A DNA stretch of 64,000 bases. Origin: Thermoplasmatota archaeon (GTDB lineage Archaea > Thermoplasmatota > JAKEGO01). Position numbers and translations under genes: made by a program. A model generated the notes under the pieces. It saw only the letters and a list, made by a program, of their open reading frames with translations, was not told the origin of the DNA and searched no databases. The number at the start of each line of letters is the position of its first letter. The first letter of the stretch is position 1. The stretch is taken from contig JANQNK010000007.1 in NCBI GenBank assembly GCA_028279595.1, positions 25,214 to 89,213 on the forward strand. Reading direction: 5' to 3'. Shown here piece by piece: positions 1 through 64,000 of this stretch.

Positions 1-86
1 ACGAGCTTGTTCTCGCTCTCCATCAGGGTGAGGGTCTTCTCTGTAACGTAAGGATGCAGAAGTATCTCATGCTCTATCAGAGCCAT
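1..86 (-). CDS. rpl23: 50S ribosomal protein uL23, N-terminal part (runs off window edge)
   Basis: Manual translation MALIEHEILLHPYVTEKTLTLMESENKL; the P-x-x-TEK motif is typical of uL23; directly follows rpl4 with a 10-bp overlap. Confidence 0.88.
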   Translation of the reverse strand, partial: MALIEHEILLHPYVTEKTLTLMESENKL

Positions 87-838
87 CCGGCCACCTCCTT
101 GAGAGCGGATTCGGTGAAGACCGTGAGCCTGCCCGGATCGCCTCCGGGGGCGAGGTCCTCGATGGAAACGCGTGAGACCGGAACGATGTCCAGCCCGGGG
201 ATGTTCCCGACCGCGTTCTGGACCGCTGCGTCCTCGCTGGTGATGACGAGAATGGACCTTGGCGTCCTGAAGCGCCTGGCGCGCATCTTCCCGCGCCCGG
301 CCCTGATGTGACGGCCCTCCTTGGCCCTGACGACGTCGTCGGAGATCCCGACCTTCTCGAGGAAGGCCATGGTGTCCTTGACGGTCGTGAACGCCTCGAA
401 CTTGTCCTCGACGACCACCGGAAGGGTGACCTTGTCGCCGAAGCGATGGCCGCGCTCCGCGACCGCTTCCTTGTCCGCCGTGGCAGCTAGAGCCGACCGG
501 CGTGCAAGGCGCCTCTCCTTGCGGTTGATCTTCTTGGTCCAGATCTTCTCGACCTTCGGGGGATGCGCCCTGCGTCCGCCCACCGTGAGCGGAGCCTCGG
601 CGCCCCTCCTCGTGCCCTTGATCCTCGGGTTCCTGGCAGTGCCGCGTCCCTTTCCCCAGTGGTCGACCGAGTGCTTCCTTCCGGCCATCCTGTCGGAGCC
701 GTAGGGCTGCCTGCGGTTCGCGCGGGCTGCGGTGACGCTGCGCCTTATGAGATCGATCCTGAGAGGGGTCTCGAAATGGTCGGGGAGATCGACCTTCTTC
801 TTGGACTTTCCCGCCGTCGAGTAGAGGTTGACCTTCAC
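77..838 (-). CDS. rpl4: 50S ribosomal protein uL4 (archaeal L4e type)
   Basis: ANRRQPYG, WGKGRGTARNPR, GGRRAHPPK, RAGRGKMR and LAPGGDPGRLT motifs; canonical L3-L4-L23 order; GTG start. Confidence 0.97.
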   Translation of the reverse strand: MKVNLYSTAGKSKKKVDLPDHFETPLRIDLIRRSVTAARANRRQPYGSDRMAGRKHSVDHWGKGRGTARNPRIKGTRRGAEAPLTVGGRRAHPPKVEKIWTKKINRKERRLARRSALAATADKEAVAERGHRFGDKVTLPVVVEDKFEAFTTVKDTMAFLEKVGISDDVVRAKEGRHIRAGRGKMRARRFRTPRSILVITSEDAAVQNAVGNIPGLDIVPVSRVSIEDLAPGGDPGRLTVFTESALKEVAGWL

Positions 839-842
839 GTTA

Positions 843-1829
843 TCATCGCCCCTGCTTGGACTCCACGGAGACGTAGCTGATCTCGACCTCCACGTCCTTT
901 CCGTGATAGCGCGTGGCGTCCCTCAATCTGACGAGCCTCTTCGCGGGACCCGGGACGGACCCCTTGATGAGCATGTAACTGTTCTTGATGTTGCCGTAAT
1001 GGAGGAAACCGCCGTTCGGCGTGACCTCCTCGCCGTTCTCGCCGGTCTTCAGGACGACCTTGTTGTACTCCGTCCTCTGGTGGTATCCCATCTGACCGGC
1101 CTGGGGAACGGACGACATGACCCAGGTCCTCCATGGACCGAGGGTACCGATCATCCTCCTGTGCTTGCTGTTCTTGTGAACGAGGAGCTTGACGCCCCAG
1201 CGCTTGACGACTCCCTGCCAGCCCTTGCCGCGGGTGACGGCTGCGACGTCGACGACCGTACCGGGAGTGACGATCCCTTCTGCGGTGATCTCCTTTCCGA
1301 TGAGCTCCTTCGCCAGCACCATCCGGTCCTCCATGGTCCCCCCGCCGATGCGGAGCTCCATGATCTCCGGGACCTTCTTCGGGATCCCGCTCACGAGGAA
1401 CGGCTGTGTATGGGCAATGAGCCTCAGATCGTCAATGCTCTCCTTCTCTATCCTCTTCCAGGACTGCTTCGGCTTCGCAGGTATCGGCAGCCTCTTCTTG
1501 AGGTGAGGGTCGAGCTTCTTGGCCCAGACCTCGGAGAGCGTCTTCAGACCGTACGGGGAGTCGACGTAGGCCCTGACCCCGACGACCACCATGGGAGGTG
1601 TCTCGAGAACTGTGACGGGCACGCGGATCTCCTGACCCCGTGTCGTGCTCTTCGCCCTCTTGTCCTCCATGAAGACGTGTGTCATTCCGGCCTTGTAACC
1701 GGCAAAACCCTGTACCTTGGCCTGGCTACCCCCCTCCGGCCATGATCTGAACCGGGGGGTTTCGCGCCTTGCTCTCTTTCTCGGAGAGTAGGCCATAGAG
1801 CCTCTTCTGGGATGATGGTTCTTCGGCAT
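843..1829 (-). CDS. rpl3: 50S ribosomal protein uL3
   Basis: PRRGSMAYSPRKRA, GFAGYKAGMTH, GKGWQGVVKRWG and QAGQMGYHQRTEYNK motifs. Start placed at ATG 1829 behind SD-like AAGGTGGA; the ORF-track start at 2042 is over-extended. Confidence 0.97.
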   Translation of the reverse strand: MPKNHHPRRGSMAYSPRKRARRETPRFRSWPEGGSQAKVQGFAGYKAGMTHVFMEDKRAKSTTRGQEIRVPVTVLETPPMVVVGVRAYVDSPYGLKTLSEVWAKKLDPHLKKRLPIPAKPKQSWKRIEKESIDDLRLIAHTQPFLVSGIPKKVPEIMELRIGGGTMEDRMVLAKELIGKEITAEGIVTPGTVVDVAAVTRGKGWQGVVKRWGVKLLVHKNSKHRRMIGTLGPWRTWVMSSVPQAGQMGYHQRTEYNKVVLKTGENGEEVTPNGGFLHYGNIKNSYMLIKGSVPGPAKRLVRLRDATRYHGKDVEVEISYVSVESKQGR

Positions 1830-1858
1830 ATGTCCACCTTTCCGTGGTTTGGATATAT

Positions 1859-1955
1859 GGCTCCCAAGACCGTTGCGCTTCCTGGCCGCCCATAACTCAC
1901 GGGTGAGTGGGCACCATTGTAGGGATATTTCCCTTGGCGCATGGTCTAAGGAGTC
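1859..1955 (-). ncRNA. Structured 5' leader of rpl3 operon (candidate ribosomal-protein autoregulatory leader)
   Basis: Lies between the TATA box and rpl3; four complementary helices form a three-way junction (see findings). Confidence 0.6.
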
Positions 1956-1973
1956 CGAACAAACGGATTGGGG

Positions 1974-1980
1974 TATATAA
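1974..1980 (-). promoter_or_regulatory. TATA box of rpl3 operon
   Basis: TTATATA on the minus strand, about 20-25 nt upstream of the start of the structured leader. Confidence 0.65.
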
Positions 1981-2023
1981 TGGTTACGATTGGCTACGTT
2001 TGGAAGGAAAGACCCCGTGAGAG

Positions 2024-2141
2024 CATGGGTGAGACGGGTCAATGGTCCCTCAAAGGCATTGGTGATACGCGTTGAGGCACCCGTAGTGACATTGGTGATA
2101 TGCGTCGATGAACTCGCTCCGGCGCTAGTGAGACGCGTTGA
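2024..2141 (+). repeat. Degenerate tandem array, 33-bp period, 19-bp conserved core (consensus CATTGGTGAKACGCGTYGA)
   Basis: Cores start at 2024, 2057, 2090 and 2123, separated by 14-nt variable linkers. Confidence 0.85.
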
Positions 2142-2170
2142 GGCCGGACCGGACCGGCCTCGAGCGCGTC
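2128..2170 (+). repeat. Dispersed hairpin element, copy A
   Basis: gtgagacgcgttga-ggccggaccggaccggcc-tcgagcgcgtc. Confidence 0.8.
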
Positions 2171-2209
2171 TATGAAAGAATTAAGAGGACGAACGGAATA
2201 GCATCCCCC

Positions 2210-2476
2210 ATGAGAGCAATGATCCTCCCCGGAATCGCGGGCATACTCTTGATAGTCGCAATGGCATTGGCCTCCGCCGGTCAGAGGATCGCAGCATTGC
2301 TGGTCCTCGCAGTCTTCTTCTTCTTCATCGTCCTGTCCATGATGGGATTCAGGAACGCTGCAAGACAACTACTCCTCCAGATGGACGCGGAGGACAGGGC
2401 CAGGAAGGCGGCCATGGAAGAAAGGGAACGGAAGAAGGCCGAGGCCCGGAAGCCGAGGAAGAAGGAAGAGGAGTGA
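2210..2476 (+). CDS. Small hypothetical membrane protein (88 aa; two hydrophobic helices plus charged tail)
   Basis: MRAMILPGIAGILLIVAMALA...LLVLAVFFFFIVLSMMGF followed by a K/E/R-rich helix; host-like codon usage; AT-rich TATA-like GAATTAA about 25-30 nt upstream. Confidence 0.75.
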   Translation: MRAMILPGIAGILLIVAMALASAGQRIAALLVLAVFFFFIVLSMMGFRNAARQLLLQMDAEDRARKAAMEERERKKAEARKPRKKEEE

Positions 2477-2491
2477 CCATCCCTTCGGCGA

Positions 2492-2540
2492 CATTGGTGA
2501 GACGCGTCGACCCCCGACCGGATCGGGGTCGAGCGCCGTC
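2492..2540 (+). repeat. Dispersed hairpin element, copy B
   Basis: cattggtgagacgcgtcga-cccccgaccggatcgggg-tcgagcgccgtc. Confidence 0.8.
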
Positions 2541-2573
2541 GCTAACAGTTATTATCCTGTTTTAACAGAGCTT

Positions 2574-3767
2574 CTACTGTTTAGGTTTGAACGCTGACAT
2601 CGAGCGGAGCCGCTCGACCACTTCCTCGATGACCTCGATCGTCCTGTCGATCTCCTCGGGTGTGTTCCGCTCGTCGAAACTGAACCTGATGGAGCCGTGG
2701 GCTTCCTCGTGGGAGCGTCCCATTGCGACGAGGACGTAGTTCGCCTGCAGATTCCAGGAAGCACAGGCGGAACCAGTTGACACTGCGATGTCCTCCATGT
2801 CCAGGTATAGGGTTATGGCTTCACCCTCGATGAAATTGAACGTGATGTTGGCGAGGTCCGGCATCCCGATGGGCCTCTCCACACTGCAGAGCTCCACCGG
2901 TGAGTCGGGCACCTCGACCGGACTGTTCTGGAGCTTGTCCGTGATGTGGTCGAGCCCCGAGATGAGACGCTTCCTCAGGACGTTCGTATGGGACCAGACC
3001 TCGTCCCTCTGACCGACCATGATGCCCACCGCCTCGCCGAAACCCGCTGCCGCCGGGATGTTCTCTGTTCCGCCGCGAGCCCTGTGGTACGAGGTGTCGC
3101 CCATTACATGCGGGGCGATCTTCAAACCGGACGGGAGGATGACCGCACCCGCACCGAGCGGCCCGGATATCTTGTGAGAACTGATCGTCAGCAGGTCGTA
3201 CTCGAGCTTCGACATGTCTATCGGCATCTTCGCGAAGGCGTGGGCGGCGTCGGTGTGCAGGATGGCGTCGGACTTGTCACGTACGACATCCCTGATCGCC
3301 TTCAGCGGCTGGATGGCTCCGACCTCGTGATTGACGGCTTGAACGCTCACAAGTGTCGTGTCCTTCCGGAGAAGTCCAGCAAGATCGTCCATGTCCATGA
3401 CGCCGTTCTTGTCGACCTTGGCGAAGTCGACATCGAATCCTGAAGTGCTCAGGCTCTTGGCCGGAGCGAGGACTGACGGCTGATCGATGGATGATACGAT
3501 GACATGTTTCCCCTTCGGGTTCGCGTGAGAGACGCCGACGATGGCGAGGTTGTTCGCCTCGGTCCCGCCGGACGTGAAGACGACATCGTTGTCGGTGTTG
3601 AGTTCGGAAGTTATCGCATTTCTAGACTCGTCCAGTGCGTCGACAGCGGCCATCGCCTCCTGGTACAGACCGGAGGGTGCGCCCACCTGCGGGATGAGGC
3701 TGCAGGCGCGGTGCGCCGCCTCTGGGAAGATGCGGCGCGAGCGATAGCTGTCAAGGTATATCCTCAT
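2574..3767 (-). CDS. iscS: Cysteine desulfurase (IscS/NifS family, PLP-dependent class V)
   Basis: FTSGGTEANN, HTDAAHA, PLP-lysine motif SSHKISGP and catalytic loop STGSACAS. Confidence 0.9.
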   Translation of the reverse strand: MRIYLDSYRSRRIFPEAAHRACSLIPQVGAPSGLYQEAMAAVDALDESRNAITSELNTDNDVVFTSGGTEANNLAIVGVSHANPKGKHVIVSSIDQPSVLAPAKSLSTSGFDVDFAKVDKNGVMDMDDLAGLLRKDTTLVSVQAVNHEVGAIQPLKAIRDVVRDKSDAILHTDAAHAFAKMPIDMSKLEYDLLTISSHKISGPLGAGAVILPSGLKIAPHVMGDTSYHRARGGTENIPAAAGFGEAVGIMVGQRDEVWSHTNVLRKRLISGLDHITDKLQNSPVEVPDSPVELCSVERPIGMPDLANITFNFIEGEAITLYLDMEDIAVSTGSACASWNLQANYVLVAMGRSHEEAHGSIRFSFDERNTPEEIDRTIEVIEEVVERLRSMSAFKPKQ

Positions 3768-3813
3768 CGTTCCGCAATCGGAAAGGGGGGTTTAAAGTTT
3801 AGGCCTTATGGAG

Positions 3814-6800
3814 TCAGGTCAGATAGGTCCCGCAGTTCGAACAGAACCTCTCGTCCTCATCCAAAGAAGCGTTGCATTCCGGACACTTCCGGTCCACCTC
3901 ATCCTCGGGGATCTCGACAGGAGTCACCAATCCCTTGTAACCCTTCCCACCACGGTCGTAGTAGAGGTCATCGTCCTCCTCTTCCGCGGGTTCCGGCTCA
4001 GGTTCAGGTTCGAACTCAGTTTCGGGTGGCGGTCTGGCAAACTGCTCATGCTCGGGTCTCGGTCGCTCGTAAGGACTTGCAGGGGGAGGACCGGTCGGAC
4101 CTCCTCCGCGCTCGTATCCTCGTGCCTCCCATTCGCCCTCTTTCGGGTCCATCCTCTCCCGAGGCCGGCCGAACTGCTCCCTATCGTAGAAGTGTTCAGC
4201 ATGGTCCCCTCGAGGCGGCCCACCGACAGGCTCGGTGTTCCACTCTACGTCAGCATCCTCGGGCGGGGGTGCATGGCCAGGCAGCCTGTCATGAGGTGAA
4301 CGGCGGTCACGGTACTCCTCCTCGGGAGGCCGTCTCGGATCGGGATCGCCCGGTTTCCAGCCCGGTGGTGGTCGATACATTCTCTCGTCCGGCGGAGGAC
4401 CGCGCATCCGTCCCTCCTGCTCGGCCTTCTTCCTCTCTTCCTCCTCCTTCCGTTTCTTCTTCCGGCTGGAGGCGGCCGCGATCGCGCCGATGACGACGAA
4501 GATGGTGGTCAGGACGAGTCCGAGCATCAGGGGGTTCTGCGGAAGGCCTGTGAAGAACTCGATGATCTGGTCGGCGATCCCCTTCTGCTCCTCTTCATCT
4601 GGATCCTCCTCACCCGGAGGTTCGGCCTCAGCGTCGATCTCGAGCATAGCGGTGAACGCCTCACTGAAATTTCCGTCATCGTCGGTCACGACGAGGGTAA
4701 TGGTATGTGTACCGACACGGATGTCAGATTTGGTGAATGAGGGATTGGGCCCGTCGTAAAGTTCATCTCCGAGGAGGGTCGATGTCCAGAAGTAGTTCTC
4801 GACCATTCCGTCGACATCGGTTGCGGATGCTGTGAAGGTGATCGTCTGCCCGTACACTGCGGGATTCGGATCGAACGTGATACTGTTGATGACCGGAGGA
4901 ATGTTGCCTCCGCTCGGGACGCTCTTGACCTCGAGCTCCTCGGTGACCCACTCGCTCCAGGCTCCGTCATCGTCCTGGCATCGGAAGGAGATGGTGTGGT
5001 TGCCGATGGAGAGGGTATCGGTCATAGTGGTATTATCAAGACCGTCGTAGAACTCCCCATCGACCGAGGAGGACCAGACATATCGTTCAACAGTTCCATT
5101 GTCGGTCCCGTTACCCTCGAAGGTCACGTTGAAGGTCTCGTAGGCCGGGGAAGGTGTGATGGACGTGATGGATGCGACTGGCGGATCGTTGGTATCGTTC
5201 GTCTGATTCGATTCATGGTTAATGGTGATCATAGCGGAGTCAGGTTCGCTCCAGTCCCCGTCGTCGTCCTGAACGGTAAACGATATTTGATGCTCACCGA
5301 CGGAGAATTCTGAGTACTCAGTTCCATTCGATGTACTATTGTAAAACTCTCCATCAAGATCGGAAGTCCAAACGTATCGGACGACCGTACCATCAGCGTC
5401 AGTACCGTTGCCGAGAAAGGTAATGTTCTGGCCGAAGCCACCCGATGACGGGTCGATCATAACAATGATACCGACCGGAAGTTCGTTTGGTGTACGGGAC
5501 CCATTTGGGACCATCAGCGGAAAGTTGTCCTTACTTGCTCCCTCGATCTCATAAGGGGTGTCCCCCACCCCGTCTCCGTCCGTGTCATTCCCTAGATAGT
5601 CGGACCAGTAGTTGCCCTCAAAACCGTCATCCCAATCGTTGTACCTGTGGGCATATGCCTGTGGAGAAATTCCGCTGTCCATGAAAACGTTGTCAACGAC
5701 CACGTTATTAGAACTATAGTACGCGAGACGAAGTGCCTCCTTTCCGTTCCCACAAAAGGTATTATTCTCTATCAGATTGAAACTCCCTGTATTGATTTCC
5801 ATCCCGACAAGATGATTGTCTACGAAAGATGAGTTTAAAATCATACTGTTATCGGCGTCCATGTATACTGCTTCAGAGTACCAGCTATCGTACGAATTCC
5901 TTCGGAAAGTGCATCCATCGATAGTAATGTTCGTAGCATCGTCCGCGTATATGGCATACTCACCATTGTCCCGCATGATACTATCCTGAATATTGATATC
6001 CAAGGAATTGTATAGGTATATCCCGACCCTAGCTTCCGATATTTCACACGAGGCGATCGAAAAATTGTCCGAAAAACCGATCTGGACTGGGAATCCGCCC
6101 GAATTGGAGTTCCAACCGAATGCCGTTATTTCTGTGCAATTCCCGATAAGATAATGTGCATTCGGATCGTCCATCAGAACATTGGCTTCATTTCGATGAT
6201 AGTAGAAGGGATTTCCATTAACAGTAGTATTTCCTATGTTGTGGGTGACCCAATGGTCGATCTCGTCGCCTAGAATACGTATTCCTGCAGAGTCGAATGT
6301 ACAGTCAATGATCGTTTCGTTCAGACTCCTCCAGATCTCTATGCCGTTGTACTCGAAATCACAGTTCTTAACCGTAATTTCATCTTCGGCAAGAGTTATC
6401 GCGGCATTGGAATTTCCTTCAAATGTACAGTCCACAACCTGGCTGGATTGGGTGCTTCCCTGGATTTCAATATCTGTTACAGTGTTATTATAGAATCTAC
6501 ATCCTATGATGCTTGTAGATTCCGCGAGCATGACAAACATGCCCAGCTCCGCGTTGCCATAAATTGCACAGTCCTGGATGATCACACCTGATACATGAGA
6601 AATATCAATGCCGGCAGTAGACTTGGTCTCGTCGCCGCCACCCTTGACCCCTAGGTCACGAATAGATACCCACGCGGATACCTCGATGGTCGTATCAGAA
6701 CCTTGACCATCGATAATCGTATTTGTGGAACCAGACCCATTGATGTATAGAGGTTTCCCAATGTAAACGTTTTCCTCGTACGTCCCTGGCCGAATCTTGA

Positions 6801-6969
6801 TCTCGTCAAAATCAGTGGCATTCGCTATCGCATCCCCAATGGTCGTGTAATCGACTCCACCCCCTCCGTCATCATCCACGATGATCGTTTCCCCGACAAC
6901 TCCGTTAGGTGTGAATATCAAGACCACAGCGACAAGCATCACGACGACGAGGAGCCTCCTGGCAGACAT
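3814..6969 (-). CDS. Membrane-anchored surface protein: NosD/CASH beta-helix, three PKD-like Ig modules, TM helix, Pro/acidic cytoplasmic tail, C-terminal zinc ribbon
   Basis: Signal peptide; parallel beta-helix repeats ending GNYWSDYLGNDTDGDGVGDTPY; repeated YVWxSxxDGEFY modules; TM helix followed by RKKKRK; CPECN...FCSNCG. Confidence 0.85.
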   Translation of the reverse strand: MSARRLLVVVMLVAVVLIFTPNGVVGETIIVDDDGGGGVDYTTIGDAIANATDFDEIKIRPGTYEENVYIGKPLYINGSGSTNTIIDGQGSDTTIEVSAWVSIRDLGVKGGGDETKSTAGIDISHVSGVIIQDCAIYGNAELGMFVMLAESTSIIGCRFYNNTVTDIEIQGSTQSSQVVDCTFEGNSNAAITLAEDEITVKNCDFEYNGIEIWRSLNETIIDCTFDSAGIRILGDEIDHWVTHNIGNTTVNGNPFYYHRNEANVLMDDPNAHYLIGNCTEITAFGWNSNSGGFPVQIGFSDNFSIASCEISEARVGIYLYNSLDINIQDSIMRDNGEYAIYADDATNITIDGCTFRRNSYDSWYSEAVYMDADNSMILNSSFVDNHLVGMEINTGSFNLIENNTFCGNGKEALRLAYYSSNNVVVDNVFMDSGISPQAYAHRYNDWDDGFEGNYWSDYLGNDTDGDGVGDTPYEIEGASKDNFPLMVPNGSRTPNELPVGIIVMIDPSSGGFGQNITFLGNGTDADGTVVRYVWTSDLDGEFYNSTSNGTEYSEFSVGEHQISFTVQDDDGDWSEPDSAMITINHESNQTNDTNDPPVASITSITPSPAYETFNVTFEGNGTDNGTVERYVWSSSVDGEFYDGLDNTTMTDTLSIGNHTISFRCQDDDGAWSEWVTEELEVKSVPSGGNIPPVINSITFDPNPAVYGQTITFTASATDVDGMVENYFWTSTLLGDELYDGPNPSFTKSDIRVGTHTITLVVTDDDGNFSEAFTAMLEIDAEAEPPGEEDPDEEEQKGIADQIIEFFTGLPQNPLMLGLVLTTIFVVIGAIAAASSRKKKRKEEEERKKAEQEGRMRGPPPDERMYRPPPGWKPGDPDPRRPPEEEYRDRRSPHDRLPGHAPPPEDADVEWNTEPVGGPPRGDHAEHFYDREQFGRPRERMDPKEGEWEARGYERGGGPTGPPPASPYERPRPEHEQFARPPPETEFEPEPEPEPAEEEDDDLYYDRGGKGYKGLVTPVEIPEDEVDRKCPECNASLDEDERFCSNCGTYLT

Positions 6970-7014
6970 GATTATCCCACCGGCCAATCGCACTCTGGAT
7001 AGTTAACGATTTCG

Positions 7015-10000
7015 TCAGCCTAGATACGTACCGCACTCCTCGCAGAACCGGGCTCCCTCCTCGATGGGGTTATTGCACTCTGGGCATGGGAAGGTGTCGA
7101 TGACCTGCATCTCGTCGTCCTTGGGTTCCTCGACAACAGGTCCGGATGAGTACTCGTATTCCGATGATTCCGGTTCATCGTAATCCGTTTCAGATGGGGC
7201 GTAGGGTTGATCGTAGTCACCCGGTCTCTCAGGTTCTTCATCTAAAGGTTCGTCCATCGAAGGGATCACCTGGTATCCCATCGGTTCCTGAGGTGGTATC
7301 CGGTCCCGTACTCCATGCTGAGGTATTTTCCTCTCGACAGATGTTGAAGTGGATCCGTCCTTTCCTCTCGGGCTGCTCGAAGCTCCCTTTTTCCGATCTA
7401 TCAGTACCAAGATCAGGATGACCACGATGATCATCGATATCAAAAGGAGTAAAAATGGATTCCCGAGTAGGCCTTTGTCTGACGCACTATCATCCCCATC
7501 AGGTTCGGTTCCAGGATCAGCCTGGACGGTGAAGGTGGTAGATCCAATGTTGTTATCCTCATTCGACTCGTTGACCTTCCCTGCTGGGTCGATCATTGCA
7601 TCAATGTTGTAGTGACCGTGGTCCAAGTTCAATTCGAACGTCACAGTGATTGCGTCTAGAAGCATTATCGTAACTGATTTATTTGCGATCTCATCGCCAT
7701 CTTCAAATGACAACGATACTGAAATATCATTTAAGGTGAGAGTGCCAGAATTCCAAATAGTCACATTGATGAGGACAACATCTCCCTCCATCGGTGTGAT
7801 AGGGTATACGGTAATATCGTCATTGGTAATGATCAGATCGGGTAGATAGGGTTCTACGACTTGGACTGAAATGGATGCATTGTTGTTCAACAACAGGGTC
7901 TCGTTGAATTCCCCATCAGGATTGACACGGATGTTCACATCGAAGAGCCCGGATTCGGACGGTGTCCAGTTGAATTGGACCACCGAGTAGCTCTTGTTGG
8001 TGACCGTGACCTCGGTCGAATCGACATGATTGCCGCTCAACCAGAATTCTACGGTTGCATTCTCGGCGTCCTCGATGCCATTGTTCGAAACGATAACATT
8101 TATCTCAGTATATTCACCGACCTCGGGCATTGCCGGATTAAGAGCGATGGTTGACTCGCTAATGGAGAGCTCGACATCGGAGAGTTCCCATGCAAGGACA
8201 CTGAAAGTAATATTATTGTTCGATGTATTGAGCTCAGGTTCATAGTAAATAATCTGAACAGAGACTTGAATCGTTCCAGATTCAAGAGGTGTCCATTGAA
8301 TATCGATCAGGGATTCTGAAAGGGCGTTTACATCTACTGTCTCATCATGTGTATGATTTCCAATTGCGATCGCAACTGATACATTAGACGCATTCCCTTG
8401 TCCTTCATTATGGATAGAGAAATTAATATTGTAAACAGAATCGATGTAGACAATGTGAGGAATATCAACATCTCCCCGTTCTATGGATAAGTCGGGAAGG
8501 TATGGAAGAATTGTTAAAGTGATAGAATACGGGATGCCCCATTCAGTCCCATTATCCATTACCCTGAAACGGATTGTATGATTTCCAACGGAGAGTTTAG
8601 AATAATTGATCGAAGCTTCTGACCCGTTGTAGAACTCACCATCGATAGATGATGTCCAGGAATATTGAACGATAGTTCCATCGGTATCATTTCCGTGACC
8701 AATGAAGGTAATAATTTCCCCATTGAATTCGGAATTGCGCAAGATATTATCAATTTCCGCCACTGGTTTCTGGTTAACGTAAGGTGCTTTGACGATAACA
8801 GAAAGATTCGAAATCGCGTTATCGCTCCAGAGACTTCCATTGTCCATAACTCTGAAGATGATCGTATGATTCCCCAGTGACAGGCCATCAGTGAAGGTTG
8901 TGTTGGAACTCCCGTTGTAGAATTCCCCGTCGATCGAAGAAGACCATACATACCTCGAGATATTCCCATCCACATCGACTCCCAATCCTCGGAAGTAAAT
9001 GGTACTACCATTGGACGCAGGATTTGGAGAAATGTCAACAATTGATGCCGTTGGATATTCGTTCCCATTCGGTAATGAGCCATTCCATGGATTCATCAAT
9101 GGATAACGATCCTCGTTCCCGCTGCTACCATCAATCTGATAAGGGGTATCTCCGATGCCATCTACGTTCTCGTCAGAACCGTTGTAATCGGACCAATGGT
9201 TTCCTATGGATCCGTTATCCCAATAATTAGAAGGTTCTTGGTCGGCTACTTGTATGCCGCCCAGGTTGTTGAAAATAAAATTGTTGAGGAAAAATCGGTT
9301 CCCATCACACCCAGCTTCGATTTGGATTCCGATCAATTGATTTCTTACGATTGCGTTATTCATGAACCTGTTATCGTCACTATTGACCTCGAAGGTAACA
9401 CCGTAGGAATTATTGTGAATGGAGTTGTTGGTGAATTCACAACTGCTTTGATACCCAAATGGACTATACATGTTCCTATCCAAATGGATTCCATTGAGGC
9501 ACCCTGAGATAGTATTGTTATCAATGATCGAGTCTGATGTCCCTTGGAGTTCCATACCTGAGAGGTTGCTCGAGGTGATAATATTTCCAAATATCAATGC
9601 ATCTTTCGATCCATGGTCCTCGATACCGTAATCATTCTCTACCAAGGTATTATTGAGAATTTGCGAATGTTCAGTGGAAGCAAGATAGATCCCACTCCTG
9701 TCGTTCGAACATACATTCGATATGACACGGTTCCAATCTGAGTGGGATACAGTAATGGTGTTCTTGCAGTTGTTGTCGGTGATCAAGTTATGATGCGATT
9801 GTTGTGTGATCTGGATGCCAGAGTCGTAATTCCGATCACATGTGTTGTTCCTCACCGTACAATTAGAAGTGAAATAGAGATCGATCCCCGAGCTCATTGA
9901 ATCACAGACATAGTTGTTCTCTATCAATGAATTGTTTGATTTGTATAGATGGATTGCCTCGAATGAGCTCGAATTAACGATATTGCCAGAGATCGTTAAT

Positions 10001-13000
10001 CCACTCGAATAAGCCGCAATGATACCTGTTCCCCCACCACTGAGATCTCGACCAATGATGGAAACATCTGAACAGTCCACGAGTATGATCTGTCCCGAAC
10101 CATTCGGAATGTCAATCCCATCCTGATCGATACGGTAGTGAACAGGTCGGTCGTTCACGGTATTTGTGCCATCGACTGAATGTGTCCTCCAACCTCTGGG
10201 GTCATGTGTGTGAATCCAAAGTCCACAGGAATACATGCTATTGTTCAATATCGTGTGTTCGATCGCTCGATTTAGGTAAACTCCGACACGAGCCGTGATG
10301 TTGTTCCAGATGATTGTGTTCGAAAACGAATCTACAGTATAGACACCAGTATATGAATCCTGTATGCGATTCCCTTCGATGGTATTGTTATTCGATTCTC
10401 TTAAGTAAACGCCGTTAAAATCACAGTTGATGGTATTATTGCTGATCGTGCTGTTCGTTGTGTCCGAGATCCAGATCCCGTGATTCGTAGTATTCGTGAG
10501 ACGATTCCACATTATTGTACAATTATCCACACCATCAATGTCGATCGCGCTTGAGGAGTAGTCCTGTCCACTGTTTGTCAATGTGAATGCTGAGAAGTTC
10601 GTTCCATCCGCACGGATTTGTACGACATCACCATCTCCACCACCATCAATGATGGATTGAGAGCTTCCATTCCCAATGAGGGATATCGAACGGTATACGA
10701 CCACCTCATCGTAATAATAGCCTTCATAAACGAGGATCGTATCCCCGGGGATCGAGGCATTGACCGCATCTTGGATCTGTTCGAAATCGGCCCACGAGCC
10801 GTTATCATCGTCGACGATCCAGACCTTGGTTTCCCTAATGATGATTGTCCCGTTCCACGGATTCATCAATGGATAGCGGTCCTCTGAATTCGAGTCGCCC
10901 CCGAGCTCATATGGGGTATCTCCGATCCCATCTCCATTTATATCCTCCCCGTCATAATCAAACCAGTAATTACCCTTCGATCCGTCGTCCCATACGTTGT
11001 CTTCACCGTCATCGATCGCACTATTATCGTAAATCGAGTTAAGATAGATCGAATTGTTCTTAGAGGCCGAATGGATTTGGATCGCGTAATTATCAAAATC
11101 CATAACGGTGTTGTTCCAAAATGTGTTATTGTTTGATGTCCAGAAGTAGATCCCAGAATGAGTTCCCGAATTCAGGATACAGTTCGATATTGAATTATTC
11201 CTTGAATCTTCACCGATATGGATACCGTATCGTGAATCATTGATCTGGCAGTAGGTGATTTGATTATCACGAGAATTCACTGTGCGAATACTTCCGCCAC
11301 CGCTGGCTCCGTTCTCAATAAAAGTGCAATTCATAACTAGGTTTGAATGGGATCTAAATAGTGCCAAGCCACAGATATCGTTGTTCAACAATGAAAGGTT
11401 GGAGATCCGATTTCGATGACTACCACGGAAGACCAATCCATACCAATCACCGTGTTGTATTGTGCAATTGGCAATCAAGTTGTTGTCAGAAACCACCTCG
11501 ACTGCGGAGTCTGTATCCTCCTCATCCAAACATCTGATAAAGAACCCAGAAAAGCCCACTCCATCCGAAGATATGTTCACACCCGTCTCATTGCCTCGAA
11601 CATCAATGATCGTATCTCGCGATCCATTCCCAACGATATCAACGGTTACATCAACATGTAATCCTTCGAAATACGTTCCGTTGTAGACCAGGATAGTATC
11701 TCCATTCAACGATGCATCGATCGCATCCTGTATCTCCGTATAATTGGCCCAAGTACCGCCATCATCGTCGACGATCCAGGTCCTCGGATCTCTTGTGGTG
11801 TTCACATAGGTACCATTCCACGGGTTCATCAATGGGTATCTATCCTCAGCCGAAGTGGTCCCATCTATGGAGTATTCAGTGTCTCCGATCCCATTCCCAT
11901 CATTGTCCGAACCCGAATAATCCGACCAGTAGTTACCAATGGACCCATTGTCCCAAGTGTTGTAACCATCAGTTTCGAAACCTTGGGGATCGAATCCATT
12001 ATCAATGAAGTTATTGTGGTAGAGCCAATTGTCATCCGAATCATCGGCAGCAGCACCCCAGTAACCGTTCTGTATGAATTCATTGGCAGTGAGGATATTA
12101 TCCGTGCAGTCCAACAGGAAAAGACCGTAGTACGAGTTGTTTTTTAGACTGTTGTTGACGACCAGGTTCCCAGTAGAATTGATGAGATACAACCCGAGAA
12201 CATCGTTTTGATCGAACGAATTATTCTCTATCACGTTGTCATCAGACCAATCGAGGACAGTGGCGAAGAACCAGTTCGACTCGATCTGGTTGTCAGTGAT
12301 GTGGTTGTCATGAGATCGATTCAGGAATACACCGACTCCCGTATTATCGTTGATCAGATTATCATCGATGGTTATGTTCTCTGACATCATGAGTACCACG
12401 GCGATCACGTTCCGCGAAATATTGTTACTTGATATGGTACAATTATCGGAGTAAGCGATCTGTATTCCACCAGAGGAGGCATTTATGATCAGATTCTCGA
12501 GGGTAACTCCAGTGCAGTTTGCGAGGAGTACCTGGCTGGTGTTAGTAGGAACGTTACCGGAACTGATATTGGTATAGTACCTAATCGGTCTTGACCACAA
12601 CAGGTTCGTCGGGTCTATCGTGTGACTTACGAATTGGAACGGGCCATCCCCTGTGAACGATATCCCTCCGAGGACCATACTGTTATTGTGAAGATATACC
12701 CTGGTCGAACGATTGAGGTTTATTCCGTAACAGATGTAGAAATTGTTGTAGGAAACCTCGCAGCGATCCCCCCGGACCTCGATGCCGGCCGCATTTTTAT
12801 CAATGCTTGCGTTCGTAAGATTGAAGCCTGATATACTGCATCTGTCTGCCGTTATGTTCACAACATTGCCGATACCTAGGCCGTCGATCGTAGTATTGGA
12901 ACTTCCGTTACCGATGATTTCTAATGTTCTGATCACCTCAACGGTCTCGAGATATGTCCCATTATAGACTATTATTATATCTCCACCCCTCGAGGTATCA

Positions 13001-15018
13001 ATTGCGTCCTGTATCTTCTCGAAATCTGCCCACGAACCATTATCATCGTCGACTATCCAAGTTATTGGATCTCGTCTTTGCAGGGATCCATTCCATCGAA
13101 GCATAAGCGGAAATCGGTCCTCTGCATCGTTGGATCCATTAATCTCATACGGAGTATCCCCGATGCCATCGGAATCAACATCGGAACCCGAATAGTCGGA
13201 CCAGTAATTTCCGACCGATCCGTTATCCCAGTATATTCCATCACCCGCGTCCGTGTCGGTAGCTTGTGACCAATTCAGTCCATTGTCTATGAAATTGTTG
13301 TGGTAAACATAGGAGTCCGATTGATCAGCATAATCCACATTTATGCCCGATTCATAGTTTTTCCGGAAATCGTTTCCAACCACGAGGACATTGTCGACTG
13401 CTAGATAGCAACCTTCACTGTTGCGTTCGATAGTGTTGTTCTCGATCGTAATATCGGACACTCCTGAATAGATACCAAGACCGACAACTGAACAATTGCT
13501 GATGACATTGCCATTGATCTCGTAATCGGACCCTTCATCGATGTAGATACCATAGTCACAGTCATCGATCCGATTATCGTACAGGCCGATGCTTCTTGGC
13601 CCCTGCGAGGTTCCAATGACGCATTGTATACCGATGGTCGATGATGATAGATCACAATTGAGGATCTTGGAATTTCTGAGCCACTCTATTCTGATCGCCG
13701 AGGTATCGCAATCGGTGATCGAACAATTCTTGATCTTCGTGTATGTGCTGGACCCACCGTTCCTAATGATACCGATACCGCATTTTGAGATGTTACAATC
13801 GTAGATATGACTCGTGTAATAGACACTGTTCTTGATACCAGCAAAATAAGCATTGCTTATGGTGGTATTTGTTATCAATATATTCGATACCTCGTCTTGG
13901 ATATGAATGCCGATATACTGATCGTCCACCATTGTACAGTTATCTATCGTCGGATATCCCTTCCTTGAGAAGATACTAGTATTTGTGGATGAGAAATGGC
14001 AATTGGAAACTGAATAACTACCGCGATGCGAAAGGATTCCGTAATAGGATGAGATGTTCGAATTGATTATTGAAACGTTACTGGACATGGCTAGATAGAT
14101 CCCGCAGGTACCGATTCCTGTTGAAATACCGTTTATCTCGAAGTTGGTACAATTGACTATCATCAATTGACCCGTTGATCCTGTCACCGATCTATTTGTA
14201 AGGTTCCGATAGTAATCGATCGGATCCCCATTCACAGTGCAATCCCAAATGTCATTGTTCTGTAGATCGAAGTTGCTGAACCCATTTGCTGAGATTCCGC
14301 AATTGATGAAGGTGATGTTGGAGGTTGTACTCGATTTGGTCGTGTGTGAAATGTATTCACCTATTATACAATTCGAAATATGTGAATCTTGGAGAATCGT
14401 GCCCGATCCATAGAGGTACGCACCGTATTCCGATCCCTTTAAAGTGCAATTATCTACAGTCGAGTATCCCCTTAGATTGAGTCCGTATTTGGCTCCTACG
14501 ACAGTACAACTGTCAATGACAGAGTAACCGGTATACATTCCGTAATTTGACGCGTAAACGATACAATTGGACACATTGACATCCCATCCATAGATACCAT
14601 TGTAGACGTCAATGATTGAACAATTATCTACATCGATATAATCAGCGTATATCCGGACCCCTGTGCCCGATCCATCTACTTGGCTGGAGATGTTTAGCCC
14701 GATGATGGATACGTTGTTACTGTTGACAGCGATGCATTCCGATCCTTGTCCAATGAGATAGGTCTGCGAACTGCCATTTCCGATAATATCGACGGACCGG
14801 TTGATATCAATGGACTCGTCGTAGTTCCCTGAATAGATGAGTATCGTATCATTATCAGAGGATCCATTTAGTGCATCCTGGATCGATGTATGGTCGGCCC
14901 ATGAACCACCATCATCATCGACGACATATGTTGCCCCTTCAGATGTTGGTGTTGCATTAATCAACATTACAATGGCCGATAGAAAGACGAATGATAGACA
15001 TATGGCACGCTGTCTCAT
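7015..15018 (-). CDS. Giant (~2670 aa) surface protein: four tandem NosD/beta-helix modules, PKD-like and CARDB domains, TM helix, zinc ribbon
   Basis: Four repeats of VDDDxGxWA...IQDAI...GNYWxDYxGxDxxGxGIGDTxY...EDRYPLM; CARDB-like PDLxI...NN modules; TM helix; CPECN...FCEECG. Confidence 0.87.
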   Translation of the reverse strand: MRQRAICLSFVFLSAIVMLINATPTSEGATYVVDDDGGSWADHTSIQDALNGSSDNDTILIYSGNYDESIDINRSVDIIGNGSSQTYLIGQGSECIAVNSNNVSIIGLNISSQVDGSGTGVRIYADYIDVDNCSIIDVYNGIYGWDVNVSNCIVYASNYGMYTGYSVIDSCTVVGAKYGLNLRGYSTVDNCTLKGSEYGAYLYGSGTILQDSHISNCIIGEYISHTTKSSTTSNITFINCGISANGFSNFDLQNNDIWDCTVNGDPIDYYRNLTNRSVTGSTGQLMIVNCTNFEINGISTGIGTCGIYLAMSSNVSIINSNISSYYGILSHRGSYSVSNCHFSSTNTSIFSRKGYPTIDNCTMVDDQYIGIHIQDEVSNILITNTTISNAYFAGIKNSVYYTSHIYDCNISKCGIGIIRNGGSSTYTKIKNCSITDCDTSAIRIEWLRNSKILNCDLSSSTIGIQCVIGTSQGPRSIGLYDNRIDDCDYGIYIDEGSDYEINGNVISNCSVVGLGIYSGVSDITIENNTIERNSEGCYLAVDNVLVVGNDFRKNYESGINVDYADQSDSYVYHNNFIDNGLNWSQATDTDAGDGIYWDNGSVGNYWSDYSGSDVDSDGIGDTPYEINGSNDAEDRFPLMLRWNGSLQRRDPITWIVDDDNGSWADFEKIQDAIDTSRGGDIIIVYNGTYLETVEVIRTLEIIGNGSSNTTIDGLGIGNVVNITADRCSISGFNLTNASIDKNAAGIEVRGDRCEVSYNNFYICYGINLNRSTRVYLHNNSMVLGGISFTGDGPFQFVSHTIDPTNLLWSRPIRYYTNISSGNVPTNTSQVLLANCTGVTLENLIINASSGGIQIAYSDNCTISSNNISRNVIAVVLMMSENITIDDNLINDNTGVGVFLNRSHDNHITDNQIESNWFFATVLDWSDDNVIENNSFDQNDVLGLYLINSTGNLVVNNSLKNNSYYGLFLLDCTDNILTANEFIQNGYWGAAADDSDDNWLYHNNFIDNGFDPQGFETDGYNTWDNGSIGNYWSDYSGSDNDGNGIGDTEYSIDGTTSAEDRYPLMNPWNGTYVNTTRDPRTWIVDDDGGTWANYTEIQDAIDASLNGDTILVYNGTYFEGLHVDVTVDIVGNGSRDTIIDVRGNETGVNISSDGVGFSGFFIRCLDEEDTDSAVEVVSDNNLIANCTIQHGDWYGLVFRGSHRNRISNLSLLNNDICGLALFRSHSNLVMNCTFIENGASGGGSIRTVNSRDNQITYCQINDSRYGIHIGEDSRNNSISNCILNSGTHSGIYFWTSNNNTFWNNTVMDFDNYAIQIHSASKNNSIYLNSIYDNSAIDDGEDNVWDDGSKGNYWFDYDGEDINGDGIGDTPYELGGDSNSEDRYPLMNPWNGTIIIRETKVWIVDDDNGSWADFEQIQDAVNASIPGDTILVYEGYYYDEVVVYRSISLIGNGSSQSIIDGGGDGDVVQIRADGTNFSAFTLTNSGQDYSSSAIDIDGVDNCTIMWNRLTNTTNHGIWISDTTNSTISNNTINCDFNGVYLRESNNNTIEGNRIQDSYTGVYTVDSFSNTIIWNNITARVGVYLNRAIEHTILNNSMYSCGLWIHTHDPRGWRTHSVDGTNTVNDRPVHYRIDQDGIDIPNGSGQIILVDCSDVSIIGRDLSGGGTGIIAAYSSGLTISGNIVNSSSFEAIHLYKSNNSLIENNYVCDSMSSGIDLYFTSNCTVRNNTCDRNYDSGIQITQQSHHNLITDNNCKNTITVSHSDWNRVISNVCSNDRSGIYLASTEHSQILNNTLVENDYGIEDHGSKDALIFGNIITSSNLSGMELQGTSDSIIDNNTISGCLNGIHLDRNMYSPFGYQSSCEFTNNSIHNNSYGVTFEVNSDDNRFMNNAIVRNQLIGIQIEAGCDGNRFFLNNFIFNNLGGIQVADQEPSNYWDNGSIGNHWSDYNGSDENVDGIGDTPYQIDGSSGNEDRYPLMNPWNGSLPNGNEYPTASIVDISPNPASNGSTIYFRGLGVDVDGNISRYVWSSSIDGEFYNGSSNTTFTDGLSLGNHTIIFRVMDNGSLWSDNAISNLSVIVKAPYVNQKPVAEIDNILRNSEFNGEIITFIGHGNDTDGTIVQYSWTSSIDGEFYNGSEASINYSKLSVGNHTIRFRVMDNGTEWGIPYSITLTILPYLPDLSIERGDVDIPHIVYIDSVYNINFSIHNEGQGNASNVSVAIAIGNHTHDETVDVNALSESLIDIQWTPLESGTIQVSVQIIYYEPELNTSNNNITFSVLAWELSDVELSISESTIALNPAMPEVGEYTEINVIVSNNGIEDAENATVEFWLSGNHVDSTEVTVTNKSYSVVQFNWTPSESGLFDVNIRVNPDGEFNETLLLNNNASISVQVVEPYLPDLIITNDDITVYPITPMEGDVVLINVTIWNSGTLTLNDISVSLSFEDGDEIANKSVTIMLLDAITVTFELNLDHGHYNIDAMIDPAGKVNESNEDNNIGSTTFTVQADPGTEPDGDDSASDKGLLGNPFLLLLISMIIVVILILVLIDRKKGASSSPRGKDGSTSTSVERKIPQHGVRDRIPPQEPMGYQVIPSMDEPLDEEPERPGDYDQPYAPSETDYDEPESSEYEYSSGPVVEEPKDDEMQVIDTFPCPECNNPIEEGARFCEECGTYLG

Positions 15019-15069
15019 GACCGATACCCCTCTATCTGGCCAATGCAACGACATTAGATAAGAATTACG

Positions 15070-15960
15070 TCACACTACATATCCGCCCAACAGCTCGACA
15101 TAGATCGCCGCGGTAACGAGATCGGCACTCGTCCCGGGATTCATCCCGCGCTCGACCAATTCCATGTTCAGCTCGATCGCCAGTCTCCGCCCCTCCTCGA
15201 TCAGATACCCACCGGCTTCCATGATTTCGGCCGCCCTCTCCGTGACCCTCTCGGCCTCCTCCTGACCGTGCCTCGCAATAAGGAGGGTGTCCACCTGCTC
15301 GGAGAGGATCCAAAGGAAGCAGTGCGTTATCGCATCCTCGAGCCGAGCCTTTCCCAGATGCTCATGGAGGAACGGATGCGCCTGCTCGAATGTGAACTCG
15401 AAATTAGTAACATATTCCCTGGCGATCGTGTTCGGCTGTGTCCCAGGTTCGATCCCGCCGGCCATCCACTCGAGCACTGAGACGTTCTCAAACATCTCCG
15501 CAGGTGTCTCGTACACATCGAATTCCTTAACTGGCGGGAGTGCGGGATGCACTAAGGCGATCGCATCGTGAAGGTAATGGCCGTCCTCCGGCGACAAGCC
15601 CTGAAGGACGCCATCCAATTCCGCGCGAACGTTCTCCGGGGTCGTCCCCGACGCAGCCGCAGCCATAGGCGCCAATAGTAGTATTGCTCCAAGGTGGGTG
15701 TTGCCTCCACCTTGAGCCTCGCTCATCCGTTTGACGGCCTTCAGGACTCCTTTACCGACCCCGACCTTCCCTGAAGCTATCTCATGAAAGGGTATCGCTA
15801 ACGAAGCAACGCTCGCGAGGAACTGGTCCAATCCCAACTCTTGTAAATCTTGAAACCTAGAAACGTTCCCGGGTTTGGGTGACACTAGCTCAAGTAGCAT
15901 CGCTGAAACTGCTTTTTCCGCAGCGGTCTCCGCACTAATCTCAGGCGACCTCTGGTCCAT
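15070..15960 (-). CDS. CitG-family triphosphoribosyl-dephospho-CoA synthase-like protein
   Basis: LE...PKPGNV, NTHLGAILLLAP, DTLLIARHG and NPGTSADL motifs of the archaeal CitG family. Confidence 0.85.
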   Translation of the reverse strand: MDQRSPEISAETAAEKAVSAMLLELVSPKPGNVSRFQDLQELGLDQFLASVASLAIPFHEIASGKVGVGKGVLKAVKRMSEAQGGGNTHLGAILLLAPMAAAASGTTPENVRAELDGVLQGLSPEDGHYLHDAIALVHPALPPVKEFDVYETPAEMFENVSVLEWMAGGIEPGTQPNTIAREYVTNFEFTFEQAHPFLHEHLGKARLEDAITHCFLWILSEQVDTLLIARHGQEEAERVTERAAEIMEAGGYLIEEGRRLAIELNMELVERGMNPGTSADLVTAAIYVELLGGYVV

Positions 15961-16360
15961 GGACAGCCTTCCCGCTGGTCTTGCCCTTCTCGACCTTTAT
16001 CCTGGGGATCTTGAGCGGAATGGGTGGAGGAAGCTGCAGCTTCTTTGAGATTATTATCGCCTCGTAGGAACCCGTGTCCATGATGACGTTGTAGATCTCC
16101 TCGAGCGGCTTGTTCTCCAGCTTCTTCTTGTCGGACCACTGGTCGAAGACCTCGGTGCCTCCGACGTAGAGGTGGCCCTCCATCCGGATCATGCCGAGAT
16201 GACCGTAGGTCACGGTGTACGAGAACTCGACGTCGGAGTCGTCGCCCCTCTTGTGGACGGCCGATATGGACACGTTGTGGTCCACGCGGACGTTGCCTGG
16301 CTTGTCCTTTGTGAAGCGTTTCGCTTCCATCGAGCTGAGTTCGACTCCCTTGACTGTCAT
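15941..16360 (-). CDS. Conserved-looking archaeal hypothetical protein (139 aa)
   Basis: Strong host codon bias; beta-strand-rich N-terminal half, then helices and an LQLPPPIPL motif; own TATA-like sequence upstream. Confidence 0.75.
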   Translation of the reverse strand: MTVKGVELSSMEAKRFTKDKPGNVRVDHNVSISAVHKRGDDSDVEFSYTVTYGHLGMIRMEGHLYVGGTEVFDQWSDKKKLENKPLEEIYNVIMDTGSYEAIIISKKLQLPPPIPLKIPRIKVEKGKTSGKAVHGPEVA

Positions 16361-16454
16361 GCTGCCGCATACACTCTAACAATTAATAACTGTTATCATG
16401 GACGGTGTACTCGATGATCGGGTTCGTGGTCAATTTCCTTATATGCACTTGTTC

Positions 16455-16496
16455 GAGGCGCGTTGATGACAGCGAAGCGGAGTCATCGAGCGCCTC
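16455..16496 (+). repeat. Dispersed hairpin element, copy C
   Basis: gaggcgcgttga-tgacagcgaagcggagtca-tcgagcgcctc. Confidence 0.8.
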
Positions 16497-16543
16497 TCTT
16501 TGAATTGAGAAAGTGGGATACGATAACTACGGACCGGGCGTCA

Positions 16544-17758
16544 TCATGTGTTGTTATTGATCTGGTAGCGGAGGATCGCCGCTACGCCGCCGAAGGTGTT
16601 CAGGAACGCCGAGCCCTCGTCGCTGTCGGGACTGATGAACTCCACCTCGGACGAGCTCTGCTCCGCCAGTCCGACCAGTTCCTTCACGAGGTCGATCTCC
16701 TCGGACTCCCCTGCAGCGCTGCAGGAGGGACAGACTGTGATCGGAACCGGCTGAGCGGTCACCGTCCCGCAGGAGGCGCAGGTCAATCTATGCCTGTCGA
16801 CCCTAAGGCCCTCCGAAATGAGAAGGGTATCCACGGCTCCGAGGTTCAATGCATTGACCACATCGTCGATACCGTAGGCGGACTTGCTCCCGCTCTTGAC
16901 GATCTCGGCCATGAACCTCTGGACGAGCTTCTTCTCGACCATCAGGGCGACGTCGGAAAGTGTGTCCGCCGCCTTGTCGACGAGCTCCTTCAGTCCATAC
17001 TCGTCGGTGTAACCGGTGTCGAACATGTCCACGACCTTTGGGGTCAGTTCGTGGTGCAGGTATCCCTTGTCGATGAAGAACTCCTTAGTCGACCCGGGAC
17101 CGCCGACGAGGATCCCGTTGAGGTCCTCGACCTCGAGGAAGACCTCGCTCGCAAGGTCCCCGACCTTCTTGAAGAACTCGTGGGCGGCGATCTCGATCAA
17201 CCTCTCGAAACGCCTCTGGGACTGTCCGCCGCGACCGTGCTTGCTCGGAACGCGGGACGGGATGTTCTTGACCGGGACTATCCTGTGGCCCTTGAGCAGT
17301 CCGACGGTGGCCTCGCTCCTGTCGACGACGACGAGACCGTAGGTCTCCTTCTCCTCGAGCATGACGAGCAACGGGTCCAGGAAGAACTGCGAGTCGCACC
17401 TGTAGAGGAAGATGGATATCGGGACCGGCGGCTCGATGACGAACTGGGTCATCTCGGTCTGGTCCTTGCCCGTCACCCTGTGCCCGACGAAGAAGACGAC
17501 GCCGTTCTCGGGAACTGATTTCAATGTCCTCAAACGGCTCATGATGGACTCGATGGCGGCGGTCACGTTCTTCTTCGTTCCTTTGGACTTGATGTTCGAC
17601 GACTGCGACAGCTCGTTCCTGAGATACGCCATGGCGTCGGACACCTGTCTGCTTGGCGGTACGTAGAGGCTTATCAGTTCGGTGGCCTTTCCGCCGACCG
17701 ACTGGAGGTCCTCCATCTTCCGCTTGAACTCGTACCTGGCTAGGGCCTTCTCGTCCAT
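16544..17758 (-). CDS. prf1: Peptide chain release factor aRF1
   Basis: TELISLY, NIKS, YRCD and GGQS motifs; C-terminal FGGVAAILRY; zinc-finger minidomain. Confidence 0.97.
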   Translation of the reverse strand: MDEKALARYEFKRKMEDLQSVGGKATELISLYVPPSRQVSDAMAYLRNELSQSSNIKSKGTKKNVTAAIESIMSRLRTLKSVPENGVVFFVGHRVTGKDQTEMTQFVIEPPVPISIFLYRCDSQFFLDPLLVMLEEKETYGLVVVDRSEATVGLLKGHRIVPVKNIPSRVPSKHGRGGQSQRRFERLIEIAAHEFFKKVGDLASEVFLEVEDLNGILVGGPGSTKEFFIDKGYLHHELTPKVVDMFDTGYTDEYGLKELVDKAADTLSDVALMVEKKLVQRFMAEIVKSGSKSAYGIDDVVNALNLGAVDTLLISEGLRVDRHRLTCASCGTVTAQPVPITVCPSCSAAGESEEIDLVKELVGLAEQSSSEVEFISPDSDEGSAFLNTFGGVAAILRYQINNNT

Positions 17759-17897
17759 CCGGCCGTTACATGAGAGGCGGTTACTTAAAGGATTGCCCGC
17801 GTGAAGCGAGCCTCTCCGGGGAACCGGAAATGACCCGATCGTAAGGGTAAAAGGCCCACTCGTGACCTACGATCGCCATTCGTAACTAACCCATTGG

Positions 17898-17978
17898 TCT
17901 TAAATAGGGGAAGTCTCTATCAGTGCAAGTTTCCCCAGATAGGGTTATCGAACTCCATCTGGGGCATGAGACTGGAGG
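17898..17978 (+). promoter_or_regulatory. TATA box, 5' leader hairpin and SD of the surface-protein gene
   Basis: CTTAAATA near 17899; hairpin CCCCAGAT...ATCTGGGG (about 17933-17964); GGAGG at 17974. Confidence 0.55.
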
Positions 17979-17986
17979 AACCCAAA

Positions 17987-20900
17987 ATGAACAGCAGAAA
18001 TGTGCTGAAAGCGGGCTTGCTGCTCGGCTTGGCGGCGATCATCCTGATCGCATTCATGCCTGTCGTGAGCGGTGAGCAGGTCGAGGTGTACGGACGCATG
18101 AAGGACGAGTCCAACGCGATGATCGTTGGCGCGTCCATAACGGCTTACAATGTCGGCACCGAGACCGAGTACGAGACAACCTCCACCGACAACGGTGGTT
18201 CCTTCGAGATGATGGTACCCGAGGGCGGGTATGTCTTCACTTTCTCGAAATACGAGTACAGTACGGAGTTCGCTTGGTTCGAGGTCGAGGGCGACGACGA
18301 GGACGAGATGGGCCTGGGCGTCTTCTACCTGACGGACCTCGAGCCCGACACGACGTTCGAGGGATGGATCAACGATTCCTCCACTGGCGAGGGCGAGAAG
18401 AACGTCGAGGTATGGATAACCTATCCGGACCACGATTACTCCACCGAGAGGATCGAGACCAACAAGACCGGATGGTTCTCCCTCGAGTTCGACAGCGCCG
18501 AGGAGACGTGGCTCGTCTGGGACAAGATGGGCTTCACCTTCAACACCACCGAGATCATGGCTCCATACAACGTGACGGAGTTCGACATCACGGCCATCGA
18601 GGAGGATGACTACCACACCGTCGAGGGTGATATCGTGGACTCGTCCGACATGGACGACATCGAGGGCGCGAGGATAACGCTCTGGAACAACGACATGTCC
18701 CTTTGGAACGACGAGGACTACGAAGTGATGACCGGCCTCACCGACGATCACGGATACAGGGGATTCGAGGTCCTCGAGGGCACGTACACACTACTGGTCG
18801 AGGCGGACGGTTACGAGGATTACATCGACACCAACTTCAATGTGCCGAACGACAGGGCCTTCGGCCCCGGCGACACGAACCCGCTCGCGCTGGTTCCGTC
18901 AGAGGACGGCAATGCGTCCATCAGCATAGAACTCAGGATGCTCTGGAACGCCACGGTCATCGTGACCGAGGACATCAACGACGACCAGGACGTCTGGGAC
19001 CACAACTGGGACTTCATGCTCTACGACCTGTGGGTGGACCACGGCTACGGCCGCGTCGGACCCAACTCGATCACCGGTGCGACCCTCGGCGACAGCGACC
19101 TCACAGCGAGCGAGATGGTCCTCGTCGAGGACCTGTACACCTACGCAGGCGTTCCGGCGATGTACAAGGACCTCATCACGATCGTCGCCAACGGCACCCA
19201 CATCGAGTACGAGAGCGAGCTCGACTCCTCCGAGATAAACACCACTGACTGGTGGATGTCCTGGACCATGAGCTTCACCAGGATGGATGGCTTCGAGGAG
19301 GTCATGCTCCGCTTCAAGACGGCCGTCACCCATGACACCGACCTCGATTACACATACACGTACGACCTACCTCCAGGCTGGTATCCCGTGACCAACGACA
19401 CCGTCGAGGACCTGATGGTCACGTTCTCGGCGAACGGCTTCGAGATCGATCCGGACATGTCGGAAACGATGGAATCGGTCATGACGTGGGTGGACGTGAC
19501 CAACGACGACGGCGATCCCATGGCCGACTTCTCGATCACGAACTTCGAGGAGGAAGGCTCCGACATGACAGTGGACGAGGGCGTGCACGTGAAGTTCAAC
19601 GCCACGGCATCCATGGACACGGGTACATACCAGAGCGGCATTGTCGAGTACAAGTGGGACTTCGGCAACGGCGAGATGGTCAACACCTCGAGCGAGAAGA
19701 TCGATTACAAGTACGACATACCCGGCGTATACACAGTCACACTGACCGTTGTGGACGAAGCGGATAAGATGAGCGCTCCGGACGTCTACGCACTGGAGAT
19801 CAACGACGTGAGCGACCCGGAGGTCGAGATCATCCCGCCGTGGGCACCCTGGGAGGTCAACCTGACCGACGCCATGGGAGTCAATGAGGACATCACGGCG
19901 AACATCACCGACCCAGAGGGCGTGACCATGTTCTACGACATCACGGTCACTATCAAGCCGGCCGGCAGCCTCGAGGAGGACTGGACGTGGATGTACTACA
20001 ACGACACCATGGCCTATGGCGGCAACCTGACCTTCGTCTTCAACTACACCTTCGTCGACCCGGGCAACTACACGATCGTCGTGAACGCGACAGACGACTC
20101 GGACAACTGGGGCAAGGGCTCGGACGGCCTCACGGTCGTCGACTTCGTTGCGCCGATCCCGAACTTCATAGCCCAGAACAAGTCGCTCGGGATGCAGGAC
20201 TTCGACATGCTCATGGAGAACGAGGAGATAATCTTCAACGCGTCCATCGACACCTACATGATGGACAACACGACGTACTACCTCACCATCGAGAATGACA
20301 GGATCCTCAACTGCATGTGGGACTTCGGCGACGGGACCTACGACAACGAGACCGGCGACGACTCCGACGGCTCCGAGGACAACTCGATCGTGAGCCATGT
20401 CTACCACGAGCCCGGCGACTTCACGGTCACGGTGACCGTCAAGGACAACTGGAAGAACGAGGCGACCGTCTCGATGAACGTCTCCGTTACCGACACCACG
20501 GACCCGGATGCGAAGTTCACCATCCAGGTCTGGAACGAGGAAGCGGAGAAGTGGAAGGACGGGACCCACGTCGACGAGGACGACGGCAGGATCATGTTCA
20601 ACGCGAGCACGTCCACCGACACGAGCGACATGATCAGGTTCTACAACTGGTCGTGGGGCTCGGAGGCGAAGCCCAACAACTTCGACAACGGAACGACCAC
20701 CGAATTCGAGGCTTCCTTCAACATCTCCGGAACCTACAACATCACCCTGCTCGTCTGGGACTACGCGAACCACTCCTCCGAGATAACGAAGACCTTCACC
20801 GTCGTGGCAGGCGAGAAGCCCGACCTCATCGCGTCCCTTGAGCTCTCTGAGAAGCGCGTCAAGAAGGGCGACAAGGTCAAGGCGATGATCGAGCTCAAGA

Positions 20901-21334
20901 ACGTGGGCGATGGCGACGTGGGCAATACGACCGACATCATCATCGAGCTTTACGAGGGCGACAGGAAGGTCAAGACCTACACGCACACCGGAGGCCTGCC
21001 CGCTGACGTCGACGACGTCGAATACATCAACCTCTCGTGGAAGCCCGGCAGGGGAACGCACGACATCAAGGTCGTCGTCGACCCCGAGGTCAACGAGGAT
21101 GATGAGATCGAGGGAGCCATAGACGAGCTGAAGACACAGGGCGGCGGAGAGGACAACAACGAGGCGAAGACATCCCTCGTCGTCGAGAAGCAGGAAGAGG
21201 ACGACATCACGATGTACCTCGCGATAACCGCGGTGGTCATCCTCGGCATCGTCGTTCTCCTGATCCGCAAGAAGCGCCAGGACAAGAAGCTCGAGGAGAA
21301 GCTCGTCGGCAAGTCGAAGAAGTCCAAGAAGTAG
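17987..21334 (+). CDS. Large acidic surface glycoprotein (carboxypeptidase-regulatory-like, PKD and CARDB domains, C-terminal TM anchor); candidate major envelope protein
   Basis: Signal peptide; WDFGNG/WDFGDG PKD motifs; many N-x-S/T sequons; C-terminal TM helix and basic tail; very strong C/G-ending codon bias. Confidence 0.85.
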   Translation: MNSRNVLKAGLLLGLAAIILIAFMPVVSGEQVEVYGRMKDESNAMIVGASITAYNVGTETEYETTSTDNGGSFEMMVPEGGYVFTFSKYEYSTEFAWFEVEGDDEDEMGLGVFYLTDLEPDTTFEGWINDSSTGEGEKNVEVWITYPDHDYSTERIETNKTGWFSLEFDSAEETWLVWDKMGFTFNTTEIMAPYNVTEFDITAIEEDDYHTVEGDIVDSSDMDDIEGARITLWNNDMSLWNDEDYEVMTGLTDDHGYRGFEVLEGTYTLLVEADGYEDYIDTNFNVPNDRAFGPGDTNPLALVPSEDGNASISIELRMLWNATVIVTEDINDDQDVWDHNWDFMLYDLWVDHGYGRVGPNSITGATLGDSDLTASEMVLVEDLYTYAGVPAMYKDLITIVANGTHIEYESELDSSEINTTDWWMSWTMSFTRMDGFEEVMLRFKTAVTHDTDLDYTYTYDLPPGWYPVTNDTVEDLMVTFSANGFEIDPDMSETMESVMTWVDVTNDDGDPMADFSITNFEEEGSDMTVDEGVHVKFNATASMDTGTYQSGIVEYKWDFGNGEMVNTSSEKIDYKYDIPGVYTVTLTVVDEADKMSAPDVYALEINDVSDPEVEIIPPWAPWEVNLTDAMGVNEDITANITDPEGVTMFYDITVTIKPAGSLEEDWTWMYYNDTMAYGGNLTFVFNYTFVDPGNYTIVVNATDDSDNWGKGSDGLTVVDFVAPIPNFIAQNKSLGMQDFDMLMENEEIIFNASIDTYMMDNTTYYLTIENDRILNCMWDFGDGTYDNETGDDSDGSEDNSIVSHVYHEPGDFTVTVTVKDNWKNEATVSMNVSVTDTTDPDAKFTIQVWNEEAEKWKDGTHVDEDDGRIMFNASTSTDTSDMIRFYNWSWGSEAKPNNFDNGTTTEFEASFNISGTYNITLLVWDYANHSSEITKTFTVVAGEKPDLIASLELSEKRVKKGDKVKAMIELKNVGDGDVGNTTDIIIELYEGDRKVKTYTHTGGLPADVDDVEYINLSWKPGRGTHDIKVVVDPEVNEDDEIEGAIDELKTQGGGEDNNEAKTSLVVEKQEEDDITMYLAITAVVILGIVVLLIRKKRQDKKLEEKLVGKSKKSKK

Positions 21335-21355
21335 ACACGGCACTTCAACAAGGAC

Positions 21356-21410
21356 GAGAGGGACACGATCCCTCTCACCCCCCCTTTTTTCCCCATTTTC
21401 ATTTTCCCTT
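21356..21410 (+). terminator. Hairpin plus pyrimidine/T-rich terminator
   Basis: GAGAGGGA-cacga-TCCCTCTC followed by CCCCCTTTTTTCCCCATTTTCATTTT immediately after the stop codon. Confidence 0.65.
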
Positions 21411-21535
21411 ATCGGCGAGTCTGCTCATACCTGGTTCCTTTTGAAGACCACATTGGTTTAATTCACAGGCGGCGACCTGATCATCAACAGCCTCGCGGCT
21501 GGGGAATGATGTTACCGATAATCCTCGGGTCGGGA

Positions 21536-21847
21536 TCAGTCCTGGGGTGTCTCGACCTCCTCGACGATCCTTCCGGCGGACACGCTGTCGACGGAATGTA
21601 TCGAGCCGCCGAGGCCTTCTATCACCGCACGCACGGCGTCGAAGTCTATCTTCCACCCCTCGAGGGTTATCTTGATCGTCTCGGTGTCCTGGTCCACCTC
21701 GTATAGGGTGCAGTTGACGCCGGACGTCCCCTTCAGGGTGTTCAGCTTCTTCGCGTACTCGATGATGCCCGGCTTGTGGGGCTTCATCACGTCCAGCACG
21801 AGCTGGACGATGTTCCCGTCGTTCCCGCCTTCGAACACTCTGCTCAC
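21536..21847 (-). CDS. DUF211-family protein
   Basis: LVLDVMKPH, EVDQDTETIKITLEG and GGSIHSVDSVSAG match the archaeal DUF211 pattern. Confidence 0.85.
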   Translation of the reverse strand: MSRVFEGGNDGNIVQLVLDVMKPHKPGIIEYAKKLNTLKGTSGVNCTLYEVDQDTETIKITLEGWKIDFDAVRAVIEGLGGSIHSVDSVSAGRIVEEVETPQD

Positions 21848-21896
21848 GCTGAGCGATTGCCCTGCATCTTAAATAACGTTTTCGGAGCGAGCCGGT

Positions 21897-22697
21897 TCAG
21901 AAGAACAGTATCGAGGCCCAGAGTACCGCTGCGAGGCCGAAGCAGTAGTACGCGAAGTAGTGGAACTTGTCGGCGAGGACCATCCTGTATAGGGTCTTCA
22001 GCGTCAGGTATCCCACGGTCAGGGCGGCGAGGAAGCCCGCTGCCGCCGGAACGGGATCTATCTGCGTATCACCGTTGGCGGCCCTGACCAGCTGGAAGAG
22101 GCCTGCTGCGAGGATCGCCGGTACGGCCATGAGGAATGAGAACTCGGCGGCGTGCTGACGGGTGAGTCCTGCGTAAAGCCCTCCCGATATGGTCATTCCG
22201 GACCGTGAGATCCCCGGGAACAGCGCGAAGGCCTGGGCGAAACCGATGGATATCGCCGTCCTGTTGCTCGGATCCCTTGCCTTCCCCCTCATGTGGGCGG
22301 TGAAGAGAAGGACGGCGCCCGTGATCACGAGGGCCATGGCGACGAAAGGCACCGACTCGAAGGACCCGACGACGTAGGACTCCAGCAACAGTCCGAGGAA
22401 GATGATCGGCAGCGTCGCGAGGATCACATGCCACCCGAATGTCGCGTCGGGGGAGTCCGCGAGCCTGATCTCGCCCTTGAGGGCCTTGAAGGTGGCCCTC
22501 GCGATGGTGGATATGCGTTTACGCATGAAAAGGAGGACCGATGTCATGGTCCCGAGGTGGAGGATGGTGTCGAAGAGGATGGGGTTCTCCACACCGTAGA
22601 GGTCCTGGCCGATGACGAGGTGGCCAGAGCTGCTCACGGGAAGCCATTCGGTGAGGCCCTGGATGATCCCGAGAACCACCGCCACCACTACGTCCAT
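21897..22697 (-). CDS. uppP: Undecaprenyl/polyprenyl-diphosphate phosphatase (BacA family)
   Basis: QGLTEWLPVSSSGHL and PGISRSGMTI motifs; multiple TM helices. Confidence 0.93.
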   Translation of the reverse strand: MDVVVAVVLGIIQGLTEWLPVSSSGHLVIGQDLYGVENPILFDTILHLGTMTSVLLFMRKRISTIARATFKALKGEIRLADSPDATFGWHVILATLPIIFLGLLLESYVVGSFESVPFVAMALVITGAVLLFTAHMRGKARDPSNRTAISIGFAQAFALFPGISRSGMTISGGLYAGLTRQHAAEFSFLMAVPAILAAGLFQLVRAANGDTQIDPVPAAAGFLAALTVGYLTLKTLYRMVLADKFHYFAYYCFGLAAVLWASILFF

Positions 22698-22743
22698 GAC
22701 GGTTGAACGATATCGTAACTATTAGACCTTTGCATGGAACGGA

Positions 22744-23397
22744 TCATCTGTTGTGCAGATGCGTGGGCTCGTTGCCACCGGTGATGTCGGTGATGTTCAT
22801 GAAGTCGTACTCTATCCCCATCGTCACACGGGTGGGAAGGACCGTGAGGAGTATGGGGACGGCCTGAACCTCGTTCACCAGGGAGTCGCATATCCTGACG
22901 AGGGTCTTCATGATCTCCATCACGGAACGGCCCATGAACATGTCGTTCGTTCCGCCCATGACGACGCAGAAGTCGAGGGAATTGGGGACTATCTCCCTGC
23001 CTCGCTCGAACATCCCGAGGGTCGTGTCGCCCGCCATCCCGAGATTGACGACGGTCACCCCGGACATGCGGAGGTAGTCGGGATACGCCTTGAACGAAGC
23101 GCCGACGACCGATCGCGGGGTCGACCGGAGAGAGAACGGATAGCCCTCCGTGAGGCTGTCGCCGAGGCAGCCGACGGTCGTCCCCGGTACGAGCATGGGG
23201 CGCAGGGAATCTCGGACGAACTCACCGAGGACGCGGTATCCCTCGATGTTTAGATGGGCCCCGTCGCCGTAGTCGTAGATGGTCTTGAGGCTGTCGTTCG
23301 TGTCGGCGAAGAGGGGATAGGGATCGAGGAGAAGGATGTCCATCTCATCCGCAATGTGCTCTATCCCGGAGTTGAGCTGCAGTATCAGTTCCCGCAT
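22744..23397 (-). CDS. SGNH/GDSL hydrolase, circularly permuted
   Basis: All four blocks are present (GDSLT, NLGMAG, GGTND, DGAH), but DGAH lies N-terminal to GDSL. Start uncertain (23397-23415). Confidence 0.8.
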   Translation of the reverse strand: MRELILQLNSGIEHIADEMDILLLDPYPLFADTNDSLKTIYDYGDGAHLNIEGYRVLGEFVRDSLRPMLVPGTTVGCLGDSLTEGYPFSLRSTPRSVVGASFKAYPDYLRMSGVTVVNLGMAGDTTLGMFERGREIVPNSLDFCVVMGGTNDMFMGRSVMEIMKTLVRICDSLVNEVQAVPILLTVLPTRVTMGIEYDFMNITDITGGNEPTHLHNR

Positions 23398-23779
23398 CGA
23401 CGAGTGCATCGGCAAGGCCCTATTTTACACTTCCCGAACATGCCTCTGGACGGTCCAACTCACATTGACAGGGAATGGGCATGGGTTTGAGGGAGAACGT
23501 CCGCATTAACAGTATCGAGAGGGCCCGGAACCCACCATGGGGAGTCAAATATATCGAGAAATTTCTGCGAAAGGCCAGCGTCCATCGGATTCTGGGGAAA
23601 TCCCTGGAAAAATAGGTGTCGGTCCCGGTGGGATATCAGGCCGGCGATATCCATCGGAATCATCGTGATTTCGGTCCCCTGGACCTCGTTGGACGGCCTC
23701 CGGATTAACAAAACATATATGTAGTGATTAACACATTGAGTTGCGGTCATTTCGGAATCCACTTGTGAGGGTTGGTATC

Positions 23780-24808
23780 ATGCCGGAAGAGGAGAAGAAG
23801 GCGGAAGTGAAGAAGGAAGAAGCACCGAAGGATTCGAAGGAGGAGAAGGACCCCAAGTCGAGTTCCTCGGTGGAGAAGTTCGAGAAGATCCTCGAGAAGA
23901 GAAAGAAGAAGCCCGAGGATCTGAAGAAGGAGGCAAAGGAGGAAGCTCCCGCCGCCCCCGAGAAGAAGGAGGAGAAGAAACCGGAACCCGCCCCCGCGGC
24001 GAAACCGGCACCGACACCCTCGTCCTCTCTCGGAGTCTACGACCCCAAGGAGGTCGCGGTATCCCTCGACAACATGAAGAAGGAGCAGGCGAGGATCGCT
24101 AACATCCTCACGACTCTCCTCGGCGACTTCGAGGAGGAGAAGAAGAAGGGTGCCATCCTCGACGACCGGCTCAACTCACTTTTAAAGAAGGACGAGAAGC
24201 AGGAGAGCCTGCTCTCGGCCGTCGACAACAAGCTCTCGCAGGTGCTAGAGAGGGAGAGGGCGGAGCAGGAGCGGATAGAGAGGCTCTCGCAGCTCAGGCG
24301 CCTCGAGGAGGACGAACTGAGCGACAGTCTTGCCGAACTCTCCGAGATCTACGAGATGACCCAGAAGAAGCTTGCCGTGGCAAGGGAGGACATGGCCCTT
24401 GTGAAGGAGAAGCTGAAGAGCCTCCTCGACGTCCAGAAGATCGACGAGGAGAAGAAGCTCATCGGACTTACCAGGGCGCACGAGCTCACGCAGCAGCGCC
24501 TCGAGGCACTCGATGACCTTACCAAGCTCAAGGACCCCTCCGAGAAGGAGAAGTCCCTCGTGCTCATGCTGAAGAAGGGGCGCGAGGAGCTCGAGCGTGA
24601 GCTCGAGGGCGAGATAGCCGGTGACCCGGTCAAGCTCGCGGCACTCCTGAGGAGGGAGAAATCGAAGGGCGCCCTGCCGGCGGGCGCCTCGGCTGCCAAG
24701 CCGATCAACTGCCCGGTATGTCACACCAAGTTCGAGGTCACCTCGAACGAGCGGCCGCTGAAGATCCAGTGTCCGAGCTGTGGCGCGGTGGGAATCCTCA
24801 AGAAGTGA
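23780..24808 (+). CDS. Coiled-coil protein with C-terminal zinc ribbon
   Basis: K/E/P-rich N-terminus, long heptad region, CPVC...CPSCG at the C-terminus. Confidence 0.8.
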   Translation: MPEEEKKAEVKKEEAPKDSKEEKDPKSSSSVEKFEKILEKRKKKPEDLKKEAKEEAPAAPEKKEEKKPEPAPAAKPAPTPSSSLGVYDPKEVAVSLDNMKKEQARIANILTTLLGDFEEEKKKGAILDDRLNSLLKKDEKQESLLSAVDNKLSQVLERERAEQERIERLSQLRRLEEDELSDSLAELSEIYEMTQKKLAVAREDMALVKEKLKSLLDVQKIDEEKKLIGLTRAHELTQQRLEALDDLTKLKDPSEKEKSLVLMLKKGREELERELEGEIAGDPVKLAALLRREKSKGALPAGASAAKPINCPVCHTKFEVTSNERPLKIQCPSCGAVGILKK

Positions 24809-24821
24809 TGCGGGTGGCTCA

Positions 24822-25730
24822 ATGGCTGAGGTGAAGGGAAAGAAGAGGGATCTGTCCGGACTGACCCTGGAGCAGAAGCTAACTCTCATTCATGGCAGGT
24901 CCGACGGCAGGCTCGAGTCCCTGAAGGAGATCAACTGGAAGCTCGGGCAGTACCTGGAGGACAGGACCAACGTCCAGCCCGACATCCAGAGGCTCATGGA
25001 GCTCAAGAAGATCGGTACCAACCTCGGCGTCCAGGAGATCGAGTCCTGGCGCAAGAGGAAGGAGCTCGAGAGGGGAAAGGTCCCGAGGCCGATGAAGAGG
25101 AAGGACCTGCCCAAGGACCCGGTGGAGCTCAAGCAGCTCTACAACGAGATCTCCAAGCGTTACAAGGGTTACGAACAGGACCTCAAGCCCATAGGCAAGA
25201 AGCTTACCGAGGTCCTCTCGGAGGAGCTGCAGGACGAGTCCAAGGACCTGTGGCACCGGTCCAAGAAGCATGCGGTCACGCTCAAGGAGATGAACAAGCT
25301 CGAGGACTCTAGCAATCTCAAGGCGATCAACGAGGAGGAGACGAAGCTCCTGAACATCATCATGGGCAGGGAGGAGCCGAAGCCCGTCGTAAGGGCGGCC
25401 CCCAAGAAGAGGAAGAAGAAGGCCGTCGAGATCCCCCCTCCGAAACTGACCAAATACTACGGTATGATGGGAGGCGGAGGTGCGGCCCTCGGGTTCGGTG
25501 TGGCGATGTTCGTCTACTTCGTCATGATGGAGGGCGCCGAGATAGCGGCCCTGTTCTTCGCGATACTGGGAATAGCTCTCGTACTGGCCCCCATGATCGT
25601 GGGAGTAATTCTCATAGCCGTTGGAGCGCTGCAACGATCGAAGGCGTTGTCCGACTACGCCGAGGCCAAACGGCGTGCTCAGGCCGGTTCGGAGGAGGAG
25701 GAGGAAGCGGAGCCAGAGGGCAAGGAATAG
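24822..25730 (+). CDS. Helical/coiled-coil protein with two C-terminal TM helices
   Basis: Charged helical body and two hydrophobic segments near the C-terminus; starts 13 bp after the previous gene. Confidence 0.75.
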
Positions 25731-25800
25731 TGCCTTGACCGGAATGCTTCCTGGAAACGTTTGTGATAAAGTCTTTATAAGTAGACACCTCATGGACGGA

Positions 25801-27798
25801 ATGGTGGACATGGGTCCCGACGAGATGACAGACGAACTGCCCGCTGTCGAGGAGTGGGTCCGGGGTCTCGACATCGAGACGACCGGTGAGATCGACGTTC
25901 CAGAGATGACCGTCGATCAGGTCATCGGACAGGAGGACGGGGTCGATGTCATCCGAAAGGCCGCTGCGCAGAGGCGTCATGTTCTTCTGATAGGCGATCC
26001 CGGCACAGGGAAGTCCATGCTCGGCCAGGCGATGTCGGAACTCCTTCCGAACAGGGAACTGGAGGACATACTCGCGTATCCGAACCAGGAGGACCCGAAC
26101 GAGCCGAAGATAAGGGTCGTTCCGGCTGGGAAGGGCCGACAGATAGTGAAGGCCCAGAAAACCGAGGCCCGCCTCTTCCGCGAGCAGAAGGCAAAGATGA
26201 AATGGTTCCTCATCATCCTGATAATCGGCCTGGGACTGCTCCTCTTCATTCTCTACAACAATCCATACCTCATGCTGTTCTCGTTCCTGATCGTGGTGCT
26301 GCTGCTGCTGGCATCGCGAACACCCTACGGTAAACGGGAAGACGACATGGTGCCTAAGTTGCTGGTGTCGCACGAGCCGGAGGACGAACCTCCGTTCGTG
26401 GACGCCACGGGGGCTCACGCAGGGGCCCTTCTGGGGGATGTCAGACACGACCCGTTCCAATCGGGAGGCCTGGAGACCGCACCCCACCTGAGGGTCGAGT
26501 CCGGTGCCATTCACAAGGCGCACAAGGGCGTCCTGTTCGTCGACGAGATCAACCTCCTCAGGATGGAGAGCCAGCAGAGCATCCTGACGGCCATGCAGGA
26601 GAAATCGTTCTCGATCATGGGCCAGAGCGAGCGCTCGGCCGGCGCCATGGTCAAGACCGAGTCGGTACCCTGCGATTTCATACTCATAGCGGCGGGCAAC
26701 ATGGACTCGCTGTATCCCAAGGACCCATTCAAGCAGGGCATGCACCCGGCGCTCAGGTCCCGTATCCGGGGCTACGGCTACGAGATCTACATGCGCACCC
26801 AGATGAAGGACACCGAGGCCAACAGGATGAAGCTCGTCCGCTTCGTCGCCCAGGAGGTCTCGAAGGACGGGAAGATCCCGCACTTCAGCAGGACGGCCCT
26901 GGCCGCCCTCCTCAAGGACGCTCAGAGGCGTTCGGGGAAGAAGGGCCATCTTACGCTCAGGCTGAGGGAGCTCGGCGGTCTGATCAGGACCGCGGGTGAC
27001 CTTGCGAGGGAGCGGGACTCGAAGGTGGTCACGGCGAAGCATGTGCACGATGCCAGACTCTTCGCGAAGACCCTGGAACAGCAGATCCACGACCGCTCCG
27101 TGGAGGAGCTCTCCATCTACAAGACCTTCGACCGCGAGGGCATCGCGGTGGGCCGCGTCAACGGCCTGGCCGTGCTGACCGGGGAGGAAGGTGTGAGCGT
27201 CGCCACGGGTCTGGTCCTGCCGCTGGTAGCGGAGGTCACACCTGCAGCTTCGAAGCGCGAGGGCAAGACGATCGCAACGGGACGCCTCGGCGAGATAGCA
27301 AACGAGGCGGTCCAGAACGTCTCCGCCATCATCAAGAAGGAGACTGGCGAGAACATCTCCAATTTCGACATCCACATCCAGTTCATCAACACCTACAGCG
27401 GCGTGGAGGGCGATTCGGCCTCCATTTCCGTCGCCACCGCGGTTATCTCCTCGTTCGAGGGGCTCCCCGTGGACCAGTCGGTCGCCATGACCGGTTCTTT
27501 GAGCGTGAAGGGGGATGTACTGCCCGTCGGCGGGATCGCGGCAAAGATAGAGGCCGCAACGACCGCGGGAATGAAGAAGGTCATCATTCCCAAAGCAAAC
27601 ATGGAGGAGGTCTTCCTGGACGACCTCCCCGAGGGGTTCGAGGTCCATCCAGTGGAGAACATCAAGCAGGTCCTGGAGATCGCCCTGGTGGGCGAGAAGC
27701 GTGGCTTACTGCAGCGTCTCAGCGAACTCCTGGACGTCAGGGATGCAGTGAAGAAGGAGATCGGCCGAGGGCCTACTCCGACGTCAGATGGCGCCTGA
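25801..27798 (+). CDS. lonB: Membrane-anchored ATP-dependent protease LonB
   Basis: Walker [11 protein letters not shown] insertion, LFVDEIN, catalytic GDSASIS and downstream Lys (AKIEAA). Start lies at 25792-25810 behind TATA-like TTTATAA. No intein seen. Confidence 0.95.
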
Positions 27799-28183
27799 TC
27801 AGGCCATCCAACACGTTCTCCGGCTGGGCGCCGACCATTCTCTCAACAGGCTGACCGTCCTTGAATATCAATACAGTGGGAATGCTCATAACGGCGAAAC
27901 GGGCGGCAGTCCTCTGGTTCTGGTCGGTGTCGATCTTCAGGAAGGTGACCTGTCCCGAATATTTCTGTGACAGGGATTCGATGACCGGTGACAGCATCTT
28001 GCACGGGCCGCACCAGGGAGCCCAGCAGTCCACGACGACGAGGCCCTCTTCGGGAATGTGCGAGTCGAAGTCCATGTCGGTCACGTCGATCGGACCGGAG
28101 GGTGCGGGGTGCGCCGCTTCGTCCATCATCGCTGCGAGCTTCCTCTCGCGGATCCTCTGGAGCTCATCGTCCTCTTCGGGCAT
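27773..28183 (-). CDS. trxA: Thioredoxin
   Basis: WAPWCGPC active site, SIPT cis-Pro motif, archaeal [13 protein letters not shown]-terminal extension. Confidence 0.95.
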
Positions 28184-28286
28184 GTAACCGGGAACGAGGC
28201 CACTTCATTATAATCATTGGGCCGAAAGGTTTCGGAATATGGAAGGATTTATATGTCTCCCGCTGTTTCGAGAGGACGGTGTTGAA

Positions 28287-29231
28287 ATGAAGCCTGCGAT
28301 GACACTTTGCGCTTTCCTGATACTCGTGATACCGCTCCTTGGCCTACCCGGAGCGGACTATCCGTCCGAGAGGGACATCGACATCGATATCATCCCCGGG
28401 GGGGACAAGCAGGCGTCCGTTGCGCCTACCGCCGTCCTGATCGCCAGACCGGACGAGGCGGACGTCGACGAGGAGGTCTTCCTCGACGCCACCGATTCCT
28501 ATGCAGGTTCCGGCACGAAGATGTGGTTCAGGTTCCATGCGGGCGATGGAACGCCGGCGACGGACTGGATGACGGTCGGGATATGGAGCCACGCCTACGG
28601 CAAGAAGGGGACGTTCCGCGCGAGGGTCGAGGTGAGGAACGAGAACGACGAGGTCTCCGAGGACACGGTGAAGATAAAGGTGGGCGAGGACGACGAGGCC
28701 CTCCTCTTCGGGCTCAGTGCGATGTCGCTGATCCTCATCATCGTCATCGCTGCCCTGGTCATCGGACTCCTGGCCCTGGTCCTGAGGCGGAGGAGGAAGG
28801 CGGCGGAGGAGCCGTATTACGACCCCTACGCGGCGAAATACGCCAGCGGGGCTGCAGCTGACGACTACGCGGAAGAGGACTACCCCGAGGATGATTATGC
28901 TGAGGATGAGTATCCCGAGGAGGACTATCCTGAGGACGATCTCCCCGATGACGAACCGCCGGAGGAGGTCGAGGAAGAGCTCCCGCCCCCACCACCTCCA
29001 CCGCCACAGAGGGCGAGGCCCGCCAGACCGCCAGCGAGGAAGAAGGTGAAGAGGCCAGTCAAGAAGCCGGTCGCTGCTGCACCACCCGGGGATCCGAAGA
29101 TGAAGACCCTCATGGTGAACTGTCCGAACTGCGACAACACCATGGAGATCAAGTACATGGGTCCGCCCGTGTTCCTCACATGCGACAAGTGCGGTATGAA
29201 GGGAGAGATCCCCGAAGAGATGCTGGACTGA
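28287..29231 (+). CDS. Single-pass membrane protein: PKD domain, TM helix, acidic Tyr repeats, poly-Pro, zinc ribbon
   Basis: Signal peptide; FHAGDG...HAYGKKGTF PKD-like domain; TM helix plus RRRRK; CPNC...CDKCG. Confidence 0.8.
   Translation: MKPAMTLCAFLILVIPLLGLPGADYPSERDIDIDIIPGGDKQASVAPTAVLIARPDEADVDEEVFLDATDSYAGSGTKMWFRFHAGDGTPATDWMTVGIWSHAYGKKGTFRARVEVRNENDEVSEDTVKIKVGEDDEALLFGLSAMSLILIIVIAALVIGLLALVLRRRRKAAEEPYYDPYAAKYASGAAADDYAEEDYPEDDYAEDEYPEEDYPEDDLPDDEPPEEVEEELPPPPPPPPQRARPARPPARKKVKRPVKKPVAAAPPGDPKMKTLMVNCPNCDNTMEIKYMGPPVFLTCDKCGMKGEIPEEMLD
28860..28949 (+). repeat. Intragenic 15-bp tandem repeat (6 units; D/E-D/E-Y-P/A-E)
   Basis: Encodes DDYAE EDYPE DDYAE DEYPE EDYPE DDLPD. 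Confidence 0.8.
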
Positions 29232-29282
29232 AGGCAGTTACAAGGGGTACAGATAGCTTGTTATCTTCCAGCCGGAGCCAGG

Positions 29283-29930
29283 TCACTCGATGAGTGTCGA
29301 TACGAGCTCGTCGAGCCCCTCGCCTGTCCTGGCGCTGGTAAGGACCATCCTTCCCGTGGGATTCACCCGGGTATAGTCCGCCACAACGGTGTCCATCGAT
29401 GCGTCCATGTAAGGTGCCAGATCGACCTTGTTGAGGACGGCCATGTCGGTCTCGCTGAAGATCACCGGATGCTTCCGGACCATGTCGTCGCCCTCGGTTA
29501 TGGATATCACGACCATCCTCCCCTCGGAACCGAGGGGGAAATCGGCCGGGCATACGAGATTCCCAACGTTCTCGATGAAAAGTATGTCGATCTCGTCGAG
29601 AGGCATCTTCTCGATCGCATGCCGGATGTAATGGGCGTCCAGATGACACTCCTTGCCCGTGTTGACGTTCATCGAAGGGATGCCGTGGGCCTCGAGCCGC
29701 CTGTGGTCGTCGTCCCCAGCCACGTCGCCGACGATCGCTCCGACCCTGACACCCTTGTGACGCAGCCTGACTGTAAGTTCACATATGAGCGTGGTCTTTC
29801 CAGACCCTATGGAGCCGAGAATATCGAAAGCCCTGACGCCGTGGTCGGCGAGATGGGTCCTGTTTGCCTCCGCCAGGACCCTGTTGTCCTGCAACGGGTC
29901 GATGTCAGCGCTGATCGTGACCTTGTGCAT
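29283..29930 (-). CDS. hypB: Hydrogenase nickel-incorporation GTPase HypB
   Basis: GSGKTTL, ECHLDA, ENVGNLVCPADFPLG, TEGDD and NKVDL motifs; start at MHKV (29930). Confidence 0.93.
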   Translation of the reverse strand: MHKVTISADIDPLQDNRVLAEANRTHLADHGVRAFDILGSIGSGKTTLICELTVRLRHKGVRVGAIVGDVAGDDDHRRLEAHGIPSMNVNTGKECHLDAHYIRHAIEKMPLDEIDILFIENVGNLVCPADFPLGSEGRMVVISITEGDDMVRKHPVIFSETDMAVLNKVDLAPYMDASMDTVVADYTRVNPTGRMVLTSARTGEGLDELVSTLIE

Positions 29931-30020
29931 GCCGTAGGCAACATACAGGTCCATTATGAACCTGTCGCCTTTCAACACGTACGAACAACTGTTAAAATAG
30001 TAGAGTTCGATTTGGGAAAC

Positions 30021-32135
30021 ATGACGGGAGAGTTGGACCCGATATTCAAGCCCAGGTCGATAGCTGTCATTGGCGCCTCGAGGGAGAAGAACACCATAGG
30101 ACGCGAGGTGCTCGAGAACCTGGTGAGGCACGATTTCGCCGGCGTGGTCTACCCCGTCAACCCGAAGGCTGACGTCATCTACTCGATCAAGGCCTATCCC
30201 ACCGTCGAGGACGTTCCGGGGGACGTCGATCTCGCGGTCATATCAGTTCCGAGCAGGTTCGTCCTGGAGGTCATGGAGGCCTGCGGACGGAAGGGTGTCA
30301 AGGGAGCGATCATAATCACGGCCGGCTTCAAGGAGACCGGGGAGGCGGGTGCGGAGCTCGAGGAGAAGGTACATGCCATAGCCAGAGAGCACGGCATCCG
30401 CGTTGTCGGACCCAACTGCATGGGTGTGGTCAATTCAGAGCCGGACATCAGGATGAACGCGACCTTCGCGACGGCAAACCTCCCGGACGGTCACATCGCC
30501 CTGATATCGCAGTCAGGGGCCTTCGGGCTCATCATATTCGAGCACGCCGAGTCGATCGGCCTCGGCATGTCCAAGTTCGTCTCGCTCGGGAACAGGATGG
30601 ACATATCGTCCAACGACATCCTCGAGATGCTCGAGGAGGACGAGCACACACACCTGGTACTTCTCTATCTGGAGAGTTTTGGAAGCCCGTCGAGGTTCAT
30701 CTCGATAGCCAGGAGGCTCTCCAAGGAGAAGCCCATCATAGCTGTCAAGTCCGGACGGACCCTGGCAGGTGCAAGGGCGGCAACATCGCACACGGGTGCA
30801 CTGGCAGCCATGGATATCGCGGTGGACGCCCTCTTTGAGCAGTGCGGGATCCTCCGCGCCGAGACGATACCGAACCTGTTCGATTACGCCCAGGCATTGG
30901 CCTACCAACCGCTTCCGAAGGGCAAGCGGGTCGCCATCATAACCAACGGCGGAGGTCCGGGCATCATAGCGACCGACGCCGCCATCGGCCACGGTCTCGA
31001 GATGGCCGCGTTCTCGGAGGAGACCGTCAAAAGGCTCCAGTCGGCGCTCGCCGAGGAGGCCAGCGTGAAGAACCCGGTGGACATGATAGCAGCGGCCGGT
31101 CCGAAGGAGTACAAGGAAGTGACGAAGATCGTCCTTGAGGACGAGGGCGTCGACGGGGTTATCGTCATATTCGTCCCTCCAGTTGCTTCGGACCCGGTGG
31201 AGGTGGCGAAATCGATCTCCGAATCCAGCCTGTCGTCTGGCAAACCGGTACTGGGGTGCTTCATGGGCAGCGAGGGTGTTGCAACGGCGGTCGAGGAGCT
31301 CGAGCGCAACCGGATACCATCGTACAAGTTCCCCGAGAGCGCCGCAATGTCGCTTGCCGCCATGTATAGGCACCACAAGTGGCGCGAGCGCCCGACGTCG
31401 GACGTCAAGGGGTTCGATGTCGACACGGGAACGGTCAGGAGGATCATTGATGGTAAAGACGGTTATCTCTCGGCCCAGGACGTATCAGCGATCCTAGAGG
31501 GGTATGGCTTCAAGGTACCAGAATCGGGGATCGTCAAGACAGCGGACGAGGCATGCAAGGAGGCCGACCGGCTCGGCTATCCGGTGGTCCTGAAGGCCCT
31601 CGTGAAGGACAGGGTCCACAAGACCGATATTGGTGGCGTGAAGCTCGATCTGCGGACATCCTACGAGGTCAAGGGCGGGTTCTACGAGATCCTGGACTCA
31701 CTGAAGAAAGCCGGCATACCCGAGGAGGACCTGATCGGGGTAATGGTCCAGAGGATGGTCCACGGCGGGAAGGAGACCATCATCGGCGTGGTCTCGGACC
31801 CCATGTTCGGTCCGCTCGTGATGTTCGGCATGGGCGGCATCTACGTCGAGGTCCTGAAGGACGTCGCCTTCCGTATACCTCCGCTGACCGAACTCGATGC
31901 AAGGGAGCTCATCGAGAGCATCAAGGGGAACGCCATCCTCGAGGGTATCCGTGGGGACCCACCATCTGACATCGATGCGACGGTGGAGGCGCTCGAGAGG
32001 GTGTCCCAGATGGTCATGGACAATCCCGAGATCATCGAGATGGACCTCAATCCACTCATCATCATGCCCGAGGGGGAGGGAGTCCTTGCCCTCGATGCGA
32101 GGATAAGGGTCGCTCCGCTGAAAGCGTCGGAATGA
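30021..32135 (+). CDS. ADP-forming acetate/acyl-CoA ligase, fused alpha-beta subunits
   Basis: AVIGAS, GPNCMG, SQSGA, phospho-His SHTGAL, NPVDM, and ATP-grasp motifs HKTDIGGV and DLNPL; no GNAT domain. Confidence 0.92.
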   Translation: MTGELDPIFKPRSIAVIGASREKNTIGREVLENLVRHDFAGVVYPVNPKADVIYSIKAYPTVEDVPGDVDLAVISVPSRFVLEVMEACGRKGVKGAIIITAGFKETGEAGAELEEKVHAIAREHGIRVVGPNCMGVVNSEPDIRMNATFATANLPDGHIALISQSGAFGLIIFEHAESIGLGMSKFVSLGNRMDISSNDILEMLEEDEHTHLVLLYLESFGSPSRFISIARRLSKEKPIIAVKSGRTLAGARAATSHTGALAAMDIAVDALFEQCGILRAETIPNLFDYAQALAYQPLPKGKRVAIITNGGGPGIIATDAAIGHGLEMAAFSEETVKRLQSALAEEASVKNPVDMIAAAGPKEYKEVTKIVLEDEGVDGVIVIFVPPVASDPVEVAKSISESSLSSGKPVLGCFMGSEGVATAVEELERNRIPSYKFPESAAMSLAAMYRHHKWRERPTSDVKGFDVDTGTVRRIIDGKDGYLSAQDVSAILEGYGFKVPESGIVKTADEACKEADRLGYPVVLKALVKDRVHKTDIGGVKLDLRTSYEVKGGFYEILDSLKKAGIPEEDLIGVMVQRMVHGGKETIIGVVSDPMFGPLVMFGMGGIYVEVLKDVAFRIPPLTELDARELIESIKGNAILEGIRGDPPSDIDATVEALERVSQMVMDNPEIIEMDLNPLIIMPEGEGVLALDARIRVAPLKASE

Positions 32136-32159
32136 GCTTGATCTCTGAATGAAGGACCC

Positions 32160-32618
32160 TCAGAGATGGGTCTTCGAGAACGTGTCCGTCCAACGCTGGT
32201 TCATGTAACCGCCGTTGACGTGCCTTATCTCCTCAGAGAAGACCGTGCCCTTGCTCTCGAAGGAGAGGTTGACGAAGATTTCATAGGTCTCCCACTGGTC
32301 ACCGAAGAAGTAGGTGGCGATCTGTTTCGAACCGCCGGGACGGATGTCACTGATGTTCCCGGTCTCGTCGATGAAGGACCGGGTATCGTTCCGGACCTCG
32401 ATCTCCCAGATGATCTTCTCGATGTTCTCGGTGCCTGTGTTCTCGAGCTTGACGTTGATGTTGATGACGTTGAGGCTTCCCTCTCGATAGACCGTTGTGA
32501 CCTGGAGCTCCGTACGTGGAATGACGTAGAACCAGAGCGCGGCCACGACGACGAGTACTGCGACGGCGACGGCGGCGATGATCATGAGGTTCCTGCGGTC
32601 GAACTCCATTCCTGTCAT
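32160..32618 (-). CDS. Hypothetical protein with N-terminal TM anchor and Ig-like beta domain
   Basis: Hydrophobic N-terminal helix; V-x-L-E-N-T-G Ig-like motif; ATGA overlap with the upstream gene. Confidence 0.75.
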   Translation of the reverse strand: MTGMEFDRRNLMIIAAVAVAVLVVVAALWFYVIPRTELQVTTVYREGSLNVININVKLENTGTENIEKIIWEIEVRNDTRSFIDETGNISDIRPGGSKQIATYFFGDQWETYEIFVNLSFESKGTVFSEEIRHVNGGYMNQRWTDTFSKTHL

Positions 32619-35600
32619 CCCCCCAGCAGGGTCAGGAGCAGGGTCGATACCGGGTCAGGCATCACGGTGTGCTCCCTTCCGCCCTCGAGCTCGATCTCGT
32701 TCACACCCGCAGTCGGCGCTCCCGCCGGCAGGAACCCGTTCGTCGAGAAGTCGACGAGGACCACGTTCCCCTTCCTCTTCCCCAGGATGTCGATCTCGTG
32801 GTCGAGGGTGATCCTGATGTCCCCGCAATCGGTCGCGTCGACGCTCACTATCGGGAGGGTTCCGAAGGTCATCCTTATGCTGACCTCGAGCTTCTCGATG
32901 TCCTTCGCCCGGACCTCGAGGGATCTCAGCTCGTACTGCTCCATCAGTGGCATGTTGGAGTAGCGCATCATCAGATACTCGATGTCCCCGGAGGCATGGA
33001 GAGTGTCGCCGGACATCCACAGCTTTGTCCTCCTGCCAATGTTCCTTGCATAGATCTCGAGGTCACCGGCCTGGCCCAGACCCCTGCCGTCGAATGATAT
33101 CAGGGCCGAGGTCCCGCCTGAGCTGGCTGTGATCTCGACGGTCGGGAGGCCCTGGAGAGGGTTGGGATCGTCCATGTCGTACTCGGGGTTCGCCCAGGTG
33201 TCGATGGACAGGACGCTCGGTACGTCTGTGGCGACGACGTGGGTGTGCCACCACCTGTCGTCAAGGTACTTCCCGACGTCCAGCATGAGCTTCTCGACTC
33301 CGCCCGCACCGTTGAACTCAAGGTGCGTCTCGTGATCCACATCGAAGGTGATGTTTCCCGTGCGGGGGGGGGAGTCAGCGTACAGCGTGAAGGAGGTCTG
33401 TGGCGATTTGCTGTCGGTGGTCGTGAGGTAGATCGCGTCGATGTCCTTGTTGGTGGTGAAGTCGACGTAGCCGTTCAACATCGGGATGCCGTTCGGGGTC
33501 TCGTCCACGGTGATGTTCATGTCCAGGTCGACGTCCGTGTCCTCCTGCAGCCCCTTCATGTAGACGAAGAGGTCCCTGCCCTTGAGGCCCTCGACGTCGA
33601 GGAGTATCCAGTTGTACTTCGACGAGAAGTCCTGGACATGGAACTCGAAGTCCATCGTCCTCCCTTCCGTGTATGTCAGGAGGTCCAGGGTCTGGGGCAT
33701 TCCGTTGATGTAGATGAGCGCGTGCATGACGGTATCGCCATCGATCTCGGCCTGCCTGGCCGACACGCCGTGGGTCCATTCCACCGGCCCGAGCTGCGAG
33801 ATGTCTCCCACCTGGATCTCGGCCACGATATTGAGGTTGTACGTTGACGCGTAGTCGAACTTGTCGTTCGATCCGAGGTCCTTGAGGATGTCCAGGCCGC
33901 CCTGGGTGACGTTGCTGAGCATGTTGGTGACCGAATCGCCCATCTCGGCCACTCCCACGAGGACGTTGCTCAGGTCGAAGACGGACGATATGTTCCCGAC
34001 GCTCGGCACGGAGATCGACTCTCCGCTGAGCTCGACGTTGAGCTTGAGGTCTATGGACTGCGGGATAGGGTTGACAGCGGCCTTGATGTAGGTCTCCCTT
34101 ATCGTATCGTTGACACCGACGTAGAGAGGATAGGAGTTGGACAGCTCGTAAGCGAACCTGGTCCCGTTCCTGGTGTTGTACGTGAACCTCTCGACGGACT
34201 CGATCCTAGCCGATATCATCGTCGTGGTATCGTTGCGTTTCATCAGGATATACGATCCCGGCAGCCGGAACAGCCCGTTGTCGGATATCACAAGCTCCAG
34301 AGCCCCCAGCGTGCCAGTGAAGTTCAGGTCCATCAGGCCCTCGTGGTTGTAGAGCTCGAGCCTGTTCGGGAAGTCGTCCATCTCGAGGAGCATGTAGGTC
34401 CCGTTGATGGTTCCGGAGAAGGCGATGTCCCCGAGGGTGCTGTCGAAGCAATCGATGAGGAGTGTCCTGTCGGTGACGTTGATGAAGAGGTTGCTGGGAA
34501 GGGAATCGATCTTCAGTGTGGCGTCCTCGCTGTGGAAGCCTGGGACGCCCTCCCAAACCGCCTCCTGGTCGACGTATATGAAGTAGAACGCCCGGGTCTT
34601 CTCGAGCTGAGGGTCGAAGTGGAGGTCGATGGACGTGAAGTCCGAGAAGTAGATGTTCATGTCACCTATCCCCTCGACACGGCCCGATATGGGGGTCTCG
34701 ATGAGCTCGCCCTCGGCCCTGTAGAAGGCCACGAAGTTGCGTTTCTCGCCGTCCTTCTCCGGCGATAGGTAGACGTAGCTGTCGGAGGTGTACCAGAACT
34801 CGACGCCGCCGAGGTAGGAACCCATCATGTTGAGCTCGAACCAGCCCGAATCGGCGGGCATGTTGAACATCCTGTCAGACATCGATCTGAGGGTCTCGCC
34901 AACGCCCCAGAATCCCTTGTAGAAGTACGATATCACCGCATTGAAAAGGTACGTAAGGAGGTTCCCTCCTCCGATGACGGGGTCCGGTCCCGAACCGGAA
35001 TCGAAGGTTCCCTTCAGAACCAACCGTCTCGGGATGTCCCACATGTCTATGTGCATGATACGGTACTCATTGCCCGGCCTCGGATCCCGGGGATAGTCCC
35101 AGGGATCGGTGTGATAGAGATGCTCGGTGTAGTTGAACCGCTTCACAACGGACGAGCCGTCCAGGGACAGTCTGCTGGTGAGGACCTCGCTGTCGTTCTG
35201 GGTGGTGTTCCTCAGGTGTAGGGATATCCTGAAGGGCATCTCCTCGATGTCGAGGTTCACCCAGAGGCTCTCGTTGTACCTGGCATCCCTGTATATCACC
35301 GTCACGTTCGAAGGCCTGCCTACGTCGGTCTCGTCGTTGTCCGGATAGTACCATCTGATCTCGTCGAAGGCGGCGTTCTCGGAACGGGTGTCCAGCGTGA
35401 GGTTGCCAAGACCTGGCAGCAGGTCGTCGTCGGGACCGTTCCCGTTGACGTCGACGGGATCGCAGTCGGCCTTTATCCACGAGATCTCCCGCCAGACGGG
35501 ATCGCCCACCTCGTTCTCAGTGACGTTGCCGATGCCTGCCATCATGTTGAGGTTCGGCAGGTCCTCGACGGGATATCTACCACCCTCCGGGGTCGGTATG

Positions 35601-36610
35601 CCCAGTGCTCCGAGGATAAGGGTCATGAAAGGTTCCAGAGCATTATCGTAAAGGAAGGATGCATAGACGGTCGAGGGGCCCCACTCGATCACGTAGGGAC
35701 CGTCCACGGCTTCCAGCAGGGTGTCGTCCAGATCGGTTATATCGCCGTTCAGGAAGTTGCCGATCACCTCGAGGGTAGCGCCGGATATGAAGAAGTTCAT
35801 GAGCAGTGAAAGGGAATAGTGCTCGGGTATCTTCTCCTCGAACCTGTACTGGAGCAGGACGAGGTAGTTCTTGCCGTCGAAGCTCACGGACTTGGCGACG
35901 CCGATGTCCAGGGGAACAGCGTCATTCACACCCGGTGTGGGGTTCAGGTTCTCCACCTGAAGGCCGAGACCGCCGTACATGCTCAGATTGACAAGAGCAT
36001 CGAGGTTCGGCGGTATCGTTATCTGACCAGGGAGGAGTTCGATGTTCACCTGACGAGCCTCGAACTTGAATCTTACCTGGATGTCGTTGCCGCCCTCGCC
36101 CGTTGCAGGGTCGTTGTCGACGTCCAGTTCCGTCCAGTCGAGCTCGGTCGGCTCGAAGATGTTAGCGTTGATGGCCGATCCCTCGACCCACTCGTGCGGG
36201 TCGTCGTCGTATTTGTAATAGATGTAGTATTCGAGCGGGTTCTCGAGGAGGAAGTCCCAGATCGATGAGTAGCCGGCAAGGGGTTGAGTAAGTACAGTGT
36301 CGACCATGTTGTCCGATGGCGGCTGAATGAACTCGGTCTCGGTGATGTCGCCGCTGCCTTCGGTGCTGTTGACGAGATATCTCCTGTCGTACTCCGTCTC
36401 GTACACCTGGGCGAGGACGCCCTCGGTCTCCTGGACTATCTGCACGGAGGTTCGACGGTCCTCTATCTCGGCAAGTATGTCGGCGACGTCGGCGTGTACC
36501 CCGAAATCGGATTCGTTGGGGAAGAACATGCTCTGGCCGACGGCCGGAGGGAGGACCACAGCCATTATCATGATGGCAACGGCGTAGTAAGAGAAGCGTC
36601 GCTGATTCAC
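32615..36610 (-). CDS. Large secreted beta-rich hypothetical protein (~1330 aa)
   Basis: GTG start at 36610 about 25 nt after TTATAAA; signal peptide; host codon bias; recurring hxhxxhPxxhxh motif. Confidence 0.8.
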   Translation of the reverse strand: MNQRRFSYYAVAIMIMAVVLPPAVGQSMFFPNESDFGVHADVADILAEIEDRRTSVQIVQETEGVLAQVYETEYDRRYLVNSTEGSGDITETEFIQPPSDNMVDTVLTQPLAGYSSIWDFLLENPLEYYIYYKYDDDPHEWVEGSAINANIFEPTELDWTELDVDNDPATGEGGNDIQVRFKFEARQVNIELLPGQITIPPNLDALVNLSMYGGLGLQVENLNPTPGVNDAVPLDIGVAKSVSFDGKNYLVLLQYRFEEKIPEHYSLSLLMNFFISGATLEVIGNFLNGDITDLDDTLLEAVDGPYVIEWGPSTVYASFLYDNALEPFMTLILGALGIPTPEGGRYPVEDLPNLNMMAGIGNVTENEVGDPVWREISWIKADCDPVDVNGNGPDDDLLPGLGNLTLDTRSENAAFDEIRWYYPDNDETDVGRPSNVTVIYRDARYNESLWVNLDIEEMPFRISLHLRNTTQNDSEVLTSRLSLDGSSVVKRFNYTEHLYHTDPWDYPRDPRPGNEYRIMHIDMWDIPRRLVLKGTFDSGSGPDPVIGGGNLLTYLFNAVISYFYKGFWGVGETLRSMSDRMFNMPADSGWFELNMMGSYLGGVEFWYTSDSYVYLSPEKDGEKRNFVAFYRAEGELIETPISGRVEGIGDMNIYFSDFTSIDLHFDPQLEKTRAFYFIYVDQEAVWEGVPGFHSEDATLKIDSLPSNLFINVTDRTLLIDCFDSTLGDIAFSGTINGTYMLLEMDDFPNRLELYNHEGLMDLNFTGTLGALELVISDNGLFRLPGSYILMKRNDTTTMISARIESVERFTYNTRNGTRFAYELSNSYPLYVGVNDTIRETYIKAAVNPIPQSIDLKLNVELSGESISVPSVGNISSVFDLSNVLVGVAEMGDSVTNMLSNVTQGGLDILKDLGSNDKFDYASTYNLNIVAEIQVGDISQLGPVEWTHGVSARQAEIDGDTVMHALIYINGMPQTLDLLTYTEGRTMDFEFHVQDFSSKYNWILLDVEGLKGRDLFVYMKGLQEDTDVDLDMNITVDETPNGIPMLNGYVDFTTNKDIDAIYLTTTDSKSPQTSFTLYADSPPRTGNITFDVDHETHLEFNGAGGVEKLMLDVGKYLDDRWWHTHVVATDVPSVLSIDTWANPEYDMDDPNPLQGLPTVEITASSGGTSALISFDGRGLGQAGDLEIYARNIGRRTKLWMSGDTLHASGDIEYLMMRYSNMPLMEQYELRSLEVRAKDIEKLEVSIRMTFGTLPIVSVDATDCGDIRITLDHEIDILGKRKGNVVLVDFSTNGFLPAGAPTAGVNEIELEGGREHTVMPDPVSTLLLTLLGG

Positions 36611-36762
36611 GGCTTTATGAACGTATAATCGTTTATAACGATTGTTGTAAGCCCTTGCCTGATTCGACGCATGACGACGGGGTACTGGCCATTGCACCCG
36701 GAGCCCTTAACACCATGCGAACAGGAAAGATAAAATGGGTCTCGGACATACACTAACCGAGC

Positions 36763-37704
36763 ATGGGATCGCTGATCACTACCAGGGGACTCACGAAGAG
36801 GTACGGACAGGTACTGGCCCTTTCAGGTGTAGACCTGAAGGTACCGAAGGGCGCGACAGGTCTTCTAGGACCGAACGGGGCTGGAAAAAGCACACTCATA
36901 CGTTCATTGATAGGCCTGGTCACCCCGGATTCCGGGAGAGGTAGGATCTTCGGCAAGGACATATCGTCGATGGGTCTGGACATACGAAGGAGGATCGGCT
37001 ACATGCCCGAGCACGACTGCCTTGTCCAGGACATGTCGGCCGTCGAGATGGTAGCCTACGCAGGACTCCTCTCCGGGATGTCCCGCGGAGCTGCCGTCCA
37101 GAGGGCGCACGAGGTGCTCCACTTCGTCGGTATGGACGACGAGAGGTACAGGGACATAGAGACCTACTCGAGCGGGATGCGCCAGAAGGTCAATCTCGCC
37201 CAGGCGCTGGTCCACGATCCCGAACTTCTCTTCCTCGACGAGCCCACCAGCGGACTGGACCCGAAGGGCCGGGTCGAGATGCTCGAACTCTTCAGGTTCC
37301 TTTCCCACGAACAGGGGAAGAGCCTTCTCCTCAGCACCCACATCCTGCCGGACGTCGAGTACGTCTGCGACAACCTCATCGTGCTCGCAGACGGCAAGGT
37401 CCTCCTCCAGGGGGACATCGAGGAGCAGCTCAGGGGTGAGACGGGCGTCGTCAACGTCAGGATCGAGGGCGACCGGGACGCTTTCAGAAGGGCCCTTGAC
37501 GGACGGGGTTACACGGTCGAGGACGATGGCTACATCATAAGGGTGGTCAGGATGGGAGGGGAGACGGACCCGGAGGACATCTTCTCCGATGTGGTGCGCT
37601 CGGCCTCCGACACGGGCGTCCAGGTCAGATATGCGAGCAGGACGGCGAGGAACCTCGAGGACCTCTTCATGGAGCTGGTGGAGGAGAGGGGTGAGGTCGG
37701 ATGA
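36763..37704 (+). CDS. ABC transporter ATP-binding protein (ABC-2/CcmA-like)
   Basis: GPNGAGKS, YSSGMRQ, LFLDEPT and H-loop STH. Confidence 0.95.
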   Translation: MGSLITTRGLTKRYGQVLALSGVDLKVPKGATGLLGPNGAGKSTLIRSLIGLVTPDSGRGRIFGKDISSMGLDIRRRIGYMPEHDCLVQDMSAVEMVAYAGLLSGMSRGAAVQRAHEVLHFVGMDDERYRDIETYSSGMRQKVNLAQALVHDPELLFLDEPTSGLDPKGRVEMLELFRFLSHEQGKSLLLSTHILPDVEYVCDNLIVLADGKVLLQGDIEEQLRGETGVVNVRIEGDRDAFRRALDGRGYTVEDDGYIIRVVRMGGETDPEDIFSDVVRSASDTGVQVRYASRTARNLEDLFMELVEERGEVG

Positions 37705-39383
37705 CCCGGGCCCTGGATCCGCGAGGTGGGAAGGAATCGAGGATATACACCGACCGCTACACCCCGTGGAAGGGGGAGCTCGGAGAGAGACACTGGATAG
37801 TCCTTAGGGCCATCAATGACGGTTTCAGACACAATCTCAGGAACAAGTGGGTAAAAGCGATAATCGCCCTGGCATGGGTTTTCACGGTGGTCTTTCCGCT
37901 CCTCACGGCCTCCTTCGGGATGAACCAGCTGATCCAGGACGCCGACAGCGCGGCGAGGTACGAGAACTACGAGGAGTACCTGTCGGAGCTCGACGAATAC
38001 GGGATCGGTTACAGGATGGTCAAGAACATAGAACCGGACTCGATGGCGACCTTCGATGTCTGGGTCTCCAATACCGGTGAGAGGCCGGATATCATCCACG
38101 TCTACATCGCGGACATCAGGGCGGACCAGCCAGGTTGGGGGGTATGGCTCAACCTACCCGGGAGCATGAACGCAACCGGGGAGCTCAACTTCAGCCTTCC
38201 CGCTGGCGAGATGGCGAACTTCAACCTCTCGGTCGCCGCACCGCCCGGGCTCATCACCGGGTACGCTGACGTCATCATCGGAGCCGAGTCGGAGGGGGCT
38301 TCGAGCCTCGTTTCCCTGTTCGGTGGGGAGACCGGGGTGTCGAAGGGACTCGCCACGAGGACGATCGTAGGCCAGACCGAGGCGTCACCCTACCATTTCA
38401 CGATCACAGCGCTGCAGCCGGTCGGTTCGGTCAGGGCCGGCGACTCCATTACCATAGACCATGTCATCGAGAACACGGGTACCGAGGCGGATATATACAA
38501 TGTCTTCACCACCGGTCTGCCCGACGGATGGAGGTCATCGGTCGACGGAACGGGAGACGGGGCGATCGATCTCGAGCCGGGGGAATCGTTGAACTTCTCG
38601 GTGACCTTCAGGGTGCCGGACGACTCGATCTCCACCAACTACGTCTCGGTCCTCGGGTTGTCTACCATGGACCCCTCGCTCACGAGCGGTTCGGTGATGA
38701 TCATCAAGGTAACGGATATCCCGGACGTTGACCTGACCGCAGAGATCATAGCGGGCCCGAACACAGGCCTTGCGTCCAGCCTGTTCATGCTCTTCACCCT
38801 CTTCCTGGCGGCGATAGCGGGATCGAAGGCCATCGCCATGGACCTGGCACAACGTTCATACACCGTTTACTTCGCAAGGCCGATAGGGAAGATGGATTAC
38901 GTGGCGATCAAGTACGGAACGGTCGGCGCCACACTCTCAATGGTCACGATACTCCCACTGCTATGCGCATACCTCGGCCTCATATTGCTGTCGAGCGTCG
39001 GTGGCCAGTACCTTATGGACCACGCCTGGGTCTGGGGGGCCATAGTCCTTCACGGACTCCTCATAATCATCGTTCTGACCTCATTGTCACTGGCCTTCTC
39101 GTCGCTGACAACAAGGAGGTTCACGGCTGCGTTCGGCCTCGTGGTGGCGTACTTCATGACCTTCGTCATGGCGAGCATCATCGTGAACGTCTTCGGCGAG
39201 GCTGGCGGGACCGCCGTGTCGATATACGATTCGGTCCAGCTGGCCGGAGCCGGGATCTTCGGGGTCGAAGGGGTCGACTTCGATTACAGCTGGGGGTACA
39301 ACGTGCTTACCCTGCTTTCGATCTCGGCCATATCCACCCTGGCTGTGCTATGGAAGGTCAGTAGGACGGAGTTGAGCGAATGA
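37701..39383 (+). CDS. ABC-2-type permease with inserted extracellular Ig/NEW3-like domains
   Basis: TM1, then two NTG...D.(Y/I) Ig-like repeats, then five TM helices with a YFARP motif; ATGA coupling. Confidence 0.85.
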   Translation: MTRALDPRGGKESRIYTDRYTPWKGELGERHWIVLRAINDGFRHNLRNKWVKAIIALAWVFTVVFPLLTASFGMNQLIQDADSAARYENYEEYLSELDEYGIGYRMVKNIEPDSMATFDVWVSNTGERPDIIHVYIADIRADQPGWGVWLNLPGSMNATGELNFSLPAGEMANFNLSVAAPPGLITGYADVIIGAESEGASSLVSLFGGETGVSKGLATRTIVGQTEASPYHFTITALQPVGSVRAGDSITIDHVIENTGTEADIYNVFTTGLPDGWRSSVDGTGDGAIDLEPGESLNFSVTFRVPDDSISTNYVSVLGLSTMDPSLTSGSVMIIKVTDIPDVDLTAEIIAGPNTGLASSLFMLFTLFLAAIAGSKAIAMDLAQRSYTVYFARPIGKMDYVAIKYGTVGATLSMVTILPLLCAYLGLILLSSVGGQYLMDHAWVWGAIVLHGLLIIIVLTSLSLAFSSLTTRRFTAAFGLVVAYFMTFVMASIIVNVFGEAGGTAVSIYDSVQLAGAGIFGVEGVDFDYSWGYNVLTLLSISAISTLAVLWKVSRTELSE

Positions 39384-40342
39384 CCGGGAATGGACGTGCC
39401 GGCGATCTCAGGGGCGGGCGACCCCCCAAACCGGTGGTGACGGCCACAGGCCTCACGAAATGGTACGGCCTTGTCCTGGGCATAAGCGACATCAATCTGG
39501 GCATCGCGGAGGGGACGACGGGGCTCCTGGGCCCCAACGGGGCCGGCAAGAGCACCTTCCTCAAGCTCATGACCGGTCAGATACGGGCGAGCCGCGGTGA
39601 GGTCCGCCTCCTCGGCCAGCCGGTCTGGAACAACCCACAGGTGATGGCCAGGATCGGATACTGCCCCGAACAGGACGCATTCTACGGGTGGATGACCGGG
39701 CTCGAGTTCGTCACGACGCTGCTCAGGATAGGAGGATACGCCAAGACGGACGCTGAGGACCTCGCGGAGTCCGCCATGCGATTGCTCGACATGGGCGACG
39801 CCATGGACAGGAGGATATCCGGCTACAGCAAGGGGATGAGACAGAGGACCAAGATCGCCCAGGCCATTGCACACGACCCGGACCTCCTGATCCTCGACGA
39901 GCCGCTCTCCGGCACGGACCCGGTGGGGAGGGTGAGGATCCTCGAGGTCATCCGGCGTTACGAGAAGGAGGGAAAGAACGTCATCCTCAGCAGTCACGTC
40001 CTACATGATGTGGAGAGGACCACACGTGACATTGTACTGATAAACAAGGGGAAGGTGATCGCGGAGGGCGACGTCCATGCCATCCGCGGGCTCATCGACC
40101 AGTATCCCCATATGGTGAGGGTGAGGACGGAGGAATCGCGGAGGCTGGCCGGTCTGCTGGCAGGCAACGACGGGGTCGTCTCGCTGGAGTTCGAACCCGG
40201 CGTTCTGGTGATCAAGACCTCCGCACCAGACACGTTCTACGGGGAACTTCCGCGGATACTGTCCGAGAGCAATGTCAGGTTCACGGAGATATCGAGCCCC
40301 GACGACAACCTGGACGCGGTGTTCAGGTACCTGGTGGAATGA
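39380..40342 (+). CDS. ABC transporter ATP-binding protein
   Basis: GPNGAGKS, YSKGMRQ, LILDEP and SSH. Confidence 0.95.
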   Translation: MTGNGRAGDLRGGRPPKPVVTATGLTKWYGLVLGISDINLGIAEGTTGLLGPNGAGKSTFLKLMTGQIRASRGEVRLLGQPVWNNPQVMARIGYCPEQDAFYGWMTGLEFVTTLLRIGGYAKTDAEDLAESAMRLLDMGDAMDRRISGYSKGMRQRTKIAQAIAHDPDLLILDEPLSGTDPVGRVRILEVIRRYEKEGKNVILSSHVLHDVERTTRDIVLINKGKVIAEGDVHAIRGLIDQYPHMVRVRTEESRRLAGLLAGNDGVVSLEFEPGVLVIKTSAPDTFYGELPRILSESNVRFTEISSPDDNLDAVFRYLVE

Positions 40343-41193
40343 TGGCAACGAAGAGGACGAGCAAGGGCGCGAAGCGGCGCGGCAGACGCATACCACCCCC
40401 CACGGGCAGCCAGGCCTCCTACAACAGGGGGTATGCCCTGACCATGATGACCATCAGGTCGATCCTGCTAGACAGGAAGACCTGGGTGCTCATAGCCCTT
40501 CTGCTCCTCCTGCTGGGTATCCCGATGCGCTGGCTGATGGACGCACCCAGCGACAAGGATGCCGAGATGGAGGTCTTCATGACCATCATGATCATCGTCT
40601 ACCTCCAGTTCATCGTCCTGTACACATGTCTACTGTATGCATCATCCCTGGTCAGCGCGGAGACCGAGGAAAGGACGATGACCTATCTCATCTCGAGGCC
40701 GATAGCCCGTTCCGAGATACTGATCTACAAGTACATCGGATACGTCGTCTCGGTCTTCTCGATCTTCGCACTCACGACGATACTGAACTACATCGTCCTC
40801 GCTCCGCATGGGGGAAGCGCTGCATTCACGAGGAACCTGGACCTGCTCGGCTACACGCTGGGCGGGATCCTGATAGCGGTGATAGGATGGGGAGCGCTCT
40901 TCATCCTGATGGCCTCGGTCTTCAAGAACCCCCTGATGCCGGGTTTCCTGTACAGCCTGTTCTGGGAGTCCCTCCTGGCGAACATGGGCGGGAACATCTC
41001 GAGGGCGACGATCACGTACCAGATAAGAACGTTCATATTCAACGGGCCATCTCGGCTCGAGGACATGGCACAGGGAGACCTCCCCGTTCACGGCGGCCAT
41101 ACTCCGGCCATGGCGTTCCTAGTCACGCTCATCGCAGCTGCAGCGTTCCTGATCATGTCGTGGTTGTTCGTCAGAAAACGAGACTTCAATTGA
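40339..41193 (+). CDS. ABC-2-type permease
   Basis: Six TM helices; E-x-E-E-R-T-M-T-Y-L-I-S-R-P coupling helix; C-terminal RKRDF. Confidence 0.9.
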   Translation: MMATKRTSKGAKRRGRRIPPPTGSQASYNRGYALTMMTIRSILLDRKTWVLIALLLLLLGIPMRWLMDAPSDKDAEMEVFMTIMIIVYLQFIVLYTCLLYASSLVSAETEERTMTYLISRPIARSEILIYKYIGYVVSVFSIFALTTILNYIVLAPHGGSAAFTRNLDLLGYTLGGILIAVIGWGALFILMASVFKNPLMPGFLYSLFWESLLANMGGNISRATITYQIRTFIFNGPSRLEDMAQGDLPVHGGHTPAMAFLVTLIAAAAFLIMSWLFVRKRDFN

Positions 41194-41214
41194 ACACGAT
41201 CGCGAGGACCAGTC

Positions 41215-42423
41215 TTATTCCTTGCAGTCCGCCAGCGGGTCGCATGCAATATCGAGCACGTCCAGTTCCCGTACAGTGACGTCGGTCCCCAGAAGCGAGG
41301 CGAGGCTCGGGTCTGTACGTCCAGAATCGCCATGGAGCAGCTCCTTGATGTAGGTGCCCGCCTCGGCCACGACATTGATGCGTGCCTGGCCATCGCCTGC
41401 GGAGACCAGCGAGATATCGCGAACGGTCCTCTTCCGCACGAGATCGGCCCTTCTGCGATTGACGCGCTCGGGGGTCCGCTGATGGATCGTGGTTCCCCTG
41501 AGGTCGGCGAGAGCGGTAGAGATCGAGCCTTCGTCGGCTGCCGTCTCGATCAGGGACTCGTATTCCTTGTCGCACCGCATCGCCTTGATGGACTTGACCA
41601 TACGTCTGTCGGAGAAGGACAGGTCGCGGACCTGGACGAGGTCCGAGGAATTGATCTCCGAAAGGGCTGAATCGAGGTCCAGCGACCTTCGTTTCGGTCC
41701 ATGGACCTCGGCGACGAACGGCCGGCCCGTGCCGAGCATCCTGACGTCGACGTCCTCCCTGCCCAGGCCGTGGAAGCTGTGCTCTCGCCCGTCTGCCATT
41801 GTCATTAGCGGGCCGCAGACGACCTCTTCGACACTCGTCTGATACATCTTCCCCGTGCCGTCGCAGCGATCGCAGCCGGTCCCTCGGCACTTCCTGCACG
41901 GCCACCTCGTCTGGGGTATGCCCCTCTGGAGCTTGTTGTAGCGGCCGTAGACGAAGAGCGACCTGACGTCGAGCTCCACAGTGTCGTACCTCACGTCCAT
42001 GATCGCCGTTATGTCGGGTCTGGACATGTCGGCCTCGGCGCCGGTCAGCGCCTCGACGCGCTTCCCCACCTCGCGATTGAGCTCGCTCTTCGCCTCCTCG
42101 CCGCAATCGATGTCCAGTTCCTCGCGGCAGGAGGATTCCGAGCCGACCAGCTCGTCGTCCACCCGGCAGCCGATCATGAATGTCGAGAACTCGTATTCCC
42201 CCAGGGACTGGACGACCAGTTCCGCAAGGTCGTCCAGCTCGCCGAACAGACCTTCGCACATGGAGCAGGAGTCTGGGTCCGTCGTTCCGTCCACTTCGAA
42301 GTATGAACGCAGCGCGCGGCCGCGTTCATCGTTCGTCATGCCATGGCCCTTCTTCCCGAACAGCCGGCCCAGACAGTGGTCGCACAGCCCGAGCTCGAGA
42401 GCCTTTCTGGCGGCCTCCTCCAT
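41215..42423 (-). CDS. pus10: tRNA pseudouridine(54/55) synthase Pus10
   Basis: N-terminal CDHCLGR zinc motif, GRYNK, IPQTRW, catalytic GREDVDVRMLG, QRTPERV and GTYIKEL. Confidence 0.95.
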   Translation of the reverse strand: MEEAARKALELGLCDHCLGRLFGKKGHGMTNDERGRALRSYFEVDGTTDPDSCSMCEGLFGELDDLAELVVQSLGEYEFSTFMIGCRVDDELVGSESSCREELDIDCGEEAKSELNREVGKRVEALTGAEADMSRPDITAIMDVRYDTVELDVRSLFVYGRYNKLQRGIPQTRWPCRKCRGTGCDRCDGTGKMYQTSVEEVVCGPLMTMADGREHSFHGLGREDVDVRMLGTGRPFVAEVHGPKRRSLDLDSALSEINSSDLVQVRDLSFSDRRMVKSIKAMRCDKEYESLIETAADEGSISTALADLRGTTIHQRTPERVNRRRADLVRKRTVRDISLVSAGDGQARINVVAEAGTYIKELLHGDSGRTDPSLASLLGTDVTVRELDVLDIACDPLADCKE

Positions 42424-42486
42424 GGCATGGAAGCCGGCATACCGTAGAAAAGGGTTTTGAGAGACCGGCATCCCATCGAAGATCAA

Positions 42487-42527
42487 GGTGAGGCGCGTTG
42501 ATCGCCGAATGAGGCGTGATCGAGCGC
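42487..42527 (+). repeat. Dispersed hairpin element, copy D
   Basis: ggtgaggcgcgttga-tcgccgaatgaggcgtga-tcgagcgc. Confidence 0.78.
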
Positions 42528-42585
42528 AACATCGACCACGTGCCTGCCAGTATACTGTTAAATATGTACATGTCGATGCAGTGGC

Positions 42586-42738
42586 ATGCTTCCAGCGCCC
42601 CTGATGTTGATCCTGGCCGCACTGGCGATCATCCTGGTTATCGTCATCATAATCAAGATAATCAAGATCATCATCATGCTGGCGGTCCTGATAGGGATCG
42701 TCTACCTGGCCTACGTGATGGGATACCTGCCGTTCTAA
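42586..42738 (+). CDS. Small (50 aa) hydrophobic membrane protein, not in the ORF track
   Basis: MLPAPLMLILAALAIILVIVIIIKIIKIIIMLAVLIGIVYLAYVMGYLPF*; TTAAATA box at about 42558; host-like CTG/ATC codons. Confidence 0.7.
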   Translation: MLPAPLMLILAALAIILVIVIIIKIIKIIIMLAVLIGIVYLAYVMGYLPF

Positions 42739-42773
42739 CGGACCGAAAAGCGGGATGCACGGACCAGCTATAC

Positions 42774-43502
42774 TCAGAATCCCCTAGCGGACGCCCTGTC
42801 GTCGAGGCCGCATCTCAGTACCAGGATCTCCCTCAGCTCATCGAGCATTCCATTGTACTCGTTTAGATTTGACCCGCCGACGTCGAGGCTCATGAACTCC
42901 CGTCCCCGGACCGGGGCCGAAGAATATCGACGTATCGGGAACCAGCCCCTGCCGATGGCCGGGATCGGCGATTCCATGTAGGATACGAGCGTACGTTCGT
43001 ACTCGTGGTCGAGTGCCTGGGTGTACCTCTCGAGTTTCCCGATGAAGTCGGGATTGATGACCTGGTTCCGCGGCTGCATGAGGGGTGATCCGGTCTTGAA
43101 CTCCTGGTATCTCAGGTGGACCGAATCGTTACGGGAGGCCTTGTTGGCGAGATCGTCGGCCTGGACCGCGGTCATCTCGGTGAAGAGCTTGTGCTGGAGG
43201 AACGAACCGAAGGTCAGGGCGTCGAGGACCTCGTCGTACTCCCGCGGTGGCCTCACTGCGAAGAATATCTTGCTGAGGTCTGCCCTGAGGTGGAGAACGC
43301 TGTAGACGAAATAGAGACGCTCCTGGAGGATCAGCATCGTGTCGCCGCGGACTAGTCTGACATCGCAGATCTTGCTCGCGCGGTCGGAGACCTCCTTGAG
43401 GTCCCAGTATAGCTCCTTGAGCTCCGGACCGTACGTCTCAGGGCGTCGGATCTGGAGCAGTAGCTTGAGTGCTATCTCTCCATCATGGAGAAACTCCAGC
43501 AT
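42774..43502 (-). CDS. Hypothetical protein (242 aa, mostly helical)
   Basis: ATG preceded by SD GAGGTGA; host codon usage; no recognised motif. Confidence 0.7.
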   Translation of the reverse strand: MLEFLHDGEIALKLLLQIRRPETYGPELKELYWDLKEVSDRASKICDVRLVRGDTMLILQERLYFVYSVLHLRADLSKIFFAVRPPREYDEVLDALTFGSFLQHKLFTEMTAVQADDLANKASRNDSVHLRYQEFKTGSPLMQPRNQVINPDFIGKLERYTQALDHEYERTLVSYMESPIPAIGRGWFPIRRYSSAPVRGREFMSLDVGGSNLNEYNGMLDELREILVLRCGLDDRASARGF

Positions 43503-43675
43503 ATGTCACCTCTTTTACGAAAGGGGTTATGGACTTTAATACCTTTCCCGACCGGACGACCAGATGGAGAAGGATTAAAATATCCGGCGGGCTTTCGTCA
43601 GGGCGAGGTCGGGGGGCTTGACTGCCAGCAGGCATGTCCAGCACCCCGGTGGTACACAGTATCAGAGGAACGTTC

Positions 43676-46600
43676 ATGTCCGGAGGAGAGGAATATGACC
43701 CGATCGTGCTCTTCGGGGCGGACCGGGGCGTCATCGCTGGAGCTTCCGAGGAGTACCAGTTCGAGCTCCGTGACTCGACTGCTTGCTCGAGGGAGTGCCC
43801 GGCCGGGGTGAACGTGAAGGCATACATCAATCTCATTGCCAACCGGAGGTTCGAGGAGGCGGTCGAGGTCATCAGGGAGATGAACCCGTTCCCGATCGTC
43901 TGCGGCCGTGTCTGCACTCGGCCGTGCGAGGAAGGCTGCGAACAGGGGGACGAGGGCGATCCGCTAGCCATAAGGGCGCTGAAGCGGTTCGCCTCGGACT
44001 ACGAGCTGGCCAGGAGGCCGATCGATGCCGTCGAGTGCGAGATCGTCCATGAAGAGAGGGTTGCGATAATAGGCTCCGGACCGGCCGGCCTCACCGCTGC
44101 CGTGGACCTCATCAGGCTTGGATATCCCGTCACCGTCTTCGAGTTGTCCGATGAACCGGGGGGAATGCTGCGTTTCGGCATCCCCGCGAACAGGCTTCCG
44201 AAGAGGATCCTCAAGAGGGAGATCGACTGGATAACGGACCTGGGCGTCGAGCTCAGGACGGGTGAGAGGATCGGCGACCCGGCAGAACTCCTGAAGGAGG
44301 GATATTCCGCCGTACTGATAGCGGCTGGAGCCCAGGTCTCCGTGCCTCTCGGCATCGAAGGGGAGGATTCGGACGGGGTCATCGAAGCGCTCACATTGCT
44401 CAGAAGGATCAACTGCGGCGAACCCGTGGACCTCGACGGAAAGGTCGTTGTGATCGGCGGTGGTTCCACCGCGTTCGATGCGGCCAGATCGGCTTTGCGC
44501 GTTGGAGCCGGTTCAGTCACCCTTGCCTATCGCCGCGGGCGTGAGGAGATGCCCGCCGAGGAGGAGGAGATCGACGAGGCCCTCGAGGAGGGCGTCCTGA
44601 TAAGGAACCTGGCGATACCCGGGAGGATCGTATCAGAGGGCGGCAAGGTCGTCGGGATCGAGCTCATCCAGGCGGAACTCGGAGAACCCGACGATTCCGG
44701 CAGGAGACGACCGGTCCCGATCGAGGGTTCCGAATTCATCATCGATGCGGACCATGTCGTTCCAGCGATAGGAGCGAGGCCGGACATCGGACCCGTAGGC
44801 GGCGTTGATGCCACCACCGACTGGGGAACCGTATGTGTCGACGAGGACGGAGGCACATCGGTCAATGGGGTCTTCGCCGCAGGCGATGTAGAGCTGGGAC
44901 CCTCCACCGTCGTCGAGTCCATAGGGCGCGGCCACACGGCTGCTGGTGCTATCGTCGGGTTCCTTGGAGGGGGGTCGAAAGCCACCATCAGGCACGACAT
45001 GGCGGTCCCGGTGGTCCTCGGACCGTTTCCCGACACACCCACCTGTTACGAACCCGATACTTGTTCACAAGCCTCGCTCTGCTTCGAGGAGACGTCGACC
45101 ACGATGTCGGAGCACAACGCCGTCACGGAGGCAACGCGCTGCGTCTCATGCGGCCCGTGCCACATGTGCGAACTGTGCCTTCCGACCTGCGAAAGCAAGC
45201 AAGTGGCTGGGAGGATAGATGGCACTGAGTTCCTGCTCAAGGTGCCTTCGGACCTGTCACGCCAGGTCCACGATGGCCTGGATAAAGTGGAGGTTTCCTC
45301 GGCTGAAGGCTCGAGGTCAATGGACCTTGGGACCCTTACGGTATCCGTCGATGAGGAGAGATGCATAGGCTGCGGCCTTTGCGAGGAGGCGTGCGCCTAC
45401 AGGGCGATAGGCACGGTTCTCCGCAAGGGTTCTGGCCCTGTGGCTGTCGTCGACCACGACGCCTGCGCCTCGTGTTCCGCCTGCGTATCGGCCTGTCCGA
45501 CAGGAGCGATCTCGCAGGGCCGGATGTCCGACGACGAGGTCCTGGGCAGGATCTCGATGGAGGTCGTCGCGCTCTCTTCGTTCTGGAACGGTCCGGACCC
45601 TCGGTTCGACGTGACCGGGGGGGTCATCGACCTAATGGCCGAGTTCAAGCCCACCGTCTCGTTCCTCCTGAGAGCCCTCATGAGGGCCGGAAAGGGAGTG
45701 GTGCTCATAGGACCGGACGATTCGTGCGGCCCGCATTACATCACCAGGATCAGGGACCCGGGAATGGTGGTCTACAACGCCCGCAGGGCGCTGGCCATGG
45801 TCGGTATCTCGCCCGACAGGATCGCCTACCGGGCGGTACCGCACGACACCGACCCTGCGGGGGTCCTTTCCGAGTTCGCAAGGAGGCTCGACGTCCTGGG
45901 ACTGGGACGGCTCGATGCTCCCGTGCCAACCGACGGTGGACCCCTCGCCGAGGCCCTTGACTCGCTGAGGTCGATGGCGTCCGTTCCGGAGATACCTCCG
46001 ATGGACCCGATGCTCCTGCCCCCTGCGGAGGGTGGCACCGGTCTCTTCGAAGCGTGCATACCGCTGTACTGGATGGTCGGGTCCACCGACGGCCTGTTCG
46101 ACATGCAGGGACCGCGTGCCTCGATGAGGGGGCTCGTATCGGTCCTGGGAGCCGTTGACGGGTCCATTGCCCTGAGATGCCCTTCGAGGGGATTGAAGGG
46201 CTACGACGGCGGTGAGGTGGCATGCGAACGCATAGAAGGGATGAACATCAAGGCCGCCCAGGCTTCCGGTGTCTCGAGGATCGTCGTAGCCTCGCCAGAG
46301 GCCTACAACGCATTCTCAAGCAACGACGGGATAGAGGTCCCTGTGATGGACCTTCCCGGGGCGATCGAAGGGTCCCTTGGGGACACTGTCCTGGATCCAC
46401 TGGACATCGTGGTCGCGGTCCACCCCTCATGCGCGATGGACGAAGACCCGTTCCTCGACCCGACGCTCGAACTGCTCGGAAGGATCCCAGGGGTCAGGAT
46501 CGTCACTATCGACGAAGGGTGCGGGAGGTCTGGATTCCGCGACATGGACGCGGGATCGAGGGTCAGCGCACACGAACTCGTCTCGAAGGCGCTCGAGATG

Positions 46601-46747
46601 GGCGCTGACACGATCGCCTGTACATCCTCACACTGCCAGGCCCACATGCTGTTGATGCAGCGCCAGGGATCCTGGAGGAGCGCGGAGATCGAGGTCACCG
46701 ACGTGTACTCGTTACTTCTGCGTTCCATCAGGGGGGAGGGAGCATGA
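43676..46747 (+). CDS. Multidomain NAD(P)H-dependent flavin/Fe-S oxidoreductase: GltD/NfnB-like core, ferredoxin motifs, degenerate MvhD and CCG domains
   Basis: CPAG...CGRVCTRPCEEGC; GSGPAG; GGGSTAFD with AYRR; CxxCxxCxxxC clusters; C-terminal MvhD-like and HdrB/D-like segments. Confidence 0.85.
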   Translation: MSGGEEYDPIVLFGADRGVIAGASEEYQFELRDSTACSRECPAGVNVKAYINLIANRRFEEAVEVIREMNPFPIVCGRVCTRPCEEGCEQGDEGDPLAIRALKRFASDYELARRPIDAVECEIVHEERVAIIGSGPAGLTAAVDLIRLGYPVTVFELSDEPGGMLRFGIPANRLPKRILKREIDWITDLGVELRTGERIGDPAELLKEGYSAVLIAAGAQVSVPLGIEGEDSDGVIEALTLLRRINCGEPVDLDGKVVVIGGGSTAFDAARSALRVGAGSVTLAYRRGREEMPAEEEEIDEALEEGVLIRNLAIPGRIVSEGGKVVGIELIQAELGEPDDSGRRRPVPIEGSEFIIDADHVVPAIGARPDIGPVGGVDATTDWGTVCVDEDGGTSVNGVFAAGDVELGPSTVVESIGRGHTAAGAIVGFLGGGSKATIRHDMAVPVVLGPFPDTPTCYEPDTCSQASLCFEETSTTMSEHNAVTEATRCVSCGPCHMCELCLPTCESKQVAGRIDGTEFLLKVPSDLSRQVHDGLDKVEVSSAEGSRSMDLGTLTVSVDEERCIGCGLCEEACAYRAIGTVLRKGSGPVAVVDHDACASCSACVSACPTGAISQGRMSDDEVLGRISMEVVALSSFWNGPDPRFDVTGGVIDLMAEFKPTVSFLLRALMRAGKGVVLIGPDDSCGPHYITRIRDPGMVVYNARRALAMVGISPDRIAYRAVPHDTDPAGVLSEFARRLDVLGLGRLDAPVPTDGGPLAEALDSLRSMASVPEIPPMDPMLLPPAEGGTGLFEACIPLYWMVGSTDGLFDMQGPRASMRGLVSVLGAVDGSIALRCPSRGLKGYDGGEVACERIEGMNIKAAQASGVSRIVVASPEAYNAFSSNDGIEVPVMDLPGAIEGSLGDTVLDPLDIVVAVHPSCAMDEDPFLDPTLELLGRIPGVRIVTIDEGCGRSGFRDMDAGSRVSAHELVSKALEMGADTIACTSSHCQAHMLLMQRQGSWRSAEIEVTDVYSLLLRSIRGEGA

Positions 46748-48816
46748 CCGGAGCCCGGATCACTGGACACCCCATCCTCGGGAAGCCGGGACCCGCCGAG
46801 GGGATAGAATTCACGTTCAATGGGAAGGAGATAGCGTCTGTAAGGGGGGAGATGATATCCTCCGCCCTCTTCGCAGCCGGGATCCATGTCTTCGGCCATC
46901 ATGAGAGGGACGGATCGCCCCAGGGGATGTTCTGCGCCAACGGACAGTGCGCCCAGTGCCTTGTCCTTGCAGACGGACTCCCGGTCAAATCATGCATAAC
47001 CGCCGTCAGGGAGGGGATGGACGTCAGGTCCATGGAGGGCCTGCCCGAGCTCGTGTCCGACGATCCACCCGTCGAGATGACGGACGTAACCGTGGTGGAC
47101 ACTGAAGTGCTCATCGTCGGAGGGGGGCCGGCCGGACTCTCGGCGGCCCTTGAACTGGGCGTCAAGGGCGTCCATTGTCTGATATGCGACGACAAGGCCG
47201 AACTTGGGGGAAAGCTCGGTCTCCAGACCCACAACTTCTTCGGTTCCACCAGGGACTGCTTCGCCGGCAGCCGGGGGATGGACATCGGCACCGACCTGGC
47301 ATCCTCAGTGGAGTGCCAGGATACCGTCGATATATGGCTCGACTCGCCTGTGGTCGGTGTATTCGCAGATGGTCTCGTGGGCGTCGTGCGGGAGGGCCGG
47401 TACGTTCTGGTCAGACCCGGCCGCTTGCTTGTCACAGCGGGGGCCAGGGAGAAGGCGCTGGCCTTCCCCGGATGCGACCTTCCGGGGGTCTACGGCGCAG
47501 GAGCGTTCCAGACCCTCGTGAACCGCGATCTGATAATGGCCTCGGAGAGGCTTTTCATCGTCGGGGGTGGGAACGTAGGGCTGATCGCAGCCTATCACGC
47601 GCTCCAGGCGGGCATCGACGTGCTCGGCATCGTCGAGGCATTGCCCGAATGCGGTGGCTACAAGGTCCATCTGGACAAGGTCCTGCGGCTCGGCGTCCCT
47701 GTCCACACATCTCACACTGTGCTCAGGGCAGAGGGCGAGGAGGAGCTCGAGAGGGTGGTCATCTGCGAGATCGACAGCGACTTCTCGCCGATCGAGGGGA
47801 CCGAATCGATCTACGAGGCAGACACGTTGCTGATCGCGGTGGGCCTGTCACCCGTGAGCGAATTGATAACCGAAGGTGAGAGATGTGGCATGAAGGTCCA
47901 CGCGGCGGGCGACGCCGCGGAGATCGCCGAGGCCTCGGCGGCCATGTTCTCCGGACGTATCGCGGGACGCGAGATCCTGGCGGACATGGGACTGGATGTC
48001 GAGGTCCCGCCGGAATGGCACGAGATGCTGGCCATATTGCGAAGCAAACCCGGTCCGACGCTGGGAGAGTTCCCCAGGGCCGAGGCAATGGACGTCTTTC
48101 CGGTCATCAGATGCGTACAGGAGATACCGTGCAACCCGTGCACCGGAGCCTGCGTCGTCCAGTCCATCTCAATAGAGGACCCGACAATGATGGGAAGGCC
48201 GAGGTTCGGGGGGAAATGCCTCGGCTGCACCAGCTGTGTGGCGGTCTGCCCCGGACTGGCGATCACCCTGGTGGACAGACGCTACGATCCATCGGGTGAG
48301 ACCTCCCTTGCCATCATCCCATGGGAGCTTCCGGACGGTACGATACGTTCAGGGGATGTCGTCACAACGGTGGACATGGAAGGGGGGCCCATCGGAAAGG
48401 GTTCCGTCATCGCGATCAAGGGATCCGAGTGGATGGACCGGAGACGGCTCGTCTCGGTCGAGGTGCCGTGGGACGAGGCGGACAGGGTCGCCGGTATCAG
48501 GATCATCGGGCCTGGAGAGAGAACGATACCCGGACCGGGCGGTAACGAGGACGTGATCGTCTGCCGCTGCGAGCGGGTCACGAAGAACGAGATACTCGAA
48601 TACATCCAGCGGACGGGGACCAGGGACTTCAATGCGGTCAAGGCGGCCCTGAGGCCCGGAATGGGTCCGTGCGGGGGGAAGACCTGCCACGACCTGATCA
48701 TGCGTATCTTCAGAGAGGCTGGAGCTCCACCGGGCGAGGTGGAGCCTCATGTCGAGAGGCCCTTCACCCAGGAGGTCCCGCTGTCAGCCTTCCTCGGAGG
48801 TGACATCGATGACTGA
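46744..48816 (+). CDS. Sarcosine-oxidase-alpha / dye-linked proline dehydrogenase large-subunit-like fusion (2Fe-2S, FAD/NAD, 4Fe-4S, BFD-like)
   Basis: FCANGQCAQC, GGGPAG, GGGNVG, CVQEIPCNPC...CLGCTSCVAVCPG, and CRCE...CGGKTC. Confidence 0.85.
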   Translation: MTGARITGHPILGKPGPAEGIEFTFNGKEIASVRGEMISSALFAAGIHVFGHHERDGSPQGMFCANGQCAQCLVLADGLPVKSCITAVREGMDVRSMEGLPELVSDDPPVEMTDVTVVDTEVLIVGGGPAGLSAALELGVKGVHCLICDDKAELGGKLGLQTHNFFGSTRDCFAGSRGMDIGTDLASSVECQDTVDIWLDSPVVGVFADGLVGVVREGRYVLVRPGRLLVTAGAREKALAFPGCDLPGVYGAGAFQTLVNRDLIMASERLFIVGGGNVGLIAAYHALQAGIDVLGIVEALPECGGYKVHLDKVLRLGVPVHTSHTVLRAEGEEELERVVICEIDSDFSPIEGTESIYEADTLLIAVGLSPVSELITEGERCGMKVHAAGDAAEIAEASAAMFSGRIAGREILADMGLDVEVPPEWHEMLAILRSKPGPTLGEFPRAEAMDVFPVIRCVQEIPCNPCTGACVVQSISIEDPTMMGRPRFGGKCLGCTSCVAVCPGLAITLVDRRYDPSGETSLAIIPWELPDGTIRSGDVVTTVDMEGGPIGKGSVIAIKGSEWMDRRRLVSVEVPWDEADRVAGIRIIGPGERTIPGPGGNEDVIVCRCERVTKNEILEYIQRTGTRDFNAVKAALRPGMGPCGGKTCHDLIMRIFREAGAPPGEVEPHVERPFTQEVPLSAFLGGDIDD

Positions 48817-49984
48817 CCACGATGTCATCATCATCGGATCGGGTTCGGTCGGTACCCCGACCGCCTATTTCCTGGCCGAGGCCGGCATGGACGTGCTGGT
48901 GGTCGACGAACTGGCCTCCTCCGGCCAGGGACAGAACAAGGCGGCCATCGGAGGTGCCAGGGCGACCCATTCCGATCCAGCGAAGATCATGACATGCAGC
49001 CGGAGCCTGGAGATATTCTCGACCTGGAAGGAGCGCACGGGTACGGACATCGGGTGGAAACAGGGGGGGTACTGCTTTCCCGTCTACAGGGAGAACGAGG
49101 AAGGAGTTCTGAAGGGCATCCTCCCGATACAGAAGGAACACCGACTCGAGATCGACTGGTACGATGCTGACGGTATCTCAAGGTTCGTACCCGGTATCGC
49201 GACCGATGGACTGATAGGGGGCACCTATTCCCCCAACGACGGCCAGGTCAGCCCGCTGATGGCCTCGGAATCGTTCCAGAACGAGGCCGCTGCGCTGGGA
49301 GCCAGGTTCATGTTCAACGAGTCCGTGACAGGGCTCATCATGGAGGGAGAGGGTGACGACCGGGCGGTCACCGGTATCACCTTGACATCCGGCGAGGAGA
49401 TCTCAGCAGAGTCCGTTGTGAACGCGGCTGGGGCCCATGCCTCCGACATCTGCAGGATAGCGGGCTTGGACGTACCAATCCTGCCGGACAGCCACGAGGC
49501 CGGGATCACCTCACCCGTAAAACCGTTCCTCGACCCCCTCGTCGTCGACCTGAGGCCGGGCGGGGATGGGAGGACCTCCAACTTCTACTTCGGACAGAAC
49601 TCCGAGGGACAGATAATATTCTGCTACACACCGAGTCCGCTGCTCCCGGGGGAGGACAAGCGCGCCACCTCCGAGTTCATGCCGACGATCGCCAGGAGGC
49701 TCGTAGGGCTCATCCCCAGATTGAAGAACCTCATGGTCCGGCGCACCTGGCGCGGTCTCTATCCGATGACCCAGGACGGCGTGCCGGTCGTGGGCCAGGA
49801 CCCGTGCGTAAGGGGATTCTACATGGGCATCGGGATGTGCGGCCAGGGGCTGATGATGGGTCCCGGTGTGGGCGAGAGCCTCGCCTCGGTGATAGCAAAG
49901 GGCAGACCGGTGATCGACGAGGATGTCTTCGACCTCCTGAGCCCGACGAGGGACTTCGCCTGCGGACAGGAGCTCCTGAAGTAG
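48809..49984 (+). CDS. FAD-dependent amino-acid dehydrogenase (DAO / sarcosine oxidase beta / PdhB-like)
   Basis: IIGSGSVG, VVNAAG, RTWRGLY, GMCGQGLMMGP; SD GGAGGTGA upstream. Confidence 0.88.
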   Translation: MTDHDVIIIGSGSVGTPTAYFLAEAGMDVLVVDELASSGQGQNKAAIGGARATHSDPAKIMTCSRSLEIFSTWKERTGTDIGWKQGGYCFPVYRENEEGVLKGILPIQKEHRLEIDWYDADGISRFVPGIATDGLIGGTYSPNDGQVSPLMASESFQNEAAALGARFMFNESVTGLIMEGEGDDRAVTGITLTSGEEISAESVVNAAGAHASDICRIAGLDVPILPDSHEAGITSPVKPFLDPLVVDLRPGGDGRTSNFYFGQNSEGQIIFCYTPSPLLPGEDKRATSEFMPTIARRLVGLIPRLKNLMVRRTWRGLYPMTQDGVPVVGQDPCVRGFYMGIGMCGQGLMMGPGVGESLASVIAKGRPVIDEDVFDLLSPTRDFACGQELLK

Positions 49985-50031
49985 GCCGTTGAGAACCTGC
50001 GGACCGGCACCGACGACCCGGTTCGACCGGA

Positions 50032-53000
50032 TCAATCCTCTTCCCGTTTCCTGAACCACACCATTGCAGCGACGACGAATGCCGCTCCGGACATTGCGAT
50101 TGGTGCCGAGGCCATCCCGTTCGATGACGTCGGAGGTTGATCGGACACCTGGATGGGCACCTGGGCTGCGTTGTTGTCCTGTATGCTGAGGGCCTCCTCG
50201 CCGCCGTAAACCAGCTGTGCGCGGATCACGTGCTCTCCGGATGTCGATGGCGCGAACCTGAAAGTGAGGATCTGGTAGGCCGCGTCGAATCCCGTTCCGG
50301 TGGTGACCGCCGGGATGTTGACGGTGCGATTCCCGACCTCCTCGCCGTTGTCCGTAAGCGTGACCGTGACACCGTTAGCCTCGGTGTTTCCGTGGTTCTG
50401 GACCTTGACCCAGACGGTCATGTCCTCGTTCACGAGCTGCTTCTCGATGAAGTCCGGCACGATCCCCTCCTCGGTTATGGAGAGCTCGGCCTTCGCAGGA
50501 ATGACCAGGAGGTTTCCGACCTTGACGTAATTGTTGTTGTTGACCTCGGGTATGATGTCCCTCGGGTCCATGATGATGCAGAGCGGATATGCGTCGAGGC
50601 TGTCCGAGCCCGTCTTCTGGGCCAGAAGGACCCTGAGAGGGGCGGTGTCGATGGTCAGGACCATGCCCTGCTCGATGGTCTCGTTGTGATAACCAGATGG
50701 AATGATCTCGATGACCTCGGACCACCTGTCGTGCACGGTGTACTGGGGATCGAGGCTGATGAAGAGGTCCTCCCTGACGTCGAAGGCCCTGTCCCTGTCG
50801 AGGTCCAGGAACACGAGGACGCCGACGTGTGCGGCCACCAGGAACCCCGTGTTCCTGAGTGTGCAGTCCAGAGTTAGATAGTCACCCTCGATCACACCGA
50901 TCCTCTCGTCGGGCATGTCCACGGTCCCGCTCAGCGTGATGTCCTCCCTCCTCAGCTCGATCTCGGGAGGAGGTCCGAAGACCACCGCCTTCAGGATCGC
51001 ATGGTTGTTATCCTTCGTGAACTCGACTATCCTGGACTCCTTGTCGATCCATATCTCGAGTGTGTGCGTGAAGTTCTGCCCGTCGTCTATGGGCGTCCAG
51101 TACAGCGAGTAGGTGCCGTTCTCGTAGGCCCCGAGTGTGACCATGACGGAATCGACGGTCCTGTTGTTGTCGGTGAGGTTGATGTTGAAGTTCTCGGCTA
51201 TCACCGGCCCGAGGTTGTGGATAGTGACCTCGATCCTGTTCTCGTAGCCGAGCACCGGTCCGACGCCGAACTCGACGTCCGGGTTCCTGTCCCACTTGGT
51301 CATGTTCGCGATGGCCATGTCGGGGACGGGCCACACGTATATCGTGCGTATGAAGTGATTGTTGGTCTCGTTCAGCTCGACGATCGCGTTCTCCGGGTCG
51401 ACCGAGATGTTGATCGTGTGGTTACCGACCGGATTCGCGAACCAGGTCACGTCGAGATGCACCTTCTGGCCAGGACGTATCTTCACGCCCTCCTCGTGGA
51501 AGACGACGCCGTTGTCGGTGAACCTCACGGTCGCGTTGTCGACCTTGACGCCGCCCTCGTTCCTGACGTCCACGCCGATCGTCACATAGGTACCGTCGGG
51601 CTGGTTCACGACGGACTCGACGTCCTGCTCCCTGAGGGTCAGCTCGGGCGTGTCGATGTTGTCGAGGCAGTAGACATAACCGTCACTGACCGACACGACG
51701 ACCTCGCCCATCCCGTCGTTGTCCATGTCAGCGACCACGGGCTGCTGCATGCTGAAACCGAAGTAGAACGACCACGCAATGGTCCCGTTGTTGCCGTGTA
51801 GGACGTACATGTATCCGTCCGAGGCGCCGAAGAGGATGTCGGGGGTGCCGTCCTGGTTCATGTCCGCCACCGAGGGGGCCGACAGCTCGATCTCGTCGTT
51901 GTCAAGGTCGAACTTCCAGAGGACCGAGCCGTCGTCGTCGATGCAGTAGACCCTGCCGTCGATCATGGTCTGGATGACCTCGTCGACGCCGTCCCTGTCG
52001 ACGTCGGCCGCAGCCCCGTACCCGGGTTCCATCCTGTAGCTGTCCTCCATGGGATCGCCTCCGTACCACAGGACCTCGCCCGTCTCCATATCGAGGGCGG
52101 ACCCTATGACCGTGGTCGAGTAGTACTGGTATCCCACGAGGACCTCGTCCATGATGTCCAGGTCGCCGCTGCCCACCATCTGGCCCGCATACGAGTAGAC
52201 CGGGCTCACCGGGACCTCGAGGACCCATACCCCTGTCAGCGGGTCCATGACCCGGTAGGTCGTACCGTCCATCACGACGAGCTCGTCCATGCCGTCCCCA
52301 TCGACGTCGTGGGCGGTCAGGTCACGGTGGGTGTAGAACCTGTCCTTGACCCAGATGGGTGTCTGGGTAGCACCGTCCAGCACCATGGAACCCGTGACGT
52401 AGATGGTCCAGAGGTGAGGCGGGCTGTACGAGTAATTTCGATATGTGAAGAATATGTCGAGGTGATCGTCCCCGTTGAAATCGCCGACGACCATCCGGCG
52501 GAAGGTGGTCAGCTTCTCCGCCCCTCCGAAGATAGAGTGTCGGTTGAAGCGCCACTCGCGCCACCACTCGGTCCCGTTCCATTCATAGACCAGGATAGCG
52601 CTGTACGACCTCGTCACAAGCTCTGTCCTCCCGTCGTTGTCGTAATCGACGAGGATGTGATCACCGTAACGCGGTCCTGTCAGGACCCCGTCGTCGGACA
52701 TCACGGGTTCGTTGTGGTAATCGGCTCCCGTGATGTTGAGTATTCCGAGGTATCCGGTCCGGGGCATGTGGAAGAGGACGTCCTTGGGACCGTCGTCGTC
52801 CAGGTCCGAGACCCATAGATGGGTGGTCGGGCCGCCGGTCCTCGCGGTCACGTGGTCCCCGGTGCCGTTGATCGTCCATACGTGTCCATCATCGGACACG
52901 ACGACCGCCTCGTTCAGATCGTCACCGGTCAGGTTCGCTACGTCCCTGACGAAGACGTTGGGCGTGGGATTGCCCGACCGTGTCGGGAAGAACCATATCT

Positions 53001-56000
53001 CCTCCGGTGAGGACCCATCGACGTTGTAGGCCCCGATGTTGTGCTCGTAGCTCGTGGAGAGGAACAGCTCGTTGATACCATCGCCATCGACATCGCCGTA
53101 GGCGTTGGACGATCCCGCCCTGTACCAGCACGCCGTCGGGTCGTGAGTGGTCTGGTAGTACCGGTTCATGTAGGCCCTCTGGAAACTGGTGGAGTTCCAC
53201 TTCTCCGTATAGCCGGAAAGCGATCCGTCGATGCAGACCCAGCGACTGCCGTCCTGGATGAGTATCTCCTTGAGGGGGTCGTCGTCGATGTCCACCACGG
53301 CCCGGACCTCCCAGTCCCAGGAACCCGGAGCCCCGAACTGGGCCTCCACGGCCCCCGTGTCGAGGTCGATCACGAGGCTGTGCCACCTGTGGTGCCCAGT
53401 AGCCCTTGCCTCCTCGCTCTGGTAACGAAGACTGACGGCCATCTCGTAGACGCCGTCGCCGTCGAGGTCGGCGACGCTGCCGACCCGCCAGTGGAAGTCG
53501 TACCTGTCGCCCCATGTGTCGGGGACCTCGTAGTGGCTCCTCTCGCCGATCGTCGTCTCGTTGCATTCGAGGACGAATATCCCGGAGAACTCGTTCCTCC
53601 GGTAGGGTATCACGATGTTGCCCCTGCCGTCGGCGGGGTCCAGGTCGACGATCACGACTGAACCGCTGACTCTGTACGGGTCCGAGCTCAGGGTCCTCTC
53701 GTACTCGAAGGACCCGTCCTCGGCATTGTAGACCGCCACCCTGTAGCGGGCGAGGTCCACGACCTCCTTCTCGCCGTCGAGGTCGACATCGCCTATGGCA
53801 AGGCTGTTGTAGGAATCGTAAGCGTAGGATATGTCCCACATCGTCTCGGGGACAGCGCGCCATCCGACGGTATTGAACTTCCATGCCCTCAGGCGTCCGT
53901 CGTTGATCTTGACTATCATCTCGTACTTTCCGTCGTTGAGTCCGTCGAAGTCGTCGACGATGATGTTGTCGGGTGAGTTGTACTGCAGGTATCGGGTCGG
54001 CCAGGTCTTCTCGTACTGGAGGGTGCCATTGATCCCGTTGATTATGGAGATCCTCGCGGGATAGTAGTTCCCGGCGATGACGTCGGGGACGCCGTTCTTG
54101 TCCACGTCGTAGACGCCGATGATGCTGTCCACGGCGCTGGTCTTCCCGATCCAGAGCAGGACGTCATCGGGTGTCTTTGCGACGACGCGGTCCCCGTAGA
54201 TCATCACGATGTCGTTCCTCGAATCGAGGTTGACGTCCGCAGTGACGCCCCAGGTCGCGTATCCGCCGATGTGGTACTTCCAGCTGACACCGGGCCCCAC
54301 GATGTCCGATGCGAGCGTGGTGTATGATGTCGATTGCTTGTTCCCGCGCTTGTAGGTCCAGTCGTCCGTCGGCACCAGCTGGGCGTGGCGGGTCCGGTCA
54401 GTGGATACGTTGGATATCAGGGCCGATCCGGTCCAGAGCTCGTATCCCTGCTTCTCGATCGTGATCGTGTACTCCACGTCGCCGGAGGTGGTGTAACGCA
54501 CGGGCGCGACATAGGTCCCATCCGTCTGGGAGAGCACCGTCAGGTTCTCCATCTGGAGGACGTCCTGGGTCACATGGACCTTGGCCATCGGTATGCGGGT
54601 CCCGACGTCAGCCTGCGTCACCTCGCCGTGGACCCACGCGGGCTGCTCGTAGAAGAAGAAGCTCATGTCCCTCAGGACCGGTGTCTCGTATCCGTCAGCG
54701 GTGGTCAGGACCACCCGGTACTGTACAAGCTCACCCTGCAGTGCCGTCCCGAAGTCGTATTCGAGGTTGTCGACGGGGACCCACGCTGAAGCGTTGACCT
54801 CCGCAGTGGTGTTGCCGGAGCGGAAGTACGTAGTTATCGTCGTTCCAGGCGGGAGGTCCTCGTGCCACTGGATGGCGCTGACCATGAAGTCGGGGTCCGT
54901 GGTGTTGTACTCCGGGGAGATGTACTCGCCCGTCATCCCGGTGCCGTATACACCGATGTCGGCGACCTGATAGTAATGCCATCTGTCGTTGGTCGAGTGG
55001 TTGCCGTAGACGTCGAAGAGCCTGACGTACCTTCCGGTCACGGTCGCGGTGGATGGGAGCCATCCCGAGACCGTGGAACCGGACGTACCGGTGAACTCGG
55101 CACCGTCGGTCAGTAGGAAGGTGTCAGGGCAGTCATGGACGTCGGTCCATGTACCCTTGTCGTAGCTCACGATCATCGTCTCGCCCGAGAAGGTGTCCGT
55201 CGTTACGTTGTAATCGGTATAGACGGCCATCTTGAACCCGCTCTGCCACAGACGGTGGTGGTTGTTCATCAGGTACTCGATGTGCGTGATGTCCTGCTGC
55301 GAGCCGAGGTCGATGGCTATCCATTGGGGGTTCATGTTGTCGCCGGAATTGATGTTCCGCGTTCCGTGGAATATCCTTTCGCGGCGCCCGTCCACCGCCT
55401 GATGGAACGGGTAGGTGGACCAGTCGCCGTAGTTGCTGAAGACCGTCGCATCGAGCGCCAGGTTGTTGTCGAGGACGACGGCGTTGCGCTTCTCGCTGAC
55501 GATGGTCCCGTTGAAGGTGCCCGGCGAGAAGTCGTCGACGCTAGTGAGATCTATGTGATTGATGCGCGTGATCTCGAGGTCCAGGGTCGCGTTCCCGATC
55601 AGGGCGATCGACTCCTGATATCCGTTGTAGATGTCGTTGCCGGTGGTGAGCCGGTACGATCCCGCCGGGACGCCGATCCTGTACATGCCGTCCGCGTCGG
55701 TGATGTCGAGGTTCTGGAGGAGCCCGCCCGACATGAGAGAGACCGTGACGTCAGGAACGGGATATCCGCCCGTGTTCGTGACCTGCCCGGCAAGCCATAC
55801 AGGGTCCTCGAAGAAACGGATGGCGATGGACTCGAGCACGGGCGTGCTGCGGCCAGTCCCGTTGAAGAACACCCGATACTGGATGTACCTGCCGGACGGT
55901 GTCGTCAGGGTGTTGTCGAGGGGATCGACATCCTCCCACGCGGAAGCCCCGGCCATTCCGGGGTCATCGGAGGAACGCAGCTGCACCGTAAGGGTCTGGT

Positions 56001-57597
56001 TGGCGTTGACGTGGGCCGAATATGTTACGAGAGTGACCTGGTCGTCGACCGATCCCGCATCGTGGATGTCCGAGACGTAATACCCGGTCGTCCCGAGGGT
56101 CGACTGCGTGAGGGATGGAGGTGCCGATATCGCGTAGTTCTGCCTGTGGGTGGCCGTGTCGTACTTGATCACCTGCCTCGACGACCAGCTCGTTCCGTCG
56201 CCCATGTTGGCTGCCGAGTATATCCTGCCGCCGCTCCCGTGTTCGATGGCGATGATGTCGAGGTCGCCGTCACCGTCGAAGTCGAAATCGTCGATCGCGC
56301 CATGGCTCGAGTAGTCGAAGGACACTCCCTGCCAGGTGAATCCGCAGGCTCCATCGCCCTTCCAGATGGAGTACACTCCTGGCGAGCCGTCGTTGGTCAT
56401 GATGTCCGCGGTGCCGTCGTTGTCGAGGTCGGCCACGACCAGTCCATAGGGGTCGCGGTAGGCCGCCTCGTCGTAGAGCTGTGAGTACGCCGTGAAGAGG
56501 TAGACCGGCTCCGAGAAGGTGCCGTTGCCCGTGCCGAGGAAGGCCCAGACCGTTCCGGTCCCGTACTCGGTGTAGACGACGTCCGGATTTCCGTCGTTGT
56601 TGACGTCACCGGCGTCCTTGCCCCTGCCCCTGCCTCCGGGGGCGTTGGTCGTGATCGTGTTCTTGATGAAAGAGCCGTTCCCGATCCCCTCGTAGAAGTA
56701 GAGGGCATCATCGTTCCCGGTGATGGCGAAATCCCAGTTCCCGTCCAGGTCGTAGTCGTCCACGGCGCAGTCCATCAGGTATGCGTTCACATCGAAAGCA
56801 GTACCCTGTATCTCTGCCGGGTCCGCGAAGGTCCTGTGTCCCTCGCCGTCCACGCCGAGGTTCTCGACGAAGTAGAGGTTGTTGTTGTCCTTCCAGTTCC
56901 CGTCGTACTTGATGAAGGGTACGACCATGTCATAGTCGCCGTCGTTGTCGAAGTCGGCGAGGGGGACTCCCCTCACGTTCAGGGAGAAGGAATCGACGGC
57001 GACCTCCCAGTCGTCGTACTCGTAGTAATCGTCCTTGTTCGCGAAGGTTCCGTCTCCGTTGATGTCGACGTACCATACGTAGCCCCTGTTGGAGTTCCGC
57101 TGGTTCCAGTTCCCGCCCCACTCGTAGTCGTTGGCCGTGACGAAGAACCACTCGTCCTGGGGGAGCAGGGGGCTGTCCGTGACGGAGAGGCGCATCCCGT
57201 CCTGGATCATCTCGACCCCCGAGAACGTACCGTCGGAGAACATGTCTCCGGCCTCGTACCATCCGCCCGGTATCATGTGGGCTGTGATCGAGGAGTCGGT
57301 GCTGACGTTGTTGACCACGAACGGCTCGTACCCCGAGGCGGATCCGAGGACCTGGTAGTCCCCGTGGGCCAGCATCGCGGAGAACTCCCCGTTCACGTCG
57401 GTCACTGTGGCGTTAGCGCCGTTGAAACTCACGATAGCGCCGGCCATCGGGTTCCCGGAGCCGTCGAGGACCGTTCCGGATATCGTGCCGGCCTGCAGCG
57501 GGGCGTATGATCCCTCTGCCGAGGCAACAGTGTCCAGCACGGGTGTCATCGATACAGTCAAAAGTAGCAATACGACAAAGACAGGGCTATGCTTCAT
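50032..57597 (-). CDS. Giant (~2520 aa) surface protein: carboxypeptidase-regulatory-like, FG-GAP/VCBS propellers, F5/8-type-C-like domain, CARDB repeats, C-terminal TM helix
   Basis: Signal peptide; many DxDxDGxxD Ca-binding repeats; QWIAIDLG discoidin-like motif; CARDB ...ELNETNN; TM helix plus RKREED. Confidence 0.87.
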   Translation of the reverse strand: MKHSPVFVVLLLLTVSMTPVLDTVASAEGSYAPLQAGTISGTVLDGSGNPMAGAIVSFNGANATVTDVNGEFSAMLAHGDYQVLGSASGYEPFVVNNVSTDSSITAHMIPGGWYEAGDMFSDGTFSGVEMIQDGMRLSVTDSPLLPQDEWFFVTANDYEWGGNWNQRNSNRGYVWYVDINGDGTFANKDDYYEYDDWEVAVDSFSLNVRGVPLADFDNDGDYDMVVPFIKYDGNWKDNNNLYFVENLGVDGEGHRTFADPAEIQGTAFDVNAYLMDCAVDDYDLDGNWDFAITGNDDALYFYEGIGNGSFIKNTITTNAPGGRGRGKDAGDVNNDGNPDVVYTEYGTGTVWAFLGTGNGTFSEPVYLFTAYSQLYDEAAYRDPYGLVVADLDNDGTADIMTNDGSPGVYSIWKGDGACGFTWQGVSFDYSSHGAIDDFDFDGDGDLDIIAIEHGSGGRIYSAANMGDGTSWSSRQVIKYDTATHRQNYAISAPPSLTQSTLGTTGYYVSDIHDAGSVDDQVTLVTYSAHVNANQTLTVQLRSSDDPGMAGASAWEDVDPLDNTLTTPSGRYIQYRVFFNGTGRSTPVLESIAIRFFEDPVWLAGQVTNTGGYPVPDVTVSLMSGGLLQNLDITDADGMYRIGVPAGSYRLTTGNDIYNGYQESIALIGNATLDLEITRINHIDLTSVDDFSPGTFNGTIVSEKRNAVVLDNNLALDATVFSNYGDWSTYPFHQAVDGRRERIFHGTRNINSGDNMNPQWIAIDLGSQQDITHIEYLMNNHHRLWQSGFKMAVYTDYNVTTDTFSGETMIVSYDKGTWTDVHDCPDTFLLTDGAEFTGTSGSTVSGWLPSTATVTGRYVRLFDVYGNHSTNDRWHYYQVADIGVYGTGMTGEYISPEYNTTDPDFMVSAIQWHEDLPPGTTITTYFRSGNTTAEVNASAWVPVDNLEYDFGTALQGELVQYRVVLTTADGYETPVLRDMSFFFYEQPAWVHGEVTQADVGTRIPMAKVHVTQDVLQMENLTVLSQTDGTYVAPVRYTTSGDVEYTITIEKQGYELWTGSALISNVSTDRTRHAQLVPTDDWTYKRGNKQSTSYTTLASDIVGPGVSWKYHIGGYATWGVTADVNLDSRNDIVMIYGDRVVAKTPDDVLLWIGKTSAVDSIIGVYDVDKNGVPDVIAGNYYPARISIINGINGTLQYEKTWPTRYLQYNSPDNIIVDDFDGLNDGKYEMIVKINDGRLRAWKFNTVGWRAVPETMWDISYAYDSYNSLAIGDVDLDGEKEVVDLARYRVAVYNAEDGSFEYERTLSSDPYRVSGSVVIVDLDPADGRGNIVIPYRRNEFSGIFVLECNETTIGERSHYEVPDTWGDRYDFHWRVGSVADLDGDGVYEMAVSLRYQSEEARATGHHRWHSLVIDLDTGAVEAQFGAPGSWDWEVRAVVDIDDDPLKEILIQDGSRWVCIDGSLSGYTEKWNSTSFQRAYMNRYYQTTHDPTACWYRAGSSNAYGDVDGDGINELFLSTSYEHNIGAYNVDGSSPEEIWFFPTRSGNPTPNVFVRDVANLTGDDLNEAVVVSDDGHVWTINGTGDHVTARTGGPTTHLWVSDLDDDGPKDVLFHMPRTGYLGILNITGADYHNEPVMSDDGVLTGPRYGDHILVDYDNDGRTELVTRSYSAILVYEWNGTEWWREWRFNRHSIFGGAEKLTTFRRMVVGDFNGDDHLDIFFTYRNYSYSPPHLWTIYVTGSMVLDGATQTPIWVKDRFYTHRDLTAHDVDGDGMDELVVMDGTTYRVMDPLTGVWVLEVPVSPVYSYAGQMVGSGDLDIMDEVLVGYQYYSTTVIGSALDMETGEVLWYGGDPMEDSYRMEPGYGAAADVDRDGVDEVIQTMIDGRVYCIDDDGSVLWKFDLDNDEIELSAPSVADMNQDGTPDILFGASDGYMYVLHGNNGTIAWSFYFGFSMQQPVVADMDNDGMGEVVVSVSDGYVYCLDNIDTPELTLREQDVESVVNQPDGTYVTIGVDVRNEGGVKVDNATVRFTDNGVVFHEEGVKIRPGQKVHLDVTWFANPVGNHTINISVDPENAIVELNETNNHFIRTIYVWPVPDMAIANMTKWDRNPDVEFGVGPVLGYENRIEVTIHNLGPVIAENFNINLTDNNRTVDSVMVTLGAYENGTYSLYWTPIDDGQNFTHTLEIWIDKESRIVEFTKDNNHAILKAVVFGPPPEIELRREDITLSGTVDMPDERIGVIEGDYLTLDCTLRNTGFLVAAHVGVLVFLDLDRDRAFDVREDLFISLDPQYTVHDRWSEVIEIIPSGYHNETIEQGMVLTIDTAPLRVLLAQKTGSDSLDAYPLCIIMDPRDIIPEVNNNNYVKVGNLLVIPAKAELSITEEGIVPDFIEKQLVNEDMTVWVKVQNHGNTEANGVTVTLTDNGEEVGNRTVNIPAVTTGTGFDAAYQILTFRFAPSTSGEHVIRAQLVYGGEEALSIQDNNAAQVPIQVSDQPPTSSNGMASAPIAMSGAAFVVAAMVWFRKREED

Positions 57598-57812
57598 GTT
57601 CACGCCTCCGTAAAATGGTCCACCATTCCACACCATTCCACCGCTTCGAACATCCGATGGACGATATTTAAACCTAACCCTGACCGTATAAGACCGTAAT
57701 GCGCGCGTAAGGGCCCCGATAAAGGCGAAAAGAACGGTCCCAGAGCGCACCGGCTAGGTTATTATCGGTCGGTGGGGGGACCGTTACTGTACGGAACGGG
57801 CCGTGTTGCCGA

Positions 57813-60800
57813 TCACTCGTCCTCCCTGCGCCTCCAGGCTGCGTAGGCCACTAGAATGGCCAGTGAGACCAGGACTGGGAACCCGGTCGAGAATCCAGCC
57901 GTGTCCAGGTTGGTGCCTACCGCCTTGGTGTCGAGGTCGGCGTCGTTGTTCGTCTGTATCGAAAGGGCCTCCTCGCCGGCGTAATCGAGATGCACGTGGA
58001 GCACGTGCTCGCCTTCGCCGGAGAAGGCATAGGTGAATTCGGCTAACGCGAAGGCCTCGTCGTAAGGCTTGCCCCTCGTTACAGCGGGGACGTTCACGAC
58101 GGTGGACCCGATCGGTACACCGAGGTCTGAGAGCTCGACCGTAACGTTCACGGCCTGGGAGGCCCCCAGGTTGCGTACCTTCACGATGATCTTAGCATCC
58201 TTCCGGACAACGGTGGCCTCGAGGTAGTCAAGGATGATGTCGTCGCTCACGATGGAAACCTCTGGCTTCGTCGGGATGACCAGTAGATTGCCCACGACGA
58301 CGAAGTTGATGTTGTTCTTCTCGGGGATGATGTTCGTGGGATCGATGTTGACGCAGAGCGGATATGCCGTGAGGTCGTCCTGCCCGGTCTTGGCGATTAT
58401 CTCGTTCCTTAGGGGAGCGGTGTTCACCCTCAGGTTCAGGGGCTGTTCGATGGTGACGTTGTGATAGTAGGACGGGATGATCTCTACCGCCCGCGACCAC
58501 CGGTCCCACTCGTTGTAGAGGGGATCGAGGTTTATGTAGACGTCCTTGCGTGGATTGAACTCGTAGTTGCGGTCGCAGTCGATGTACAGCAGCGCTCCAA
58601 CGTATGCCGCGACGAGGAAACCGGTGTTCCTGAGGGTACAGTTGACCTTCAGGACGTCGCCCTCTATCACGCCGATCCTGTTGTCGGGCATCTCGATGTT
58701 GCCGTCCAGGACGATGTCCTCCCTTCGGAGCTGGATCTCTGGGGGCGGTCCGAACGTAACGGCCTTCAGGATGACATGGTTGTTCCACTCGTCGGACTCG
58801 AATATCCTGTTCTCCTTGTCGATCCAGATCTCAAGTGTGTGGGTCAGGTTCTCCCCGTCGGCGATGGGGGTCCAGTAGAGCGAGTAGGACCCGTTCTCGT
58901 TGGCGCCGAGGGTGACCATGATGGAGTCTACCGTGCGGTTGTTGTCCGTGAGGTTGATGAGGAAGTTCTCGGCTATGACGGGGCCGAGGTTGTGGACAGT
59001 TATGTCGAGGCGGTTCTCGTAACCGAGGATCGGCCCGATGCCGAAGGTGACGTCGTCGTTCTTGTCCCACTTGCTCTGGTTCGCTATCATCATGTCTGGA
59101 ACGGGCCACACGTAGATGGTCCTCGAGAAGTTGTTGTTCGTTTCGTCGAGCTCCGGTAACAGGTTGTCGGGATCGACCGAGATGTTGATGGTGTGGTTGC
59201 CTACGGGTGTCGATACCCAGTCGACATCGAGGTGCTCGACGCCTCCCGGACCTATGTCTATGCTCGTCTCGTAGAACATCACGTCGTTGTCCTCGAAGCG
59301 GACGGTGACATTGTTGGCCGGTATGCCGCCCTCGTTCCTGACATCGACGCCGATTGTGACAGTGTTACCGTCGGGCTGGTTCACGACGGACTCGACGTCC
59401 GTGTCCCTGAGCCTCAGCTCGACCGAGTTGACATTGTCGAGACAGTAGATGTATCCGTCACCGACCGAGACTATGATCTCTCCCTGGTCGTCGTTGTCGA
59501 TGTCGATGACGATGGGCTGCGCCGTCCCGAACCCGAAGTGGAAGGTCCAGTCGATGGACCCGTTGTTGCCGTCGAGGACGTACATGTACCCGTTCGATGC
59601 ACCGAAGATTATCTCCGGTGTCCCGTCGGAATCGAGGTCCGCTGCCGTCGGCGGCGTCAGGACGGTCTCGTCGTTCTCCAGGTCGAACTTCCATACCATG
59701 GAGCCGTCGTCGTCTATGCAGTAAGCCCTGCCGTCGACCATCGTCTGGACTATCTCGTCGACACCGTCCCCGTCGACGTCCACCGCGGTGCCGCGGGAGC
59801 TCTCGACACGGTAGGTGCTCTCGTTGAGGTCTCCTCCGTACCAGAGGGTCTCCCCGGTCTCGATGTCGATGGCCGAACCGATCACGGTGCTTGAGTGGAA
59901 TTGGTATGCCACGAGGAGCTCGGGAGCGATGTCGTAGTCGCCCTGGCCGATCATGTGACCGCCGTAGGAGTAAGTTGGAGAGTTGGGAAGCGTGTAGGTG
60001 AACTCGCCGATGAGCGGGTCGAACACCTTGAAGGTCGTGCCGTCCTGGGACAGGATCTCGTCGAGACCGTCGTCGTCGACATCGTAGACGATGCCGTAGC
60101 GAACACGGGTACCGTCCTTGACCCACAGGGGTTTCTGGGTGGCGCCGTCCAGGACCATGGACCCGGTCACGTAGGTCGACCACTCGTTCGGCTGGCTGTA
60201 CGAGTAGTTGTTGTACTGGAAGTAGATGTCCATCACGTTGTCGCTGTTGAAGTACCCCACCGTCAAGGAGTTGAACGCATAGAGACGTTCTCGCCCCTTC
60301 CAGATGTTGGTCCTCCTGAACCGCCACTCCCTGTCCCATTCGTTGAGGACACCGTCCCATTCGTAGCAATAGACATTGCCCCAGTTCTTGGTGATCATCT
60401 CGATCTTCCCGTCGTTGTCATAGTCGATCAGGAAGTGTGTGTCCCGGTGGAGATGATGAAGTGGATAGGCCTGCGGTTCGTTGTGATAATCGGCCCCGGT
60501 GGCGTTGAGCATGGTTATCCAGGTCTCGTGGGGAAGTTGAGCGATTATCTCCTGGTCGCCGTCCTGGTCCATGTCCGCGGACCACAGGTTGCTGGTCGCA
60601 CCGCCGGTCCTCACGGTCCTTGCGGAGCCCGTGCTGTTCACTACGTACATGTACCCGTCGTCGGTAGCGATGATCGCCTCGTTGACGTCGTCCCCCGTAA
60701 GGTTCCCGATGTCCCGCATGTATATCCGCGGCGTGGGAACGTTCGGCGGAGGTATGAAGTTCCAGACCCTCGTGAGGTTCGAACCGTTGGCGTTGAAGGC

Positions 60801-63800
60801 GCTGAAGTTCCCCTGGTCGAGGAGGAAGATCTCGTTGATCCCGTCTCCGTCGATGTCCCCGTACGCATTGGGGCCGTATACCTGGTACCACTCCCAGTAG
60901 TACTGTCCAGAGCTGAACCAGCACTGAGTGGGATCGTGCTGGGCCTCGAACCACCTGTTCCAGTAGGCGTCCCGGTACCCGCTGACGTTCCACTTCTCGT
61001 GGTATCCGGTCTCGTTGCCGTCGAGGGCTATCCAGTGGTCCTCGCTGGTGTCCGACCAGAGGATGATCTCGCTCTCGGGGTCCTCGTCGATGTTTGCGAT
61101 GGCACGGGACTCCCACTGGTATTCCTGCATCGAGCCCCAGGTCCCCTCGAGGGTCCCGTTCTCCAGGTCGATTATGATGCAGTGCCAGTGATTCCGCCCG
61201 GCGGACCTGGCGTCCCTGCTTATGTTCCTGATGTTGCCGACGAACTCGAGGACGCCGTCTCCGTCGACGTCCGCGACGGAACCGCGCATCCATTCGAAGA
61301 GTATCTGGTTCCCCCACCCACCCTTCTCTATGATGTAGTGGCTGCGGATACCGATGGTGGATTCGTTGCATTCGAGGACCATCACACCGTCATAGGTGTA
61401 GACGTCGTTGTTCTTGTACCAGTTGTGATTGGGTTCGGTGTGGAGCACGATGACGTTGCCCCGGCCGTCGGACTCGTTGAGGTCCGTGATGATCAGGGAA
61501 CCGCCGACGCGGTAGGGGGATGAGCTGATAACATCGTCGTACTTGAACGTGCCGTCCTCGGCATTGTAGACCGAGATCCTGTAGGCCGTCAGGACCACGA
61601 CGTCCTTCACGCCGTCGAGGTCGACGTCGCCGACAGCGATGCTGTTCTTCGAATCGTAGGTGTAGGAGATGTCCCACATTGTCTGCGGATCGACCTTCCA
61701 ACCCTTGGTCTCGAACGACCAAGCCCGGAGCCGTCCGTCGTTCAGCTTGATTATCATCTCGTACTTTCCGTCGTTGAGTCCGTCGAAGTCGTCGACGATG
61801 ATGTTGTCCGGCGCGTAGCTATGGAGGTACTGGGCGTTCCAGGTCTTCTCGTACTGCAGCGACCCGTTGACGCCGTTGATTATGGATATCCTCGCAGGGT
61901 AGCGCTTGGCGGCAACGATGTCCACGATTCCGTTCTTGTCGAGGTCGTAGATCCCGATTATCCTGTCGACCTCGCTGGTGTCGCCGACCCACAGGAGGAC
62001 GTCGTCGGGGGTCTTCGCAACGACCCTCTGGCCGTAGAGCATGACGATGTCGTTCTTGTTGTCCTTGTTGACATCGTAGATGACGCCCCACTCGGCGTAA
62101 CCGCCGATGTAGGACTTCCATTCGACGCCGGGGGCGAAGTACTGGCTCGGAATTGCCGTCGACGATGTCCTGTCCGGGCTCCCGCCCATCTGGGTCCAGT
62201 CGTCGTTGGGGCTGAGTTCGACGTCGCTCACGGTCTGGGGTATCGCCAGGCTCGTGTTCGCCATGCCGACCTCGTCCTGGTATCCGGCCTTGGATACGTG
62301 GAGATAGTAGAGGAGCGGTCCTCCGGCGGAGTATTCCACGGGAGCGATGTACGAACCGTTCTGGCCTGTGAGCACCGTGACGTTGAGGAGGAGTCCAGCA
62401 TCCTGCTGTGCGTCGACCCTTGCGAGTGGGATGAGGGTGCCGATGAACTTCTGGCTAACGGTTCCCATGATCCATGCCGGGTTCTCGTAGTAGTAGACCG
62501 ATATGTCCCTCAGGGCCGGTGTCGAGACGCCGTCCGTCGAGTTCATGACCACCCTGTACTGGATGAACTGACCCTCGAAGACGGACCCGAAGTCGTACTC
62601 CATGTTATCGACCGCGACCCACGGCTCGAGAAGGATACCGGCCTCGGAGTCGCCCGACCTCAGGAAGACGTCCATGGTCGTACCGTCCGGCACGTCGGCG
62701 TGCCACTGAACGGCGCTGATCCTGCTGTCAGGGTTCGTGGTGTTCCAGACCTCTGATACGTACTCGCCGATCATAGATGGGGTGTAGACGCCCAGGTCCG
62801 CGATCCGGTAGTAGTGCCACGAGTCGCTGTTCGTGTAATTGCCGTATATCTGATGTGCGACGACGTAGCGGGCGGTGACGGAGGAGGATCCCGGGAGCCA
62901 TCCGCTGACAGGAGCTCCGCTCGAGGCATTGTATACAGCGCCGTCCTCGAAGGTGAACCTGTCGGGGCAGTCACTGGCCGACGTCCAGGTGTTCTTGGTG
63001 AAGTTCACCAGGTCCGTCCCGCCGGAGAATGTCTCGTTCGGCGCATCGTAGTCCGTGTAGGCAGTGATGGCGAAGCCGTTCTGCCAGTACCGGGTATCGT
63101 AGCTCATGTAATAGTCGATCATGGCAATGTCCTGCTGCGAACCGAGGTCCACGGCGATCCACTGCCTGTTCTTGTAACCCTCGCTCTGGGGAGCATTTAT
63201 CACGCCGTGGAACCGCCGGTTGAACCTTCCGTCCACGAGCTGGGCGCGGTGCCAGTCGGCCCATTCCCCCTCGTTGCTGAAGACGGTCTGGTCCCGAGCG
63301 ATGTTGGCGGCGAGTGTTACCGCACCCCTCTGGGAGTCTCCGAAGGTGTCCGTGAAAGTCCCGGTGGAGAAGTCCTCGACGGTCGACTGGAAGAGGACGT
63401 TCTTGAAGCGGATCTCGAGGTCGAGCACCGCATTCCCAACGACGTTCACGTTCTGCCAGTACGGATTGTAATCGTCGGCCGTCACTCTCATGGTGTAGGC
63501 CCCTGCCGAGATCCCCAGCCTGTAATCGCCCGATGGATCGCAGACCGCGTCGGCCACCGTCAACCCACCTGTCTCCATACTCACGACGGCTCCAGGTACT
63601 GGATAACCGCCCTCGTTGGTCACAGTCCCTGTGATCCATGCGGGACTGACCTGGTAGGATATCTCGATGTCCCGGAGTACCGGGGAGCTCATGCCTGTCC
63701 CTGTCAGGAGGACCCGGTACTGGATGTAGCGTCCAGCTGGGGTGGCGATCGTGTTGTCGTAGGCGTCGACGTTCTCCCAGGCGGAGGCGCCCGCCATCAG

Positions 63801-64000
63801 GATGTCCGGGGAGGACCGGACCTGTACCGACAGGGTCTGGTTCGCGTTGATCCCGGCACTGTAGTCGACGAGGGTCATCTCCGTGTTCGCGTCGCCGGTG
63901 TCGTGGACGTTCGATATGAACGTTCCCGATGTCTCGAACCCGGTGACCGTCGGCGGGGTGGCTATCCCGAATGTCCGCCTCTGTCCCGATGAGCCGGAAT
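57813..64000 (-). CDS. Paralogous giant FG-GAP/CARDB surface protein (5' end outside the window)
   Basis: Colinear with the 50032-57597 product; the frame stays open from 63878 to the window edge and continues to align with the paralog. Confidence 0.87.
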   Translation of the reverse strand, partial: SGSSGQRRTFGIATPPTVTGFETSGTFISNVHDTGDANTEMTLVDYSAGINANQTLSVQVRSSPDILMAGASAWENVDAYDNTIATPAGRYIQYRVLLTGTGMSSPVLRDIEISYQVSPAWITGTVTNEGGYPVPGAVVSMETGGLTVADAVCDPSGDYRLGISAGAYTMRVTADDYNPYWQNVNVVGNAVLDLEIRFKNVLFQSTVEDFSTGTFTDTFGDSQRGAVTLAANIARDQTVFSNEGEWADWHRAQLVDGRFNRRFHGVINAPQSEGYKNRQWIAVDLGSQQDIAMIDYYMSYDTRYWQNGFAITAYTDYDAPNETFSGGTDLVNFTKNTWTSASDCPDRFTFEDGAVYNASSGAPVSGWLPGSSSVTARYVVAHQIYGNYTNSDSWHYYRIADLGVYTPSMIGEYVSEVWNTTNPDSRISAVQWHADVPDGTTMDVFLRSGDSEAGILLEPWVAVDNMEYDFGSVFEGQFIQYRVVMNSTDGVSTPALRDISVYYYENPAWIMGTVSQKFIGTLIPLARVDAQQDAGLLLNVTVLTGQNGSYIAPVEYSAGGPLLYYLHVSKAGYQDEVGMANTSLAIPQTVSDVELSPNDDWTQMGGSPDRTSSTAIPSQYFAPGVEWKSYIGGYAEWGVIYDVNKDNKNDIVMLYGQRVVAKTPDDVLLWVGDTSEVDRIIGIYDLDKNGIVDIVAAKRYPARISIINGVNGSLQYEKTWNAQYLHSYAPDNIIVDDFDGLNDGKYEMIIKLNDGRLRAWSFETKGWKVDPQTMWDISYTYDSKNSIAVGDVDLDGVKDVVVLTAYRISVYNAEDGTFKYDDVISSSPYRVGGSLIITDLNESDGRGNVIVLHTEPNHNWYKNNDVYTYDGVMVLECNESTIGIRSHYIIEKGGWGNQILFEWMRGSVADVDGDGVLEFVGNIRNISRDARSAGRNHWHCIIIDLENGTLEGTWGSMQEYQWESRAIANIDEDPESEIILWSDTSEDHWIALDGNETGYHEKWNVSGYRDAYWNRWFEAQHDPTQCWFSSGQYYWEWYQVYGPNAYGDIDGDGINEIFLLDQGNFSAFNANGSNLTRVWNFIPPPNVPTPRIYMRDIGNLTGDDVNEAIIATDDGYMYVVNSTGSARTVRTGGATSNLWSADMDQDGDQEIIAQLPHETWITMLNATGADYHNEPQAYPLHHLHRDTHFLIDYDNDGKIEMITKNWGNVYCYEWDGVLNEWDREWRFRRTNIWKGRERLYAFNSLTVGYFNSDNVMDIYFQYNNYSYSQPNEWSTYVTGSMVLDGATQKPLWVKDGTRVRYGIVYDVDDDGLDEILSQDGTTFKVFDPLIGEFTYTLPNSPTYSYGGHMIGQGDYDIAPELLVAYQFHSSTVIGSAIDIETGETLWYGGDLNESTYRVESSRGTAVDVDGDGVDEIVQTMVDGRAYCIDDDGSMVWKFDLENDETVLTPPTAADLDSDGTPEIIFGASNGYMYVLDGNNGSIDWTFHFGFGTAQPIVIDIDNDDQGEIIVSVGDGYIYCLDNVNSVELRLRDTDVESVVNQPDGNTVTIGVDVRNEGGIPANNVTVRFEDNDVMFYETSIDIGPGGVEHLDVDWVSTPVGNHTINISVDPDNLLPELDETNNNFSRTIYVWPVPDMMIANQSKWDKNDDVTFGIGPILGYENRLDITVHNLGPVIAENFLINLTDNNRTVDSIMVTLGANENGSYSLYWTPIADGENLTHTLEIWIDKENRIFESDEWNNHVILKAVTFGPPPEIQLRREDIVLDGNIEMPDNRIGVIEGDVLKVNCTLRNTGFLVAAYVGALLYIDCDRNYEFNPRKDVYINLDPLYNEWDRWSRAVEIIPSYYHNVTIEQPLNLRVNTAPLRNEIIAKTGQDDLTAYPLCVNIDPTNIIPEKNNINFVVVGNLLVIPTKPEVSIVSDDIILDYLEATVVRKDAKIIVKVRNLGASQAVNVTVELSDLGVPIGSTVVNVPAVTRGKPYDEAFALAEFTYAFSGEGEHVLHVHLDYAGEEALSIQTNNDADLDTKAVGTNLDTAGFSTGFPVLVSLAILVAYAAWRRREDE

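What the first reader, a model, noticed from the sequence alone, without database searches (positions are those of the whole stretch)
1859..1955. rpl3-operon 5' leader folds into a three-way junction resembling a permuted 23S rRNA uL4-binding site
Seen: the minus-strand RNA GACUCCUUAGACC-A-UGCGC-CA-AGGGAAAUAUCCCU-ACAA-UGGUGCCCACUCAC-CC-GUGAG-UUA-UGGGCGGCCA-GGAA-GCGCA-AC-GGUCUUGGGAGCC starts just downstream of the TATA box. It forms P1 (CUCCUUAGACC/GGUCUUGGGAG), P2 (UGCGC/GCGCA), P3 (GGG-6nt-CCC) and a long P4. Known: r-protein operons are often autoregulated by rRNA-mimicking leaders, and uL4 binds the H18-H19-H20 junction of 23S domain I. As I recall, that junction has GGAA leading into H19 and a GGG-6nt-CCC H20. 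Inference: this leader has the same elements in circularly permuted order (P4=H18, GGAA, P2=H19, P3=H20), so it may be an undescribed Thermoplasmata uL4-responsive leader.
Basis: partly seen in the sequence, partly recalled or inferred. Interest (0 to 1): 0.72.

Follow-up and report, generated by a model that had tools for sequence, protein, structure and literature searches.

The report
Conserved folded leader before archaeal rpl3
The untranslated start of this archaeon's main ribosomal-protein messenger folds into a three-armed RNA that is conserved across the Thermoplasmatota and absent from RNA databases; it probably lets a ribosomal protein limit production of its own operon, but the proposed likeness to the uL4 site of 23S rRNA does not hold up.

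Summary
Window 1859-1955 (-) folds as described (MFE -43.5 kcal/mol, z -3.8), starts about 20 nt after a TATA box and ends 29 nt before the uL3 start codon; uL4 follows.

It is a conserved element. A covariance model finds exactly one copy per genome in 88 of 151 Thermoplasmatota genomes, always directly upstream of uL3 where I checked (35 of 35). It also finds one in 74 of 80 independent uL3 loci. Covariation is strong: 88% of cells paired against 64% when shuffled, and 25 of 29 pairs show double changes.

No Rfam family matches. The closest known element is the L4-Archaeoglobi r-leader candidate (RF03135). It has the same operon context, the same P1-P2-junction-P3-P4 layout and a similar P3 (GGG-CAAU...CCC). 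However, its model scores nothing in Thermoplasmatota, and my models find it only weakly.

The permuted H18-H20 mimicry is not supported:
- In this organism's own 23S rRNA, GGAA lies in the H19 loop.
- GGG-N-CCC hairpins are common in that rRNA.
- The most conserved part of the leader (ACC-A-GAC / GUC-AC-GGU) has no counterpart there.

The uL4 ligand is inferred from precedent only. Earlier reports of this scan reached the same conclusion on other genomes.

The parts
1974..1980 (-). TATA box (TTATATA) of the promoter that drives the leader and the rpl3 operon
   Evidence: Sequence. The block AACCATTATATACCC is identical in the sister genus G001. In 94 relatives a TATA-like heptamer most often starts 30 nt before the start of the model.
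1859..1955 (-). The structured leader RNA (97 nt): P1, an internal loop, P2, and a three-way junction carrying P3 and P4
   Evidence: Fold with z -3.8. CM hits of 73.7-98 bits. Covariation across 94 sequences. RNAalifold on alignments not fitted to the model recovers the helices.
1943..1953 (-). P1, 5' strand (CUCCUUAGACC); the inner ACC is invariant in the family
   Evidence: The outer pairs covary through 5-6 pair types; C12 and C13 are invariant in 89 of 89 distinct sequences.
1861..1871 (-). P1, 3' strand (GGUCUUGGGAG); the inner GGU is nearly invariant
1942..1942 (-). Bulged A between P1 and P2 (A in 88 of 89). It faces the invariant AC at 1873-1872.
   Evidence: Column counts.
1872..1873 (-). 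Invariant AC on the 3' side of the P1/P2 internal loop
   Evidence: A240 and C241 are present in 89 of 89 sequences.
1937..1941 (-). P2, 5' strand (UGCGC; family consensus GACRY)
   Evidence: Compensatory changes, for example AU:41 against GC:41 at one pair.
1874..1878 (-). P2, 3' strand (GCGCA; family consensus RYGUC)
1921..1934 (-). P3 hairpin (A-GGG-AAAUAU-CCC-U). Most relatives have GGG-CAAU-extra stem-A-CCC instead.
   Evidence: GGG/CCC is nearly invariant; CAAU is conserved in 65-88 of 89 sequences.
1883..1916 (-). P4, a long variable hairpin with a U-rich 3' bulge (UUAU here; UUUU in the consensus)
   Evidence: All 12 modelled pairs show changes on both sides. The U columns hold U in 79 and 73 of 80 sequences.
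1879..1882 (-). Joiner between P4 and P2 (GGAA here; family consensus N-R-A-R)
   Evidence: The equivalent joiner is CAA in G001 and UC in G002.
1830..1858 (-). Spacer holding a small hairpin (CCAC 1847-1844 with GUGG 1837-1834) and the Shine-Dalgarno-like AGGUGG (1839-1834). It also holds ATATAT (1858-1853), which could be a second TATA box.
   Evidence: The spacer folds with z -2.1 here, but spacers are not structured across the family.
843..1829 (-). uL3 gene (rpl3), first gene of the operon
   Evidence: Pfam PF00297, E 1e-89. Relatives align from residue 1-3.
77..838 (-). uL4 gene (rpl4), second gene and candidate ligand
   Evidence: Pfam PF00573, E 1e-40.

Best explanation
This is the Thermoplasmatota form of an archaeal ribosomal-protein leader (r-leader). 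It is a roughly 100-nt RNA at the very 5' end of the rpl3-rpl4-... messenger.

It folds into P1, a conserved 1x2 internal loop (ACC-A-GAC / GUC-AC-GGU), P2, and a three-way junction. The junction carries a GGG...CCC hairpin (P3) and a long variable hairpin (P4).

It is most likely a distant relative of the L4-Archaeoglobi leader candidate (Rfam RF03135).

Inferred mechanism: when a ribosomal protein encoded in the operon is made in excess over free rRNA, it binds the conserved loop and P3 surface. By precedent this protein would be uL4. Binding would lower expression of the operon by hindering translation initiation at rpl3, with the downstream genes following through coupling or messenger decay.

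Shown here: the structure, its conservation, its single-copy link to rpl3, and its position just downstream of a conserved TATA box (so presumably at the 5' end of the transcript; the start was not mapped). Inferred: that a protein binds it, which protein, and the repression itself.
For: - Fold z -3.8.
- One hit per genome in 88 of 151 Thermoplasmatota genomes at E <= 0.01. In all 35 genomes where uL3 had been located, the hit lies 15-150 nt upstream on the same strand.
- 74 of 80 uL3 loci fetched by protein alone carry it.
- 88.1% of cells are paired, against 64.3% in shuffles (0 of 500 reach the observed value) and 30-45% with slid partners. 25 of 29 pairs show double changes.
- RNAalifold on MAFFT alignments recovers P1-P4.
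- Unpaired nucleotides are invariant (A14, A240, C241, CAAU), as expected for a ligand-binding surface.
- The TATA box sits at a fixed distance.
- No terminator-like site lies between the leader and rpl3.
- RF03135 has the same architecture and the same operon context.
- Models R2 and R3 place end-to-end alignments exactly on RF03135 elements in 4 and 6 of 12 haloarchaeal loci, where about 0.05 such coincidences are expected by chance.
- Precedent: E. coli uL4 represses the S10 operon through its leader (PMC10931766).
Against: - No binding or expression data exist for this element or for RF03135, whose authors rated it borderline and chose L4 only by precedent (PMC7247131).
- The distance to the start codon varies from 10 to 193 nt.
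- The spacer is not generally structured (median z -0.66) and the SD region is not consistently paired, so simple occlusion of the ribosome-binding site cannot be the mechanism everywhere.
- Sixty-three of the 151 genomes gave no hit, and two of their rpl3 loci that I read by eye (family f3, L038 and L039) have only a short upstream region with no leader, so the element is dispensable.
- The cross-family CM scores are individually insignificant (E 0.25-10). RF03135 scores nothing here.
- In this window an ATATAT stretch 24 nt before the AUG could give a second transcript without the leader.
Confidence: 0.7

Rival explanations
1. One reading: the three-way junction is a circularly permuted copy of the 23S H18-H19-H20 junction (P4=H18, P2=H19, P3=H20), and uL4 recognises it by rRNA mimicry.
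For: - The cyclic order of helices is topologically consistent.
- P3 (GGG-6nt-CCC followed by UA) resembles H20 (GGG-UGAAAGC-CCC followed by GU).
- The family joiners N-R-A-R and N-R-Y-A-W loosely resemble the archaeal rRNA joiners GAA and GUA.
- One relative has GGGUGAUUAUCCC, close to the H20 consensus GGGUGAUAGCCCC.
- From general knowledge, E. coli L4 binds domain I near H19-H20.
Against: - In this organism's own rRNA, CAA leads into H19 and GGAA lies in the H19 loop.
- The leader has no H19-like UGGAAY hairpin.
- The H19-H20 joiner is 8 nt in rRNA and 3 nt in the leader.
- At least eight distinct GGG-N5-8-CCC stretches occur in the own 23S rRNA.
- P3 is an extended hairpin in most members.
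- The invariant P1/P2 loop is left unexplained.
- RF03135 has 0-2 nt joiners with no GAA or GUA.
- CM R1 found no hit in the 23S locus even at E <= 10.
Confidence: 0.15
2. It is an autoregulatory leader, but the ligand is another protein of the operon (uL3, uL23, uL2, or uL24 further down the superoperon) and not uL4.
For: - The element always directly precedes uL3, not uL4.
- No rRNA site resembling the conserved core was found to point to any particular protein.
- Experiments failed to show L4 binding for the B. subtilis leader (quoted in PMC7247131).
Against: The only validated ligand for a leader of this operon type is uL4 in E. coli. Nothing found here favours another protein.
Confidence: 0.3
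3. It is a separate small RNA gene, or only a stabilising 5' structure, that happens to sit before rpl3 and does not sense any ribosomal protein.
For: - It has its own TATA box.
- In this window ATATAT (1858-1853) could serve as a second promoter for a leaderless rpl3 messenger.
- The distance to the start codon is variable.
Against: - No terminator-like site or T-run follows it here.
- G+C-rich relatives (G001, L083, L136) show no second TATA box in the spacer.
- It keeps a strict one-per-genome link to rpl3 across about 25 families.
- Invariant unpaired nucleotides argue for a specific partner.
Confidence: 0.08
4. It is a riboswitch that senses a small molecule.
For: A three-way junction with conserved joiners is a common aptamer design.
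Against: It is confined to the ribosomal-protein operon, with one copy per genome. No Rfam riboswitch matches. No expression platform is conserved.
Confidence: 0.04

Closest known systems
L4-Archaeoglobi ribosomal protein leader candidate (Rfam RF03135; Eckert and Weinberg 2020, PMC7247131)
   Same: - It lies upstream of rpl3-rpl4-rpl23-rpl2 in Euryarchaeota.
- The layout is identical: P1, internal loop, P2, then a three-way junction with P3 (GGG...CCC with an internal loop and a distal stem) and a long variable P4 (SS_cons; consensus).
- P2 is similar (GACGC/GCGUC against acGCGc/gCGCgu), as is the 5' side of P3 (GGG-CAAU against GGGU-CAAU).
- My models align end to end on RF03135 elements at the right place in 4-6 of 12 loci.
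   Different: - The RF03135 model gives no hit in the window, none in 20 related loci at E <= 10, and none over its cut-off in 151 Thermoplasmatota genomes.
- My models score RF03135 members at only 8-14 bits.
- The P1/P2 loop differs: A opposite AC with CC/GG closing pairs here, against a 2 x 4 loop there.
- The joiners are longer here (3, 5 and 4 nt against 1, 1-2 and 0-1 nt).
- About half of RF03135 examples overlap a methyltransferase gene, whereas this one is intergenic with its own TATA box.
- The published alignment holds no Thermoplasmatota-type sequences.
E. coli S10 operon leader regulated by uL4
   Same: It is a structured 5' leader of the operon that encodes uL3 and uL4. This is the functional precedent for feedback by uL4, with 23S domain I competing for the protein (PMC10931766).
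   Different: The fold is unrelated, and it acts by NusA-dependent attenuation plus translational control. That operon starts with S10, and the leader is confined to some Gammaproteobacteria. No terminator-like element is present here.
23S rRNA H18-H19-H20 junction (the uL4/uL24 site of domain I)
   Same: It is a three-way junction containing a GGG-loop-CCC hairpin and purine-rich joiners.
   Different: The helix order matches only after circular permutation. The H19 loop, the H19-H20 joiner and the H20 loop all differ. The conserved core of the leader has no equivalent.

Membership tests
Rfam RF03135 L4-Archaeoglobi | Scores at or above the family's gathering threshold (34.5 bits) with the Rfam covariance model | tested here: not met
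   There was no hit in the window at the gathering threshold or at E <= 10, and none in 20 related loci. None of 151 Thermoplasmatota genomes scored over the cut-off, and the weak hits lie elsewhere. Positive control: three haloarchaeal loci score 67-72 bits.
Rfam RF03135 L4-Archaeoglobi | Lies upstream of, and on the same strand as, the rpl3-rpl4 operon | tested here: met
   uL3 and uL4 follow directly. The same position holds in 35 of 35 checked genomes.
Rfam RF03135 L4-Archaeoglobi | Architecture: P1, internal loop, P2, three-way junction with P3 (GGG..CCC) and a long P4 | tested here: met
   Compare the RF03135 SS_cons and its consensus with the structure used for R2/R3 and its covariation.
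Rfam RF03135 L4-Archaeoglobi | Detectable sequence-and-structure homology by a reciprocal covariance-model search | tested here: inconclusive
   R2 and R3 align over their full length exactly on RF03135 elements in 4 of 12 and 6 of 12 loci. The scores are only 8-13.6 bits, E 0.25-10. The co-location is far beyond chance, but no single hit is significant.
Rfam RF03135 L4-Archaeoglobi | Conserved sequence of the P1/P2 internal loop | tested here: not met
   The loop here is ACC-A-GAC / GUC-AC-GGU. RF03135 has (((((--((((((...))))))----))))) with cgg / aAcc.
   The hairpin is present in the window. However, at least eight distinct such stretches occur in the own 23S rRNA, and P3 is extended in most members.
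   In the own 23S rRNA, CAA leads into H19 and GGAA is in the H19 loop UGGAAC. The leader joiner is N-R-A-R: CAA in G001 and UC in G002.
   This needs EMSA or filter binding with recombinant protein.
Autoregulatory ribosomal-protein leaders (general class) | A conserved, covarying structure in the 5' UTR of a ribosomal-protein operon | tested here: met
Autoregulatory ribosomal-protein leaders (general class) | A protein encoded in the operon binds the leader and represses expression | not testable with these tools
   No experimental data were found for this phylum.

The most novel reading that the evidence does not exclude
This leader, RF03135 and similar leaders noted in other archaeal phyla form one ancient, pan-archaeal r-leader superfamily before rpl3. 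Its P3 hairpin and junction are a circularly permuted mimic of the 23S H18-H20 junction and are read by uL4 (or uL24). That would make it the most widespread cis-regulatory RNA of Archaea and a natural example of a permuted rRNA mimic.
Probability: 0.12. Interest if true: 0.8.

Novelty: new variant of a known kind. Interest (0 to 1): 0.55.

Why it matters
Very few cis-regulatory RNAs are known in Archaea, and none has been validated for the main ribosomal-protein superoperon.

This element is present in most sampled Thermoplasmatota, including gut methanogens (Methanomassiliicoccales) and many uncultured Thermoplasmata lineages known only from MAGs. It has much cleaner evidence than its closest known relative: it is intergenic, has its own promoter and covaries strongly. 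It therefore strengthens the case that RF03135-type leaders are real. It also extends them to a second phylum and gives a well-defined RNA for testing which archaeal ribosomal protein feeds back on the operon.

There is a practical point too. In this window the uL3 reading frame stays open through the whole leader, so gene callers can wrongly extend uL3 over it.

Tried and rejected
- **Rfam and tRNA scans.** Rfam at the gathering threshold and at E <= 10, on the window and on 20 related loci, found nothing relevant. A tRNA/tmRNA scan found none.
- **MAFFT across families.** An alignment of nine distant leaders misaligned the 5' half, so I iterated covariance models instead.
- **Core loop in rRNA.** I searched the own and two related 23S rRNAs and the own 16S rRNA for the two-strand core (CC-A-N4 / N4'-AC-GG). 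Only scattered matches between distant, unrelated positions turned up (3-5 per rRNA), and none recurs at the same place in the three 23S rRNAs.
- **P3 as a mimic of 23S GGCCAAUC.** Rejected. The Rfam structure shows that AAUCUA there is a single-stranded joiner after a hairpin.
- **K-turn in the P1/P2 loop or in P3.** Rejected by eye: no tandem G.A pairs.
- **H46-like hairpin recalled from E. coli.** This organism has UGG-AC-GG..CC-G-ACCA, which is only a weak likeness.
- **A shared SD-sequestering hairpin or structured spacer.** Not seen across the family.
- **An intrinsic-terminator-like site.** None.
- **The CCAUGCG / CGCAACGG match to the own 16S rRNA.** These strings are specific to this genome's P2, whose family consensus is GACRY/RYGUC, so the match is coincidence.
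- **Stelzl et al. 2003 on L4 mimicry.** The paper is not held in the library.

Full report
**What is in the window.** On the minus strand the sequence runs as follows.
- TTATATA lies at 1980-1974.
- A 29-nt spacer follows, with an AGGUGG Shine-Dalgarno-like site.
- The uL3 gene is 1829-843 (Pfam PF00297).
- The uL4 gene is 838-77 (PF00573).

The same fold persists when the spacer and the first codons are included.

**Conservation.**
- The only other genus of the same family (G001) and a genus of the same order (G002) carry the same four helices before uL3.
- They keep them through compensatory changes in P1, P2 and P4, while the GGAA joiner becomes CAA and UC.
- I built covariance models iteratively: R1 from 3 sequences, R2 from 19 and R3 from 94.
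- R2 finds exactly one hit per genome in 88 of 151 sampled genomes of the phylum at E <= 0.01.
- For all 35 genomes in which uL3 had been located independently, the hit lies 15-150 nt upstream on the same strand.
- This count is a lower bound. G029 has the motif by eye but fell below the filters.
- Among 80 uL3 loci fetched by protein similarity alone, 74 carry the element just before uL3. Their record titles name Thermoplasmata, Thermoplasmatales, Methanomassiliicoccales and Methanogranum MAGs. Several of the six without a hit are cut off close to the gene.

**Covariation.**
- On the 94-sequence alignment (89 distinct rows), 88.1% of cells form standard pairs, against 64.3% after shuffling (0 of 500 shuffles reach it).
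- With slid partners the figure is 30-45%.
- Twenty-five of 29 pairs show changes on both sides, and the covariation score is 0.519 against 0.157.
- That alignment is fitted to the model. As an independent check, RNAalifold on plain MAFFT alignments of the three closest sequences and of eleven Methanomassiliicoccales-type sequences predicts P1, P2, P3 and P4 de novo.

**Family consensus.**
- 5' side: P1(...ACC)-A-P2(GACRY)-N3-P3(GGG-CAAU-optional stem-A-CCC).
- Then N-R-Y-A-W and P4 (long and variable, with a U-rich 3' bulge).
- 3' side: N-R-A-R-P2'(RYGUC)-AC-P1'(GGU...).
- The invariant positions are the CC/GG pairs that close P1, the bulged A, the AC opposite it, the central C-G pair of P2 (with the A-U pair before it nearly so), and GGG/CCC of P3.
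- Conserved unpaired bases of this kind point to a specific ligand.

**Promoter and 3' context.**
- A TATA-like heptamer most often starts 30 nt before the start of the model. In the window the distance is 25 nt.
- With the usual archaeal geometry (general knowledge), the transcript therefore begins at the base of P1.
- The distance from the element to the start codon ranges from 10 to 193 nt, with a median of 59.
- The spacer is not more structured than chance across the family (median z -0.66), and the SD region is not consistently paired.
- No terminator-like site is present.
- The structure alone therefore does not reveal the mechanism.
- In the shortest versions P1 abuts the SD, which favours steric block of initiation. 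In longer ones an effect on messenger stability or elongation is equally possible.

**Closest known element.**
- Rfam 15 gives no hit.
- Reading the supplement of Eckert and Weinberg 2020 (PMC7247131) showed that their L4-Archaeoglobi candidate (RF03135) has the same layout. It occurs before rpl3-rpl4 in Halobacteria, Archaeoglobi and Methanomicrobia.
- That layout is P1, an internal loop, P2, P3 of the form GGGU-CAAU-stem-ACA-CCC, a long P4, then P2' and P1'.
- I fetched haloarchaeal examples by a P3 pattern and confirmed them as RF03135 at 67-72 bits.
- My models place full-length alignments exactly on those elements in 4 of 12 loci (R2) and 6 of 12 loci (R3). R3's best hit overall is one of them.
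- About 0.02-0.05 such coincidences are expected by chance, so the likeness is real.
- The scores are only 8-13.6 bits, however. Conversely, RF03135 scores over its cut-off in none of 151 Thermoplasmatota genomes.
- The published alignment contains no sequences with this family's core strings and no mention of Thermoplasmata. A literature search found no description for this phylum.
- I therefore file it as a new variant, probably a distant homologue, of a known but unvalidated kind. It is not a member of RF03135.

**The mimicry proposal.** Aligning the organism's own 23S rRNA to the Rfam model gives this order.
- The H18 stem CCU.
- The joiner CAA.
- H19 as C-U-CUCC[UGGAAC]GGAGG.
- An 8-nt joiner with a mini-hairpin.
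- H20 as GGG[UGAAAGC]CCC.
- The joiner GUG and the closing AGG.

The permuted mapping is topologically coherent, and two joiners are loosely alike (R-A-R against GAA, R-Y-A against GUA). Five points count against it.
- GGG-N5-8-CCC stretches occur at eight or more places in the same 23S rRNA.
- P3 is an extended hairpin in most members.
- The most conserved part of the leader has no counterpart in H18-H20.
- The sister family lacks those joiners.
- CM R1 found no hit in the 23S locus even at E <= 10.

I also looked for any other rRNA counterpart of the core loop and of GGG-CAAU and found none that survives inspection. The own 23S rRNA is cut at a contig end and lacks domain VI. Two complete 23S rRNAs from relatives were used to cover it. 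I give mimicry of H18-H20 about 15%.

**Ligand.** Nothing here discriminates among uL4, uL3, uL23, uL2 and uL24. uL4 is favoured only by the E. coli precedent (PMC10931766), which was also the stated basis for naming RF03135.

**Earlier reports of this scan.** Earlier reports on other genomes describe the same leader and name the same closest relative. I reached RF03135 independently before reading the follow-up verdicts. I had by then seen two first-reader notes that call it a candidate archaeal r-leader.

**Verdict.** This is a real, phylum-wide, structured rpl3-operon leader that RNA databases do not list, and it is related in design to RF03135. Its function as a feedback operator is inferred (about 70%), uL4 as the ligand is unproven (about 35-40%), and the permuted H18-H20 mimicry is not supported.

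Noticed in passing
window 2024-2144: Three overlapping 55-nt copies at 33-nt spacing. By eye they resolve into four copies of a ~22-nt unit (CATTGGTGATACGCGTTGAGGC-like). They lie 45-170 nt upstream of the rpl3 TATA box, between it and the divergent small ORF at 2138-2476. They could be an array of transcription-factor sites. They are not seen in the G001 upstream region.
   Followed up: partly
window 843-2042 (-): The uL3 reading frame stays open upstream through the whole leader (a 399-aa ORF from TTG 2042). Gene callers could therefore annotate an N-terminally extended uL3 that swallows the RNA element. Relatives align from residue 1-3 of the 328-aa protein.
   Followed up: partly
window 1853-1858 (-): ATATAT lies about 24 nt before the uL3 AUG and could be a second TATA box giving a leaderless rpl3 messenger that bypasses the leader. 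It is not conserved in G001.
   Followed up: no
L064, L073, L075, L077, L078, L155, L172, L087 (spacer between the leader and uL3): Relatives that group with loci titled Methanomassiliicoccaceae and Methanogranum share a second conserved hairpin (GCGAGG-UUAGCGAAGAGAC-CCUCGC) just before the SD. It may be a lineage-specific add-on to the leader.
   Followed up: no
L061 about 1320-1360 (G000 contig 11, about 158 nt upstream of the 23S 5' end): The sequence UCCAUGCGGGGCAUUCCGGGGCGCAAAG before the 23S rRNA repeats this genome's P2 strings (CCAUGCG ... CGCAA). It is probably chance or part of the pre-rRNA processing stem.
   Followed up: no
G000 contigs 11 and 18 (L061, L174): The 16S and 23S rRNA genes lie on different contigs (unlinked, as I recall is usual in Thermoplasmata). 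The 23S gene is cut at model position 2706 by the contig end.
   Followed up: no
G005, G016, G020, G023, G030, G032, G039, G043, G056: In several families of the phylum uL3 matches in two pieces within one open frame of up to 471 aa. This suggests an insertion of some tens of residues (more in G016) after about residue 100-120.
   Followed up: no
window 3814-6993 (-): A 1059-aa ORF with a signal/anchor-like N-terminus, repeated domains, a Pro/Glu-rich tail and a C-terminal CxxC...CxxC motif. It is probably a surface protein. No family search was run.
   Followed up: no

Follow-up and report, generated by a model that had tools for sequence, protein, structure and literature searches.

Hairpin repeats of the REP type, together with the Y1-HUH enzymes that partner them, are regarded as bacterial, and the haloarchaeal PATEs are miniature derivatives of the IS200/IS605 family. 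Y1 transposases use the lagging-strand template, on substrates that consist of a hairpin and its flanking bases, and in a survey of HUH enzymes the Archaea had Y1 proteins of the IS200 type only, with RAYT classes unreported (PMC6006769). In the Ssn system, only one strand is recognized, as single-stranded DNA (ssDNA); the paper on its nuclease SsnA contains no archaeal case, and its main text makes no mention of a polarity linked to the leading strand or to replication; site-specific ssDNA enzymes such as SsnA are rare and useful tools (PMC11893778).

Here we describe an archaeal family of non-coding hairpins, ~57 nt long, starting from four copies that an initial annotation had picked out in a stretch of 64 kb (the window) from a 2.29-Mb MAG that is 86% complete. 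All four were real: the exact arm pattern was recovered on the + strand at 2134–2167, 2503–2536, 16459–16493 and 42494–42527, with 0 expected in the window (100 shuffles), and a covariance model returned the same four sites and no additional ones. The annotation was also right about the spacing of 18, 18, 19 and 18 nt, the extrahelical G and the inward extension of the stems. The extent assigned to the element was too short, as the true unit of ~57 nt includes a conserved 5′ handle. The window contains the following features (scores are for covariance model R1).

2024–2125, + strand: three 5′-half units (handle and left arm, without the right arm), from a repeat search (family D1)
2118–2174, + strand: copy A, with 5′ handle, bulged hairpin and 3′ CGT tail (64.3 bits)
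2487–2543, + strand: copy B, a full element (60.4 bits; fold −15.2 kcal/mol)
16443–16500, + strand: copy C, of the GAGG-handle subtype (33.6 bits; fold −14.3 kcal/mol)
42478–42534, + strand: copy D, a full element (44.5 bits)

Copy A, which folds as DNA with −19 kcal/mol (z −6.3), lies in the divergent spacer at the start of a ribosomal-protein operon; copy B lies between convergent genes, one for an 88-aa membrane protein and the other for an aminotransferase; copy C has both neighboring genes on the opposite strand; and copy D, with an imperfect inner stem and a fold of −9 kcal/mol, occupies another divergent spacer. The orientation is fixed despite flanks that are divergent, convergent, tandem-antisense and divergent, as had been claimed. 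The half units repeat with a 33-nt period immediately upstream of copy A and are a local partial duplication. Such a left-half array is nearly unique, with one other site genome-wide (C18:71807); in the array upstream of copy A, nhmmer gave solo left halves at C21:27269 and C21:27302.

Across the family, the conserved core reads CGCGTYG...CGAGCG(CGT). One G is extrahelical, and the covarying base pairs number exactly five; the apical region over the stem spans ~10 nt, and its G at position 6 is conserved. The 5′ handle ends in YGAKA, and its G and A at −4/−3 are invariant in a 43-copy alignment. The tetranucleotides TYGA and TCGA had been taken to be conserved, which holds for the invariant CGCGTYG and CGAGCG but not for the last base of TYGA (A) and the first of TCGA (T), which instead form a covarying pair (AT 20, CG 13, TA 7, TG 3). 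The bulged G is likewise present, but it can lie on either strand of the stem, giving two subtypes; in copy C, where CCTC closes the outer stem, it is on the 5′ strand. The covariation persisted in an unbiased test in which matches were picked by their arms alone: 56 of 65 such matches had at least four inner pairs, versus 2.2% in shuffled sequence. The five stem positions were 97–100% paired, each with 3–5 pair types, whereas pairing dropped to 29–43% in slid-partner controls. The proposal that the T-G wobble favors folding of the + strand also survived, with the top strand folding better in all four window copies and, genome-wide, in 63–64 of 83 copies. Because a plain helix with one bulge accounts for the covariation, we dropped the interpretation of the arms as K-turns, C/D boxes or bulge-helix-bulge motifs, whose registers misfit. 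Avoidance of restriction sites was also set aside, as MluI-, HhaI- and TaqI-like arm words had unremarkable observed/expected ratios (0.85–1.2).

The source genome contains 84 covariance-model matches, far above the count in controls, and ~90–105 copies when decayed ones are counted, a density of ~1 per 27 kb. Fully intergenic positions accounted for 64 of the 84, compared with a non-coding fraction of 13.5%, and the apparent genic copies sit at the 5′ edges of over-long ORF calls. The spread is patchy, with no copies on contig C12 or in the last 155 kb of contig C11. Eight tandem pairs, spaced 64–85 nt, are all head-to-tail, and there are no inverted pairs, all 84 copies being co-oriented within their contig. 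Close pairs enclose housekeeping genes (for ribosomal proteins, eIF2-alpha, Memo and ligases), and no recurrent gene family was found beside the elements.

This single orientation per contig was seen on each of 16 contigs, with same:opposite counts of 56:0 when arms and stem had to match exactly and 88:7 when one mismatch was allowed. On every contig it agreed with the sign of the transcription-corrected GC skew at 4-fold sites (regression coefficient +0.046 ± 0.004). Orientation was unrelated to the direction of the flanking genes: 26 configurations were divergent, 25 antisense-tandem, 19 sense-tandem and 12 convergent, which are the background proportions. Because orientation tracks GC skew and ignores flanking genes, the element is tied to replication. 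Neither tRNA genes (23:19) nor protein genes (710:758) have a replication-strand bias in this genome, and co-oriented expressed genes therefore cannot explain a polarity of 100%. The annotation's view that these are not simple terminators is borne out, since none of the four flank configurations departs from its background frequency; we rejected terminator and 3′-UTR hairpin readings because there was no preference for downstream co-oriented placement and because orientation follows replication skew independently of gene direction. By the G-rich-strand rule, the folding strand would lie on the lagging-strand template. At odds with this rule, ribosomal-protein operons run opposite to the folding strand in 3/3 cases. 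An origin-based check of this assignment, at the AT-rich spacer beside cdc6 on C11, gave only noisy skew, and the spacer has no elements on its right.

Copy numbers among relatives fall from at least 84 in this genome to 5 in the sister genus (G001; 73% complete), all in two arrays, and none in the next genome of the order (G002). One orthologous locus carries 1, 2 or ~4 copies plus decayed relics among related species, with adjacent copies that have unrelated apical stems and a constant orientation, and the site of a three-copy array in G001 is an empty 83-nt spacer in the source genome. One pair of unlinked copies with unrelated flanks has an identical apical sequence; it is the sole identical pair, and copies are otherwise highly diverged from each other. 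In a relative that is 81% identical over the locus, one copy matches at 52/57 positions, and some orthologous copies outlast neighboring spacer that cannot be aligned, a degree of conservation above the surrounding spacer that looks like selection on the element itself. Pattern scans of GTDB and JGI metagenomes found the family essentially absent elsewhere, with chance matches in GC-rich bacteria and one real member, on a 1.6-kb contig (L168). Samples SRR20820740 and JGI 3300033154, 3300041082 and Ga0255054 include this genus or near relatives of it. Viral or plasmid origin was rejected, as the first 80 IMG/VR loci listed included no genuine member and those pattern matches were due to chance. 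Target-site duplications were absent (longest flank direct repeat 4.90 nt, versus 4.86 nt in a mismatched-pair control), and the assembly contained no multi-copy large repeat with the hairpin at its ends, in a type of assembly (MAG) that tends to lose IS copies. Ends of an IS or MITE were rejected on these two results.

The window, as had been noted, encodes no cognate enzyme by the profiles used (Y1-HUH, TnpB, GIY-YIG and integron integrase), and its contig encodes no tyrosine recombinase. Rfam had 0 matches in the window at the gathering threshold, in keeping with the statement that no described archaeal family with this consensus is known, and we found no described family that matches. Genome-wide, the Y1-HUH profile PF01797 had no match in the source genome (86% complete) or in G001 (73% complete), whereas control genomes matched; the element-free G002 has one match. 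TnpB was represented by only a sub-threshold PF07282 match inside a 738-aa ORF of the source genome, and the GIY-YIG profile PF01541 had no match there, compared with matches in 13 of 14 control genomes. A candidate partner is P0001, a 255-aa ORF (C21:2766–3533) that has elements on both sides in this genome and in four relatives. It gave a weak AHJR/Hjc-like lead in Atlas (0.85), no match in Pfam and PDB searches, and an AF2 model with a pLDDT of 48; its homologues numbered only 3–4 among 1.8 billion representatives, and the one in G002 has no flanking hairpins.

We estimate a probability of about one half that the family is a REP/IS200-like ssDNA hairpin element whose spread or action takes place at the replication fork, through an enzyme of its own. 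In this unit, a single-stranded 5′ handle precedes a hairpin base of specific sequence with one extrahelical G, which is followed by five pairs of free sequence and an apex of ~10 nt. One particular DNA strand would become single-stranded at the fork and fold, a sequence- and structure-specific protein would recognize the folded strand, and the element would be copied or inserted at the fork in a fixed orientation, like IS200/IS605 and probably REPs. The presumed dedicated enzyme would not be a recognizable Y1-HUH, TnpB or GIY-YIG protein in the MAG. Several points count against this reading: the divergence among copies is unlike that of recently active REPINs or MITEs, none of the three enzyme profiles matched in the source genome, whereas element-free G002 has a Y1-HUH match, no neighbor family recurs, housekeeping genes lie between pairs, the conservation of some orthologous copies looks like selection on the element, and the two indications of the template strand disagree. 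The annotation had proposed a substrate for a protein that acts on ssDNA or RNA hairpins; a structured, length-constrained family is indeed present, but the RNA option is disfavored because orientation follows replication skew rather than transcription, and the protein partner is a postulated one. We suggest, more tentatively, that an undescribed protein family may read the hairpins on one template strand at the archaeal replication fork, either as a new kind of ssDNA transposase or nuclease or as a host replication or repair factor.

An alternative that we consider unlikely is that the host maintains the hairpins as a polar signal of its chromosome, comparable in Archaea to KOPS or Chi or to a single-strand initiation signal, which a replication, repair or segregation factor reads on one template strand, with spread being secondary or finished. 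The complete polarity with replication skew would fit such a signal, as would the conserved hairpin base and fixed geometry (five variable pairs and a ~10-nt apex with G at 6), the T-G wobble and bulged G having been kept and not 'corrected', the conservation of orthologous copies beside unalignable spacer, and the lack of any transposase found. However, an essential signal should be shared, and the 5 copies in the sister genus and none in the next genome therefore count against it. So do the patchiness, with C12 and the end of C11 empty and tandem pairs closely spaced elsewhere, the array numbers that shift between close relatives, and the decayed relics.

We find it improbable that a tyrosine recombinase uses the element as a folded single-strand recombination site (attC-like or like the folded attP of CTX phage) with the genes between direct copies as cassettes. 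The layout does loosely recall attC in its conserved base, extrahelical base and variable center, copies A and B enclose the 88-aa gene, and the genome encodes seven tyrosine recombinases, one of which (C14:112430–112960) is 270 nt from an element. Yet no integron-type integrase was found, the best TIGR02249 match (90 bits, with a cut-off of 265) being a XerA-like gene; the aligned arms lack RYYYAAC and GTTRRRY boxes; ribosomal-protein and other housekeeping genes between close pairs are not cassettes; and the copies are dispersed rather than arrayed beside an integrase.

Equally doubtful is action as RNA, whether as a small RNA, an RNA-binding-protein site, an mRNA stabilizer or a terminator. 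Covariation with G-U-type wobbles suits RNA as well as DNA, and the top strand as RNA has a mean fold of −21.6 kcal/mol, but orientation is independent of both neighbors, with 25 copies antisense to both; the information profile contains no promoter-like or A+T-rich conserved block upstream; Rfam gave no match; and expressed genes lack the replication-strand bias that the elements have. Least probable of all is a duplex binding site (an operator or nucleoid-protein site) that is palindromic by chance, for although the element is a quasi-palindrome in intergenic DNA and the phased left-half array adjoins a promoter region, five stem positions are free in sequence yet complementary and therefore point to selection for intrastrand pairing and not duplex sequence, polarity follows replication and not a regulated gene, and that array is nearly unique in the genome.

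The family combines a REP-like build with replication-locked orientation, no inverted pairs and no recognizable partner gene. If it is mobile, a new enzyme working on ssDNA at the archaeal fork is implied; maintenance by the host would make it the first polar structural signal of an archaeal chromosome; and if it is read at the fork by a new protein family, no DNA signal both structured and replication-polar would have been known in Archaea before it. In practice, its orientation can also indicate the direction of replication when contigs of this lineage are put in order.

Membership in the REP/RAYT, IS200/IS605 or attC classes, to which the hairpins had been likened, did not hold up, as Y1-HUH, TnpB and IntI matches, inverted pairs and an R-box consensus were all lacking. 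The resemblances are nonetheless specific. Like REPs, BIMEs and REPINs, these are short imperfect intergenic palindromes in tens to hundreds of copies with no coding capacity, a conserved single-stranded motif 5′ of the hairpin, arrays and lineage-specific abundance. They differ in that motif (GTAG in REPs, an invariant GA within YGAKA here), in having no RAYT or other Y1 gene that we could find, in occurring head-to-tail only and locked to replication where BIMEs and REPINs frequently form inverted doublets, and in being highly diverged, without clustering around a master sequence. The ends of IS200/IS605 elements share the irregular hairpin with flanking guide or target bases, the absence of target-site duplication and an orientation coupled to the replication fork, through ssDNA in their case (PMC6006769) and presumably here, but they are a left and a right end that differ and enclose a cargo, whereas here there is a single hairpin and no TnpA or TnpB in the assembly.

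In the NTS/Ssn system (the GIY-YIG nuclease SsnA of Neisseria and others), a conserved non-palindromic upstream sequence makes the hairpin repeats directional, and the repeats are seldom inside genes, as is the case here (PMC11893778); the consensus is unrelated, and a GIY-YIG domain was undetected in our genome. With attC sites the family shares structure conserved over sequence, an extrahelical base, a variable center and strand-specific function, but the R′′ and R′ boxes are absent from its arms, IntI was not found, and housekeeping genes lie between copies in place of cassette arrays. Finally, KOPS and Chi, as architecture imparting sequences, have the same near-absolute strand bias along the direction of replication. 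They are duplex words of 8 nt that are densely placed and conserved among related genera, whereas the element described here is a 57-nt folded unit that is sparse, patchy and nearly confined to one genus.

All four hairpins that the initial annotation had placed in the window were recovered, each on the + strand, both by the exact arm pattern (four matches, with none expected from 100 shuffles) and, at identical sites, by a covariance model (CM) built on an ungapped alignment of 43 equal-length copies. The source MAG (G000; 2.29 Mb in 21 contigs, 86% complete), in which the window occupies C21:25214-89213, encodes Orc1/Cdc6 and archaeal ribosomal proteins and is thus archaeal. Scanning the whole assembly, as that annotation had proposed, gave 31 exact matches to the arms, ~60 loose ones and 84 CM matches; judged by the excess of same-orientation pattern matches, the family numbers about 90–105 when decayed copies are counted. 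With crude, codon-usage-based gene calls, 64 of the 84 CM matches were fully intergenic, compared with 13.5% non-coding DNA in the genome, which bore out the suspected intergenic enrichment; the apparently genic copies fall where ORF calls extend too far at their 5′ edges.

The invariant core of the element comprises a left part, CGCGTYG, and a right part, CGAGCG, the latter mostly followed by CGT. The flanking A and T, previously read as fixed bases, are instead a covarying pair (AT in 20 copies, CG in 13, TA in 7 and TG in 3). A handle of approximately CCAG, seven free bases and YGAKA lies 5′ of the stem, and within it the G at −4 and the A at −3 are invariant throughout the alignment. The arms use two pairing registers: GAGA...CGCGTCTC copies have a bulged G on the 3′ strand, and GAGG...GCGCCTC copies (e.g., copy C of the window) have it on the 5′ strand. 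The core is topped by exactly five base pairs whose sequence is free, and these by an apical region of ~10 nt; of 38 copies, 33 have a G at position 6 of this region. Because our initial copy set had been selected for pairing, we retested the proposed inner-stem covariation on matches picked by their arms alone, and it held: at least four contiguous inner pairs formed in 56 of 65 matches, compared with 2.2% when the inner sequence was shuffled. The five stem positions are 97–100% paired, with 3–5 pair types each, and sliding the 3′ partner by 1–3 columns lowered pairing from 90% to 29–43%. The Y position forms a T-G wobble in 33 of 43 copies. Owing to this wobble, already suspected of favoring one strand, the top strand folds better than the bottom one in 64 of 83 copies when treated as RNA and in 63 of 83 when treated as DNA.

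Within each of 16 contigs (≤406 kb, ≤15 copies), the CM matches share one orientation. When contig orientation was set from these matches and pattern matches were then counted against it, exact arms plus stem gave a same-to-opposite ratio of 56:0, which became 88:7 when each arm was allowed one mismatch; no contig had a switch with copies on both sides. In a first test on 14 contigs, element orientation agreed with the sign of the raw GC skew on every one of them. This genome has a strong transcription-linked skew at 4-fold degenerate sites, and once it was removed, in a test that took in contig C10 and the copy-bearing part of C11, orientation matched the skew sign on every contig. The regression coefficient for element polarity was +0.046 ± 0.004, independent of gene strand, and pooled intergenic DNA had a skew of the same sign (+0.010). 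Relative to element polarity, neither genes (710 same, 758 opposite) nor tRNAs (23:19) had such a bias. Therefore, element orientation follows the direction of replication, not that of transcription.

Of the two strands, the top one, which folds, is G-rich. The usual rule is that the G-rich strand carries leading-strand sequence and is hence the lagging-strand template. The folding strand would then lie on the lagging-strand template, which would fit the IS200/IS605 rule (PMC6006769). Counting against this assignment, each of the three ribosomal-protein operons that we identified is oriented opposite to the top strand, on the strand that is C-rich when scored at 4-fold sites:

C21:12576-27255, opposite to the top strand, L2-S19-L22...L32e-L18-L15 operon
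C4:26031-27037, opposite to the top strand, S12-S7 operon
C2:21655-22896, opposite to the top strand, L44e-eIF2alpha operon

Replication would meet these operons head-on unless the lineage has a C-rich leading strand. A candidate origin is C11:163572-163887, a 316-nt AT-rich spacer (41% GC) between the main orc1/cdc6 and a divergent gene; the skew around it is only noisy, no elements lie to its right, and no clear ORB-type repeats were found in it at the settings used.

No element has target-site duplications. Eight pairs, spaced 64–85 nt, are head-to-tail; the apical stems are alike in some of these pairs, which suggests local duplication, and unrelated in others. Copies are strongly diverged; only one unlinked pair (C5:38214 and C18:254534) has an identical apical part, in unrelated flanks, suggesting that the hairpin can be copied by itself. 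Two further features, both on C21, adjoin elements:

Window 2024-2125, three half units (handle plus left arm) with an exact 33-nt period, upstream of copy A
G000:C21:2766-3533, − strand, 255-aa orphan ORF (P0001), ~22 kb upstream of the window

The spacer with the half units is also where the large ribosomal-protein operon begins, and the only other solo left half in the genome is at C18:71807. P0001 has elements tightly on both sides, both in this genome and on four metagenome contigs related to it. Upstream of the gene, all four contigs keep a variant element, duplicated on one of them, with T-A on both sides in place of the innermost conserved G-C pair; the downstream spacers in these relatives hold 1, 2 or ~4 copies plus decayed relics in constant orientation. 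Another metagenome contig (L168), 81% identical to C4:62319-63900, shares the two-element spacer of that locus: one element is 52/57 identical within an unalignable spacer, and the other differs entirely in its apical part, its arms carrying a paired deletion.

The sister genus genome has only two arrays, of 3 and 2 copies, both with the polarity that synteny predicts, and one of these sites is an empty 83-nt spacer in our genome. The next genome in the order (G002) has no elements, and forty relatives, the GTDB species set and JGI metagenomes gave only chance matches besides L168, as did IMG/VR among the matches listed. The family has thus expanded in one lineage, where copies arise, decay and are lost slowly, yet constraint is visible on those that are intact. 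The main alternative to an enzyme substrate, which we consider less likely, is a polar signal that the host maintains: the conservation of intact copies favors it, whereas the near absence of the element in the sister genus and the changing arrays weigh against it; the two readings are compatible, not exclusive.

A terminator, UTR element or self-transcribed RNA gene can be set aside, as the initial annotation had done for simple terminators, because flanking genes (relative to the element, divergent 26, both antisense 25, both sense 19, convergent 12) occur in the proportions of background spacers (231, 299, 286 and 139), no A+T-rich or promoter-like conserved block was found upstream of elements, and an Rfam search of the window gave no match.

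Several other observations concern the surroundings of the copies. An 88-aa gene between copies A and B (window 2210-2476) is also called on an independent Logan contig from SRR20820740, with an aminotransferase identical to the window's. The low-GC contig C5 (72.7 kb, 51% GC, with its own Orc1/Cdc6 gene and an integrase) shares 1.8–4.2-kb segments of 81–87% identity with C1:4002-11761, at the start of C1, and the two look like related integrated or extrachromosomal elements; C5 carries hairpins, one with an apical part identical to that of a chromosomal copy. Two tRNA-Arg genes (G000:C14:112107-112960 and G000:C19:78561-78754) each have a co-oriented element 39–63 nt upstream, and the first is followed by a tyrosine integrase and ~4.6 kb of atypical codon usage, probably an integrated element.

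A search for a partner enzyme in the genome found none, extending the earlier statement that none is encoded in the window. PF01797 (Y1-HUH) was absent from our genome and the sister genus genome and present in element-free G002; TnpB, GIY-YIG and integron integrases were not found in our genome, and its seven tyrosine recombinases are ordinary. PF01797, PF07282 and PF01541 were each detected in control genomes; Y2 and viral Rep searches gave no match in the genome or in the controls and are thus uninformative. No gene family recurs next to copies, close pairs of copies enclose only housekeeping genes, and no large repeat or IS bears the hairpin, as it might were the copies IS or MITE ends. 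P0001 is a weak lead only: it had no Pfam or PDB match, only 3–4 homologues in a set of 1.8 billion representatives, and a structure model too poor for searching; the Atlas pointed weakly to AHJR/Hjc-like PD-(D/E)XK nucleases.

A literature search found no published description of a replication-polar hairpin repeat in Archaea, in keeping with the initial annotation's view that no such family had been described, and an HUH survey lists archaeal Y1 proteins as IS200-type only (PMC6006769). Of the proposed analogy to REP/RAYT, IS200/IS605 and attC, the general build stood and membership did not, with no Y1-HUH, TnpB or integron integrase found; because their defining genes and arrangements were looked for and not found, we place the element outside the REP, IS200/IS605 and NTS families. 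Its build combines a single-stranded handle, a hairpin with one extrahelical base, a fixed-length stem of free sequence and strand-specific folding. By analogy, this build, the strict replication polarity, the lack of target duplications and the head-to-tail clustering would nonetheless liken it to the substrates of ssDNA-specific enzymes. Substrates of this kind are the REP or IS200/IS605 ends of Y1-HUH enzymes (PMC6006769) and the NTS of SsnA (PMC11893778).
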